A stretch of DNA of 58,907 nt, filler included. It is 5 parts of 5 records of this genome, joined end to end, with 100 filler letters (N's around TTAATTAATTAA, not from the genome) between each part and the next. Parts side by side here need not be neighbours in the genome. Positions count along the whole stretch, not along the records: positions 20,217 to 35,343 come from SRR20825019_1879; positions 35,444 to 47,017 come from SRR20825019_1885; 3 more parts are not named here. The stretch is one strand, 5' to 3'. The first letter of the stretch is position 1; each line of letters starts with the position of its first letter. The position numbers and the translations under genes were made by a program. Below the pieces are notes generated by a model that saw only the letters and a list, made by a program, of their open reading frames with translations, was not told the DNA's origin and did not search any database. This document shows, piece after piece, positions 1-58,907 of the stretch.

Positions 1-1397
1 TGACTGACTGGACCGTTGACGAGGCCATTGCGCTGACGCGCAAGGAAGAAAAGGACAACATTGCCCGCCTTCGCGAGTTTGTGCGCATCGAGTCTGTGTC
101 GATGACACCTGCCAGGGCCGATGACGTGATGCGGGCTTCCGAATGGCTGGCGCACGAACTCCGACGTATTGGCTTTGAGCATGTGCGCATCCACGAGACC
201 GAAGGGCATCCAATCGTCACGGCAGACTGGCTGAATGCCGGGTCTGATGTTCCGACAGTGCTCATCTACGGTCATGTCGACGTGCAGCCGGTCGAGCCGG
301 TCTCTGAATGGACCGTGCCGCCTTTCGACATCACTGAGCGTGACGACCGCCTCTATGGGCGGGGCTCCACCGACGACAAAGGGCAGCTGCTGATGCATCT
401 CGTCGCGCTCGATGCTTTGATGCGCAACGGTGGCGGCAGACTACCCTGCAACTTCAAGCTGGTTGTCGACGCCGAGGAGGAGATTGGCTCGCCCAGCCTG
501 CTTGGCTGGATGAAATCAAATCCTGAATTGGTCACGGCTGATTTTGCGGTTGTGAGCGATTCGCCGATGTACGACTACAACATGCCGTCGATTGCCTGTT
601 CACTGCGTGGCATTGCCAATCTCGAAGTGGAGCTGCGCAGCGCCGATGGCGATGTGCATGCGGGCCAGTTCGGCGGAGCGATCGCCAATGCGGCCCGTTC
701 GCTGTCCCGCATTCTGGCGGCGTTGCACGATGCCGACGGTTGTGTGACCGTGCCGGGCTTTTATGATGGCGTACCGTCGATCGCCCGGGAAGAACGCGAG
801 CGTTTTGCGTGTCTACCCTTCGACGAGAACGCCTGGATGGCAAGCGTGGGCGCTCTCGGCGCAGAGGGTGAAGCCGGGTTCTCGACGCTGGAGCGTACCT
901 GGGTGCGTCCGACGCTGGAGATCAACGGTCTGTTCTCAGGACACATTGCCGAAGGCACAAAGGCCATCGTGCCGGCTGTGGCAACAGCAAAGCTTTCCTG
1001 CCGGCTGGTCGCGGGTCAGGATCCCGAGGCCCTTCAGAACAAGGTCGCCGAACACATCGCCGCGCTGGCGCCAGCCAATGTGCGTTGTATGGTCAAGCGA
1101 CTGAGCGTCGTGCCGCCAGCGGCAATCGATCACCGGTCGGCGGCGGTGCAGCTCGCCGCCTCGAGCCTGGCGCAAGCCTTTGCCACCGAGGTGTTCCTTG
1201 TGCGAGACGGCGGTGCCATTCCGGCCGTCGCCCATCTCAAGGATCATTTTTCGATGGATACGCTGCTGATGGGGTTCGGATGCCCGGATGAAAACAAGCA
1301 TGGCCCGGACGAATGGCTCGCTATGCTGCACTTCAGGAAAGGCATCGAAGCCCTTATCGCTTACTGGCCAGCTCTTGCACGGACCGGTGCTCAATAA
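1..1397 (+). CDS. M20 family dipeptidase (ArgE/DapE-like); start codon cut by window edge
   Basis: Motifs YGHVDVQP, RGSTDDKG, EEEIGS, H-GPDE. The frame is open back to nt 3 (TG|ACT GAC TGG), so the ATG probably begins one base before the window. Confidence 0.9.
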   Translation, partial: TDWTVDEAIALTRKEEKDNIARLREFVRIESVSMTPARADDVMRASEWLAHELRRIGFEHVRIHETEGHPIVTADWLNAGSDVPTVLIYGHVDVQPVEPVSEWTVPPFDITERDDRLYGRGSTDDKGQLLMHLVALDALMRNGGGRLPCNFKLVVDAEEEIGSPSLLGWMKSNPELVTADFAVVSDSPMYDYNMPSIACSLRGIANLEVELRSADGDVHAGQFGGAIANAARSLSRILAALHDADGCVTVPGFYDGVPSIAREERERFACLPFDENAWMASVGALGAEGEAGFSTLERTWVRPTLEINGLFSGHIAEGTKAIVPAVATAKLSCRLVAGQDPEALQNKVAEHIAALAPANVRCMVKRLSVVPPAAIDHRSAAVQLAASSLAQAFATEVFLVRDGGAIPAVAHLKDHFSMDTLLMGFGCPDENKHGPDEWLAMLHFRKGIEALIAYWPALARTGAQ

Positions 1398-1432
1398 GCT
1401 TCTGCAAACTCACAAGAGACCACGGGACAACC

Positions 1433-1879
1433 ATGAACAACGTGATGAACATCGATCTCGAAACCGCCAATGCACTGATTGCCGCGGGCGTCAGCCGTGC
1501 CAGTGAAATCGGCGTTCCGATGGCGATTTCGGTCGTCGATACCGCAGGCCATGTTGTGGCGCTGCATCGCATGGACAACGCGAACTGGCATACGATTGGA
1601 CTTTCCCAGGGAAAGGCGATGGCGGCGGCCGCGATGCGCCTGCCCAGCGCCGACCTCGGCGCGCGGTGGAAGGATTTTCCCGCTCTTACCACAGCCGCGA
1701 CAGTGCTTAACGGCGGACACTTTGTTCCCCTGCCAGGCGGCTTTCCGCTCAGAGTGAACGGTCAGGTGGTGGGCGCTGTCGGCGCCAGCGGCGGCACTGG
1801 CGCGCAAGACGCCGATGTCTGCCTGCACGGTATTTCCGGCACCGGTCGGTTCGATGCCGAAACGCCGCCAGCGGCATAG
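1433..1879 (+). CDS. GlcG/HbpS/PduO-C family heme-binding protein
   Basis: ISVVDTAGH...RMD...GKA...GGFPL.VNGQVVGAVGASGGT..QD signature. Confidence 0.88.
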   Translation: MNNVMNIDLETANALIAAGVSRASEIGVPMAISVVDTAGHVVALHRMDNANWHTIGLSQGKAMAAAAMRLPSADLGARWKDFPALTTAATVLNGGHFVPLPGGFPLRVNGQVVGAVGASGGTGAQDADVCLHGISGTGRFDAETPPAA

Positions 1880-1903
1880 GCGGCAAGTCGAATTGCGGAG
1901 GAT

Positions 1904-2827
1904 ATGATGGCACGCTTTCTCGCCCGACGGCTTATCCTGGCGTTCGTCGTCGTGTTTGCGGTCGCCTCACTCACCTTTTTCGCCCTCAATCTGAGCGGCG
2001 ATCCGATATCAAACGCGCTTTCCGATGCGGGAGCGAGCGAGGAGCAGATTGCCGCCGTTCGCCATCAGATGGGTTATGACCGGCCGATCATCGTGCGCTA
2101 CGCGGACTTCATTTTCAGTGCCGGGCGCGGCGATTTCGGCCGCTCAATCTTTTATGGCGAGGAGACACTGCCTCTGGTGGTAGCGCGGTTTCCCTATACG
2201 ATGATCCTCGCGGGGGTGGCCATGCTCATCACCGTGCTGGTGGCGATCCCGCTTGGCATCTTGGCGGCCACTTTCCCCGACAGTCTGCTCGATCGGACCA
2301 TCGTGACGCTTGCAGCGCTGGGTCAGTCCGTTCCGATTTTTGTCGTAGGCCCTATCCTGATCCTGATTTTTTCGGTGCATTTGGCGATTCTACCGGTATC
2401 GGGTGCCGAGAGTTTATGGAGTGTGGTGCTGCCGGCAGTAACGCTGTCTTTCTATCCGATGGCCCGTATCACCCGGCTCCTGCGAGCGAGCATGCTTGAG
2501 GTCACAGGTTCTGAGTATGTGCTGACAGCCCGTGCGCGCGGATTTTCCGAGTTTCGTGTTGTTCTGCGCTACATTTCCAACAACGCGCTCCTGCCTGTGC
2601 TCACCGTGCTCGGCCTGCAACTGGGAAACCTGCTTGGCGGGGCTGTGATCGTGGAGACGGTGTTCGCCTGGCCGGGCATTGGCAGTCTCACGCGCGACGC
2701 GTTGATCAACAGCGACTTTCCCTTGGCGCAGGCAGCAGTGATCGTGATCGCCATCGCGGTTGTGGTCGTGAATTTTCTGACCGACGTCGTCTATGCGCTG
2801 GTCGATCCACGAATTCGGTTGAGCTAA
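1904..2827 (+). CDS. Peptide/nickel ABC permease (DppB-like)
   Basis: GDFGRS, EYVLTARARG EAA loop, ETVFAWPGIG, DPRIR end. Confidence 0.92.
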   Translation: MMARFLARRLILAFVVVFAVASLTFFALNLSGDPISNALSDAGASEEQIAAVRHQMGYDRPIIVRYADFIFSAGRGDFGRSIFYGEETLPLVVARFPYTMILAGVAMLITVLVAIPLGILAATFPDSLLDRTIVTLAALGQSVPIFVVGPILILIFSVHLAILPVSGAESLWSVVLPAVTLSFYPMARITRLLRASMLEVTGSEYVLTARARGFSEFRVVLRYISNNALLPVLTVLGLQLGNLLGGAVIVETVFAWPGIGSLTRDALINSDFPLAQAAVIVIAIAVVVVNFLTDVVYALVDPRIRLS

Positions 2828-2829
2828 CC

Positions 2830-3708
2830 ATGTCAGTAATTACGGACGCACAAACCTCTCCGCCTCGACGTCGCAAAAGGCGACTTGCGCGACGGCGCAT
2901 CGGTGTCGTTGTGGCGCTTGCCGTGCTGCTGATCCTCTTCGCCCTGGCGCTCAGCGCACCACTGTGGGCCGTCGATCCGGCGAAGCAGTCTCTGCTCGAC
3001 GCGGAACTGCCGCCTTATCCGCTCAACGGCTCTGTTCCCGGGCATCCTCTGGGCACCGATGAACTTGGCCGTGATCAGCTTTCCCGCATTCTGTTCGGCT
3101 TGCGAACGTCAATCACCATCTCAGCCCTTGCCATGATGCTGGCGATGAGTATTGGCACGGCGATTGGTATCATCGCCGGGTTCTTCCGGGGCCTTGTAGA
3201 GGAAGTTCTGATGCGTATCGTTGATGTGCAGATGTCCTTTCCAGCCATCCTTCTGGTGGTCACATTCGTCACTGCGGTGGGCCCCAGCTTCCAGTCGATT
3301 GTCATCGTGCTGGCGCTGTCGGTGTGGGTGGTGTTCGCGCGTGTGGCGCGTGCCCAGGTTCTGGCATTGCGCGATTCTGATCTTATCCTGGCCATGCGGG
3401 CGCTTGGAGCTTCGACGCCGCGTATTCTGTTCTTGCATATAGTGCCGAACATCGCCGGCCCGCTGATTGTCATTGCCACACTTGAAATGGCCACCCTGAT
3501 CGTTGCCGAGTCGGCACTCGGTTATCTGGGGCTTGGCGTTCCGCCGCCGACACCCAGTCTGGGTGCCATGATCGCTTCAGGGCAATTCGGCCTGATCACT
3601 GGCGTCTGGTGGCTTGTGGTCGGTCCAGGGCTTGCCATGACAGCATTCATTATGTGCATCAATGTTCTGGGTGACCGGCTCCGCGACCGGCTTGACCCCC
3701 GTAGTTAG
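2830..3708 (+). CDS. Peptide/nickel ABC permease (DppC-like)
   Basis: HPLGTDELGRD, RALGAS..RI...HI.PN, GD.LRD.LDPR end. Confidence 0.92.
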   Translation: MSVITDAQTSPPRRRKRRLARRRIGVVVALAVLLILFALALSAPLWAVDPAKQSLLDAELPPYPLNGSVPGHPLGTDELGRDQLSRILFGLRTSITISALAMMLAMSIGTAIGIIAGFFRGLVEEVLMRIVDVQMSFPAILLVVTFVTAVGPSFQSIVIVLALSVWVVFARVARAQVLALRDSDLILAMRALGASTPRILFLHIVPNIAGPLIVIATLEMATLIVAESALGYLGLGVPPPTPSLGAMIASGQFGLITGVWWLVVGPGLAMTAFIMCINVLGDRLRDRLDPRS

Positions 3709-3727
3709 CAGAGAGGTCGACCTGACC

Positions 3728-3830
3728 TTAGGTGCTTGATCTTGATATTGGTGGCGTCGTCTTTGAATCCGGGCAGGCATCCTGGGCGGGCACTGCATCG
3801 CTGGCTCTCACTGATGAAGGGCTGCCGACA
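3728..3830 (+). pseudogene. 5' relic of a HAD-superfamily hydrolase
   Basis: With a 1-nt frameshift it reads LRCLI(L)DIGGVVFESG, matching HAD motif I DxGGV; the rest of the gene is absent. Confidence 0.4.
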
Positions 3831-3876
3831 CAGAGCATGTCAAAGTCCTGCGTGATCTGCTCCATCATTTCGACAC

Positions 3877-4003
3877 TCACTGGATACGCGCGCGCAGCCG
3901 GTCGGTGATGAATTCCATGGCGAGCACGATCGCGAAGATCACGAGAATGGAGGGGCGTAATCCCGGAAAGACGTCCAGGTACCATATGCGTGCTTTCAGC
4001 CAT
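3877..4003 (-). pseudogene. phnE: Collapsed phosphonate ABC permease (phnE-like) relic
   Basis: ATG overlaps the phnC-like stop (MAESTHMV...) and is joined out of frame to a PhnE-type C-terminus ILVIFAIVLAMEFITDRLRARIQ*. Confidence 0.6.
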
Positions 4004-4172
4004 CGAATGCGTCTTTCAGATCGCTTTGCGAAACCTTGTCGCTCGCCTTGTCGAAGAGGATGCGTCCATTCTTCAAAGCCACGACCCGGCTCGCATATGT
4101 CAGCGCATGCTCCATGTCGTGTGAGGTGGAAAGCAGCATTACGCCGTGTTCGGCGCACAGTCGGGCAGACAG
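3996..4172 (-). pseudogene. phnC: 3' fragment of phosphonate ABC ATPase (phnC-like)
   Basis: LCAEHGVMLLSTSHDMEHALTYASRVVALKNGRILFD = ABC H-loop and C-terminus; Walker motifs absent. Confidence 0.7.
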
Positions 4173-4173
4173 G

Positions 4174-4929
4174 TTAATCCACAACCCCGCGCGATATGAA
4201 CCAAAGCATATCGGAGCGCTCCAGAAGCAACAGGGCAACGGGGAGGGCCACTGTCTCGAAGGTCGGAGCAATGTCGGAAAGCCCCATGGCGGCAAGGTAC
4301 CGGTCAACCGTTTCCCGGATAATCGCGCCAGGGTTCGGCAGGATGAGTGGAAATCCGGAAAGCGCCTCGCGTACGGGACGCTGAAGCGCGGGGTGGCCCG
4401 TGCGAGCGACAAGAAGAATGGGCTCTTCATAGAGATATTCGAATGACAGACCAGGCATGTCCCGGGCGGAAGGCATTCGCCCCACCATCAGGTCGATTTT
4501 TCCTCCACGCAGCATCTCAATGAGATACCGGTTTGGTCCGGTAATGACCCCGATCCGCGCCTGGGGGCGAGCCTGAGCGAAGTCCAGGGCCACGGAGGGG
4601 AAGAACCCGCCCGCCACTGTTGGCAAGACGCCCACCTTCACCAGATCGACGGCTGCACCGCCCGAGAGGCTGCGCACACCGGCTTCAAGATTTTGCAGTG
4701 CCGAGAGCGCATGCATCCGAAATCCCTCCCCGGCAGGGGTGAGAACGGCGTTCCGGCCGGCTCGCTCGAACAATGCCGAACCCAAGAGCGTCTCAAGCTC
4801 GCGGATGGTTTTCGAGAGGGCAGGCTGCGAGACGCCGCGCGCTCTCGCCGCGGCAGAAATGCTGCCATGCTGGCAGGCCGATAGAAAGGCCTGAACATGG
4901 CGCAGTTTCATGCCGAGAGGTATATCCAT
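4174..4929 (-). pseudogene. pcaQ: LysR regulator PcaQ, C-terminally truncated
   Basis: MKLRHV...VSQPALSKTIRELE HTH, divergent from pcaCHGB; stops at ISRGVVD* (~251 aa vs ~300 aa typical) at the junction with the phnC relic. Confidence 0.8.
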
Positions 4930-4937
4930 ATGGTTAT
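4922..4937. promoter_or_regulatory. PcaQ operator
   Basis: ATATCC-ATAT-GGTTAT resembles the rhizobial PcaQ box ATAACC-N4-GGTTA(T/A) and overlaps the pcaQ start. Confidence 0.7.
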
Positions 4938-5109
4938 GCGTTTTTGCATATCTTAATATTTTTTCGGAGGAAGAAATTATGTCAGTCTGCCTGTGGAGCT
5001 GGTCGCGCAGGTAATAAACGCTGCCGGGTTCGGCCGGCGCAATCGTGTATGGGGCCCTGAACAGGTGAAACCCCTTGCTGCACATCCTTCCGGTGATGAA
5101 TGTCGCATG

Positions 5110-5194
5110 TCCGGGGAGGCGTCGACTTGCCCGCGGTGGGAACATCGGCTGAATTGCGAAGAGGTGCATGACCTTTGTGGAAAGGATGCTGTGA
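5110..5194 (+). pseudogene. Possible degenerate 3' remnant of pcaD
   Basis: LPAV-like and MTFVERML* segments end in a TGA overlapping the pcaC ATG, at the position pcaD normally occupies. Confidence 0.35.
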
Positions 5195-5577
5195 TGAGTG
5201 ACAGGTATGACAGGGGCATGAAAGTGCGCCGCGAGGTGCTCGGAGATGCGCATGTGGATCGGGCGGAGGCCGCCAAGACCGCATTTGATCAGTCTTTTCA
5301 GTCGCTGATCACCGAAGGTGCCTGGGGCACGGTGTGGGCGTCTGACCGCCTTACCCGTCGCGAGCGGTCCATGCTGACCGTCGCGCTTCTTGCAGCGACT
5401 GGCAATTTTGAGGAAATTCCAATGCATATACGCGCCACGGCCCGCACGGGTGCCTCCCGGGAAGACATCGCAGAGGCATTGCAACACGTCGCCATCTATG
5501 CCGGTGTGCCAAAGGCCAACCATGCCCTCAAGCTTGCCAAACAAACTTACGCGGAAATGGAGGAGAATGACGAATGA
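5194..5577 (+). CDS. pcaC: 4-carboxymuconolactone decarboxylase
   Basis: GMKVRREVLGDAHVDRA, AWGTVW, RRERSM, AIYAGVP. Confidence 0.95.
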   Translation: MSDRYDRGMKVRREVLGDAHVDRAEAAKTAFDQSFQSLITEGAWGTVWASDRLTRRERSMLTVALLAATGNFEEIPMHIRATARTGASREDIAEALQHVAIYAGVPKANHALKLAKQTYAEMEENDE

Positions 5578-6302
5578 GGGATCTCGGACCACTCATCCCG
5601 CGCAATCATTCGGTTCATCCGGCAGCTTATGCTGAGGACTACAAGACAAGCGTGACGCGCTCGCCCAATCTGCCGCTTCTTTCGATGGAGAGCACACCCT
5701 CGGAGGAAACCGGCCCTGTTTTCGGGGCAGAACTGATCGGTGAGCTGGACAACAACCTCATCCTCAACTGGTCCAAGGGGCTTGCCCCCGCCGTGGGCGA
5801 ACGCATTCTCGTGCATGGACGTGTGCTGGACGAGAATTGCCGGCCGGTGCCAAATGCGCTTCTCGAGATTTGGCAGGCCAATGCCGGTGGCCGCTACAGG
5901 CATGTCAAGGATACCTATTTTGCCCCGCTCGATCCGAATTTCGGTGGATGTGGCCGCACGCTCACGGACGAAAGCGGCTATTATGAATTCCTCACGATCC
6001 GGCCGGGCGCATACCCCTGGCCGAACCGTGCCAATGACTGGCGCCCGATGCATATCCACTTTTCGATCTACGGCCAAAGTTTCGGCCAGCGCCTCGTCAC
6101 GCAGATGTATTTCGAGGGGGATCCGCTGATTGCCCATTGCCCGATCGCAGCGACCGTCAGGGACCGCAGTCATCTCGATCGCCTTGTGGCGCCGCTCGAC
6201 CTGTCGAAATCGCGCCCGCTCGATTACCTCGCATACAAGTTCGATATTGTGTTGCGCGGTCGTCGACAGACAATGTTTGAAAACAGGCTGGAGGGCATGT
6301 GA
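5574..6302 (+). CDS. pcaH: Protocatechuate 3,4-dioxygenase beta subunit
   Basis: EIWQANAGGRYRH, PGAYPW, WRPMHIHFS iron ligands. Confidence 0.97.
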   Translation: MRDLGPLIPRNHSVHPAAYAEDYKTSVTRSPNLPLLSMESTPSEETGPVFGAELIGELDNNLILNWSKGLAPAVGERILVHGRVLDENCRPVPNALLEIWQANAGGRYRHVKDTYFAPLDPNFGGCGRTLTDESGYYEFLTIRPGAYPWPNRANDWRPMHIHFSIYGQSFGQRLVTQMYFEGDPLIAHCPIAATVRDRSHLDRLVAPLDLSKSRPLDYLAYKFDIVLRGRRQTMFENRLEGM

Positions 6303-6904
6303 TCATGGTTCAGAAGCTGGCCACTCTTGCTGAAACGCCTTCCCAGACCGCCGGTCCATACGTTCACATCGGCCTGATGCCCACTTATGCAGGCAATGCC
6401 GGTTCCTTCTCTCAGGAGATTGGTGCGTCGCCCGTCAAAGATGACGTGAAGGGGCAGATGATAGAAATTGTCGGTTCCGTCTTCGACGGCACGGGATGGG
6501 TGTTGCGCGACGCGCTGATCGAAAGCTGGCAGTGCGATGGAGAAGGCAAGTTCCCGGGACAGGATGGCGCCGACCCGAATGTTTCGGGCCATTGCCGCTT
6601 CGCCGTCGATGAGGCAACCGGCGAGTTCAGGCTTAAAACGGTCAAACCGGGAAGCTATATGGGGCGTGGAGGTGTGAGAAGCGCACCTCACATTTCATTG
6701 TGGATTGTCGCGCGCGGTATCAATACAGGGCTCAACACACGGATCTACTTCGAGGATGAGGACAATTCTGGCGATCCGTTGCTGGGACGCATCGAGCAGC
6801 GCCCGCGCGCGGAAACGCTGATCGCAAAGAAAGTTGCCGATGGGAAATACCGTTTCGACATCCGTCTTCAGGGCGAGCGCGAGACGGTGTTTCTCGATCT
6901 CTGA
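6299..6904 (+). CDS. pcaG: Protocatechuate 3,4-dioxygenase alpha subunit
   Basis: ETPSQTAGPYVHIGL, ARGIN.GL.TRIYF, YRFDIRLQGE.ETVF. Confidence 0.97.
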   Translation: MIMVQKLATLAETPSQTAGPYVHIGLMPTYAGNAGSFSQEIGASPVKDDVKGQMIEIVGSVFDGTGWVLRDALIESWQCDGEGKFPGQDGADPNVSGHCRFAVDEATGEFRLKTVKPGSYMGRGGVRSAPHISLWIVARGINTGLNTRIYFEDEDNSGDPLLGRIEQRPRAETLIAKKVADGKYRFDIRLQGERETVFLDL

Positions 6905-6968
6905 CAGATGCAATTGATAGCGCAGCGCCGATCAAGGCAGCTCGAACAATGTCGAAAGGCTCTTCGGG

Positions 6969-8054
6969 ATGAACGTTTCGGTTTTTGATCATCCATGGCT
7001 GGCGGGCTTGTTCGGCGACCCGGAGATGGCCTCGATCCTGGGCCCAGATCGGCAGATGAGCCACATGCTGTCCTTCGAGGCTGCCTGGTCGCGGGCCTGT
7101 GGGCGCGCAGGCTTTTTCGATGCTGAACAGGCCGAGGCGGCGGCGCTCGCAATCGAGAAAGCACAGATCGACCTGTCGGACATCGCTGCCGGCATGGCAC
7201 AGGACGGTGTGCCGGTGCCGCGGTTGGTTCGGCAGTTAAAGGCGATAGCGGGGCCGGACGCGGTTCATCGTCATGCCACATCTCAGGATGTCGTGGACAC
7301 GGCGCTTGCCCTGACTCTGAAAGAGGCCTCCGATCTTCTGGAAGTGCGCCTCAGGGCGCTGGTGGCATCGCTCGATCAACTCGTCGATCGTTTTGGGGAC
7401 GCGCCCCTGATGGGGCGTACGCGAATGCAGGCGGCCACCATGATTGCAGTCCGTGACCGGGCCAAGACCTGGCGCCTTCCGCTGGATGACCATCTGAAGC
7501 GTCTGTCCGCGCTGCGCCCTGTTGTCGAACGGGTTCAGATTGGTGGCGCTTCCGGTGATCGCAAGGCAGTTGGCGCTCTCGCCGACACCATCGTTGCCGA
7601 TGTTGCCGAAACCCTCGGTCTCGCACCCGCAGGCGAGGCCTGGCACGCCATGCGCCACAGCATCGCCGACTACGCATCGTTTCTTTCCCTTGTCACGGGG
7701 ACACTTGGCAAGTTCGGGCAGGATGTGATGCTGATGGCGCAACAGGGGATCGACGAAATCGCGCTTTCGGGTGGCGGTGGATCATCGGCGATGCCGCATA
7801 AGCAGAACCCGGTGCTGGCCGAACTTCTCGTAACGCTTGGCCGGTTCAATGCTACGCAGGTTTCCGCCATGCATCATGCGATGATCCATGAGCAGGAGCG
7901 GTCGGGAGCGGCATGGAGCCTTGAATGGATGGTGCTTCCGCAAATGTTGATGGCGACTGCACGGGCGCTTTCAGCCGCGAGGGACATGTCTCTGGCGATA
8001 ACGCGGATTGGCGAACCGTCTGAGGATCGCAAAAACACCAGTCTTGATGATTGA
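6969..8054 (+). CDS. pcaB: 3-carboxy-cis,cis-muconate cycloisomerase (short rhizobial type)
   Basis: ATSQDVVDT, GSSAMPHKQNP, HEQERSGAAW. Confidence 0.95.
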   Translation: MNVSVFDHPWLAGLFGDPEMASILGPDRQMSHMLSFEAAWSRACGRAGFFDAEQAEAAALAIEKAQIDLSDIAAGMAQDGVPVPRLVRQLKAIAGPDAVHRHATSQDVVDTALALTLKEASDLLEVRLRALVASLDQLVDRFGDAPLMGRTRMQAATMIAVRDRAKTWRLPLDDHLKRLSALRPVVERVQIGGASGDRKAVGALADTIVADVAETLGLAPAGEAWHAMRHSIADYASFLSLVTGTLGKFGQDVMLMAQQGIDEIALSGGGGSSAMPHKQNPVLAELLVTLGRFNATQVSAMHHAMIHEQERSGAAWSLEWMVLPQMLMATARALSAARDMSLAITRIGEPSEDRKNTSLDD

Positions 8055-8071
8055 TCAGCCGCGACCACTGT

Positions 8072-8095
8072 GAGGCAGCGCCGAGACGCTGCCTC
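8072..8095. terminator. Stem-loop between pcaB and the amidase relic
   Basis: GAGGCAGCG-ccgaga-CGCTGCCTC perfect 9-bp stem; no U-tract. Confidence 0.45.
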
Positions 8096-8115
8096 TCACG
8101 GGGCGCGCAGCCCGG

Positions 8116-8470
8116 TCAGGTGTGGAGGGCAGTCGGTGCAGGCACTGGCATCGGCAGCTGCCCCGTGATGCCCTCCACCAACTGCCCAGGCTTCAGGAGC
8201 ACCGCTTCCGAATGGGCGGGGCCGATGAACTGCACACCGAAAGGCAGGCCGTATGAATGCCGCCCCGCGGGGACCGACAGCGCCGGTACGCCCGTCAGAT
8301 TTGCAGCGGCGTTCAACCTCACATAAGCCTCCACGACCTGCTCTTCACTTCCGTCCTGCCAGATGAGTGCTTTCTGGCCGCGTCGTGCTGCCACGGTTGG
8401 CACAGTGGGAACGATCAACGCGTCGATCTTCTGGAACATCTCCACCCAGGCGCGCTCCAGCAGCTCGAGA
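8116..8470 (-). pseudogene. 3' fragment of an amidase-signature family enzyme
   Basis: DALIVPTVP...ANLTGVPALSVPAG...GLPFGVQFIGPAHSEAVLL; catalytic N-terminal part missing. Confidence 0.8.
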
Positions 8471-8679
8471 TGATTCTCGGACGCCAGGCACAGGAGGAAG
8501 ACCTGCCGACAGATGTCGATAAGCTTCTCGATCGGGTTATCGCTCCGATCATGTATCGTATCCTGATTACGGAGGCCCCACCGGGCCGGGAGTATGCGCA
8601 GGAATTGCTCGACAGAGCATTGGAGACCGGTCACCTTCGGCCGGTGAAGCGCCATAAACAAGGCTCCTGGCCGCGGTAG
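8452..8679 (+). pseudogene. 3' fragment of a TetR-family regulator (C-terminal domain only)
   Basis: QQLEMILGR...DVDKLLDRVIAPIMYRILI...YAQELLDRAL; no HTH upstream. Confidence 0.6.
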
Positions 8680-8806
8680 GCGATCGCCATCAAGCGGTCT
8701 GCATTTCAGCGTGCATGGCTTTGGAAACACTCTCGGCGCTTGTGTCGTCTGCCTGATCGCGCGCTGCCGCAGGTTATCCTTAAGCTCAGGTCTGGTCCTT
8801 CGTGCG

Positions 8807-8860
8807 TTGACTCCTGCCAATCTATAAAGTACAGGATTATACAGGTTCACTGGACAGGTT
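8807..8860 (+). promoter_or_regulatory. Promoter and ACAGG direct repeats upstream of GntR
   Basis: TTGACT (8807) then 17 nt then TACAGG; ACAGG at 8831, 8841, 8854. Confidence 0.5.
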
Positions 8861-8863
8861 TAT

Positions 8864-9589
8864 ATGTCTCGACGCGCGAACACGTTATCACCGGGGATGG
8901 CAAAGCCTGAGCGGATCGCCACGGTTCTGGAGCGGGAAATTCGTTCAGGCGCCCTGGGGTTTGGCGAGCGGCTGCAAAGCGAAAATGAGCTGGTGCAGCG
9001 CTTTTCCGTCAGCCGCAACACGGTGCGGCGCGGCCTGGAAGAGCTCTCGGCGAGGGGGCTCATAACGACGAAGGTCGGTATCGGCTCCTTTGTCACGTTC
9101 GACGGAAAGATGGTCGATGACGGGATCGGCTGGTCGAAGGCCCTGGCTGACGCAGGGGCTAATGTCCAGACCCGCACGCTGCGTCTGGAAGTGATTGAAG
9201 ATCCGGAACTGGCCGAGATGCTCGGTATCGGGAAGTCGGCCTTCATCGCAGTCGATCGCGCACGCAGCAATGCGGGCACCGGATACGCCATCTCCATCGA
9301 GCGCTCGCGCCTTCCTCTGTCGCCCGAGCTGGAAGAAGTTCCCCTCAAAGGATTGCGGGAAGGCTCCCTGCACCAGACGTTGCGGGGCGCTGGGCTTGTT
9401 CCGGATCATGGAGAAGAGTGGGCCGACATCGAAATGCTGTCGCCTGAGGATGCGGCCATCCTCGGGTGCGAAACAGGAACACCGTTTCTGCGAACGCGCC
9501 GCGTGACACGAAGGCCAAACGGATATCCGATCGAGTATGTCACCAGCTTGCTCAACCCCACGCATTTTGCCCTGCATCTGGAGTTCTGA
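8864..9589 (+). CDS. GntR/HutC-family regulator with UTRA domain
   Basis: SENELVQRFSVSRNTVR wHTH, G.GSFV, UTRA C-terminus PIEYVTSLL. Confidence 0.93.
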   Translation: MSRRANTLSPGMAKPERIATVLEREIRSGALGFGERLQSENELVQRFSVSRNTVRRGLEELSARGLITTKVGIGSFVTFDGKMVDDGIGWSKALADAGANVQTRTLRLEVIEDPELAEMLGIGKSAFIAVDRARSNAGTGYAISIERSRLPLSPELEEVPLKGLREGSLHQTLRGAGLVPDHGEEWADIEMLSPEDAAILGCETGTPFLRTRRVTRRPNGYPIEYVTSLLNPTHFALHLEF

Positions 9590-9592
9590 GGC

Positions 9593-10624
9593 ATGTCGGA
9601 CAGGTCAGTTGCAGAGGACCGGGCAAAGGCTGCGTTGATCGGAGGGGCGTTGGGCGATGCGCTTGGCATGCCGACCCAATTGCTCTCCCCTGCCCAGATC
9701 GGCGAGGCTTACGGCTTCGTCGAGAATTTCGTTGTGCCGGCTCCCGACCACCCCGTATCGAAAGGGTTGCCGGCCGGCGCGATCACCGACGACACCGAAC
9801 AGGCACTGCTGCTGGCGCAAATCCTGCTTGAATCCGGGGACACGTTTGATCACCGCCGGTGGGTGAATGCGCTTGTCGAGTGGGAGCGTGACGTCAAGGC
9901 CCGCGGAAGCTACGATCTGCTTGGCCCTTCCACCAAACGCGCCATAGACGCCATCAACAGCGGCACGCCGCCTGAAGAGGCGGGGCGCGACGGCGACACC
10001 AACGGTGCCGCCATGCGCATCGCCCCGGTCGGTATCATGATGCCGGCCAGTGCACCGGCTGCGCTGGTCGCCAAGGTGGCCGAAACCTGCCGTGCAACCC
10101 ACAACACATCCATGGCGATTGCTTCGGCGGCGGCAGTGGCGGCTGCCGTGAGTCATGGTGTTTCTGGCAGCGACTGGCGGCATGCGGCCAAGCACGCCAT
10201 TGACGCCGCGAAGCTGGGTGCAGGCCATGGGCACTGGGTAGCGGGCCCTGATATTTCAGCCCGCATTCGTTGGGCGACAGACCTCGTGCGCAAAGAGCCT
10301 GCAGAACGCGCGATCGGGTTGATTTCGGAGCTTATCGGCACAGGTGTGGCAAGCCAGCAGTCTGTACCGGCTGCTTTCGCTGTTCTCGAGGTGGCACAGG
10401 GAGATCCCTGGCGTGCTGCGGTCATCAGCGCCAATCTGGGTGGAGATACCGATACGATTGGGGCGATCGCGGCAGGCATGGCGGGCGCCTGCGCAGGCAT
10501 GAATAGCCTGCCGCAAGACCGTATCGCCCAGTTGAACGGGCTCGATATGGGGGTGGTTGAAACATTGTCCGCGAAGCTCGTTGCAGAGCGCTTCCGCCGT
10601 TTCGGAGACGAGGAGGCAGCATGA
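9593..10624 (+). CDS. ADP-ribosylglycohydrolase family protein (YegU-like)
   Basis: GDALGMP, TDDTEQ, TNGAAMR, GGDTDTIGAIA metal-binding motifs. Confidence 0.93.
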   Translation: MSDRSVAEDRAKAALIGGALGDALGMPTQLLSPAQIGEAYGFVENFVVPAPDHPVSKGLPAGAITDDTEQALLLAQILLESGDTFDHRRWVNALVEWERDVKARGSYDLLGPSTKRAIDAINSGTPPEEAGRDGDTNGAAMRIAPVGIMMPASAPAALVAKVAETCRATHNTSMAIASAAAVAAAVSHGVSGSDWRHAAKHAIDAAKLGAGHGHWVAGPDISARIRWATDLVRKEPAERAIGLISELIGTGVASQQSVPAAFAVLEVAQGDPWRAAVISANLGGDTDTIGAIAAGMAGACAGMNSLPQDRIAQLNGLDMGVVETLSAKLVAERFRRFGDEEAA

Positions 10625-11601
10625 CGCGTCTCATCCATGCCGGCAGTGCCGTTGTTGATTACGTCTACCGGATCGACACCTTGCCGAAACCGGGGGGCGA
10701 AAAGACTGCATCGAGCTACAACCGCATCGCCGGCGGTGGCTTCAACGTGATGGTCGCAGCCAGACGGGCCGGTCTGCCGGTTGCGTTTGCCGGTCGCCAT
10801 GGCACAGGACCGGAGGGGGATTTTCTGCGTGCAGCGTTTGCTGTCGAAGGGGTGGAAACATTGACCCCGCGCGCGCCCGACCTCGACAGTGGAAACTGTG
10901 TGGTGTTGGTCACTGCCGATGCCGAACGAACCTTTGTCTCCTGGCCCGGTGCAGAAGCGGTGCTGACGATCGCGGACCTGGCCCCGGTAACCGTACAGGA
11001 CACCGATTGGGTTTTCATATCCGGCTACACACTGTCTTACCCCGGCAGCCGTGAGGCACTGGCCGACTGGGTCGAGGCCCTGCCGCCGGGCATCCCGGTC
11101 ATTTTCGACCCGACTCCGGTCGTAGCGGACATCCCTTCTTTTATCCGTGCCCGGGTTCTGGCCCGCAGCACCTGGCTGAGCTGCAATGTCGCAGAAGCGC
11201 GCGCGATTGCCGGTGCGTCCGAACCTGCCACCAACGCTGCTCTTCTCATGTCTGAACACTGTCCGGGGGCAGATGGTGTGGTCATTCGCTCCGGTGCATT
11301 TGGCGCATATCTTCTGTTGCGGGATGGAAGCGATGGCGCCGTCGACGGATTCTCAGTGCCTGCGGTAGACACAAACGGCGCCGGTGACACGCATATCGGG
11401 GCCTTTGTTGCTGCCTTGGCGCGGCATGAACAACCTTTCGCGGCCCTACGCTATGCCAACGCAGCGGCTGCGATATCGGTGAGCCGGCATGGTGGTTGCG
11501 CTGCGCCCCGCGACGCCGAAATACGGTCTTTCCTGGCAGAGCGGAATCACGCCGAGGCTGACGAGCCGGTGCGCAGGGATGAGATGCGCAGGCAACAATA
11601 A
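10621..11601 (+). CDS. PfkB-family carbohydrate kinase (YegV-like)
   Basis: GGGFNVMVAA, DAERTFVS, VDTNGAGDTHIG. Confidence 0.93.
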   Translation: MTRLIHAGSAVVDYVYRIDTLPKPGGEKTASSYNRIAGGGFNVMVAARRAGLPVAFAGRHGTGPEGDFLRAAFAVEGVETLTPRAPDLDSGNCVVLVTADAERTFVSWPGAEAVLTIADLAPVTVQDTDWVFISGYTLSYPGSREALADWVEALPPGIPVIFDPTPVVADIPSFIRARVLARSTWLSCNVAEARAIAGASEPATNAALLMSEHCPGADGVVIRSGAFGAYLLLRDGSDGAVDGFSVPAVDTNGAGDTHIGAFVAALARHEQPFAALRYANAAAAISVSRHGGCAAPRDAEIRSFLAERNHAEADEPVRRDEMRRQQ

Positions 11602-11632
11602 CAACGATGGCACAAAAAGAGAGGAACAACCG

Positions 11633-12688
11633 ATGACCAAATTGCTTGGGAAACTGGCAGCGCAAGCAGTGCTGCTCTCCGTGTGTGCGGTTTCCGCCCA
11701 TGCCGCCGAGCTGCATGTGCTCAACTGGAAGGGGTATGGCGCTGACGAGCCCTGGGCTGTGGAAGCGTTCGAGAAAGCGACGGGCCACAAGGTGGTCAAC
11801 GACTTCTTCAACTCCGAACAGGAAATGCTGACCAAGCTGAGGACGAATCCCGGCCTCTACGATGTTGTCATGATCAATGCGGCGTTCACCGGTCAGGCAC
11901 TGGCGGAATCTCTCATCCAGCCGATAGACACCGCAAAAATCCCGAATTACGCGGACATTTCCGGCGACAAGGCCAGCTCGCCCATGCTGAATCAGGACGG
12001 CAAGGTCTACGGTGTGCCATGGGTTTGGGGACTGACTGCGATCGCCGTCAACGACAAGTCGTTCGAGACGCTGCCGACCAGCATCTCGGTCATGTGGGAT
12101 GAGGCGCACAAGGGCAGGGTCGTCATTCGTGATGACGCCGTCGAGGCTATCCAGTTCGGTGCGATCGCCTCGGGGCAAGACATCAATGACATCAAGGACA
12201 TGGATGCGGTGAAGGAGAAGCTCACTTCGCTCATGCCACAGATCCGCACCTTCTGGAGCTCTGAGAATGACTGGAACCAGATGGTCGCTTCGAACCAGAT
12301 CGATATTGGCACATACTGGTCCGGCTCGGCTGATCGTGCCAAGACCCAGTTCAACCTGCCGGTCAGTCTGGTAATCCCGGAGGAGGGAGCCGTTGCCTGG
12401 CTCGACGCCTTCTCCATTCCCGTCGGCTCCGACAATGTCGAGGGTGCTGAAGCCTTTATCAACTACATGATAGATCCGGAGTTTTACGTCGAATGGGTCA
12501 CGAAAGTCGGTGCGCCGGTTTCCGCCAATGAAAAGGCAGTCGCGGCTCTTCCCGAAGATGCATTCAACAGGGCAGTGATGGGCGACCCCAAAGTGGCGGA
12601 TCGCATCCAGTTTCAGGCTCCCGTCACTGATGAGCAGAGAGAGAAATATCTGGCCATCTGGCAGGAACTCAAGGTTGAGGCGAAATAG
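11633..12688 (+). CDS. PotD-like ABC substrate-binding protein
   Basis: Signal peptide ending AHA, LHVLNWKGY, YGVPWVWG, PEEGAVAWLD. Confidence 0.9.
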   Translation: MTKLLGKLAAQAVLLSVCAVSAHAAELHVLNWKGYGADEPWAVEAFEKATGHKVVNDFFNSEQEMLTKLRTNPGLYDVVMINAAFTGQALAESLIQPIDTAKIPNYADISGDKASSPMLNQDGKVYGVPWVWGLTAIAVNDKSFETLPTSISVMWDEAHKGRVVIRDDAVEAIQFGAIASGQDINDIKDMDAVKEKLTSLMPQIRTFWSSENDWNQMVASNQIDIGTYWSGSADRAKTQFNLPVSLVIPEEGAVAWLDAFSIPVGSDNVEGAEAFINYMIDPEFYVEWVTKVGAPVSANEKAVAALPEDAFNRAVMGDPKVADRIQFQAPVTDEQREKYLAIWQELKVEAK

Positions 12689-12766
12689 TCAGAAAAAGAA
12701 CACGTGCATCCCGCTCACATGAGGCAAAGGGCGGGATGCGGCGCCGGGACCATCGGGAGGAGAGCC

Positions 12767-13630
12767 ATGGCAACATCGATCCGCGGGAGAGGGGGCATCG
12801 GACCAGCGCTGCCGCTGCTCACACCCGCCTATCTTTGGCTTGCCGTGGCCATCTTCCTTCCACTCTCGGCGATGGCGCTTTTTTCCTTCATGACCGACCT
12901 GCCCATGTCTGGCAGGGATTGGTCCTTGACCCTTGAACACTACGCTGCGTTCTTTTCAAGCGGGCTGTATGTCACCTTGCTCTGGGCGTCGGTCCGTCTC
13001 GGCCTCGAGGTGACGCTCTGGTGCGCGGTGATTGGGTTTCCGGCAGCCTATGTGTTGGCAAGGGTTCTCAAAGGCAGGGCGCGAGAAGCGATATTCCTCC
13101 TGGTCATCCTTCCCTTCTGGTCAAATGGCCTCGTCCGCATCTTCTCCTGGGCCATGGTGCTTCGGGAAGGGGGGCTGCTGGACACGGTGCTGAACGCCAT
13201 CTCGCCGTTCCGGATCGACATTGACCTCATGTATTCCTATCCGGCGGTGATCATCGGTCTCGTTCATTCATACGTGCCATACATGGTCCTGACCTGCTAC
13301 CTGACCCTGCAGGCAATCGACAACGCGCTCATCGAGGCGGCTCGCTCATTGGGTGCCTCGAGACTGCAGACGCTGCGGCGCGTGGTTCTGCCACTCGCCA
13401 TGCCCGGCCTGCTTGCCGGTTCCGTTCTGATATTTGTGCCCGTTGTTGGCTCGTTCATGGAACCCCGCATCCTGGGCGGGCGCACCGGAACGTTCTACGG
13501 CACGGTGATCGAGGATCAGTTTGTTGCCGTCTTCAACTGGCCGCTGGGCGCGGCGCTCTCCTTCATTCTGCTGGCTGTGGTGCTCGTCATTCTCAGCCTG
13601 TCTGCGCCGATCCTGAGAAGGGTGCAATAA
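12767..13630 (+). CDS. PotB-like ABC permease
   Basis: LPFWSNGLVRIFSW, EAARSLGAS, NWPLGAALS. Confidence 0.92.
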   Translation: MATSIRGRGGIGPALPLLTPAYLWLAVAIFLPLSAMALFSFMTDLPMSGRDWSLTLEHYAAFFSSGLYVTLLWASVRLGLEVTLWCAVIGFPAAYVLARVLKGRAREAIFLLVILPFWSNGLVRIFSWAMVLREGGLLDTVLNAISPFRIDIDLMYSYPAVIIGLVHSYVPYMVLTCYLTLQAIDNALIEAARSLGASRLQTLRRVVLPLAMPGLLAGSVLIFVPVVGSFMEPRILGGRTGTFYGTVIEDQFVAVFNWPLGAALSFILLAVVLVILSLSAPILRRVQ

Positions 13631-14418
13631 TGTTCACGACCCGTCTGCTCGAGGCGCTCGGCCGTGTGTGGATCGTGCTGCTGCTCTCTTTTCTCTACCT
13701 GCCGATCTGCATCATGGCGTTGATGTCGTTCAACGCTTCCCCATTCTACCAATTGCCGTTCGAATGGACGACGGGCTGGTATGCCGATCTTTCACGAAAC
13801 GGACGACTTCTTGCCGCAACCTGGAATTCCCTCCAGATCGCGGTCTTCACCACGGCAATCGCTACCGTGCTGGGGACAGCGGCATCGATAGCGCTGTTTC
13901 GCTATGAGTTTCGCGGCAAGAGACTGCTTCAGGCCCTGCTGTTCCCGCCCATAGCCATTCCATGGCTGATCACCGGCACCGCAATGTTGATCTTCTTCTT
14001 CGGCGTCGGCATCGGGCGTGGCCTTCACGCCATCCTGCTTGGCCATGTTGCTCTCGCGCTGCCCTATGTCATCGTTGTCGTTTCCGCGCGCCTGCAGACC
14101 TTCGCTCCTGAGCTTGAAGAAGCCGCCCGTTCGCTGGGCGCCAGCCAGTGGCAGGTCACCACGCGGGTCACACTCCCGTGGATCATGCCGGGGGTGATCG
14201 CCGGTGGTCTGTTCGCTTTCGCGGTTTCATTCGACCAGTTCGTCGTTTCCTATTTCCTTTCGACTCCGGGCGAAGCGACACTTCCGGTGGAGATCTATGC
14301 GGCAATCCGCAAGGGTTTCACGCCTGAGATCAATGCCGTATCCACCATCATAATAGGCATATCCATGGGACTGATGCTCGTCACCGCCCGCTTCTTCAAG
14401 TTCGGGGGGGAGAAATAA
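13630..14418 (+). CDS. PotC-like ABC permease
   Basis: FLYLPI, LEEAARSLGAS, TLPVEIY..IRKG.TPEINA. Confidence 0.92.
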   Translation: MFTTRLLEALGRVWIVLLLSFLYLPICIMALMSFNASPFYQLPFEWTTGWYADLSRNGRLLAATWNSLQIAVFTTAIATVLGTAASIALFRYEFRGKRLLQALLFPPIAIPWLITGTAMLIFFFGVGIGRGLHAILLGHVALALPYVIVVVSARLQTFAPELEEAARSLGASQWQVTTRVTLPWIMPGVIAGGLFAFAVSFDQFVVSYFLSTPGEATLPVEIYAAIRKGFTPEINAVSTIIIGISMGLMLVTARFFKFGGEK

Positions 14419-14421
14419 ACA

Positions 14422-15483
14422 ATGGCCGAGGTCGTCGTCGACAGGGTTTCGCGTTCCTTCGGTTCGCACAAGGCACTGGATGAGGTGTCCATCGCCTTTC
14501 CCGACAGGGGATTTTATGGATTGCTTGGCCCATCGGGCTCCGGCAAGACCACTTTGCTGCGCATGATAGCCGGGTTCGACTTTCCCGATGCCGGGCGTAT
14601 TGCCATTGGCGGCGAAGGGGTCGAGCGTGTGCCGGTGGAAAAGCGGCGTATCGGAATGGTGTTTCAGAATTACGCGCTTTTCCCGAACATGAGCGTTGCC
14701 GAGAATGTGGCGTTCGGCCTTTCGGTTCGGGGCGAAACCAGAGCCACGATCGAAGTTGAGGTGAAACGCGCGCTTGATCTCGTTCAATTGGGGCAGCTTG
14801 GAGAACGGCGTCCGCACCAGTTGTCGGGCGGGCAACGCCAGCGCGTGGCGCTTGCGCGGGCAATCGTGACCAAGCCCCGTGTGCTCTTGCTGGACGAGCC
14901 GCTGTCAGCGCTCGACAAGGCGCTGCGCGTGGACATGCAGATCGAGTTGAAGCGTATCCAGCGCGAGATCGGAATCACCACGATCTTCGTCACCCACGAT
15001 CAGGAGGAAGCGCTGACGATGAGCGACCGTATTGGCATTTTGCGCGACGGTCGTCTGGTTCAGGAGGGCCCACCCGAGGAGATATACGACAGGCCGGAGA
15101 GTGAATTCGCGGCGACCTTCCTCGGCGATGCCAACATCCTTCGCGGTGTTGCGACCGGCAGTGGCATAAGCCTGCCGGATGGCACGATCATCAGTGCAAA
15201 CCATGGAGCGAGCCCGGCGATCGGGTCAAGAGCAGGCTGCGCCGTGCGGCCCGAACGCATAAGCATCGGCGAGGTCGACAGCGCCACCCAGGGAGAGGAA
15301 AACCGCCTGAAGGGGCGTGTTTCGAAACGCATTTTCGGGGGCAACAGCAGTACCTACTTCGTCGATCACGGCGGGGACGTCATCAAGGTCCACGTGCAAA
15401 ACAGCGGTGGCCCGAAACTGGCCGAGGGCCAGGACGTGATTTTGAGGTGGTCGCCTGACAGTGCGGTGCTTATCGATATGTGA
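14422..15483 (+). CDS. PotA-like ABC ATPase
   Basis: GPSGSGKT, LSGGQRQR, LLLDEP, VTHDQEEA, C-terminal TOBE region. Confidence 0.95.
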   Translation: MAEVVVDRVSRSFGSHKALDEVSIAFPDRGFYGLLGPSGSGKTTLLRMIAGFDFPDAGRIAIGGEGVERVPVEKRRIGMVFQNYALFPNMSVAENVAFGLSVRGETRATIEVEVKRALDLVQLGQLGERRPHQLSGGQRQRVALARAIVTKPRVLLLDEPLSALDKALRVDMQIELKRIQREIGITTIFVTHDQEEALTMSDRIGILRDGRLVQEGPPEEIYDRPESEFAATFLGDANILRGVATGSGISLPDGTIISANHGASPAIGSRAGCAVRPERISIGEVDSATQGEENRLKGRVSKRIFGGNSSTYFVDHGGDVIKVHVQNSGGPKLAEGQDVILRWSPDSAVLIDM

Positions 15484-15565
15484 GGCACTTCCAACCGGCT
15501 TCAAAGACGCCTATCACCTCATTGCATTGGCTTTGAGGAAAATCTTTGACTGGGAGTATCTGAGG

Positions 15566-15928
15566 ATGACGGTTGGAAATCCTGTCGTGATCTATGGCAT
15601 CAAGAACTGCGACACAATGAAGAAGGCGAGAGCCTGGCTTGAGGCCCATGACATTGCCCATACGTTTCACGACTACAAGGCCGCCGGCATCGAACGCGAC
15701 CGTCTGAAAGCATGGGTGGAGGAAGTCGGCTGGGAAAAGCTTCTGAATCGCGCTGGAACAACCTTTCGCAAGCTTTCGGATGCCGAGAAGGCGGATATGG
15801 ATGCCGAAAAGGCAATCCGCCTGATGGAACAACAGCCAAGCATGATAAAGCGCCCGGTACTCGATCTCGGAAACCGTCGTGTGGTCGGCTTCAAACCCGA
15901 GATTTACGAAGCCGGGTTCGCTTCCTGA
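15566..15928 (+). CDS. ArsC/Spx family reductase (YffB-like)
   Basis: YGIKNCDTMKKARAWL, LLNRAGTTFRKL, PSMIKRPVL. Confidence 0.93.
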   Translation: MTVGNPVVIYGIKNCDTMKKARAWLEAHDIAHTFHDYKAAGIERDRLKAWVEEVGWEKLLNRAGTTFRKLSDAEKADMDAEKAIRLMEQQPSMIKRPVLDLGNRRVVGFKPEIYEAGFAS

Positions 15929-16029
15929 GCACAACCGAAGCCGTGCTCTGGTGCGGCGCGGCTGCGCCTTGCACGGAAAGCCTTTCTTGCCTTGCTTTCT
16001 CACAGTTGGGATAAAACGAATGTTCCACC

Positions 16030-17601
16030 GTGCGGAAGGGGGACTTCGTGCGTATAAAGCAGGTCATGTTCGCTCTGATCTTCATAACCGCTGCCATCGT
16101 TCTGGCGGTGATCGTCCTGCGGTTGGTGTTCGCACTGCCAGATATTTCGCAACGAGAGCGCCAGGAGGCGTTGGCCGCGGACCCTTCAACGCTGCTTGGC
16201 CGGCTGCTCGAGACGGGCGCTACAGCGCATCCGGGCAAGACCGGCGTGCTGCCGCTTGCCGATGGCAAGGATGCGCTGGCGAGCCGGCTGGAGCTGATCG
16301 AGCGCGCGCAAGGCTCCATCGACGCGCAATATTACATCTGGCACGATGACACCTCGGGGATTCTGCTGCTGGATGCTCTGCGCGAGGCCGCAGCTCGCGG
16401 GGTGCGGGTGCGCTTGTTGCTCGACGACAATGGCGTACCGGGGCTTGATCTCTATATGGCTGCCCTAAACGCCTTGCCGAACTTCCACATTCGCCTCTTC
16501 AACCCGTCCACGGTACGCCGGCCAAAACTTTTCGGCTACACGTTCGATTTCTTTCGCATGAATCGGCGCATGCACAACAAGTCCTTCATTGTTGACGGCG
16601 CTGCGGCAATCGTTGGCGGCCGCAATATCGGCGACGAGTATTTTCAGATCGGCGAAGCATTCTACGTGGACATGGATGTTCTGGCGACCGGAGCGATCCT
16701 TCCCGAAACGGCTATGGTGTTCGATGAATACTGGAACAGCGCCTCGGTGTTTGAAGTCGAAAAGATCATTTCCGGGCCCGGAGATCTCCAGGGTTTCCAT
16801 GCGCGTGTCGCACAGGTGCGCGCAAGCGAAGAGGCACGAACGGTTCTGGCAGACCTCGAAAGCAGTGCAGATCGCTACGCCAGAGGCGGTGCTGCACTGG
16901 AATGGACGGACGTGCAGCTCGTCGCCGACGATCCGGTGAAAGGAGAGGGAAAGGCCACGCGTGACCAGTTGATGATCATGCGCCTTGGCGCGATCCTGGG
17001 TGAGGCGCGTCAAAGGCTCGATCTGATTTCAGCCTACTTTGTGCCGGGCAGGATCGGAAGCAGCTATTTCAGCGATCTGGCAAAGGCCGGCAAACAGGTG
17101 CACATTCTGACCAACGCCCTCAACACGACGGATGTGCTCCTCGTGCACAGCGGCTATGCCAAGTATCGTCGTGGCCTTCTTGAGGCGGGGGTGAAGCTCT
17201 ACGAATTGAAACTGCGTGGTGGCGTGACTCAGGAATCAGAATTCCAGCTAAAGCCTTTCGGCCTCTCGGGCGCCAGTCTGCATGCAAAGACCTTCGCGGT
17301 TGATGGCGAGCGCATCTTTATTGGGTCGTTCAACTTCGATCCGCGATCAGCGATCCTGAACTGCGAGATGGGCTTCCTGATTGACAGTGAAAGCATGGCC
17401 CGAAAAATCAGCGAGGGGTTCGACGACAGATTGGGGCTGGTCAGCTATCAGCCTCGGTTGACCCCCGAGAACAAGATGGTCTGGGTGGAAGAACGGCGCC
17501 AGCAGGACCCGATCATCTATCAGGAAGAGCCCGGTGCGACCTGGTTCCGGCAGATCGCGGCGGTGGTGGTCGGCTGGCTTCCGGTGGAGTGGCTTCTCTA
17601 G
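16030..17601 (+). CDS. clsC: Phospholipase D family cardiolipin synthase C (ClsC/YmdC-like)
   Basis: Two HKD motifs (RMHNKSFIVD, LHAKTFAVD), GGRNIGDEYF, GSFNFDPRS, LPVEWLL end. Confidence 0.88.
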   Translation: MRKGDFVRIKQVMFALIFITAAIVLAVIVLRLVFALPDISQRERQEALAADPSTLLGRLLETGATAHPGKTGVLPLADGKDALASRLELIERAQGSIDAQYYIWHDDTSGILLLDALREAAARGVRVRLLLDDNGVPGLDLYMAALNALPNFHIRLFNPSTVRRPKLFGYTFDFFRMNRRMHNKSFIVDGAAAIVGGRNIGDEYFQIGEAFYVDMDVLATGAILPETAMVFDEYWNSASVFEVEKIISGPGDLQGFHARVAQVRASEEARTVLADLESSADRYARGGAALEWTDVQLVADDPVKGEGKATRDQLMIMRLGAILGEARQRLDLISAYFVPGRIGSSYFSDLAKAGKQVHILTNALNTTDVLLVHSGYAKYRRGLLEAGVKLYELKLRGGVTQESEFQLKPFGLSGASLHAKTFAVDGERIFIGSFNFDPRSAILNCEMGFLIDSESMARKISEGFDDRLGLVSYQPRLTPENKMVWVEERRQQDPIIYQEEPGATWFRQIAAVVVGWLPVEWLL

Positions 17602-17641
17602 CACGGGTTCCAACTGGCATTTGAGGTCGAACGGAGGGAAT

Positions 17642-18153
17642 ATGAAGCACTGGATGTTGTGTTTGCTCGCCGGCATCGTTGCTTTGGTCGGCGGCCTTGC
17701 CGCTCTTTTCAACCTCGGCTCCGCTTCCAGTTGGACACTGACATTGGGTGGCTGGGCCCTGATCATCGCCGGCGCCCTGCAGGGGTGGGCGGCCTATAAG
17801 GCACCCAGTGTCCCCACGATGATCGGTGCCGGGCTGCTGGCACTCGCCGGCATCTTTCTCGGCCTGTCTCTTCTGTTCGGCCCGTTCGGCGATGGTCGCA
17901 TGTTGCAATTTCTCCTTGGAGCACTCTTGATTGCATCGGGGCCGCGAAACTCTGGGTGGGGCGCAGCCTGCGCGGTGATCGCGCATTTCCCGTGCTTCTC
18001 TGCGCGGGCGGCGTTTCCGTGGTCCTTGGGGGGATCGTGCTTCTCGGGGTGACGATCAATTTCGGTCTGATCGTGGCTCTGGAATTGTTGGCCAGCGGCG
18101 TCGCGCTGGTGCTGCTGTCATTGCGATTGAAAAGACATGCTGGAGAAAACTGA
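17642..18153 (+). pseudogene. HdeD/DUF308 membrane protein with a -1 frameshift
   Basis: MKHW.LCLLAGIVALVGG... One extra G in the G4 run at ~17938-17941 restores ASGAAKLWVGRSLRG...; pseudogene or read error. Confidence 0.7.
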
Positions 18154-19225
18154 CCCGCTTCGCGCATTTATCATCCTGGTTCTTGCCGTCATTCTCACGG
18201 TTTTGGTCGGGTGGATACTGGTTGTCGGGCGCTCGGTCCTGATGCCGATCTTCATTGCGGTGATCTCAGTCTATGTTCTCTTGACCGCGTCCGAAGCGCT
18301 GGGGAGATTGCCAGTGCTTGGCCGACTACCAGAGTGGATGCGGCGCGGCCTTGTTCTGGCGATTTTCGTTCTGGCCCTGGTCATGCTGGCCAGTGTGCTG
18401 GTCGGCACAGCCGAACAGGTGATCGCGCGTCTGCCAGTGTATCAGAAAAACCTGACGGACATGCTCACCGGCATCCTTTCGCGGTTCGACATCGAAGAGA
18501 TTCCCAATCTCTCAACTCTCGTTGAAACACTGTGGGGACGCATCAACCTGCAACGCCTCGCGGCCGTCAGTCTTGGTTCGGTCGGATCCCTGGCCGGCAT
18601 CATCTTCATGGCCGTTGTCTACTCGACCTTTTTGATGGCAGAGCGGGGGGGCTTTGCCAGAAAGATAGCGGCGGCTCTTCCCAGAGACAGGGCCAGCCAG
18701 ACCCACACGATTGTGCGCGACATCAACCGCAGCATTGGAGAGTATCTGGCGGTCAAGACATTCGTGAACATCATCCTCGGCGTTCTCTCCTTCGTTGTGC
18801 TCAAGCTCTTTGGTGTCGACTTCGCTCTTTTCTGGGCCGTCTTGATCGGACTCTTGAACTACATTCCCTATGTCGGATCACTCATGGGAGTGATGTTCCC
18901 GGTGCTCCTCACACTGGCACAGTACGGCTCACTCCAGACCACGCTTCTGGTGGCGGTTTTGCTGACCTCGGCACAGATGTGGGTGGGCAATGCCCTGGAA
19001 CCGCGCATGATCGGCCGCAGGATAAACATGTCGCCGTTCGTTGTGCTGGTGTCGCTCGCCCTGTGGTCGTCTCTTTGGGGCATTCCCGGCGCTATCCTCG
19101 CCATCCCGCTCACCTCCATTATCGCCATCATCATGGCCAACTTCGAGAGCACGCGACCGATCGCCCTGCTTCTGGCTGACGATGTTCAGGCTGTGCTGCA
19201 CAATGGCGAAGATGAGACTCGGTGA
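18137..19225 (+). CDS. AI-2E family transporter
   Basis: LNYIPYVG, GNALEPRMIG, LWGIPGAILAIP. Confidence 0.92.
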   Translation: MLEKTDPLRAFIILVLAVILTVLVGWILVVGRSVLMPIFIAVISVYVLLTASEALGRLPVLGRLPEWMRRGLVLAIFVLALVMLASVLVGTAEQVIARLPVYQKNLTDMLTGILSRFDIEEIPNLSTLVETLWGRINLQRLAAVSLGSVGSLAGIIFMAVVYSTFLMAERGGFARKIAAALPRDRASQTHTIVRDINRSIGEYLAVKTFVNIILGVLSFVVLKLFGVDFALFWAVLIGLLNYIPYVGSLMGVMFPVLLTLAQYGSLQTTLLVAVLLTSAQMWVGNALEPRMIGRRINMSPFVVLVSLALWSSLWGIPGAILAIPLTSIIAIIMANFESTRPIALLLADDVQAVLHNGEDETR

Positions 19226-19253
19226 ATTCCGGGTCGCGCAGGCGCTCTCTCTA

Positions 19254-19284
19254 AAACAAAACGGCCCCGCGATGCAGGGCCGTT
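19254..19284 (-). terminator. Intrinsic terminator of the small secreted protein gene
   Basis: AACGGCCC-9nt-GGGCCGTT stem followed on the minus strand by TTGTTTT. Confidence 0.7.
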
Positions 19285-19307
19285 GGACCTCGAAAACCGG
19301 TCGGCGA

Positions 19308-19550
19308 TTAAGAATCGTTGACCACCGAGCGATTGACGATCTTCAAGCGGCCATCCGGTTGGACGACATAGATCTCACGGTAGCGGCTTCCCCCACTGTG
19401 GAACTCGTTGAACGTCACCGAACCCACCGGCGTCCTGGTCAGCGGGGATTGTTCGGGGTTGTAGTTGAGACTTCCACTGATCGGCTCGAGCGCCGCCGCG
19501 GGCGCGGCGATGTAAAGCGTGGCGAGGGCGGTTAAAACTGCTATTTTCAT
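19308..19550 (-). CDS. Small secreted hypothetical protein (80 aa)
   Basis: Signal peptide MKIAVLTALATLYIAAPAAA; followed by a terminator. Confidence 0.75.
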   Translation of the reverse strand: MKIAVLTALATLYIAAPAAALEPISGSLNYNPEQSPLTRTPVGSVTFNEFHSGGSRYREIYVVQPDGRLKIVNRSVVNDS

Positions 19551-19759
19551 AATGGTTTCCGTATAAAAACTGGTTTGCTTCACGATCTCGGACTGGATAT
19601 CGCCAGAACCGATGCCGGGAACATCGCAGCACGGATGTTCACTGTGAAATCAAGCAGTGGCGAGGGAAACCGTCACTTGCGATAAAGCCATTGGGACCAG
19701 AGTTCACGCAGGCGTTACGGCGCCGCCGTTGAAAACCCGGGACCGAACGACCATGGATT

Positions 19760-20116
19760 TCAGACAGTGAACGGGGTGACGGGGACGTTGTCGATAAGAC
19801 GGGTTTCACCGAGCCAGGCGGCTGCGAGAAGCCTTGCAGGACGATCGGCGCGCTGAAGAGGCTCCAGGGTTTCTGCATCGCGCAGCTCGAAATACTCCAC
19901 CCGATCGAACCCGGCCCGTTGCAGGGCTTTCTGAGCAGCTTCCAGAACGGGAGCAGCGTCAGCACCGCCGGCAAGGCGCGCCGCACTCTGCAGCAAAACA
20001 TCTGCAATTGCGGGTGCGATGCGACGCTGCGCGTCTGTCAGGCGTACATTGCGGGATGAGAGAGCCAGATTGTCGGCTTCGCGCACAGTCGGACAGCCGA
20101 CAATCTCGACAGGGAT
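19760..20116 (-). CDS. panC: Pantoate-beta-alanine ligase, 3' part (cut by contig end)
   Basis: PTVREADNLALSSRN (KMSKS-like), AAWLGETRLIDN. Confidence 0.93.
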   Translation of the reverse strand: MPVEIVGCPTVREADNLALSSRNVRLTDAQRRIAPAIADVLLQSAARLAGGADAAPVLEAAQKALQRAGFDRVEYFELRDAETLEPLQRADRPARLLAAAWLGETRLIDNVPVTPFTV

Positions 20117-20216
20117 NNNNNNNNNNNNNNNNNNNNNNNNNNNNNNNNNNNNNNNNNNNNTTAATTAATTAANNNNNNNNNNNNNNNNNNNNNNNNNNNN
20201 NNNNNNNNNNNNNNNN
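20117..20216. other. Assembly spacer
   Basis: 100 nt of N containing TTAATTAATTAA. Confidence 0.99.
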
Positions 20217-20900
20217 CCCCCCCCCCCCCCCCCGCCGCCCCGGCCCGACTGAGGAAGAAAGACTCTCAAACAACCGGAGTGCCGGCGGGCCGCAGCGGCC
20301 ACCACTGCCGATCTGGCGGCCTTACTGCTTCAAACCCTGGTTGATTGTCGTTCCACCACCGTATCAGAGCGTCGTTGCCCCACCAGTCCCCATCCGATCC
20401 TCCGGGCTGAGCGCAATTGAATCCCCTCCAGCTCGGTGACTGAGCCACGCATAGCGGGGGACTCGGGCAGGCTGGCTGGCGGGGCTGCATTTCGCGTTGG
20501 CAAACCGTTTGACTCGGGACCGGACTGGGGGTTGGCCCGATAACCGAGAAAATGTGCCTGCTGGTCATCGCATTTCATTTTCAGTTTTTCGCAGTTTGAA
20601 ATTTGCACACTCGCCTCGCACGTGTTCAACAGTGCTTTTCACGTACAGTACGGCGGGTCGGGGTGCAGTGACCTTCGTCAGTGATGAGTTTGACCTGCAG
20701 CTGGTGAGTCGGACGAGGCCCCGGCCCGCCGGGGCCGGGGCCGCACTGACGGTGGCACCGTGGCCGGGCGCTGGGCCGCCCGGCCCCCGCTGCCGGGTCC
20801 CGGCAGGCTCCTGCTGGGACCGCCCGACGGAACTCCATCAGCCTTTGCCCCGTCCGTTCCCCATTGCCCGTCACGGTGGTGCCCGTTCAACCTCGGTGGG
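20217..20900. promoter_or_regulatory. GC-rich island A, upstream of LIN54 (starts with C17)
   Basis: GC-rich non-coding stretch 5' of the LIN54 ATG. Confidence 0.5.
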
Positions 20901-21110
20901 CCGGCGGCGACTGTTGCCGCCAATGTTTTCTTCTGCGTCCCTTTCCGCACTCCTTCTCTTGCCTATCATACGGACGCAAAAGCTCTGTTCGCTCTCCGCA
21001 AGAGCTATGCTCGCCATTCAAATATACCCACAGTCACTGTTTGGTTTGAAGTGGTTGTCTAGGAGTCTCTTGCTGTAGCGAGTGTAATGGAATAATTAAT
21101 TCCTCAAAGC

Positions 21111-22503
21111 ATGGCGAAAGATACAGTTGAGGAAACGGATAATGCGTCCCACTCTGACGACAAGTCGAGTGGGCCAAGCGCGAGCCCGTCCCAGTCCCCA
21201 TCACCAACCCCGTCTCCGACACCTACACCGTGTGTAGTACATTTGGATGGGTGTTTAATTTTTGACCACTTGAGCAGGAAGTCCAAAGGAGCGAAGAATG
21301 AAAAGGGAGGAAAGAAGTCCGCTAAGATGGCTGCCTTCGTACGAAATTTACAGCTGGACGTTCCAACAAAGAAAAGAAACTGCAACTGCAAAAATAGTCG
21401 TTGCCTGAAACTGTAACCGAAGTATTCACTATGGTGCCTTTCCACGTTGCTGACATGCTCATGACAGATATTGTGAATGCTTTGCTTCAGGGCAGTTCTG
21501 TGACGACTGCAACTGTGTTGCGTGCTGCAACAACCCCGAACACGAAAGTCTGCACAAAGAGGCGGTGGCCATTACACTTGAGAGGAACCCATCGGCATTT
21601 ATGCCGAAAATTGCTCCAAGTCCCGTGGACGGGGACGCCACCACGGTAAGGCAACAAATTTTGCATCCTAGATTTCTGTACCAACGCCTTCATTTGCCAG
21701 CCCATGACTGCACGTCATAACCGCGGCTGCAATTGCAAGAAATCAGGGTGCTTGAAGAAATATTGCGAGTGCTTCCAAGCTGGAATTTTGTGCTCATCCA
21801 ACTGTAAGTGTTGTCACTGCAAGAATTTTGAGGGGTCAGTCGAGCTTCGAAATGTTGGGGGTGCCTCGAACAAGAACCCATTGGGGTCACCCGTTAGCGC
21901 AAAAAGGCAGAAGACAGGCCCGATGACACCCCCGTTGCCTGTATACGGCAAATTGGCAAAAGATCAAGTAACTGCTGCCACCACAGAGAAAGTTACCATG
22001 TTCTCATTCCTTTTTCAGAAGCAGCGAGCGGACGGCACTCCGAGACGTATATTGAATGGTATCGACAACTATGATACTTCGGAGGGAAACAACACGGAAC
22101 CACGGGGTGTCGGCAGGTTCGCGCACATGTTGAGAATGCTGCCTTCACTAGCAACTAAATTGACACGACATTTCCGCTTAGGGCTCCTTTCAAGGGTACG
22201 CTAACCCCCAAAGTTATGGCGAGCGTATGCGAACTACTTCTATCTGCCGCCCGAGATATAGACTCCGAAAACAGGAATGAGAATGAAACGGACTCCGACA
22301 TCAAGCAGGTTCGTCTCTTGCGTCATAGTGGCTCCGCTCGGTGCATTGAAATTCGCAATGCAGGAAGAGGCTGTACTTGGCGAGTTTAATACCTGCGTCA
22401 AGCAAATTGTCAATGAAACCAAGAAACGCGGTAAGGCAGTCTTTGCATGATCTCTGCACTGCCTCACTTAAATTGGCCTGCCGCAGAGTGTGTCTTGACT
22501 TAA
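21111..22503 (+). CDS. LIN54: LIN54/tesmin/TSO1 double CXC (CRC) domain protein, multi-exon
   Basis: Spliced (introns 21230-21277, 21413-21467, 21646-21700 and later ones): [16 protein letters not shown]...RNPSAF.PK...[20 protein letters not shown], plus LIN54-type C-terminal helix [16 protein letters not shown]. Confidence 0.88.
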
Positions 22504-22547
22504 TGGAATCCCCAAAGGAGTAAATGTGACTTTGCAGTCCAACGGTG

Positions 22548-23048
22548 CTATCGCCCCCAGGCCCATTGAGGGCACTCGGCTCGGGGGACAAATATCACGG
22601 TGCCCTCTTGCTTGTTCTTCTTGGTGGCCGCTGGCCCAGACTGATCCTTGTACACGGGCAAGGTGAACCCAGAGACCGCATCCTTGGTGGATGTTATGGC
22701 CTCACCAGATTTCTTGTTTTTCTTTTTCTTCACCCCCATAACAGGGCCTAGCGTGTTTCCCACGTCACGGACGACTTGGCTGATTCGCTCTACATTTTCG
22801 ACGCAGACCTCGTCATCACTTGGATCGTCAAATCCTGTAGGTTTGCTAGGGTGGCTAGCGACTTCCTCTTTTGACGCATCAGCAATTGGCTGTTCAAAAA
22901 CCTTCAGCTTCTTTTTGCTTCTGCGAAAGAGAAGGACACCGTTGCCCGAGTCGTCACTATCTTCGCTCATATCGACAAAGAACTTGTCGAATTCGTGTTG
23001 CTGTGCATTATAGATATTTAGAGAACTCCTCTCGTCATGCTGGCCCAT
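22548..23048 (-). CDS. Hypothetical acidic/lysine-rich protein
   Basis: 166-aa ORF with its ATG next to island B and a KKKKNKK NLS-like run. Confidence 0.6.
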   Translation of the reverse strand: MGQHDERSSLNIYNAQQHEFDKFFVDMSEDSDDSGNGVLLFRRSKKKLKVFEQPIADASKEEVASHPSKPTGFDDPSDDEVCVENVERISQVVRDVGNTLGPVMGVKKKKNKKSGEAITSTKDAVSGFTLPVYKDQSGPAATKKNKQEGTVIFVPRAECPQWAWGR

Positions 23049-23129
23049 GGTTGGCGAGTTGCCGCGGTGGTGTACCAGTGAAGGGCAACTGTGGTGCGGT
23101 CAATGATCAGTAATCAGCCGCGACCCAAC

Positions 23130-23910
23130 GGCAGACGCCTGGCTGAGACCGGGCACCCCATGTGGCCCGGCCCCGAGCCGCGAGTCGTCCCGGGTCGGGG
23201 GCCGCGGGCGACTCGGAGGGACCAGCGTGGCTCACGGTCGGTCGCCGTCGGTCCCGTCCGCCGGGTTAGGTGGTGTGGAGGCCGGGGACCGGGGGCCAGG
23301 CCGGTCGCCTGAGCCGCCGCGCACCCGGACTGTCACGCGGGCCCGGATAGGGGTACGCGGTAGCGTGCGGCCGGCCGGGGCCCGGCCGGACGCAGTACCG
23401 TGGGGGGCCGGCCGGGCGGCCCCAGCGGCCGGCCCGGCGCCGCCATCCGATCGTCACCCGTCGGGCTCCGGGTCAGGGGGGGCGGGGCCGAGGCCCCGGC
23501 CCGCCGCGGCCGGGGCCAAACCCCGGGCGGGCCGTCAAGCCCGGCCGCCGGCGGTGGGCCGGCGCCGGCGGCGGCGCCGGGGCGGGCCGCCGGCCTCAGC
23601 GCCCCGGCGCGGGGCTCCCTCGCCCGGCCGGGCCTGGTCGGAAATCTCACACCCGATCACGATCATGTCAGGACGGACGGCCCAGCCGGGTCGGCGGCCT
23701 GCGCGGCCGCGCCGGGCCCGGCTCCCCCGGCCTCAGCGGGGCGCCGGCACGCCCCGGGCCGCCCCCGGGCCGGGCCCGGGTGCCGGGCCGCCGCGCGCGG
23801 GCCCCGCGCGGCCCACGCCCGCCGGGGCGGCCCGGATCCCGGTCCGTCCTGCCGGACGACGACGTGCCCGCGGCCCGACCCGGGGCACTTTGAGTGCCGG
23901 GCCTCAGGCC
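23130..23910. promoter_or_regulatory. GC-rich island B, between divergent genes
   Basis: nt 23761-23820 has 58/60 G+C; flanked by divergent ATGs at 23048 and 23968. Confidence 0.6.
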
Positions 23911-23967
23911 AGCAGTGAATTACTTTGAAGTAGTCATGTGCAGTATAGTCTCGTAAATGCATCTGCC

Positions 23968-25883
23968 ATGTTGTTTCCAAGTTGTCTTTTCCATGGTTTT
24001 GAGAGAACAAGCCGTGTGGCCGACCTGGATCGTCCATTTGTAACCCTATCGTATGCACAGACTTTGTGCGGGAGTGTTGCGCAGTCTCGAGAAGGTATGA
24101 GAGTTTGGAAATCCACAATCAAGTTATTTAATTTTTGGGCATCGTTTTGCAGCCGGGCAAATGAGCATAAGCTGCACAAAGTCTATGAGGTATACTCATA
24201 AGCTGCGGGCAGGAAACGAAGGGATCCTGGTTGGAGTGGGCACTGTCGAGAAAGATGATCCTTCCCTCACGGTTCGGTATGGTGTTGAGGGTGAGCTTAG
24301 GGCCAACGCAGATTGTTGGAAATAGAGAACTGATGTGCATGCTCTACTGCGTTTAGGCAGCAATCCTATCCCAGTGGTGGTCGACACAGGGCTCCGAATT
24401 CCATTATCATGCAAGTTGATATCCCATGATGATTGTGAACGGCCAATTGTTCTTGCTGTCGAGTCTACTGAAGTGGATTTCCTATCCAAGAAGAATGATT
24501 TGGAGCGGGCAGGGTATGTAACGGCGGTCTAGCTTTCATGCATTGGCTAATTTGCTGCTTCCAGGTGCCGTGTCTTGTTATGTCCATCGGTGACCGGAGT
24601 CAGGAAGGAAGTGAATCTTGTTGAGGCGTTAAGTATGTGCTTGCCATGGACGAATCTATGACATTGTTCTTATACTCGTTTGAATCACAGAATTGCTGAA
24701 AGCGGAATGTGGGATGTCAAGCCTCATGGTGGAAGGTGGCGCAAAGATCATCACGTCTTTTCTTGCACAGCATGATGAGCTTGTGGATGAAGTAGTTGTG
24801 ACCATCAGCCCGCAGTTTGTGAGTTTGATAATCGTTTCTGAGACGTGCATTAATGACTCGCCAGGTTGGGGGCTTGAACGTGATGACCAGACCCCTGGAA
24901 GGAAGCGATAATCGCCCATTCCCCAAGCTCGTCAAGTTTGAAACTGACCGACTCGACGAAGATATCATTGTGAAAGTACGGTGCCATGTTGTGGTTGATT
25001 CATTGATACTGAGGTTTTGTGGGTACAGGGAATATTTACTCTTGAAAAGACTCCCAATATAGTGTCAGGTGTCGTTGCTGATGTGCGGAGCCGTGTAGAG
25101 GACGCCGCCCAAAGGGCCGGGCCTGTTGTTGACAGCACGAAAGAGAAGGTGTCGGCAGGGTGAGATTATATGGTGGTGCACAGGTCAAAAGCTCGTCTAC
25201 TAATGTTCCACTTGTGGTAGCCTTGACCGTACTAAGAGCCGAGTGGCTCCGCTGGTAGAAAAGGCTAAGACCAATATCCAGACATCATGGAAGTACTTGA
25301 TTGACCGAGACAAGGTACGCATTGGATTAGGTGCTTATGTGTATGGCTGATGAGGGCCCTTACAGTCCGAGGGAGACAATTTCGACGGTGTAGGCCCGTC
25401 TGATGATGCCCGTTCCGCATCTGTCGGTTCAAACGAAGGTCAAGCCGCACAGAAAGGTCGCCGTGCAAAGTTCCGCGAAGGTTGGTGACGAAACAAGACA
25501 TCTTGCTCGCCTTGGCCTTATGTGCATGTAAAGGCCTGAAGGGGTTCGCTTCTAATTTCAGAGACAAAACAAAGGAGACGCTTGACAACGCGAGGGAAGG
25601 GATAATGGAAGCGAAGGGAAAGCTTAGCGAGAAACTGAAAAGAGACTCTGAGAATGCTGAACCTCTCATTCCGGGTAAGAATTTCATTCCTCAGATGATA
25701 ACACTCCAGCTTTGAGCCCGAAGAGATGTTTATTAACATTGGATCCTAGACCCCGACTCAGGGCCGTCCGGCAAGGTTTCCATGTCCGACCCAGACGGCG
25801 GGAATAATTTGGGAACGCCCGTCTCTGCACCGGTCGACCAGGCCCCATCAAGCCCAGCATCACACGCTCCTGCTATTCAATAA
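23968..25883 (+). CDS. RibD C-terminal/RIB7-type pyrimidine reductase with a long C-terminal extension, 10 introns
   Basis: Spliced RPFVTLSYAQTLCGSVA...THKLRA..EGILVGVGTVEKDDPSLTVR...LMVEGGAKIITSFL...LVDEVVVTISPQFVG; frame continues through GT-AG introns to TAA 25881-25883. Confidence 0.8.
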
Positions 25884-25891
25884 ACAAGGCA

Positions 25892-27199
25892 CTAAACAGT
25901 TGACTGATTAGATTCACGAGTGAGCGGCTGCTTTTCCTCATCCGTTGCATCGCCGCCTTGGTTTGGAGTGCACTGCTGGAACTTCGTTTCCTGTACTGTC
26001 TTCCTGCCCCTCAGGCATCTCAGCGCTATGAAGTCTGCAACCAGAGCAGCCACTCCAAGCAGAGCCATTCCTGATGCCAAGTTGAGGATGAATGGAACCA
26101 CCTCGAACTTTCGCCCAACACCTGTCGTCAGAAACGCCATCCGCACACCCCACACCTTGGCTTGGTCCCTATACTCCACGAGAGCATTGTTCACGGAGAC
26201 TCGGTACTTGTTGTAATACCTAAAGTTGAAGCCCTTGGACGGCGAGTTTGGGTCATCGAGCCGGAATGCCATCACTTTAGGTTGACAATCCTCCCGACGC
26301 TCAGCAAAGTCCAAGTCGCAATCCCACTTAAATGTCACAGCTATGAATGCACCTTTTTTCATGATCGTTTCAAAGCTTTCTACACCGGCCATCTTCAGGA
26401 GGTCCGTGACATGGAACAAATTCTCTCCCATAATGGGCTTGGCGGACTTAACATTGTCGATAGTATAGCCATACTAGAGAAAACGAGCCATGTGAGTTTT
26501 CAAACGAGTTCTGCAAGCCAGCCATTCTCACCTTCGCAAAACGGACTGAGTTCTTCATGAAGATGGTGAAAGTATCGATGCCTTTCAGTTCTGTGCCTTC
26601 GGCATCGTCCACTTCGATAGGGCACCATGCTTGAACCATGCACATCTGGCTGGGCTGGTCACACACTCCAGTGGTGACTCCATTCCTGGTAAGTTTTCCT
26701 GCGGCACACTTTCCGTCCTCATCACACGACTCTGACTTTTTGTCCTCTCCCTTACAGACTCCCCGCTATACATTCGACAGAATAAGCAACTTCCTCAAAC
26801 ACTAGTGCAAGATCTCACAAATCCTCACCTGCTGTGTATCGGTATGTAGCTGGTTGGTCGTGATGAACAACCCATTCATTTCCCCCTGAGGAAATACAGT
26901 ATCCAAAGCATCGAAAATCTTGTAGGCAGTCTTTCCATCACTATCAGTGTATTCTTCGTAGCTGGAGCCATGCAGCTTGATATTAGATACACCGACGGCG
27001 CGTTCCTGCCCCTGGTACCCATGCCTCAACCAAAGTACAAACACTGCAATGTAGCAAACTGCAAAAGATAGTGAGTTCACTTTCACGTACAACGGAACTG
27101 ATACGTACTGATGACGAACTGCACCAGCCGGTGGCACAGTCCCAGGGGAACGGATCGAACTGTAACTTTCTTCTGGGTGTTGTAGTGAAAGAGTGACAT
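25892..27199 (-). CDS. P2X purinergic receptor (ATP-gated channel family), 3 introns
   Basis: N-terminal YxTxK (HYNTQK), TM1, Cys-rich head with WCPIE, FTIFMKNSVRF, W.CDLD, GFNFR, R..AK.WGVR, TM2 LASGMALLGVA...DF. Confidence 0.92.
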
Positions 27200-27344
27200 A
27201 TCAGTTCCTATGAGCTCCCGCTTTCAAACGTAGTGGCGCTACCTGTATTTACCCGATGCTTGTGTTAGACAGCAAACTCCGGAAGCGGCGAATTCTTGTT
27301 CACCACAAATCGTGCACCCGCCTGGACACATGCGGCGTAATACG

Positions 27345-27960
27345 GGTCGGATGGGGGAACCGGGGCACAGGGCAGCGACCGTCCCTCGCGGCGGCTGCTG
27401 AAAACCTGGCTGGCGGACTCAGGACTGGGGCCGACTCCTCTCACGAGCGGCCGCGCCGGCGTCCGGGCCCGCGCTCGCAACGGCCCGAGTAGGGCCGGCC
27501 GGCATCGCAGAGGCTGCCTCCGGCGGCCGAGGAGGGCCGGGGCCGGGTTGCGGGGCCACCCGATCCGGCCCCGCGCGGACCGCCCGGCCGGGCGAGCCCC
27601 GGGGCCGGGGCCTCGGGAGAGGTCCGGACGGACCGTCCAGTCCGTGCTCGGCCGCGGCGGGGCCGCCGCGCGGGCCCACCCCATCATGTTGGGCCCCGGC
27701 GCGTAGGGCCTTATCCGTGGATTTTCTGCTTCCGACCCGGGATGACTCAAATCTCGCGCAATCTCGCGGACGGCCCACGTGGGCGGCGGGCGACCACTCC
27801 GTCGTCGCCCGCCGGCACTGACCGCCGCCAGTCTTCAGTGAGGCGCTCCTCCGTTGGCCCACCGCGCCGCGCCGCCCGCCCCGGGGTCTGGCTACTGGGG
27901 CACCCGGCGCCCGCGGCCAGCCTTGGCCATTGGGTTCCGTTCCCACTGTTCGGTCCCCTG
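27345..27960. promoter_or_regulatory. GC-rich island C, between divergent P2X and MORN genes
   Basis: Very GC-rich non-coding stretch between ATGs at 27199 (-) and 28077 (+). Confidence 0.6.
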
Positions 27961-28076
27961 TGGCAGAAACTCGTCAGTGGTGGTACTGAATCCGGCTGTC
28001 TGCAGTGTGAGTTGCAGGCAATGAAAGCGAAACTCTATAAAATCTCCCAGGACATCATGCACCAACCAAATACATC

Positions 28077-30403
28077 ATGGCTTCATCAGAAGAAAAGAAA
28101 CCTTCCAGTGTGAAGTTTTCTGAGAATAACACAGTTAATAGTATAGTTGATGCTGATGGTACATTCAAACTTCCATCCGCTTCGGTACTACTGTCTAAAA
28201 GCGCCTCCGCGGACTCTCCCGGAATTCTCAAGGCCGTAGGAACCAGCAAGCTGAGACAAGCGGTATTATCTTCGGACCTTGGCAGGAAAAATTCCTTTTC
28301 CACAATAGCTAAAATTGCCAGCAAGAAGAAGAAGCTTGAAATGGAGTTAAATGAAGAAGATAAGCAGACCAAGTTTAAGCCAACAAAAATAGCGGATATG
28401 TTGCAGTCTACCGCGAATCAACACAAAGTAGACGCAAGGAAAGCGATTATTCAGAAGTTTACAAAGCGCAAAATAGAGACACAGGAGGAGAAGTCCCTTC
28501 GATCTAAGTGTCTAGAAATCACTCATGGAATGACTGTGGTCCGGAACATGACAAAACAGGTTTCAGTGATAAGAGAAGGTACCGGAATTCTCACTGCGTC
28601 TTTGGCGGCCAATAACCTGTACAACGACTCAAGTGAAAACAACTTGATGTCAATGAAGCTGGCTCTGCACGAAACACGAGAATTAGATACGACCCGGTCA
28701 CTCCACAACAAAGGTGTGCGGAGGATAGGTCTATTTGGGCTTACCACCCCACAGCACCCTAGTTCGAGGGACAAGATGCCAGAAGGAGTTACAGCTAAGT
28801 CTTGGGTTCCTGGAAAGCCTGACTGGGATTTGGAAACTGTAGCAGCTATGTTTGAACGTGATCAAAGAACACTGATCGAAAAGGAGAAAGAAAGATGCGA
28901 CACACTCGGTGTGGAGTATCCGAGGAAGCTCTTGCGTGCAATTGAAGAGATGGAAAGTAGGGAGCGCAGGCGGCAGCTGCACGAGGAGAAAATGAAGAAA
29001 CGGAATAAGAAATGGGTATCTCCTCAGGATACATTCAACGAAAAAAACGCATCTAAGAAGGTAGAAGACCTCAAGCGAACTCGTGTTTTGGGTGGGGATG
29101 CCCCTCCTCCAAGTAAGGGAAATAGCGTACTGCTGGCAGGAATTGCTAGTGTAGGAACTGCTCGCTGGTATCGCCAAGACACCGAGGGACGCCCATCATC
29201 CGCTCCATCGCGATCAGCGTGGAGCCCATTTCGGTCGGCATCCCCCGCCATGATGGTGAAGAGCCCAAAGCTGAGGCGCAAAGCATCCGGCGGAGGGAGA
29301 CCCCCCTCACCATCAAAGAGTCAGAATACGTCAGGGCTATCCGGAGGCTCCCAACTATCTCATTCAGCTTCGGGATTCATGACACCAGACCTATCACAGT
29401 ACAAGGATGAGCATGTCAGCTTGGTGGATGGTGAGCCTCATGAGGGGCCACAGGTGCTTCCTGTGGAGCCTGATGACATCCGTCCTCGCAGCAGAAACAT
29501 CGAAAAGAATGTAGATTATCCGGAGGGGCAGTACAAAGGGAGAGTCAACACATACTTGTGCCCAGAGGGTCAAGGCACCTTGACTCTTCACGAGGGCGCG
29601 GTATACAAAGGCACATTTGTACATGGTGCCATATTTGGATGCGGGAGAATTGTTTATGACAGCGTGGTATATGAGGGACAGGTGGTGCGTGGGAGGCCAG
29701 ATGGGCTTGGGTACATGTACAATATCAAGACAAAGGAAAGGTATAATGGCGAGTTCAAGGCCGGTAAGAAGGACGGGTTGGGCGTTTGGGATGTTCCGGG
29801 CCGGTTCATCTACGAAGGGGAGTTTAAGGATGACCAGCGAAGTGGATATGGGACGCTCGACTATGAGAACGGCGATCGTTACGAAGGTATGTTCAAGGCA
29901 GACTACCCAGACATCCTCGGCGTACACCACAGATTTGAGGGCGACCGATTTGAAGGAGATATCAAGAAAGGACTATGGCAAGGGCAAGGAGTCCTGTGGA
30001 AGAGCAATGGGTCTCGGGTGGACGGCATGTTCAGCAAAGATGTCCCCCATGGTTATGCTATTGCATATAACAATAACAATCGAGTCGTGCTGAGAGGGAA
30101 GTTCGATATGGGCAGGTTCATAGAGACCCGCAGTGTCCCAGAACTGTCAGAAGGCCGCGGGCGGGCGGACTTGGCCTGTAAGCGCGCACGCCAAGCTCGT
30201 AGATCGTCACGACTCGCAGTTCACATGGCAGTTAATTCACGATGGTAAGTACTAAGAGAGTTACTGGATGGACCGTCACTCATCCCTCCAATAGCTACCG
30301 GCTCTCCCAAGACCCACTAGACGCAGACAAGGTCGGCGAAATGTCTCTGTCGGCAAAACGTGCAGCGGCACAAAAGGCCAGACGTAGGAAAGGACTTTCA
30401 TAA
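28077..30403 (+). CDS. MORN-repeat protein with a long low-complexity N-terminus
   Basis: Tandem YEGEFK.D.R.GYG-type MORN repeats at ~29520-30120; final exon after the intron starting at 30245. Confidence 0.85.
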
Positions 30404-30450
30404 TCTATCGACCATAATCTATCAAAGCAACTTCGTTATTCTAACGCGGG

Positions 30451-30907
30451 TTATGCTACATTATTAGTCTTGTAGACACAGAGGGTTACTCCGTTCCTGC
30501 TCTCCACAGCCACAGTCCTGTGAACAACCATCAGACATGCTTCTATTAAGGCCAAGGTCTCGTACATGTTCTCGGTTTCGATAGACACAAATGGTTCCTC
30601 ATCAGCATCATGGGCTAAACTCTTCGCATTATTCTTGATGCTCTGAGCAAAGCCAGCAGCTGTTGCCTTTCCAACCCCCTTGGCTATCACCCGAACTGTA
30701 AGTGCTTCATGCTGCACACCAAAGACAAGACTCTGTTCCTACCCGATAAGCACAGTCCATTGCTGTCGCAGCAAACGACGCCCACTACACCGGAAGAAGT
30801 GGTTCTGAAAACAAACAGACAACCTTAAGCCGTTGACGCAACTAGCAAGAAAGGAAACACTAGGAAACATACACTTCTCGCACTGCTTTCTCAAAGGGAA
30901 CTTCCAT
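30451..30907 (-). CDS. LAMTOR5: Ragulator subunit LAMTOR5 (HBXIP), 3 introns
   Basis: Spliced MEVPFEKAVREVTTSSGVVGVVCCDSNGLCLSAKG...AGFAQSI...EEPFVSIETENMTVAVESRNGVTLCVYK matches the LAMTOR5 pattern. Confidence 0.85.
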
Positions 30908-30989
30908 TTTATCTTCTCACAGGAGGTTTACAGCCCTTTTTTCAAGGTGGTGTTAGCGCGCGACCTCTAGCATCTCCGTCATTGGTGTG

Positions 30990-32220
30990 CGATGCGGTGC
31001 TGGTGGGTCTGCGGCCCGGCCCGGCGCAATATTCAAGCTTCCCGTCTGCGAGGCCTTGTTCTTCGTCACACTCCGCCTGGTTCCGTCCGACGTGGGCCGG
31101 GGTGCCGGGGCGGCCGCCAGGCCGCCGGGGCGGGGAGCCTCCGAGCAGCGCCGCGCGTGGCGGCCGCTGCGCAGGCCGGCGGACCGGACCAGGGCTCCGG
31201 TACCGGCTCAGTCAGCCTACAAGCCGGGCCCGCCGGCGGGGCCGGGGCGCGGCGGCCCGGTGCGGCCCCCGAGCCCCGGCGGTGGTCGCCGGGCCCTGAG
31301 GCGGCCCCGCCCGGGCCGCCGGCCCGCCGCGCGGCCGCCGGGGCGCGCGGCCCCGGCAACACTGAACTGTCGTTGCAGTGCAGCGGCGCGGGGGCCTCCG
31401 CCGGCCGTGGTGCCAGTGACTCTGACGACGGGCGGCCGTGCCGGCCCCCCGGCGACGGCCGGCGCCGTGGACCGGGCGGGCGGTGAGGTAGTACCCGCCG
31501 GGACACTGCCCGGTTCTTCGCAACCTCGCCACTTTCGCCGGCGGGTGAGAAAGAGACCAACCGTGCAAATGTGCGCAATATCTCATCACCCGCAACCCGT
31601 CGTGTCGCGTCCGTTGAGGGGCCGGTCAGTCAACAGGGGTGTCGCGTAGGACGACCATGAGTCTGATCTGGTACCTTCAGGCCTTCCGTTCCACCGGCCA
31701 CGCCGGTATCAGATTCTTGTCACTTGAGTGAGGCGCACCGGCCGCGGCGGCGGCCGCGGGGTGCCGGGCCGCGGCCGACTCTCACCTGATCAGGCTCGGA
31801 GGTCGTGTCGGGCGGTGCGGCACTGACTGCGGTGGCGGACCGATCATTCACCCGGCAACTGAGGCATGCGCCCCTCCTCTCGTGGCGTGTCGGCCTGGTG
31901 TGTGGACGCCGCCGGGTTGGCCGCGGCGCGGCCGCCACGGGCCGCACCGTATCACTGAAAGCACCGCACCGCGGCGCGGCGGCACCCAGCACGGTAACTG
32001 AATCAAAGCTGCTGGCCCCGGCCGGGCGGCCGGGCTCACGACCATGACTGACCACTCTAGATCATTCCGGCGATGCCGGATGAGCCATGGTCGGCATCCG
32101 TCCGGTCAGAGGCTTCCCGGCCGCCGCTGGGAGGCGCCGGGCGCGACCGGGGCCCGGCCGCGGGGAGGACCGAGGTGGCCCATCGACTCCTGAGTCCGCG
32201 GCCGCGGCTCAGTGCTCAGC
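30990..32220. promoter_or_regulatory. GC-rich island D, between divergent LAMTOR5 and Zn2Cys6 genes
   Basis: Longest island; only low-complexity R/P/G/A pseudo-ORFs. Confidence 0.6.
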
Positions 32221-32549
32221 CCAATGAACCAGTCCATCATGACTCGTCATTGTTCGGGCCTGCTAGTGAAAAGTGATTACCGGACTGCGGGTGGCCGGCA
32301 CTCCTTTTCCATGCATGTTCCCCCACTCTCGACAAACTTGGTAGCTTGTCAAAGCACAATTGACGACCTGTGTTTCTCAACTCCTTGTAGACACAATTGG
32401 TTTCTCAACGCGGTTTTGTTGGCCCGGATCTTTGTTTGGACTCGAACAGTGGTCAACAGCAAGTTTCGCCGTCCGTTTGTATATATATAAAGATTAATGT
32501 AAGAAATTGGCTTGCATGCGCATATAAAGTTGTATTTGAAGTTGAAAAC

Positions 32550-34473
32550 ATGTCCGACGAAAGCGGGGGGCGGCTTGGTGGTGGCATGGCTCGAAAGAGA
32601 GCGTGCGAGGCATGCCGGAAGCGAAGGAAGAGGTAACTGGCTTTCTCGTCATGGTGTTTTGACATTTGCTCCTAACACTTTCCCTTTCCGGACGTGAAGG
32701 TGCACACCATCAAGTATTGGAGGCACGGCCTGTCATCAGTGTATAAGTCGAGGTCAAGCGGCCACATGCGAGTTTAGCTCGCCACCGCGTAGTCCCGTAG
32801 ACGAGGATAGAGATATCTTGCCCGGCTCGGTTGACTCGCAGAGTATTCCACGAACCCCCTCAAGTGTTCTTTCTCGTGGTCATTTTGAGGAGACCATAGT
32901 CAGCTTTCAGAATGTTTCTATCCAAGTGTGTGGAGCATGCATGTATGGGATCTCTGTTATTTGAATTTGGTTCCTAGCGCAGGAATTTATATTGGACTTG
33001 ATTGTAGAGGTATCGATCAGTTGTACTATTTGTTCGACTTGTGGTACGAATACGAAAGGACTATTTCTGTGAGTGTTTTCACTAGTGTGACATATCTTAC
33101 TTTTATATTCACTCTCACCATAGAGGGAAGGCCTGGGGGGCGCCCTGCTGAGAGCAAGCACTGCTGCTGATATCGAGGCCTTGACCAATACTTATTGTGC
33201 TACCTGTGCTTTTGCGAGTGGTACGTCGTGCTCCTCATCAGACCAGATGGTTCGTTGTTGGAATTGGGTCAATTTGGCCCTTCGGATGGGAATGACCTTA
33301 GTCGCGGCGTACAAGAGTCAGAATCAGAAGCCAACAGAGGTTATGTGTATGGCTAGTTTGCATCTTTTTATAGCAGTTATGTACAGTAAATTCCCTGCTC
33401 ACGCGAGCATGGAACTGTTGGTTGCCTTCGTAGCAGCTATGGATAGCGCTATCGATGCTGATGAACTGGAGACCTGGGACTATTGTGAGCAGTAAGTGCT
33501 GTGTCTGTGGTGATGTTGTCGGTCGGTTCTATGGCAGTGACAGTTTGTGGACGCGAATCTGACGTGTGAGAATATCTTCTAGGATGAGAGCCATTTTTGA
33601 CCTATCCTTATTGCGGTTGGATGGCTTTTTTGAAAGGGGTCGGAATGATCGGATCAAAGCATTCCAGAAACACGGAAGTGCCATAACCCCTCGGGTGAGT
33701 GCACCATTGCTGAATATCAGGAAAATCGCCACAGCTCACAGAACTGACCCTTGCTCAGAAATTGCATAGTTTATGCATGGAAATCATTGCACAGACGTTC
33801 ATTGTGTATCAAGCAGCTGGGCAGTTAGATCTTCGTACGGGGGCCTTGGATGTGTGCGCCGATCCATTTGAGTTAGATGTTGTTTTCAAGGCAAAGCTCG
33901 CGGTGCTGGTGGAAGATATTTCGCGCATTATAGTCTTGTGGTAAGCACTCGAGGAGGTTGCGCTTATCCGAATACGCCAATTAATTGGGGGTTTCAGTCA
34001 AAAATGGGACGGATTGCCGGAGATGCGACGATGTCATTGCCTCCTTTTGCTTCACTTGGCATACGCACACTTCATGTTAAATCGTGATGACGTGGTAGCG
34101 GCTGAATATGCTCGATATGGCATGAACTTGTGGCTGGTTCACGGTGAAAGTTGCCACCCGGCCAATGCTCTCTCCAGTAATGAGTTTCTGATGGGGGTTG
34201 CTGTGCTTGGACATCTTGATCCAGGTGAGCAGATGCGATTTTATATCATGGTGGAATCGCGAGTACTGAGGTTTTGCGATATGCACAGGGTGGCTTGTTG
34301 AGTTTGTCATCGCGAGACCCTATCTAGTGACCATGGACTCAATGGAGCACTTCAGCGTGAGGGGATGCCAAAACGTATTCAAATTGTCAAAATTGTGCAG
34401 TAATGCCATGGCCAGGATCAAGTCAGCCACGGAGCTGTCTGGTGATGAGGAGAATCAGGTTTCTCCACCTTAG
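32550..34473 (+). CDS. Zn(II)2Cys6 (GAL4-type) transcription factor, multi-exon; middle exons uncertain
   Basis: Splicing at 32633-32699 gives ACEACRKRRKRCTPSSIGGTACHQCISRGQAATCEF. Confidence 0.75.
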
Positions 34474-34703
34474 ATCGAGTAGCCCCAGGGTGTTTGGTCC
34501 TGCCGCTACCTCTCGGAACTAGACCCGCTGCGTCCACTTCCCCTACGCTAAGCAATACGTGAAAGGTCAAACCAATATCAATCGTTTCTTGCTAAACGCC
34601 CAAACCGGGATCATCGGAGCGATCATAGAGTCGCACGCATGTTCATTGTCCCGTAATACCGAGGAAGTAAAACATGAAGACGTATATGTAACGCGAATAA
34701 GGT

Positions 34704-35343
34704 TTACTCAAAGTTCCCTCTAAGCAATCTGGAGTCTGTTCGTGCAGCATCACCAACCTCCAGATCAAGCGGACCACTGTAATCTTCATCTACCGGGTAT
34801 TCTTCTAAATCTAGAGGCCCACTCAGCTCTTCAAGTTCCGCGGGCTGAGCGGCAGCGAAAGGATCGACCACAGCCATGGAGCTGGGGTCATCCGGGTCTT
34901 GAGATGTGGGAGCTCCGTCCTTCCCTGTAAACTTGCCAGCCTTAGCAGCTGCAAGAGTCTGCTCTGAAATCCCATCTAAAGAACCATCCACCACATCATC
35001 ATCTATACCCTGCACGACAGACGGAGCAGCTTTTGCTGCAGATCCGGGCTTGCCCCCCTTACCACCCGGATTTTTCGGCGGTTTTCCGGTTGTAGTTTTG
35101 GTCTCATTACCTGCAACTGCGGGTGCAGTCCCATTACCCGCCGGTGCAGTCCCATTACCCGCCGGTGCAGCCCCGTTACCCGCTGCCGCGGTGGCATTGG
35201 CACCAGCAAATTCAGACGAAGGCGGTGCAGATGGAGAGGTTTCATTTCCAGCAACAGGGCCTTTGCTCTCAACTTTGTCACCTCCATCCGCAGGAGCGGT
35301 GTCATTACCGGCGCCACTGCCAGGAGGAGCCGGTCCACTGCCA
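34704..35343 (-). CDS. Low-complexity Ala/Gly/Pro-rich probable glycoprotein, 5' truncated
   Basis: Frame open from the contig end; many NxT sequons (NDT, NET, NAT, NGT x2); ends RLLRGNFE*. Confidence 0.65.
35122..35184. repeat. 21-bp coding tandem repeat x3 (AGNGTAP)
   Basis: ggtgcagtcccattacccgcc at 35122 and 35143, variant at 35164. Confidence 0.9.
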
Positions 35344-35443
35344 NNNNNNNNNNNNNNNNNNNNNNNNNNNNNNNNNNNNNNNNNNNNTTAATTAATTAAN
35401 NNNNNNNNNNNNNNNNNNNNNNNNNNNNNNNNNNNNNNNNNNN
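35344..35443. other. Assembly spacer
   Basis: N run with TTAATTAATTAA. Confidence 0.99.
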
Positions 35444-36260
35444 GGGGGGGGGGGGGGGGGGGGGGCACTTCCCGGTCCTCGCACGGGCGACTCCCCGAAA
35501 GGCGGCCGGCCGGCGGGCCGCGAGGGACCTGACGCGGGCCGGCGACCGGACGCCGACGACCGGCGGCTGCGGGCGACGCGGGCCCCGCCGGGGCCGCGCG
35601 CCCCCGCCCCCGGCGGAGCCGGCGGGTGGGCCGCCCGGCCGACACTCACTTGGTGGCACCCATCGGCCGCGCAAGCGCGCCGGCTGGCTTGCCGGCGCTC
35701 GCCTCGCGGCCGGACCTGGTGGCCGACCGGCCCGGCCCCGCGCTGAGGCGGGACCGTCCGAGGCTGACCGGACCGGCCGGCCGCTCCTCATGGCAGGACG
35801 GCCCCCGTGACGCCACGGACTCATGAGGACCCGGCCTCGTAGGCCCGGCGGTCCGGGACCCACCACCCCCCGGTGAGTGAGTGCCGTGGCCGGCCGGCGG
35901 CGCCGGGACGCCACGGGGCTGGCCTTGCCGTCAGTGGGACTGGAACGCAGTGGGCCGGGGTCCAGTGAGTCCGGGGCCAAGCCCGGCCCGCCGCGCTCTC
36001 GACCCGCCTCGCGGCGCGGCCGCCCGGCGCCCGGCCGGGGACCGTCGTCCGGGAGGCCGGCGACGCCCGGCCGGGGACGCGCGGCCCGGCGGCCATATGG
36101 GCCGGCCGGGGGTCAGCTCACCGTCCAGGGCACGCCGCCCGGGGAGCCGGAGCGGGGGGGGCGGGACAACCCGCCGGCCAGGCCGAGCGGCCGCTGACAG
36201 TTGACGGCGAGTGCACCGGGGGCTGGTCAGTGGAAGCCCGCGGCCCGCCATGCTGCGCTC
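35444..36260. promoter_or_regulatory. GC-rich island E, upstream of the BLOC1S3-like gene (starts with G22)
   Basis: Very GC-rich; ends about 70 nt before ATG 36329. Confidence 0.6.
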
Positions 36261-36328
36261 ACTATGCACAGATTCATATATACCAGCGCCAAGGACGGAG
36301 GTAGTGTGAAACAGATCCTAACAAAAAT

Positions 36329-37519
36329 ATGAGCGAAGGTGACCTATACACAGCAGGACTCCCGGGACAAGTGGTTGCGGGTGAAGAGGTGGAGGAAACA
36401 GATGACGAGGATGACTTTCTTAGTCCGGGGACCCCTTCTGCCCCTTCCATTGCACCCAATGTGCCGAAACCTCTCGTGACTCCTAGTAGCAATACCTGCC
36501 CGGTACAAAGTTTGGCAGCTGGCTCGGATACGGTGCGCCCGCCGTCGACATCGTCCTCGTTTTCGAATGGTACGTGACTCCATTTACTCACCACATGTAG
36601 TGTAAGGACTAATAACGGTCAGCAGTATCACACAACGATGCCGCCTCATATTCCATGGGTGAGACCAAGAAGTTGTGCACAAGGCCCCATAATGGACTAA
36701 TACCTTGACAGTGTCCCGGGGGGAGAGAGAGCCGGGCGAGGGCCGAGAGGAAGATACGGAGGAAGAAGACGTTGTGTTGGAACTTGACGCAGCTGTGCTG
36801 GCGGGCTCCCTTGGTGATGGAGCGCAGGCCCATGCCCGGGGGCGGACGCCGCCACTTGAGCTACCGATCGATGGTATTCGCTTTAACAGAGTCAATGTTA
36901 TCGTCGCTTGCTAATCCCTCTTTGTTTGTTGCTGAAGACTCTGTGGATTTCCCCTCTGTTTCTGACGATGAAAGTGCGGGGCATATTCTGTCGTTTTCGG
37001 TTGCAAATATTAATGGCAAGATGAAAGGAGGGCTGGAGGACTTGTTGAAGACGACGAAGAAGGTGTTTGAGGACCTGAACAACCCTCAGGGTCCCCCAAT
37101 TCATGTATGTGTGCCTAGTCTTCTTGGAGTTTGTCTAAAGTTCCCCTTCAGGCTGTCCCTGGAGAAGCCTGGAACAGGATTCCCGCGGGTGTCCGTGCAC
37201 CCCATTGGACCAAACAGGGCGAGCTGGCATTGCATAATAGCGAGTTGGGTATGGCATTACAGAATAAGCTAGCGAAGCCATTTGTGACTGCGCGGAAGGA
37301 TGTGGTGACTAGTATCAATAGCGCCCAGAGGACTATCAATTCTGTCCAGGTCAGCTTCATACCGTGGCCTTTATACATCTGGATTGCCTGACACCTCATA
37401 CACAGACGACTTCGCAGCATTTGCGTGTCTTGACCGACAACCTGGCTATGCTCAATCAAACAATTCTCTCGTCGCTTACATCTAGCCACCCCAAAAGCCC
37501 CGAGCCTAGCAAGGATTAG
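36329..37519 (+). CDS. BLOC-1 subunit 3-like protein, 5 introns
   Basis: N-terminal VVAGEEVEETDDE (cf. VxGEAxETDxE) and spliced C-terminal coiled coil ELALHNSELG...PFVTARKDV...SVQTTSQHLRVLTDNLAMLNQ. Confidence 0.6.
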
Positions 37520-37775
37520 GCATCGCAAAGGGAGTTTGCTTGGACCCAGCGGTCTAATGCAGATTAATGTCTGTCCTTGATGTCCAGGCACATGTGACTT
37601 CAGGACACCGCACCAGCGTGGTACTCAAATGCGTGCAGCAACCCCGCTCTGGGAATAGTTACCATCCATGTTCCCAACGGTAGCCTTGGCATTAGGAATA
37701 AACATGGGACCTCTCCTGGGGAATATGGGCACATAAACCCGACCAGATCTCGACTGGTCTAAGGTTATGGACGGA

Positions 37776-39002
37776 TTACTTTTCGGAAATCCCTCGCAGC
37801 CACACCATCTTCCTGTGACGCCGCTCATCCTCCTCAACTGGTGTGCATATGTCCTTCACATGCTGTATACATTGGTCAGACTTGCGCAAATACAAGACAA
37901 TTGATCCTCATTCACCTTAGATGTATGCGCACACCTGAATGTTAGAGACACGCGGACAGGTTGCCTGGGCACTGATGTTTCGAAGTCACATGTAGCAAGA
38001 TTCACGCAGTCTGCCGGAATCTCCTCGTCTAGAGATGGGCAGTCGTCGATGCGATGGGTGTAGGTCTCATAAAGATTCTCCGAGAACACCACTAAACTGC
38101 GGCGTGCTAGAATTATTGACAAAGAGGGGTCCGCGCTACCCTCGTCGGGCTTGAACCTCATAATGGCTAATGAACATGAATGAGAACCAAACATGTGGCT
38201 CTGCGGGAGGACAAAGCACACATACCATCGGACTTCAGGCTCAATACCGCAGCCATTGGCTTGTATAGGGGGCCGTCCTTATGGGCCTAGGCAGATGCAT
38301 TAGTTAATAAGACGATGAACACGTGTGAGTGCACCAAACCGCACTAGAACGCTAGTGCCCACTCACGTCAATGCCTTTCCCGTCTCGGTACTCGTTCAGG
38401 AGCACCTGATTCGGGGTATCTTCAAATATCCCCACATCCTTCAACCTCTCACCTATGTAGCAATTCAGTGGCGTAGAAAGAAAACTCGTACGAAAACTCA
38501 CCAAGACGAGAACAAAACTGAGGCAAGTCCTCCACAAACATGCCTTGGGCATGTGGAATCTAAATTGCATGGTCATCAAAGCGTGAACACGACACAGTGA
38601 AGATTCAGTTACCCCTCCCCAGTTCTGCAGTTTTCGTTTGGTCAAAGAGACAAATGGGTGCTTGCTAATCTTCAAGAACAACTGTGAGTGCCAACAAATA
38701 CGCCAGCTCGCAGAGGGCTTCTACTCTACTACCTCGTCCAGAAGACTTTGTTCATCCTCTTTCGAAACGAAGTCTGGAATGTAATAAGCCCGTCTCGAAT
38801 CTTCTAGGTGGCTCTTCTCAAGTAGGTTAAAAGGAAGTTCTCTGCTAGTTTTGAGAAGAAATGTTTTCTCTGCATACAAGGAAATCAACGATATTGGCAT
38901 ACTGTAGGGACAACTAAAAACAAATCAAAAACTACCTTTCGATTTGGCGGCTCGAGACTTCAGCGCCTCCGCCATCATTTTGTCCATATCAATTGATGTC
39001 AT
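37776..39002 (-). CDS. ALKBH6: AlkB homolog 6 (2OG-Fe(II) dioxygenase), multi-exon
   Basis: Spliced YYIPDFVSKEDE...RKLQNWGGIPH..GM..E.LP...PNQVLLNEY..G.GI...HKDGPLYKP...RSLVVF...YTH.I...RVSLTFR. Confidence 0.88.
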
Positions 39003-39144
39003 AACTTTGGGGAGAAGTAAGTTTCTCTCTTTTTGAGAAATATGGACTGGCGGAGATAGCAAATAGTGTAAAGAGGCGCACACTCCCAAACTCCTGAAAT
39101 GTGCAGAAAGAATAGTGTGTGTTCTATATTTAGTAGTCACGCTC

Positions 39145-39560
39145 AACTGAGCTGGGCCCGCCCGGCCCGGCGCCCCGGGCCCTCGCCGCGCCGGCGCGGG
39201 CAGGGCGGGTGTCGCCGGGCCGTGGCCGGGACGAAGGCGCCTTGGGTCGCCGGCCCCGCGCTACTTGGGGGGCGGGGCGCCGCTAGCCGATGACGACTGG
39301 GTCCCGGTCCGGGCACTGCGACGGGTCGGGTGGCCGGCTGAGCGCGAGCCGAGCGCCCCGGCCCGGCCGCCACTCCTCACTGACTGGGCAGGTCGCTGGC
39401 CGGGCAGTCGCCGGCCTGGGGAGCTGCGTTGGCGGCGTGTCACGCCGCCCGCCGGGACCCGCCGCCGGGCGGCCCGACGAGTGAATGATCCGACAGGCAT
39501 TGCCCGGCCTCACGGTTACTTCGCGGACTCGAGCCGAGCCGGGCCGGGGTCGGCCGCATG
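39145..39560. promoter_or_regulatory. GC-rich island F, upstream of ALKBH6
   Basis: One-sided island 5' of ATG 39002 (-). Confidence 0.55.
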
Positions 39561-39747
39561 CTGTGCGCCTACTACGGCCATTGTGCTACCAATAACCACG
39601 CCCGAGTCCACTGAAAAATGATGTTTGCGGGGCCGTCTTTAGTGAAAGATTCTTCTGCTCTACCGGCACTGCTGGGAACAACAAACAGTTGTGACGCTAC
39701 CTTGTAGGGTATAGCAAGCCGCATAAATGTCAACAGTGGTTTTCTTT

Positions 39748-40224
39748 TCAGCGTCTCTTCTTTGTATCCTTGGGCTTGCTGTCCTCGGGGCCATCATAGT
39801 GGTCTCTGCAAACAAGCAAAAGGAGAGCACAAACAACGTGCACACCCAAAAACTGTTGTGATCCCTTCAGCGTGAAGTCGATCGGCACTGCGCATACGGC
39901 CAACGCTTGGAAAAGGTGAAAATAGAAAAGATCGATGTGAGCCGCCCTGCGGTATCCCCTGTCGACGTTGTGTGACGTGAGAGCAAAGAAAACCACAACA
40001 AGGAGCTTTGCAATCATTGCACAGATTAGGAATATCATAGCCCGTTGCGTTGGGCTGTTGACGTCCAGATCTGGATATATAGCTTTCACCATATGATCAC
40101 TTAGTCGACCTTGCAACGTCATCCACGAAATATCCCTAAAGTAGAAGCTCAGCACGTACGTCGGCAGCATTGCCGCGTATAGAGCTTCGTGGATAACAAA
40201 AGCAAACTGCAAAGAGCTGACCAT
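39748..40224 (-). CDS. Hypothetical small multi-pass membrane protein with a C-terminal KKxx-like signal
   Basis: About 4 hydrophobic segments; ends KPKDTKKRR*. Confidence 0.7.
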   Translation of the reverse strand: MVSSLQFAFVIHEALYAAMLPTYVLSFYFRDISWMTLQGRLSDHMVKAIYPDLDVNSPTQRAMIFLICAMIAKLLVVVFFALTSHNVDRGYRRAAHIDLFYFHLFQALAVCAVPIDFTLKGSQQFLGVHVVCALLLLVCRDHYDGPEDSKPKDTKKRR

Positions 40225-40294
40225 ATTCTAACGTGTGACCGTCACCGCTGCTCATCTCTATGGACCGTTCTACATAAATACAAACGGTGCTTAA

Positions 40295-40550
40295 TTGCCG
40301 GGGTCACTGTGCGCCGACTCCGGCTGGGTGAGCGCCCCTGGTCGCCCCCGACCGGCACTGCGCGGGGCTGCTCATGCCCGCGCCGGGCCGACCGGGGCCG
40401 GGCAGCCGGAAGCGCACCCGGAACCGGAACGCGACCTGCCCGGCCGGCCGGCCGCGATGGCTCACGGCACGCCCCCGCCGGCCCGCGGTAACGTAGTGGG
40501 CCGCCGGGCCCGGCGGCGAACCGGACGGCCTGCCCCGGGTGGGACTCTGT
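40295..40550. promoter_or_regulatory. GC-rich island G, upstream of the membrane protein gene
   Basis: Begins about 70 nt 5' of ATG 40224 (-). Confidence 0.55.
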
Positions 40551-40684
40551 AGCCTCCCAATTGGGATTCTAATTTAATTTTAAATTTCTGGAAATGGTTT
40601 ACGTGGTGGGGCCGACTGGCCTAAGATTATGTGTCAGATAATAATACAACTTCTGACACGCAGTCTGCGGGTCGCGCCAAGGTA

Positions 40685-40717
40685 CTTTCGGGCCTTTCGG
40701 GCCTTTCGGGCCTTTCG
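40685..40717. repeat. 9-bp tandem repeat (CTTTCGGGC) x3.7
   Basis: Read directly from the sequence. Confidence 0.9.
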
Positions 40718-41191
40718 ACGGTGTTAGTGGGCCTTGGTGAGGAGATCTGCGAATCGGGTATGGTGGGGCTGGAGCGTGTCGCCTGCGGGAGATTTGCGGC
40801 TGGAATTGGAACATCAACACGGAATTGTGCATGAGAGGTATGGCAGCTTTGCACTCTGCTCTCCGACGGGAAGGTTGGTCGACAGGAAAGAGCCGCACAC
40901 GACACTGAGGAATCTAAGTGCGGGAGGGTTTTACCGAGAATCTGAATTGAATATGCAACTTGGTTCGCTGCAAAACTCTGAAGTCGAAGGGAAGTATGCT
41001 AGAAGAAGATATGTTGCACATGTGGGCGACATTTCGCGCTACAAAAGGACATATATACGAAATGCACTCTCCCATTAAAGGAAGGAATGAAGGAACGGTT
41101 TATTGCCACTCAGGATTGGCCATGAAAAATATTCAAGAACCAGGTCTGGAGAACCGTCGCACATCAGCAGACGGCTGTTCAGGCAGGGGGC

Positions 41192-44100
41192 TTAAGTTAG
41201 CGAACCCGATGCGCAGAGGGATATGAAATCTTCAATGACGCCGTGGAATCTCTTCTTGTCGCCCAGCTTCTCCACCAGCATGTTCACAATATTGTGTTTG
41301 CTCTCTTCACCGAGGTGCACAACGGGAAATGACGGATCGGATAGTGCCTTAAATATCCACTGAGAGGCTTCTTGGGTCCCTACCACAAGCATTTCGTACA
41401 TGACGCTGCAGATAGACTGGAGCAATACTCTATTTGAGGAGTCCGTCAGTGCAAACACCAGGGAAGACATCAACTGTTCTCCGAACATGTTCCAGAAACG
41501 GCCTACGTAAACTTTGCTTTCTGGTCGGTCGGACCGTTGGGTAAGGTTGAAGAGATGCTCGATGTACTTAAGACCATTCTTCGCCATATCCTTACTGTCT
41601 GCTTTGAGGCATGCCATTGCGAGGCGTGCCCCCGGGAATCCCAAACTGTTAACCTTTTCCGACAGTAGCACTGCGCATGAGAACATCGAAATGTTGCGAA
41701 GAATAAGGAAAAACCCGTTCACCACGTCCACTTGCATGCCAAGGTCTCTTGATGCAGCAGCTTCCACAGCAGGCCACAAAGCCTCGACAACGCTAGCAAA
41801 GTGATCCGTAGTTCCGTCCATCGCGCCGAAAGTTTCCACAGCAGCAGAAATTGCTTCTAAGAAGCAAGCATGAGGAACCTTTTGGAAGTTGACCACCATT
41901 GCAGTTAAGATTCCTGGCAATAGTGGAGCCATTTCAATTTTCACCGCGGCCATCGATGCAGTCCAAAAATCACAAACGCACCCTGAGATTTCTACATCAC
42001 ATCCATGGAAGGAAAGGCACGTGTCTAGCAAGGGCTGCATTAGCGTGTGTAGTGCCATTGCAGGGTGATTTCCGGCACGTGACGGGACCGCCTCAATAAA
42101 CCTCACAGCGCTCGTTAGATTGCGGACCTGTGTCATCACGAGTTTGCGGACAGCTATCAATGCATCACCCTGGGAGGGGCACGGAGCACCCAGCAGCTTC
42201 TGCAATTCGGCAACAAAAGGCGAAGCAAGTTGTTCCAAAGCCTTTCCAATGCGCTCATGCGGCATGAAGGCCACTACTCGGGCCAATCCCTCGGTCACCA
42301 AGACCTGGGAATCAGAAGGCATTGATCGAAACATGGGTGCGCATGCACCCACAAGAGACTCAAACGTGTGTGGATTAGTTAACCCAGAGCGGCAGTCAAT
42401 CAGAATGCGGTTCAGAGCCTTCGCAGCCTCGGTAATCACTTGACTGTTCGAGAAGCATGCCAATGTGTATGATATTGTCGGCTCCATGAGATTTAAGTTC
42501 TTGGACAGTAATTTCGAGTATGCCCCAATCATCATCACCATCTGGACTCTCACCGCACTGTGGCTTGGGAAATTCTCGCTATTGACATTTGAAAATACGG
42601 AGAGTAGAAGCCTATCTGCTTCTTGTTGGTCCTGCAATGCCTCTGGGTTCGAGAGATTCACATTCTTCCTTCCTGCCAATGCCTCCGTTGCAACAGATTT
42701 CATCACGAATATGACAACCTCGATCTCCTGCCAGTTTCCTTGTGAGCTCTGCAGAGCCTCGCAAAGAAGCCTCAACAAATTGGACCGCAAAACTCGGTAG
42801 CATACTATAAATGCATCCTTTGCATGACTCCGGAGATTCTCGAAATCTTCGTAGTCGATATCCGATCTCTCCCATCCCGTAAACTCCCCCGGATACATCA
42901 CTTGCCTCATTAGAGTCCTCAGTATCTGAATGTAGAGATCATCAAGCAGGACGGGATGACGGTTCTGAGGAGGTATTTCCTGCAAAGTCTTCCAAAATGG
43001 AATGCAGGTTTCTACGACTCCAATATCAGGACTGCTCATTGACTCTACTAGCAGCTCTATCAACCCAAGGTAGTCGCCAGTGCCCGCGATCATGGCGCAA
43101 AAGGACTGTCCCAAGCACCGCGCCACCCGTACAATCGCAAGGCACTTGAGTGATTCATCCTCACTGCAGGCATCTGTATAAAGCTTCCGCAAGCCTATCA
43201 CCCTCATGATGGCGTGCCGAAGCGCGTCCTCTAGCTGGCGACCAGAATCAGCGGCTACCAACTTTGAATTTTCAATTGTCTCGATCAAAGTGTCCGCGCA
43301 TTGCTCGCAACATTCTTCCAGATTAAATCCTTCGAAACACATATTGAACAATGGTGTCGAGTAAAAATCATCCAGGTTCAATCCGGTCTTTGCCCACTGA
43401 CTGAGACATTGGAAAATTTTTTTGAGCAACAATGGGCTTACATAAGTCTGACCGAGTGGTGTTGTTGTCACCAACGGGTTCTGGGGAGAGGGAGGGAGTA
43501 TCCCGCCAGATCCTCCTGATGCGTGTACTAGCCCAGGAATCATCTGTGGCGGACTTCTTCCGAGTGGAGAAGGCTGTCCGCCATGAAAAGGCGATCCAGG
43601 ATAAGGAGACCCCGGAGCGTTGCCCGCGAAGGGTGATGCCGGAGACGATATTGGATATGGAGACGCAGGATGGGTTGGATAAGGCGACCCGGGGGGAAGA
43701 TTCGCAAATGGCGATAATGTCTCACCCGGGCCTGGGGAGTTAGTCGGTGTTGGGGTCACAGCATTCTTGGCTATGGCGGTTGTAGGCTGCGAAACTTTGT
43801 GAAGTAGGGACATCACTTCAGGTAGATGTAGCGACAGATTTTTCATCATTCCCTGTTTCGTGTCCGCGCTTGCACTAAGCTTCTCCACTTGCTCAGGAAC
43901 ACTTGCCAGCATGTCGCAAATTATAGTCGCGGAACAGCCACTGAGAAGCTGCCACGATTCTGCGAGGAGACTCTGAACTTCGTGACCAGTAGACATAGCG
44001 GCCAACGTTAGCGCTAGCCTCGGTAAGACCAGATGCTCAGCTGCCTGCCCTAAGCACGGCATGATTGCCACGACTTGTTTGCGAATGGACTGTTTTTGTT

Positions 44101-44446
44101 CCCAACCAAGTGAATGCCATTCCTGGCTCACTTTCTGATAAAGTGTATTTGCAGCGAAAAACTGAACGCTGTTGTTGTTGGAACGGAGGAGTTCGACAGA
44201 CAGGTTCCATGCACTATGGCCACACATCAGTCAACCGCAGAACACTGCACACATGCACAACAAGCCAAATACCATGCAGTGCCAGCAAATGCCCTCAAGT
44301 ACTCGTCAGCTCTTGCTTGATTACTGCTTGGGGTGCTAGAAGGCCTCAAGATTAACGTCCCAGAGGATGAGCAAGATCTTTTCCACTTACCCGTAGAGGG
44401 CCAACACTGCGCTCTCTATCTCAGCAATGGTAGGTTCAGAAGTCAT
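41192..44446 (-). CDS. Importin-13/transportin-SR family karyopherin
   Basis: Two 5' introns give MTSEPTIAEIESAVLALY...ADEYL...AWNLSVELL...VQFFAANTLYQKV..EW; HEAT repeats with FW..LQE, DFENLR, WQEIE, IGAYS; 3' end might include a further exon. Confidence 0.82.
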
Positions 44447-44779
44447 GGCTAGCACGTTTGCTACGCTTGATAACTATCTTTTCAACAACATAACCTGTCC
44501 CCTCAACACTGCATTCACTAAGTATTCCGAATGGGTAATTGCAGTGACTCAGCATATTTACACTGAGTAGCTTTGAGTGCCACTTTCTTCCTAGTAAGCT
44601 GGAAGGCTGCGACACGCTTCCTTGGTACTCACGAAAGAGAGAAGTGCTCCAGGAAGACGGCAAGCTAAGACCTGACTCCCTTTGGTCGAGCTGAACATGG
44701 GTCCACTCCCATGCCGAAATCTCTGACCGACTCGAGTGATCATCGACCTGTCATTGGCGAATCAGCGCCTCACGGACCT

Positions 44780-45190
44780 GGCTCGCGGTACCTGCCCGGG
44801 GCCGCCCCTCAGCCACACTTGGGATTGACAATGCCGATAGTCGAGGAGGGGCAGGTAACACGCCCTTAGTTGACAAAGTTCACTATAAAGAGATTATTTC
44901 GTAATGCTCGGTGCCCGACCCGTGATGCCAAACCCGGACGCCGGGCAGTCGCGGAGGGCAACGAGTGCCAGGCGGCGGGTCGGGCCGGGACTCCGCCGCC
45001 GGCCCGCCAGCGTACGGGAGGACTCATCACACCGGCGGCCGCTTTGCCAGCGGCCCGCGGCCGTCAGCCCGGCCGGATGGGAGTGTGCCGCATGGCGGCC
45101 TCGGTCGGCCGATCGGGCGCCGGCTCCGCGGCTGCTCGGCGACTCCCATGGACCCGAGAGAATGGTTGGCCGCCGCCGGGGGGGCGGCCT
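44780..45190. promoter_or_regulatory. GC-rich island H, between divergent importin and dyskerin genes
   Basis: GC-rich stretch between ATGs at 44446 (-) and 45477 (+). Confidence 0.55.
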
Positions 45191-45476
45191 GCCCTTTCTT
45201 TGCGTACGGATGAGCCACAACCAGGCTTCGCCAGCGATCATTCCTAAGGCTTGCCTAGGCCATGATGTTTACAGCGCCGCAGACTTCTGCGAGGCTTCGG
45301 CGTGGCTGTGGCCCGATGATTCTCGTCCCCATGTCGTCGATGGAACGTGCTCAGGCTGCCAGCTAGGGCGACTCGGACGACGAGCAACTGACTCCACGTT
45401 GGTGGCACGCGAGACGCTGGTGATTTATTTATGTCACCTGGGTGTGGTGCACAACATATTGTTCTTTAGGGTGACC

Positions 45477-47017
45477 ATGGGTAAGGATAAGAGCAAGAAG
45501 TCTGCTGCTGAAAACAGCGACGAGCAGTTCATCAAGCCGCAGAAGACCACCCCTGCTGTGGACACTTCCAAATGGCCGCTGTTGTTGAAGAACTATGATC
45601 AGCTTAACATTCGTTCCGGTCACTATACACCCATCCCTTGTGGCTCTTCTCCCTTGAAGCGTGATTTGCATAACTATGTTAGATATGGTATTATCAACCT
45701 GGATAAGCCCTCCAACCCATCCTCCCACGAAGTTGTGGCTTGGATTCGTCGCATTCTTCGCGTTGATAAGACCGGCCACAGCGGCACACTTGATCCTAAG
45801 GTGACAGGTTGCCTTATTGTTTGCGTGGACAGGGCCACTCGCCTTGTGAAGTCTCAACAGGGTGCCGGTAAGGAGTACGTTGCTGTTCTCCGTCTGCACA
45901 ATGCCGTGGATAGCCAGGCCAAACTTGCTGGTGCAATTGAGCGTTTGACGGGTGCTCTGTTCCAGCGCCCTCCCTTGATTTCCGCTGTGAAGCGCCAACT
46001 GCGTATTCGTACCATCTATGAAAGCAAGCTTTTGGACTACGACCAGGAGCGTAACTTGTCAGTTTTCTGGGTTAGTTGTGAGGCTGGTACATACGTGCGT
46101 ACCCTTTGCGTGCATCTTGGTCTTTTGTTGGGTACCGGCGCTCATATGCAGGAGCTCCGCCGTGTAAGATCTGGTGTTATGGGTGAGGGTGATGGCGATG
46201 GTATGTGCACCATGCACGACGTGCTTGACGCACAATGGCAATATGACAACAAAAAGGATGAGTCTTACCTTCGCCGCTGCATCATGCCCCTTGAGCGTCT
46301 GCTCATTACCTACCCTCGTATTGTGGTTAAGGACAGCGCCGTGAACGCCATCTGCTATGGAGCCAAGTTGATGATTCCGGGTCTCCTCCGCTATGCCTCC
46401 GGCATTGAGGTGGACGAGCAGGTCGTGCTCATGACCACAAAGGGTGAGGCCATCGCTCTTGGTATTGCCCAGATGACCACTGCCGTGATGGCCACGTGTG
46501 ACCACGGCATCGTCGCCAAGATCAAGCGCGTCATCATGGAACGTGATACCTATCCCCGTCGCTGGGGCTTGGGTCCTAAGGTGTGTATGTGTGTTATTTT
46601 TGTCGGGTTGGTTGGTGTTTGGTGGGTTGCGTAGCAGCGACGCTCTGTGATGAAACAACTTATAAGGTTTCAATCGCTATCTGATAGTTTTGAGGATACA
46701 ATGTTTCTGAGTTCACTACTCGTTGTGTTGCACTTATGTTTTGGTGGTGGTTTGTACTTGTTGAAAGAAAACTCACAAGACATGTTTTCAGGCCAAGCAG
46801 AAGAAGGAGCTCATCGCCGCCGGCAAGCTCGACAAGTACGGCCGTCCCAACGAGAACACCCCGGATTCCTGGAAGCAGGGCTACACTGACTACGCCGCCG
46901 CCGCTGCCGAGAACGGTGGCCAGGCTGAGGCCGCCGTTGAGGAGAGCAAGAAGCGCGCTGCCTCTCCCGCTGCCGAGGAGCCGCCCAAGAAGAAGGAGAA
47001 GAAGGAAAAGAAGGAGA
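45477..47017 (+). CDS. DKC1: Dyskerin/Cbf5 H/ACA RNP pseudouridine synthase; intron 46581-46791; 3' truncated
   Basis: [27 protein letters not shown] domain, [17 protein letters not shown] tail. Confidence 0.98.
46642..46714 (+). ncRNA. Intronic box C/D snoRNA
   Basis: C box GTGATGA 46647-46653, D' CTGA 46681-46684, C' TGAGGA 46691-46696, D CTGA 46707-46710, inside a 211-nt intron. Confidence 0.75.
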
Positions 47018-47117
47018 NNNNNNNNNNNNNNNNNNNNNNNNNNNNNNNNNNNNNNNNNNNNTTAATTAATTAANNNNNNNNNNNNNNNNNNNNNNNNNNN
47101 NNNNNNNNNNNNNNNNN
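47018..47117. other. Assembly spacer
   Basis: N run with TTAATTAATTAA. Confidence 0.99.
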
Positions 47118-47196
47118 CCGCGCCTTTGGCGCTCCCCCGGGATATTTGAGGCCAAAAGAATGGGGCGGTGCCGGTGATGGCGCCGCCCTTGTGCGT

Positions 47197-47511
47197 TCAA
47201 CTGGGGCTGAGCACGTGAATCTTGCGGTCGGCGATCATGTCCTTTGTCGCCCTGCCATAGTCTTTCATATGGGGCGCGACCGCATGGGCCATCAGCGCAT
47301 CAAGGCTGGCCCATTCCTCGATGACCATGAACGTGTCGTCGCCGATGGGGGTCTGGAACGGACCCACATCGGGGGTGTCGGTGATGGCGCGGTAGCTGAT
47401 GCAGCCGTCTTCGGCATGGACGGCGGGCACGTTGGCGTTGAATTTCTCCAGAAGTTCGGCGCGCTGGCCGGAGTTGGCGGTGATGACGGCAACGACGTGG
47501 ACATGGCTCAT
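47197..47511 (-). CDS. ABM/putative quinol monooxygenase (YgiN-like)
   Basis: V.AEDGCISY, FMVIEEWASLDALMAH.VAPHM. Confidence 0.88.
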   Translation of the reverse strand: MSHVHVVAVITANSGQRAELLEKFNANVPAVHAEDGCISYRAITDTPDVGPFQTPIGDDTFMVIEEWASLDALMAHAVAPHMKDYGRATKDMIADRKIHVLSPS

Positions 47512-47612
47512 GGGGATCTCCTCTTTCCTGTGTCCAAGGCTAGCAGCGCGCGCGTTGCTGGGAAGCGATACGTTGCGTTGCGCATTTTGAAACTTGTCGC
47601 TAAACCGCCGCC

Positions 47613-48314
47613 ATGAACACACCCACACGCCCCCACCGCAATTTTTATGGCCGCCGCAAGGGCAAGCACCTGAAGTCGAGCCAGGAAGGCTATCTTGACC
47701 AGGATCTGGCCGCGCTGTCGCCGGGGCCGGTGGATTGGGACGTGAACCCCGACCGGACGCCGCTGGATTTACAGGGGCTTTTCGGCGGCAAACCTGTCTG
47801 GCTGGAAATCGGCTTTGGCGGGGGCGAGCATATGGTGCATCAGGCCGCGCAGAACCCCGAGGTGGGGATCATCGGCTGCGAACCTTACATCAACGGTGTT
47901 GCGATGTTGCTGGGCAAGATCCGCAAGGCCAAGGTGGACAATTTGGCGGTCTATCCGGGTGACGTGCGCGATATGTTCGACGTGCTGCCCGAGGCGTCGA
48001 TTGATCGTGCTTTTCTGCTGTATCCCGATCCCTGGCCCAAATCGCGGCATCACCGGCGCCGGTTCGTGACGCCCGAACATCTGGAACCGCTGGTGCGCGT
48101 GCTGAAACCCGGCGCGATCTTTCGGGTGGCGACGGATATTCCCGACTACGTCCGGCAAACGCTGGAGCAGGTGCCGGGGCACGGCTTCGACTGGCTGGCC
48201 GAAGGGCCGCAGGACTGGCGCGTGGCGTGGGATGACTGGATTTCGACACGTTACGAGAAAAAGGCACTGCGCGAGGGGCGGGTGCCGCATTATCTGACGT
48301 TTCGGAAAAAGTAG
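47613..48314 (+). CDS. trmB: tRNA (guanine-N7)-methyltransferase
   Basis: LEIGFGGGEH, LYPDPWPK.RHHRRR, ATD, TRYE.KA. Confidence 0.96.
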   Translation: MNTPTRPHRNFYGRRKGKHLKSSQEGYLDQDLAALSPGPVDWDVNPDRTPLDLQGLFGGKPVWLEIGFGGGEHMVHQAAQNPEVGIIGCEPYINGVAMLLGKIRKAKVDNLAVYPGDVRDMFDVLPEASIDRAFLLYPDPWPKSRHHRRRFVTPEHLEPLVRVLKPGAIFRVATDIPDYVRQTLEQVPGHGFDWLAEGPQDWRVAWDDWISTRYEKKALREGRVPHYLTFRKK

Positions 48315-48356
48315 GGCTCGGGAGACAGTGCCCCCCGAAGCCGTTGCAAGCGGTGT

Positions 48357-49739
48357 TTATTCGTCCATGATCAGGACAGCTTTGGCGTTGGTGAATTCCA
48401 GCATGCCAAAGCCGCCGTGCTCGCGGCCATAGCCTGAATCCTTCACCCCGCCGAAGGGCATGTTCGGCGTCGCCAGACCAAAGCCGTTGATGAACACCAT
48501 GCCCGTGTCGAATTCGACCTCGGCCAGCTCCTGCGCACGCTTCACATCACGCGATATGATGCCGCCGCCCAGTCCGAACTTGCTGTCGTTGGCGATGCGC
48601 ATGGCGTCCTCGTCGTCCTTGGCGCGGATCAGCGCCGCGACGGGGCCGAACAATTCGTCGTCATAGGCAGGCTGGCCCGGCTGCACGTTTGCCAGAACAG
48701 TCGCGGGATAGAAGTACCCGTCGCCGTCGGGCATTTCGCCGCCGCACAGGATTTCGGCACCTTTGGCGACCGATTGCTCCACCTGCTTGTGCAGATCGTC
48801 GCGCAGGTCCTTGCGGGCCATCGGTCCGATCTTGGCGTCCTCGCCGGTGGGATCGCCATGGGTCACGGCCTTCATCGCCTTGACGAAAGCGTCGCGGAAG
48901 TCGTCATAGACGGCGTCCGACACCACAAAGCGTTTGGCCGCCACGCAGGTTTCACCGTTGTTATAGGTCCGGCCCGTGGCACAGATTTGCGCGGCTTTCT
49001 CAACGTCGGCATCTGCCATGACGATGTAGGCGTCGTTCGAGCCCAGTTCGAGCACGGTTTTCTTCAGTACCTTGCCCGCCTTGGCTGCAATGTCGCGGCC
49101 CGCAGCGGGGCTGCCGGTCAGGGTGATGCCGCGCACCAGTTCGTGTTCAATCACGGCGTCGGACTGGTCGTGGCTGATGATCAAGGCCGAGAACAGACCC
49201 GCAGGCAAGCCTGCATCCGCATAGATTTCATCCAGCATCTGGCCCGATCCGGCCACGTTCGAGGCGTGTTTCAGCAACACGCCGTTGCCTGCCATCAGGT
49301 TGGCGATGGAATAGCGCACGACCTGATAGGCAGGGAAGTTCCACGGCTGGATGCCATAGACGATGCCGATGGGCGCATGGACCACGCGGCCACGGCTGCC
49401 GCTTTGGATGTCGCGGTCCTCGCTTGCCAGAACCTTGGGACCGTTTTCGGCGGTATAATCACAGATGGCAGCGCACAGCTCGATTTCCTGCTCGGACTGG
49501 CTCAGCAGCTTGCCCATCTCTTGGGTCATCAGAGCAGCCAGCTCGTCCTTGCGGTCGCGGAGCCCCTGGCCGATGGCCTTGATCACTTTGCCGCGGTCGT
49601 CGTGCGACTTTAGCCGCCAGTCGCGGAATGCCGCGTGGCAGGCGCGGATGCGCGATTCCAGTTCCGCGTCGTCCAGATAGGTGTGTGTGGCGATCTTGGC
49701 ACCGGTGGCGGGGTTCGTGGTGTCGAATGAATGGGTCAT
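48357..49739 (-). CDS. NAD(P)-dependent succinate-semialdehyde dehydrogenase (Sad/GabD1 type)
   Basis: PWNFP.YQ, LKHASN, LELGSND, ETCVAAKR, ELFGP, FGGVK.SGYGRE. Confidence 0.88.
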   Translation of the reverse strand: MTHSFDTTNPATGAKIATHTYLDDAELESRIRACHAAFRDWRLKSHDDRGKVIKAIGQGLRDRKDELAALMTQEMGKLLSQSEQEIELCAAICDYTAENGPKVLASEDRDIQSGSRGRVVHAPIGIVYGIQPWNFPAYQVVRYSIANLMAGNGVLLKHASNVAGSGQMLDEIYADAGLPAGLFSALIISHDQSDAVIEHELVRGITLTGSPAAGRDIAAKAGKVLKKTVLELGSNDAYIVMADADVEKAAQICATGRTYNNGETCVAAKRFVVSDAVYDDFRDAFVKAMKAVTHGDPTGEDAKIGPMARKDLRDDLHKQVEQSVAKGAEILCGGEMPDGDGYFYPATVLANVQPGQPAYDDELFGPVAALIRAKDDEDAMRIANDSKFGLGGGIISRDVKRAQELAEVEFDTGMVFINGFGLATPNMPFGGVKDSGYGREHGGFGMLEFTNAKAVLIMDE

Positions 49740-49854
49740 GAAGCTCTCCTTCTTGTTGGGGACACAACGCGAGGGGCTGGGGCATGTTCCGTGCATGGAC
49801 GTCGCGGAAACGAGCGGCTAAGACTTGGCGCGAACACGAAATCAAGGAATTGCC

Positions 49855-51207
49855 ATGTCCAGCCACGGTGCCCCCATCCCCATGACCTCGCGCGCCTGCG
49901 GTGCGCTGACCGGAACGGCGCAGGTGCCGGGCGACAAGTCGATCTCGCATCGCTCGCTGATCCTGGGTGCCATGAGCGTGGGCGAGACCACGATCACCGG
50001 TTTGCTTGAAGGGCAGGACGTGCTGGACACGGCCCGCGCGATGCGGGCCTTCGGTGCCGAGGTGACGGATCACGGCGGCGGCAGCTGGTCGGTGTACGGC
50101 GTCGGCGTCGGTGGCTTTGCCGAGCCGGATCAGGTGATTGACTGTGGCAACTCGGGCACCGGTGTGCGGTTGATCATGGGCTGTATGGCGACCTCGCCGA
50201 TTTCCGCGACGTTTACGGGTGATGCCAGCCTGAACGGCCGTCCCATGGCGCGTGTGACCGATCCGCTGGCCTTGTTTGGCACGCAATCGGTGGGCCGCTC
50301 GGGCGGGCGTCTGCCCATGACCATCGTGGGCGCGGCCGAGCCTGTGCCAGTGCGTTACGTCGTGCCTGTGCCTTCGGCGCAGGTGAAATCGGCGGTGCTG
50401 CTGGCCGGGCTGAACGCCCCTGGCAAAACCGTGGTGATCGAAACCGAGGCGACCCGCGACCACACCGAACGGATGCTGGCAGGCTTTGGCGCCGAGATTA
50501 CCACGGAGATCACCGACGAGGGCCGCGTTATCACCCTGACCGGTCAGCCGGAATTGAAGGCCCAGCACATCGACGTGCCGCGCGATCCGTCGTCGGCGGC
50601 CTTCCCGGTCTGTGCGGCGCTGATCGTGCCCAGCTCGGATGTGCTGGTCCCCAACATCGGCCTGAACCAGACGCGGGCAGGGTTGTTCACAACGCTGCGC
50701 GAGATGGGGGCGGACCTGACCTATGAAAACGAACGCGAAGAGGGCGGTGAACCTGTGGCGGACCTGCGTGCGCGGTTCTCGCCCGATCTGAAAGGCATCG
50801 AAGTGCCCGCCGAACGTGCCGCCAGCATGATCGACGAATACCCCGTTCTGTCGGTCGTCGCGGCCTTTGCCAGCGGCAAGACGCATATGCCGGGCGTCAA
50901 GGAACTGCGCGTCAAGGAAAGCGACCGGATCGACGCGATGAAAGTTGGGCTTGAGGCCAACGGCATCACCGTCGAGGATGGCCCCGACTGGTGGACCGTC
51001 ACCGGATTGGGCCACGGCAACGTGCCGGGCGGTGCGACCTGCGCCAGCCATCTGGATCACCGCATCGCCATGTCGTTCCTGGTGCTGGGCATGGCGACGC
51101 AGCGGCCCGTGTCGGTGGATGATGGCGGACCGATCGCCACCTCCTTCCCGATATTCGAGCCGCTTATGGGTGGCCTGGGTGCCGCCATCACGCGCAGCAA
51201 TGGCTGA
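49855..51207 (+). CDS. aroA: EPSP synthase (class II)
   Basis: [40 protein letters not shown]. Confidence 0.98.
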
Positions 51208-51724
51208 TCCGCTGCCCCGCTGGTTCGGCCCGCTTTTATGGGCCGCGATGCTGGTGTTCGCGGCAATGGCCTGGACCGCGACGCGCAGCCTGACGCCTGC
51301 GCCCGAATGGTCGGTGTTCGATGCGCACGTCTTCGGTTACGATCTGGACTATGCGCAGGGCTATATTGCGGCCTTGCGCGCAGCAGACGGGATCGAGGTC
51401 TATCTGGGTCGGCAAAGGATGCTGGACACGGTCTTTCCGGCCTTGCTGGCCGCGGTGTTGCTGGTGGTCGTCCGGGCGCGGTTTCGCGGGGTGGCACAGA
51501 TAGGCCTGGGCGCGCTGGTGCTGTTCTATCTGGGCGCGGATTACATCGAGAATATGCGTGTGGCCGCGATGCTGCGCACCGCGCCCGACGCGCTGACCCA
51601 ACAAATGGTGCAGGCCGCCAGCCTTGCCACAGTGCTGAAATATGCGTTCCTTGCCCCCTGCCTGATCGCAGCGCTCGTGGTCTATGTTCAGGGGCGCATT
51701 GCGCAATCGGAAGGAAGTTCATGA
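51200..51724 (+). CDS. Hypothetical membrane protein translationally coupled between aroA and cmk
   Basis: ATG overlaps the aroA end and TGA overlaps the cmk ATG; about 4 TM segments with LD.VFP and DY.EN motifs. Confidence 0.75.
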
Positions 51725-52335
51725 CCGAACCGTTCACAATCGCCATCGACGGCCCCGCAGCCGCAGGCAAAGGCACGATCTCCAAGGCCGTCGCCGCGCA
51801 TTTCAACATGGCGCATCTGGACACCGGGTTGCTGTACCGCGCCGTGGGTGCGCGGATGCTGTCGGGCGAGGATGCCGTGACCGCCGCCCGTGCGCTGGTG
51901 GCCTCGGATCTGGACAACGACAGCCTGCGCACGCAAGCGGTGGCGCAGGCCGCAAGCCAGGTGGCTGTCATCGCCGAGGTGCGTGCTGCATTGCTCGATT
52001 TCCAGCGTGCCTTTGCCCGCAGGGCCGGGGGGGCCGTGCTAGACGGGCGTGACATCGGCACGGTGATCTGCCCGCAGGCCGAAATAAAGCTGTTCGTCAC
52101 CGCCAGCGCCGAAGTGCGGGCCAAGCGGCGCTATGACGAGCTGGTGCAGCGCGGACAACCTGCCGATCTGGATGCGGTCACCGCAGATGTCAAAGCGCGC
52201 GATGCCCGTGACATGGACCGCGCCGAGGCACCGCTGCGGCCCGCGGACGATGCGGTGCTGATCGACACCTCGGACCAGACCATAGACGAAGCGGTGGCCG
52301 CAGCCATCGCCGCCGTGAATAAAGTGAAAGGATGA
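51721..52335 (+). CDS. cmk: Cytidylate kinase
   Basis: [29 protein letters not shown]. Confidence 0.97.
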
Positions 52336-52339
52336 TCCG

Positions 52340-53338
52340 ATGAAGATGCGCAAGCTGGGGGCAGTTGGCCCGGAGATTTCCGCGCTTGGCTATGGTGCCA
52401 TGTCCTTTGCCGATTTCTACGGCAAGGCGACCGAGGAGGGCAGCCACGCGATTCTGGACATGGCGCGCGATCAGGGCGTGACCCATATCGACACGTCGAA
52501 CGTCTATGGCATGGGCCAATCCGAAAGCTTTATCGGTAGCTATCTGGCGGCCAATCCGGGCGCGCGGGATGCGTTCCACATCGCCACCAAGGCCGGCATT
52601 TCAAAAGACGCGAGCGGCAACCGTTGCTTTGACAACAGCCCCGCGCATTTCGAGGCTGAACTGGACAAGAGCCTCAAGCGGCTCGGGGTCGATTACGTCG
52701 ACCTGTATTATTGCCACCGCCGTCAGGCCGACATCCCGATCGAGGATGTCACCGGCACGCTGGATGCGCTGCGCCAGAAGGGCAAGGTCAAGGCCATCGG
52801 CTTTTCCGAAATCGCGCCGTCGTCCCTGCGCCGTGCGGCGGCTGTGGCCCATGTGGATGCGGTTCAGTCGGAGTATTCGCTTCAAACCCGCTTTCCCGAA
52901 CTGGGGCTGGTGCAGACCTGTGCCGAACTGGGCACGGCGCTGGTCGCCTTTTCTCCGGTCGGGCGCGGGCTGTTGACGGACACGCCAGCGACGGCGGAAA
53001 AGGCAGCGGGCCTGCCGTTCCTGCGCACCAACCCGCGGTTCCAGGCGCCGAACCTCGAGGCCAACCTTGAGATTCTCAAGGGGTTCCGGGCGCTGGCCGC
53101 CGAGATGGGCGAACCCACGGCGGCCCTGTCGATTGCCTGGCTGCTGGCCCAGGGCGACCATATCATCCCGATCCCCGGCACCCGCCACACCACATTCTTC
53201 CGCGACCTCGTGCGCGGCACCGAACTGAGCCTGAGCGCCGACGACCTGGCCCGCATTGACGCGGTGCTGCCCGTCGGCTGGTGCCACGGCGACCGCTATA
53301 ATGCGGATCAGTGGAACGGCCCGGAACGCTATTGCTAG
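52340..53338 (+). CDS. Aldo/keto reductase
   Basis: LGYGAM, DTSNVYG, IATK, DLYYCHR, QSEYSL, PIPGT. Confidence 0.93.
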   Translation: MKMRKLGAVGPEISALGYGAMSFADFYGKATEEGSHAILDMARDQGVTHIDTSNVYGMGQSESFIGSYLAANPGARDAFHIATKAGISKDASGNRCFDNSPAHFEAELDKSLKRLGVDYVDLYYCHRRQADIPIEDVTGTLDALRQKGKVKAIGFSEIAPSSLRRAAAVAHVDAVQSEYSLQTRFPELGLVQTCAELGTALVAFSPVGRGLLTDTPATAEKAAGLPFLRTNPRFQAPNLEANLEILKGFRALAAEMGEPTAALSIAWLLAQGDHIIPIPGTRHTTFFRDLVRGTELSLSADDLARIDAVLPVGWCHGDRYNADQWNGPERYC

Positions 53339-53358
53339 GGCAGGGTGGCGCTTGGACC

Positions 53359-53387
53359 TTGCGCACAAGGCCCAAGCCCGCTATACG
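53359..53387 (+). promoter_or_regulatory. Putative sigma70 promoter of rpsA
   Basis: TTGCGC-N17-TATACG, alphaproteobacterial CTTG..CTATA pattern, about 165 nt before the ATG. Confidence 0.5.
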
Positions 53388-53554
53388 CGCGCCTGTCAGC
53401 AAGGTGAACACACCGCAAGGCATCGAGATGAGCAGGGTCGGAACACCTCCGGCCCTCTTTGCTTTGCCGCTCACCTGACCAACGAAACCCACAAGACCGG
53501 CGGAGACAACCGTACGGCCCGAAAACAAACGTAGATTAGGAAACCAGAGACCAC

Positions 53555-53697
53555 ATGGCTCAATCAACATCTATGGAGGAATTCGAAGCCCTCCTGAACG
53601 AAAGCTTCGAAATGGACACACCCGAAGAAGGGTCTGTCGTAAAAGGCAAAGTCATCGCAATTGAAGCGGGCCAAGCCATCATCGACGTCGGCTACAA
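53555..53697 (+). CDS. rpsA: 30S ribosomal protein S1, 5' part
   Basis: MEEFEALLNESF...EGSVVKGKVIAIE...IDVGYK. Confidence 0.95.
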
Positions 53698-53797
53698 NNN
53701 NNNNNNNNNNNNNNNNNNNNNNNNNNNNNNNNNNNNNNNNNTTAATTAATTAANNNNNNNNNNNNNNNNNNNNNNNNNNNNNNNNNNNNNNNNNNNN
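53698..53797. other. Assembly spacer
   Basis: N run with TTAATTAATTAA. Confidence 0.99.
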
Positions 53798-54588
53798 TAG
53801 GCCCAGGTTTCATCGAGGCTGGCGCGGGCGGTGCCGAGGCATTGCAGCCCGATCAGGCTGCGCGAGAAATCGAAACCCTGCATGACCTGGGCAAAGCCCT
53901 TGCCCTCGTCGCCCAGCAGATGGTCGGCGGGGACCCTGACGTTGTCGAACCAGATCGAGCCATGGCCGATGGAATTCTGGCCCATATTCGAGAATTTCGA
54001 GGTGGTGATGCCGGGCAGGTCCAAGGGGATCAAGATCGCCGAGACGCCATGCGCCCGATCCTCGGCCCTTCCGGTGCGGGCGAAGGTGATGACGCCCTTG
54101 GCCAGCTGGTTGGCGGAGATTGAGGTCTTTTCGCCGTTGATGATGTAGTGATCGCCGACCCGCTCCATCTTCAGGCCCAGATTGGCCGCGTCCGACCCGC
54201 CCTTGGGTTCGGTCAGCGCGATGGCCAGCATGTGCTCGCCTGCAATGAGCCCGGGCAGCCAGGCCTCGGCCACCTGTTTCTGCGCGAAACTGGCGAGGAT
54301 ATGCCCATTCAGCGAGGCCAGCAGCGAGACATAGCCGAAGGTGAAATCGGCCTTGCCCAATTCCTCGATGATGGCGCCGGAATAGAGGTAGGGCGCGCCC
54401 ATCCCGCCGTAGGCTTCGGACAGTTCCGGGGCGATGAGGCCCAGTTCGCCCATCTCGCGCAGCAGCGCGCTGTCGAAACGTCCCTCGCGTTCGCGGGCCA
54501 GATAGCCGGGCGCCACGCGGTCCTGCGCGAATTTGCGGGCGAGGTCGCGGATCTGGTCCAGCTCCTCGGTATCGAAAATCGTTCTCAT
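53798..54588 (-). CDS. aliB: Cyclohexanecarboxyl-CoA dehydrogenase, 3' truncated
   Basis: Acyl-CoA dehydrogenase motifs ALTEPKGGSDAA, NGEKTSIS, MQGFDFSR; directly after badI. Confidence 0.85.
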
Positions 54589-54604
54589 TCAATCCTCCCA
54601 GAAC

Positions 54605-54629
54605 CGGGGGGCGCGGCGGGCGCCCCCCG
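54605..54629. other. GC stem-loop between badI and aliB
   Basis: CGGGGGGCGC-ggcgg-GCGCCCCCCG perfect 10-bp stem. Confidence 0.6.
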
Positions 54630-54634
54630 CCGCC

Positions 54635-55417
54635 TCAACGGTGGAACTTGCGGAAATCGGGCTTGCGCTTTTCCTTGAAGGCGACGCCGCCTTCCTTGCT
54701 CTCGTCGGTGTCGTAATAGAGCGAGAGCCCCAGCATCCCGAGCCCGGCGATGCCGCGCTGATGCTCGGTGTCCATGTTGAAGCTGCGCTTGGCGAGCGCG
54801 ATGGCGGTCGGCGATTTCTCCATGATCTCGGCGCACCATTTCTCGACTTCGGCGTCGAGCTGGTCGTCGGGGACCACGGCGTTCACAAGGCCCATCGCCA
54901 GCGCCTCGGGTGCCTTGTAGCGGCGGCAGAGATACCAGATCTCGCGCGCCTTCTTCTCGCCCACCACGCGGGCGAGGAACGCCGTGCCATAGCCCGGATC
55001 GACCGAGCCGACCTTGGGCCCGACCTGCCCGAATTGCGCGCTTTCCCCGGCGATGGTGAAGTCGCAGATCGTGCACAGCACGTTGCCGCCGCCGATGGCA
55101 AAGCCGCGGACCTTGGCGATGACCGGTTTCGGCACGTCGCGGATGATCGTGTGCAGGTCTTCCATCGGCAGGCCGATGGTGCCTCGGCCGTCGTATTGGC
55201 CCTCATGCGCCGATTGGTCGCCGCCGGTGCAGAAGGCCTTGTCGCCCGCGCCGGTCAGGACGATGACGCCGACCGACTTGTCCCAGCCCGCCTTGTTGAA
55301 GGCGTGGATCAGCTCCTCGCAGGTCTGGCCGCGGAAGGCGTTGTACTTGTCGGGGCGGTTGATGGTGATGGTGGCCGCGCCGTCCTTCACCGAATAAAGG
55401 ATGTCCTGATAATCCAT
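54635..55417 (-). CDS. badI: 2-ketocyclohexanecarboxyl-CoA hydrolase
   Basis: MenB-like crotonase with AFCTGGDQSAH.G.YDGRGTIG and GPKVGSVDPGYG. Confidence 0.93.
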   Translation of the reverse strand: MDYQDILYSVKDGAATITINRPDKYNAFRGQTCEELIHAFNKAGWDKSVGVIVLTGAGDKAFCTGGDQSAHEGQYDGRGTIGLPMEDLHTIIRDVPKPVIAKVRGFAIGGGNVLCTICDFTIAGESAQFGQVGPKVGSVDPGYGTAFLARVVGEKKAREIWYLCRRYKAPEALAMGLVNAVVPDDQLDAEVEKWCAEIMEKSPTAIALAKRSFNMDTEHQRGIAGLGMLGLSLYYDTDESKEGGVAFKEKRKPDFRKFHR

Positions 55418-55421
55418 GATC

Positions 55422-56189
55422 TTACCCGTGCATGGTCAGGCCGCCGGAGACGGAAATCACCTGGCCCGTGATGAAGGAAGCCTCATCCGAGGCGAGGAAG
55501 GCGATGGCGCCGGGCAGGTCTTCGGGCTTGCCCAGACGGCCCAGCGGCACGGCGCGGGTAAAGGCCTCGCGCAGCTTTTCCTTGTTGCCGGCGCTGTCCA
55601 TGAAATTCTCCAGCATGCCGGTCTCGGTCACGCCGGGGCAGACGCAGTTGAAGGTGATGCCGTGGCGCGAATGCTCGCGGGCCAGCGTCTTGGAAAAGGC
55701 GATGACCCCGGCCTTGCAGGCGGCATAGACGCTTTCGCCTGACGACCCGCCGCGCCCGGCGTCCGAAGCGATGGAGACGACGCGGCCCGATTTGCGTTCG
55801 ACCATCTTCGACAGCACCGGATGGGTGATGTTGAGGACCGCGCGCAGGTTGATGTCGATGATCTTCGACCAGAAGTCGGGGGTGGATTTCAGGAAGGGGA
55901 CAAAGAGATCCCAGCCCGCGTTGTTCACCAGGATCTCGATGGGGCCGAACTCGGCCTCGATCCTGTCCACAGCCGCCTGACAGGCAGACAGATCGGTCAG
56001 ATCGAAAGCCAGCGCCAGCGCCTCGCCCCCCTGCCCGCGGATGCGGTCGGCCACGGCCTCGGCCGCGCTCTGGTTGATGTCGGCGACGACGACTTTCGCG
56101 CCATCCTCGGCAAAGCGCAGGCAGGTGGCCGAGCCGATCCCCCCGCCGCCGCCGGTTACGACAACAACTTTCCCTTTCAGACCCTTCAC
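55422..56189 (-). CDS. badH: 2-hydroxycyclohexanecarboxyl-CoA dehydrogenase (SDR), GTG start
   Basis: TGGGGGIG, NNAGWD, ASDA.R.GSSGE.VYAACK, SVSGGLTMHG; GGAGAG RBS. Confidence 0.9.
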   Translation of the reverse strand: MKGLKGKVVVVTGGGGGIGSATCLRFAEDGAKVVVADINQSAAEAVADRIRGQGGEALALAFDLTDLSACQAAVDRIEAEFGPIEILVNNAGWDLFVPFLKSTPDFWSKIIDINLRAVLNITHPVLSKMVERKSGRVVSIASDAGRGGSSGESVYAACKAGVIAFSKTLAREHSRHGITFNCVCPGVTETGMLENFMDSAGNKEKLREAFTRAVPLGRLGKPEDLPGAIAFLASDEASFITGQVISVSGGLTMHG

Positions 56190-56329
56190 GGCGATCTCTC
56201 CTGTTCCCGAAGTCATTGGCCCGGGCCCGGATCCGCGGCTGCCCGACCCTTGCGCGGCACGCAAAGCCGGTGAAACCGGTGCGAATCCCTCCCTGTCCTT
56301 GGGGTCCATGGTTAGGGGAGGGCTGATTT

Positions 56330-56349
56330 TATGTCAACTACTTTACATA
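56330..56349. promoter_or_regulatory. Putative BadR operator overlapping the badH -35
   Basis: TATGTCAA-ctac-TTTACATA (7/8 palindrome); TTGACA on the minus strand at 56337-56332, then N17, then TAACCA. Confidence 0.6.
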
Positions 56350-56416
56350 TTACCCCGCAACGCACGAGGCACGACGACGCCTTGACGTTGCGATGCAGCG
56401 CGGGGATAGTGGGAAA

Positions 56417-56911
56417 ATGAAGCAAGACATTGACCAATCTGGCTCGTTGACTGCAGATCTGCAGAACCGTCTCGCGTTCCGGCTCTATCAATGCGCCAAC
56501 CAGCTGAACAAGACCGGTACCCGCTGGCTGGACCGCCATGACGTGACCACCCAGCAATGGGCGGTGCTGGGCGCGCTGGTGCGCGAACGCTGGGTCAATG
56601 GCATTGCCGTGCGGGATCTGGCGAAGCTGCTGATGGTCAGCCGCCAGAACCTGACCGGCGTGCTGTCACGGCTGGAAGCGCGGGGCTGGATCGAGCGGGT
56701 GGTCGACGTCAACGACAACCGCTCGCGGCTGATCAAGCTGACGCCGGTCGGCTGGCAGCGCTGGGCCGACATGCAGGAGGACATCGCCTCGTTCTACAAG
56801 GAATCCATGGGGAACCTGTCGAACAACGACATGATCCACATGCTGCATTACCTCGACATCCTGCGCGAGAATTTCCGCGCCATCGACGAGGCGCAGGGCG
56901 GCGAGGAATAG
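56417..56911 (+). CDS. badR: MarR-family regulator BadR
   Basis: NRLAFRLYQCANQL.KTGT, TTQQWAVLGAL, L.VSRQNL; divergent from badH. Confidence 0.88.
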   Translation: MKQDIDQSGSLTADLQNRLAFRLYQCANQLNKTGTRWLDRHDVTTQQWAVLGALVRERWVNGIAVRDLAKLLMVSRQNLTGVLSRLEARGWIERVVDVNDNRSRLIKLTPVGWQRWADMQEDIASFYKESMGNLSNNDMIHMLHYLDILRENFRAIDEAQGGEE

Positions 56912-56931
56912 GCCCGCCGCCCCGCCCTGGT

Positions 56932-57684
56932 TCAGCCCGCGTAGCCCGGGCGCGGCACCATGCCCATCAGCGCCTGCGACAGGCCCCCGTCCACGACGAT
57001 CTCCTGCCCGGTGACATAGGCGGCGCGGGGCGAGGCGAGGAAGAGCACGGCCTCGGCCATATCCAGGGGCGTGCCGATCCGGCGCAGCGGCACCACGGCC
57101 TCGCGCCGGGATTTCACCGCGGGGTCGTCGTAGAAGCTCTGCGACAGCGGCGTCAGCACCAGCCCGGGGCTGACCACGTTCGAGCGGATGCCCTCGGGCC
57201 CGAGTTCAAAGGCCATCTGCCGCGACAGCATCGCCATCGCCGCCTTGCCCGGACTGTAGGCCCCGGAAAAGGGCTGCGGATTGCTGGCCGAGATCGAGGC
57301 GACATGCACCACCGCCCCGCCGCGCCGCGCCCGCATCTGCGGCACCAGCGCCTGCACCATGCGCAGGGCGCCGGTCAGGTTGATGTCCAGCATCGCCTGC
57401 CAATCGGCGATGGGCACGCTTTCCAGCCCGCCGGGCTTGAGGATGCCCGCGTTGTTGACGAGGATATCGGCGCCGCCATGGCGCCCGGCGATGGCCGCCG
57501 CCGCCGCCGCGACCGCCCCGGCGTCGCCCAGATCGCAGGCGATCCCGTCGGGGTCGCTGGCGCTGCGGTCGACGGGAATGGCGATTGCGCCCGCGTCACG
57601 GAAGGCCTGAACGCAGGCCATACCGATCCCGCCCGAGCCGCCGGTGATCACCGCGACCTTGCCCTGAAGTCCCAGCCAGTCCAT
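56932..57684 (-). CDS. Short-chain dehydrogenase/reductase
   Basis: TGGSGGIG, NNAG, YSPGK, VTGQ.IVVDGG. Confidence 0.9.
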   Translation of the reverse strand: MDWLGLQGKVAVITGGSGGIGMACVQAFRDAGAIAIPVDRSASDPDGIACDLGDAGAVAAAAAAIAGRHGGADILVNNAGILKPGGLESVPIADWQAMLDINLTGALRMVQALVPQMRARRGGAVVHVASISASNPQPFSGAYSPGKAAMAMLSRQMAFELGPEGIRSNVVSPGLVLTPLSQSFYDDPAVKSRREAVVPLRRIGTPLDMAEAVLFLASPRAAYVTGQEIVVDGGLSQALMGMVPRPGYAG

Positions 57685-57685
57685 C

Positions 57686-58907
57686 TCAGGCCACCCCGGC
57701 GATATGGCGGGCGGTGACATAGCCGAAGGTCATGGCGGGCCCCAGCGTGATCCCGGCGCCGGGGTAATTCCCCCCCATAACCGAGGCGCGGTCGTTGCCC
57801 ACGGCATAGAGCCCCGGGATCGGCTGGCCCGACACATCCAGCACCTGACCCGTCGGCGTGCATTCCAGCCCATCGAAAGTGCCAAGGTCGCCCATCACCA
57901 TCTTCACGGCATAGAACGGCCCCTGCCGGATCGGGGCCACGCAGGGGTTGGGCTTGTGCTCGGGATCGGCGAGGTAGCGGTTGAAGGCGGTGGAGCCCCG
58001 GTGGAATTCCGGGTCCTCGCCGCGCTCGGCGCCCGCGTTGAAGCGGCTCACCGTCGCCTCAAAAGCGGCTGGGTCGATACCACAGGCCCGGGCCAGATCG
58101 CCCAGCGTGCGGCCCGATTTCAGATAGCCGTTCCTGAGGAAACGCCCGATCGGCATCGGCGCCGGTTTGACGAAACCGAGCCCGTATGTGCGCAACGTAT
58201 CGCGGTCGGCGATCAGCCAGCAGGCGGTTTCGGCCTGACCGGCGCAGGCGGCGATCATCGCTTCGCCCACGTCGTGATAGCTGTTGCTCTCATTGGTGAA
58301 GCGCTTGCCATTGGCCAGAACCGCGATGATCCCCGGCTTGTAGCGGTCGATCAGATGCGGGAAGGGCGCAACCTTCCCGCCGCCCACAGGCACCTGCGAC
58401 ACCGGGATCCAGGCCGAGGTGGCGGGCAGCCGCGTCTCGAACCTTGCCCCCACGCCCTGCCCCAGGGTGATACCGTCGCCGGTGTTGTCCTCGGGCACCG
58501 GGGACAGATGCTCGCCCCCCTGCCGCAGATGCGGATAGGCCGCGCGGATCCGCGTGAGGTCCTGCGCGAAACCGCCCGCGGCCAGCACGACCCCCTTGCG
58601 GGCGGTCAGGGTGACGGGGCCTTGGGGCGTGGCGACCTCGGCCCCCGTTACGCCCGCTGCCCCGTGGATCAGGCGCAGGGCGGGGGTGTCGGTGTGAATC
58701 TCGATCCCGAGGTCGAAGCAGCTTTTCGCCAGCCGCGCCGCCAGCGCATTGCCCGAGGTCACGTTGACGCCGCGCCCGTAGCGCGCCAGTTCGACGAAAT
58801 GCGCGCCGAGGCGTTTGGCGACATAGACGAAAGACCGCGCCGATTTCGTCGCGTTGAAGAAATGCTTGATGTCGGCGTTCGAGGAATTGAACATCATCCC
58901 CATGAAG
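57686..58907 (-). CDS. FAD-binding oxidoreductase (3-ketosteroid dehydrogenase/FAD_binding_2 family), 5' truncated
   Basis: GVVLAAGGF, GKRFTNES, GDLGTF.GL, GLYAVGND...GGNYPGAGITLGPAMTFGY. Confidence 0.88.
   Translation of the reverse strand, partial: FMGMMFNSSNADIKHFFNATKSARSFVYVAKRLGAHFVELARYGRGVNVTSGNALAARLAKSCFDLGIEIHTDTPALRLIHGAAGVTGAEVATPQGPVTLTARKGVVLAAGGFAQDLTRIRAAYPHLRQGGEHLSPVPEDNTGDGITLGQGVGARFETRLPATSAWIPVSQVPVGGGKVAPFPHLIDRYKPGIIAVLANGKRFTNESNSYHDVGEAMIAACAGQAETACWLIADRDTLRTYGLGFVKPAPMPIGRFLRNGYLKSGRTLGDLARACGIDPAAFEATVSRFNAGAERGEDPEFHRGSTAFNRYLADPEHKPNPCVAPIRQGPFYAVKMVMGDLGTFDGLECTPTGQVLDVSGQPIPGLYAVGNDRASVMGGNYPGAGITLGPAMTFGYVTARHIAGVA

Follow-up and report, generated by a model that had tools for sequence, protein, structure and literature searches.

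Extremely GC-rich stretches recur among the genes of this locus, and the question they raise is whether they are promoters, as a first-pass annotation proposed, or something else that has come to lie at gene 5′ ends. The window, by which we mean the whole 58,907-nt stretch of DNA that was analysed, consists of five contigs joined by N44-TTAATTAATTAA-N44 spacers: one from Nitratireductor, one from Pseudosulfitobacter, one further bacterial contig and two eukaryotic ones. It mixes at least three organisms, the DNA outside the two eukaryotic contigs is bacterial, and because it is a multi-organism concatenation, statements on ‘this genome’ need care; even the range first annotated, 20217-45190, spans a synthetic contig joint at 35344-35443. 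The parts that matter here are:

20217..35343: eukaryotic contig 2, 15,127 nt, GC 0.55, with Pfam matches to tesmin-CXC, P2X and MORN
35444..47017: eukaryotic contig 3, 11,574 nt, with importin-13/TNPO3 and dyskerin domains
20117-20216, 35344-35443 and 47018-47117: synthetic spacers, N runs with the TTAATTAATTAA linker

The RNA evidence consists of assembled contigs from two public runs (X1 and X2), without raw reads; the kind of run is unrecorded, and we infer from the joined forms without introns that they are cDNA. In these contigs 13 GT..AG introns of contig 3 are spliced out, and contig 3 was not found in bacterial genome G001. Judged by their Pfam matches and RNA-supported introns, the two contigs are eukaryotic; they come from a marine single-celled organism, in agreement with the protist origin first assigned to them. 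This eukaryotic DNA totals 26.7 kb and holds 13 genes at ~50% GC together with eight non-coding GC-rich blocks:

20217..20946: island 1, core 20637-20922 (GC 0.72), 5′ of gene A (+), truncated at the contig end
23077..23936: island 2, core 23130-23913 (GC 0.84), separating the divergent pair B (-)/C (+), ATG-to-ATG 888 nt
27297..27996: island 3, core 27343-27919 (GC 0.78), between divergent genes D (-, P2X receptor) and E (+, MORN), ATG-to-ATG 878 nt
30957..32256: island 4, core 31087-32208 (GC 0.75), between divergent genes F (-) and G (+), ATG-to-ATG 1404 nt
35444..36273: island 5, core 35466-36263 (GC 0.81), 5′ of gene I (+), truncated at the contig end
39104..39613: island 6, core 39149-39562 (GC 0.80), at a tandem junction, 5′ of gene J (-) and past the 3′ end of gene K (-)
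40274..40573: island 7, core 40309-40540 (GC 0.82), upstream of gene K (-)
44714..45373: island 8, core 44913-45220 (GC 0.75), between divergent genes M (-, importin-13-like) and N (+, dyskerin), ATG-to-ATG 779 nt

All eight blocks had been placed correctly: over the ranges originally given, islands 1-8 have GC contents of 0.66, 0.84, 0.77, 0.74, 0.82, 0.79, 0.80 and 0.70, the remainder of the two eukaryotic contigs has 0.50, and the two 60-mers quoted as extremes contain exactly 58/60 and 22/60 G or C. An unbiased block caller (100-nt windows, GC ≥ 0.65) found the same eight, with the first split in two, and in addition five bumps of 100-200 nt with GC ≤ 0.66, one of which (25747-25846) lies at a convergent junction. 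Core GC runs from 0.72 to 0.84 and core length from 232 to 1122 nt, a five-fold spread, and within the core of island 4 GC falls to 0.65 near 31500-31800. At 14/16 block edges GC jumps by 0.25-0.57 between neighbouring 60-nt windows. The first 25 nt of island 1, a poly-C run, and the first 22 nt of island 5, a poly-G run, are probable artefacts. A 10-11-nt helical periodicity of A/T positions was looked for in the blocks and none was seen.

The blocks are real, single-copy, non-coding intergenic DNA. Scored with a codon model of the eukaryote itself, 300-nt windows centred on them give -0.5 to -11 in six frames vs +10 to +22 for exons, which bears out their description as non-coding, and the codon-phase GC difference is at most 0.10 in the blocks, 0.10-0.18 in eukaryotic exons and 0.16-0.33 in bacterial ORFs. 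The eukaryotic contigs gave no Rfam match at gathering score and no tRNA. RNA-contig depth is absent from bins 35444-36215, 40462-40847 and 44708-45093 and low in the bins of island 6, although missing contig cover is no evidence. Apart from a single 32-mer shared by islands 1 and 2 at 30/32 (94%; 20 Markov simulations give 24-27), the matches that we found between blocks are of low complexity, 20-45 nt long and 61-76% identical. Every block contains short degenerate arrays of GC-only units.

The genes beside the blocks are compact, at about 2 kb per gene and with introns of 47-80 nt. Their orientation was taken from Pfam matches, from RNA-supported introns and from a splice-aware gene finder for which those introns served as validation. 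Four on contig 3 are needed in what follows:

36329-37391 (+): gene I, convergent with gene J, 3′ ends overlapping, both bridged by one RNA contig
37371..39002 (-): gene J, seven RNA-supported short introns
41192..44698 (-): gene M, importin-13/transportin-3-like, a 1011-codon exon and at least two short 5′ exons, introns 44214-44272 and 44336-44390
45477..47017 (+): gene N, dyskerin/Cbf5, a 211-nt intron at 46581-46791, running off the contig end

An island had been claimed at every visible gene start, and all 12 of 12 starts do adjoin a block. The distance from the first ATG to the sharp block edge is 23-215 nt (82 nt for gene B, measured there from the core start), and each of the 12 first ATGs lies outside the block cores. 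Four blocks sit between divergent pairs, as had been noted, two at tandem junctions and two at contig ends. The reported lack of blocks at convergent junctions also stands (0/5, vs 6/6 junctions that hold a 5′ end; one-sided Fisher p = 0.002). By ATG-to-ATG distance, three of the four divergent pairs fall within the spacing of bidirectional promoters (< ~1 kb), and of the other four blocks some are unidirectional and some truncated at contig ends. Beside island 6, the pieces of gene K in the cDNA-like contigs begin at 39625 and 39628. The other flank of island 7 is ~500 nt of DNA at ~50% GC without a convincing gene (40574-41085, gene-finder scores 9 and 3), followed by the importin 3′ end; the gene finder makes this stretch intergenic, so not all intergenic DNA here is GC-rich. 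The further statement that such islands organise this genome reaches beyond its basis of 26.7 kb, two contigs of a mixed assembly.

What lies between a block and its gene can be read most closely at two flanks where the 5′ end of a cDNA is mapped:

45426..45432 (+): TATTTAT, TATA-like, preceding the dyskerin cDNA 5′ end by ~30 nt
45458..45461 (+): dyskerin mRNA cDNA 5′ end, where contigs pass into adapter-like letters
40274..40280 (-): TATTTAT, TATA-like, preceding the gene K cDNA 5′ end by ~30 nt
40243 (-): gene K cDNA 5′ end, followed in X1 and X2 by the dyskerin-end adapter, reverse-complemented
28036..28042 (+): TATAAAA, 41 nt before the ATG of the MORN gene (28077) and 40 nt past the edge of island 3

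The adapter-like letters at both cDNA 5′ ends are presumably template-switch oligo. Each mapped flank has the same order, from block edge to AT-rich TATA-like element, cDNA 5′ end ~30 nt on, a leader of ~19 nt and the ATG (at 45477 in dyskerin and 40224 in gene K). TATTTAT occurs just twice in 53 kb, both strands counted, and each copy is correctly oriented ~30 nt before a mapped end. Both mapped ends (2/2) are outside the blocks, 40243 being 31 nt past the edge of island 7 and 45458 being 85 nt past island 8. Since these ends and the TATA-like elements fall outside, a block is a spacer upstream of a core promoter or between core promoters, not the holder of the mapped ends. The annotation of the islands as promoter blocks thus holds insofar as they adjoin gene 5′ ends, but not insofar as it would have them contain the mapped ends.

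By sequence definition a CpG island is at least 200 nt long, with GC ≥ 0.5 and CpG o/e ≥ 0.6, and all 8/8 blocks lie above these thresholds, so that ‘CpG-island-like’ is an apt term. CpG o/e is 1.03 in the pooled blocks (bootstrap 1.00-1.05; single blocks 0.88-1.06 over the originally annotated ranges); long exons have 0.80, and 13 trimmed introns 0.68 (0.50-0.88). TpG/CpA o/e is 1.01, 1.20 and 1.41 in blocks, long exons and introns, respectively. In 300-nt windows, 61 non-island windows average 0.80 ± 0.14 vs 1.00 for 14 island windows (Mann-Whitney p = 4e-6). The contrast between inside and outside is significant and CpG-island-like, but mild: values of 1.0 in the blocks and 0.8 outside fit an unmethylated state of the blocks, as far as base composition can indicate one, whereas vertebrate bulk DNA has a CpG o/e of roughly 0.2-0.3, and because depletion outside the blocks is as mild as 0.80, methylation may be weak or absent. 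CpG retention alone cannot raise GC to 75-84%. No methyltransferase or CXXC-type gene was found within the 26.7 kb.

The blocks also share a vocabulary. Relative to an order-1 Markov expectation, GGCCGG (98 vs 23.9) and GCCGGG (93 vs 23.6) are in excess and occur in 8/8 blocks, and CGGCCG (102 vs 32.3) occurs in 7/8; the classical GC box, GGGCGG, shows no enrichment in the blocks (31 vs 24.4). A different kind of word, CACTGA(C), has 10 copies in the cores vs 1.0 expected, plus 16 outside the cores. The suggestion that the blocks form G4s or R-loops is not supported, with only six canonical G4 motifs in 3/8 blocks (homopolymer contig ends excluded) and a GC skew of ~0 (-0.11 to +0.10 in block halves).

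The chances are in our judgement about even that the blocks work like vertebrate CpG islands, as methylation-escaping, factor-recruiting platforms beside promoters. This interpretation builds on where the blocks lie, on their lack of coding, the anatomy of their flanks, the words they share and the CpG contrast, all of which are observed directly. Each block, preceding a single core promoter or separating two divergent ones, would be a long CpG-dense platform that escapes cytosine methylation, whereas transcribed DNA would slowly lose CpG. The shared GC-only words (GGCCGG, GCCGGG, CGGCCG) might then recruit factors or set the chromatin state, and the platform as a whole could keep the flanking promoters active and insulated; the unmethylated state, the binding of factors and any function of the blocks belong to the model. 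A bolder version, which we regard as doubtful, is that a deep-branching marine eukaryote, unsampled until now, independently evolved vertebrate-style promoters in a compact genome, with unmethylated blocks of ~80% GC beside practically all promoters, GGCCGG-type words, a dedicated reader factor and methylated gene bodies.

Two other accounts would do without a platform, and each seems unlikely to us. The blocks might have arisen incidentally, through GC-biased gene conversion at meiotic recombination hotspots fixed at promoters, their GC having no regulatory role of its own. Their positions match the hotspot sites of organisms without PRDM9, and extreme GC, a CpG o/e of ~1 and degenerate GC-only short arrays would suit a long AT-to-GC fixation bias. 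Conversion tracts would be expected to give softer edges than those seen here, where GC drops by 0.25-0.57 within 60 nt. Nor does GC3 in the flanking exons increase with proximity to the blocks: per 100 codons from 5′ to 3′ it goes 0.43, 0.51, 0.48, 0.50, 0.52, 0.59, 0.59 in the MORN gene, and it is flat in importin (0.53 to 0.63, trendless) and dyskerin (0.58, 0.55, 0.57, 0.73), which argues against simple biased gene conversion. According to the preprint 10.1101/119768, yeast hotspots are GC-rich, nucleosome-free and at promoters, and dogs, birds and Arabidopsis are cited likewise. With a similarly low probability, the blocks could be functionless filler, untranscribed DNA drifting to very high GC through slippage that lengthens microsatellite-like GC-only words, while transcription-linked mutation and selection hold transcribed DNA near 50% GC; the link to promoters would exist only because 5′ spacers are nearly all the untranscribed DNA of a compact genome. 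Degenerate GC-only arrays in every block, the five-fold range of block lengths and the impossibility of aligning blocks to each other speak for this, as does the I/J pair, the sole RNA-documented convergent junction, where transcripts overlap and no untranscribed DNA is left. The sense strand of introns is also skewed (T 285 vs A 140, G 184 vs C 150), but T-rich introns are the ordinary polypyrimidine signal. Against filler stand the few common words enriched 3-4-fold in seven or all eight blocks, the intergenic DNA at 40574-41085 that is not GC-rich, and a GC3 of 0.53 with an intron GC of 0.43, by which there is no general mutation pressure toward GC.

More mundane origins fare worse. That the blocks are assembly artefacts, chimeric joins or products of sequencing chemistry in a mixed, low-coverage assembly, is very improbable. 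The window does hold several organisms, and two blocks stop at contig ends that open with poly-C or poly-G; six blocks, however, are internal with correctly oriented genes on either side, their GC of 0.72-0.84 exceeds the 0.60-0.66 of the co-assembled bacteria and lacks codon periodicity, all eight have words and a rule of placement in common, unlike random chimeras, and the flanking genes match 15/15 pieces of run X1 at ≥ 99% identity. We give next to no credence to the blocks belonging to a single transposon or repeat family or being translated GC-rich exons, two of the outcomes that had been named as fatal to the island reading. Long stop-free frames cross the blocks (for example 273 codons at 23107-23928), but these result from composition, codon scores being negative and phase periodicity absent, and apart from the 32-mer of islands 1 and 2 no repeat family was found that exceeds 45 nt in length or 76% in identity. 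Dyskerin, moreover, starts naturally at the ATG 19 nt after its mapped 5′ end.

Set beside known systems, the blocks resemble vertebrate CpG islands in being 0.2-1.3 kb long with GC well above bulk and a CpG o/e of ~1, in lying at gene 5′ ends, often between head-to-head genes, and in being surrounded by transcribed DNA that is CpG-depleted with an excess of TpG/CpA. They differ in their far higher GC, 72-84% here and roughly 60-70% in vertebrate CpG islands, in the mild bulk depletion (0.80), in that both mapped 5′ ends, like the TATA-like elements, are outside the block and not within it, and in their host, a protist with a compact genome, 47-80-nt introns and ~2 kb per gene. At the promoter recombination hotspots of yeasts, birds, dogs and Arabidopsis, GC rises are modest and graded, whereas here the blocks contrast by +0.25-0.35, their sharp edges span no more than 60 nt, and GC3 shows no gradient leading into the genes. 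What the blocks do share with those hotspots, as 10.1101/119768 presents them, is a GC enrichment tied to promoters, especially divergent ones. The bidirectional promoters of compact protist, algal and fungal genomes offer another likeness, with alternating head-to-head and tail-to-tail pairs, short leaders, TATA-like elements and spacers shorter than 1.5 kb, but to our knowledge their spacers are AT-rich or of near-average GC. CpG-island promoters are mostly regarded as peculiar to vertebrates, or at most to animals, and as bound up with heavily methylated genomes. A CpG-island-like layout is unusual for a compact protist genome, though the present case covers only 27 kb, and no description of a protist with such GC blocks was found among listings and abstracts that included few subscription journals. 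Such a protist would be a natural experiment that could help to separate what makes islands from what islands do, the possible makers being escape from methylation decay, biased gene conversion and selection for a chromatin platform.

Comparator loci were sought through the proteins encoded beside the blocks. None of 47 metagenomic dyskerin loci (0/47) has the same upstream GC excess in the form of a non-coding block; the four nearest by upstream GC proved to be GC3-rich coding sequence, not islands. In a search of 1.84 billion representatives, long matches to the importin-13-like protein reached no more than 26-29% identity; the best identity in another protein search was 24%, and no relatives were found in metagenome and genome contigs. 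An exact look-up of two of the eukaryotic proteins returned no match, and an atlas search yielded just the family. Dyskerin has matches from oomycetes, chytrids and plants, all at 80-85% identity. In a tree of the query and 39 of the 120 listed matches (81 left out), it joins a transcriptome sequence and a marine clade with weak support (83/74), outside the sampled fungal, oomycete and streptophyte clades. With its divergent importin and a dyskerin outside the sampled clades, the organism may be of phylogenetic interest; the best match of its P2X gene is 43% identical.

The window, 58,907 nt long, carries four identical copies of a synthetic joint, N44-TTAATTAATTAA-N44 (20117-20216, 35344-35443, 47018-47117 and 53698-53797), and is therefore a concatenation of five contigs in which features on either side of a joint have no physical linkage; the range over which the first-pass annotation placed its GC islands spans one such joint. 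The contigs are as follows:

1-20116, contig 1: GC 0.60, Nitratireductor by exact protein matches
20217-35343 and 35444-47017, contigs 2 and 3: eukaryotic by encoded proteins
47118-53697, contig 4: GC 0.64, proteins identical to Pseudosulfitobacter pseudonitzschiae
53798-58907, contig 5: GC 0.66, bacterial in appearance, not G001

Contig 1 matches G001, a complete 4.3-Mb bacterial genome, at 99% identity across 20 kb, contig 4 gives only fragmentary matches to it (66-87% identity), and a search of contig 3 against it found contig 3 absent. Contigs 2 and 3 encode importin-13/transportin-3-like, dyskerin, MORN-repeat, P2X receptor and tesmin-type CXC proteins. The assembly is a mixture of at least two marine bacteria and one eukaryote, so our finding concerns 26.7 kb of a eukaryote co-assembled with marine bacteria, and these bacteria point to a marine setting for it.

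The eight non-coding GC islands (blocks) proposed by the first-pass annotation are real, with GC of 0.66-0.84 at its coordinates vs 0.50 in the other eukaryotic DNA, and both 60-mers that it quoted are exact. An unbiased caller returned the same eight blocks, block 1 as two pieces, together with just five bumps of 100-200 nt and GC of at most 0.66, one of which (25747-25846) lies at a convergent junction. Block edges are sharp: at 14 of the 16, GC steps by 0.25-0.57 from one 60-nt window to the next.

Contigs from X1 and X2, two public sequencing runs of one sample that we take to be cDNA runs, match contig 3 at 99% or more and skip 13 GT..AG introns (twelve of 47-80 nt, one of 211 nt; GC 0.35-0.49). 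From three long exons and these 13 RNA-skipped introns we trained a splice-aware gene finder, which recovered six of the seven known gene J introns exactly and clearly told the strands apart (66 vs 15 and 40 vs 8); run on all inter-block intervals, it gave this order:

Contig 2: block 1, A(+), B(-), block 2, C(+), D(-, P2X), block 3, E(+, MORN), F(-), block 4, G(+), H(-, truncated, running past the contig end)
Contig 3: block 5, I(+), J(-), block 6, K(-), block 7, M(-, importin), block 8, N(+, dyskerin)

Genes B, C, D, E, F, G, I, J and N had decisive strand scores, those of A (26 vs 15) and K (14 vs 8) being moderate; K has cover from an unspliced RNA contig as well. The scan of 40541-41190 gave no convincing gene. 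As had been claimed, a block lies beside every visible gene start (12 of 12), at a distance of 23-215 nt between sharp edge and first ATG (for gene B, 82 nt measured from the block core), and four blocks separate divergent pairs. Across the 11 internal junctions, blocks occur at 4/4 divergent and 2/2 tandem junctions vs 0/5 convergent ones (p = 0.002), which bears out their reported absence from convergent junctions. At one of the latter the 3′ ends of genes I and J overlap, since a single X1 record (36711-38166) traverses + strand introns of gene I and then - strand introns of gene J.

The flanks sharpen this promoter association. X1 and X2 contigs pass into adapter-like letters, which are presumably template-switch oligo and Nextera adapter, from 45458-45461 (+, dyskerin) and 40243 (-, gene K), and this marks both positions as cDNA 5′ ends, as read from assembled contigs rather than raw reads. 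Both have a leader of about 19 nt to the ATG and carry TATTTATGT about 30 nt upstream; in the 26.7 kb, searched on both strands, TATTTAT has no copy besides those two. TATAAAA lies 41 nt ahead of the MORN ATG, just beyond block 3. Together, these elements and 5′ ends place the core promoters in AT-rich DNA between block edge and gene, and the block itself is an upstream or inter-promoter spacer.

Base composition and dinucleotide ratios (observed/expected) by sequence class
Block cores: GC 0.79; CpG 1.03; TpG/CpA 1.01
Long exons: GC 0.51; CpG 0.80; TpG/CpA 1.20
The 13 introns, trimmed 6 nt at both ends: GC 0.44; CpG 0.68 (bootstrap 0.50-0.88); TpG/CpA 1.41
Convergent spacers: GC about 0.50; CpG 0.93; TpG/CpA 1.08

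Per 300-nt window, CpG observed/expected is 1.00 in blocks vs 0.80 outside them (p = 4e-6), the direction expected if transcribed DNA were methylated and the blocks unmethylated, with mild depletion. GCCGGG, GGCCGG and CGGCCG occur in blocks 3-4-fold above order-1 Markov expectation, the first two in all eight and the third in seven; Sp1-type GC boxes showed no enrichment there. Every block holds short degenerate arrays of GC-only units. A word that is not GC-rich, CACTGA(C), has 10 copies in five of the eight cores vs 1.0 expected (for example at 20744, 27816, 31821, 35931, 36227 and 39378) and 16 further copies outside cores, and could be a factor-binding site.

Several other identities were rejected. 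As exons, the blocks are negative in all windows in six frames under the organism's own codon model, and their GC is constant across codon phase; their long stop-free frames follow from composition alone. As bacterial inserts, they are too GC-rich, exceeding the co-assembled bacteria, and show none of the phase periodicity seen in bacterial ORFs. RNA genes were ruled out, as was a single transposon family, given that blocks share just low-complexity 20-45-nt matches (61-76% identity) and one 32-mer (30/32). The suggested G4/R-loop character did not hold up: canonical G4 motifs number only six and are confined to three of the eight, with almost no GC skew between strands.

The reading we favour, with about even confidence and from sequence features, is that the blocks may be a CpG-island-like platform upstream of promoters. 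The likeness proposed by the first-pass annotation extends to sequence criteria and to the way the CpG contrast points; where the mapped 5′ ends lie and how strongly bulk DNA is depleted do not fit it. The nearest parallel is in yeasts, for which divergent promoters, GC-richness and recombination hotspots are reported to be linked (10.1101/119768). Biased gene conversion is a less probable but live origin; GC3 does not rise toward blocks in flanking exons, which argues against a simple conversion gradient. About as probable, and likewise live, is that the blocks are a functionless compositional by-product of untranscribed DNA. Blocks 1 and 5 are cut by the ends of contigs 2 and 3, which begin with homopolymers (25 C at 20217-20241 and 22 G at 35444-35465) that are probably sequencing or assembly artefacts, and the break of both contigs within a block suggests poor block coverage; that the blocks as such are assembly artefacts is very improbable.

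To place the pattern among other loci, we took the best 80 of 494 metagenomic dyskerin relatives and kept the 47 with at least 400 nt upstream, leaving out 33 short-flank loci. None of the 47 reached the upstream GC excess of 0.26 at our dyskerin locus; the four that came closest (0.13-0.21) are strongly periodic by codon phase, which identifies them as GC3-rich neighbour genes in GC-rich genomes. Literature searched at abstract level yielded no protist for which such blocks are described, though precedent may exist. Judged on 27 kb of sequence, the pattern is a striking one that has apparently gone undescribed.

The dyskerin shares 80-85% identity with sequences from oomycetes, chytrids and plants alike. 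In a 40-row tree it belongs to none of the oomycete, fungal and streptophyte clades, which are well supported, and lies beside a transcriptome sequence and a marine clade with weak support (83/74). The importin-13/transportin-3-like protein (41192-44698, -) is extremely divergent: against 5.8 billion proteins or 1.84 billion representatives, long matches have only 24-29% identity, the best among the representatives 26% (E = 5e-61), and one 186-residue fragment match reaches 39%. Its named top matches are scattered (an ochrophyte, green algae, Mesostigma), and a search of metagenome and prokaryote-genome contigs found no relatives. These comparisons leave the eukaryote without placement, and its lineage is unsampled.

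Across 37501-43964, the window and the public-run contigs differ at ten single bases in about 7.5 kb covered; these differences could be allelic or reflect a slightly different strain. By eye, the predicted products of gene J (37371-39002, -) and gene C (23936-25715, +) resemble a 2-oxoglutarate/Fe(II) (AlkB-like) oxygenase and a RibD-type reductase, respectively. A 21-nt tandem repeat (35122-35183; 3 copies, 95% matches) lies in the Ala/Gly/Pro/Asn-rich coding region of gene H, and a perfect 9-nt repeat, CTTTCGGGC (40685-40717; 3.7 copies), in the gene-less stretch beside block 7. The P2X-type ATP-gated channel gene (25892-27199, -) has short introns; its best public match, from a transcriptome, has 43% identity, and other sequences and then animal P2X4-like proteins (29-37%) come next.
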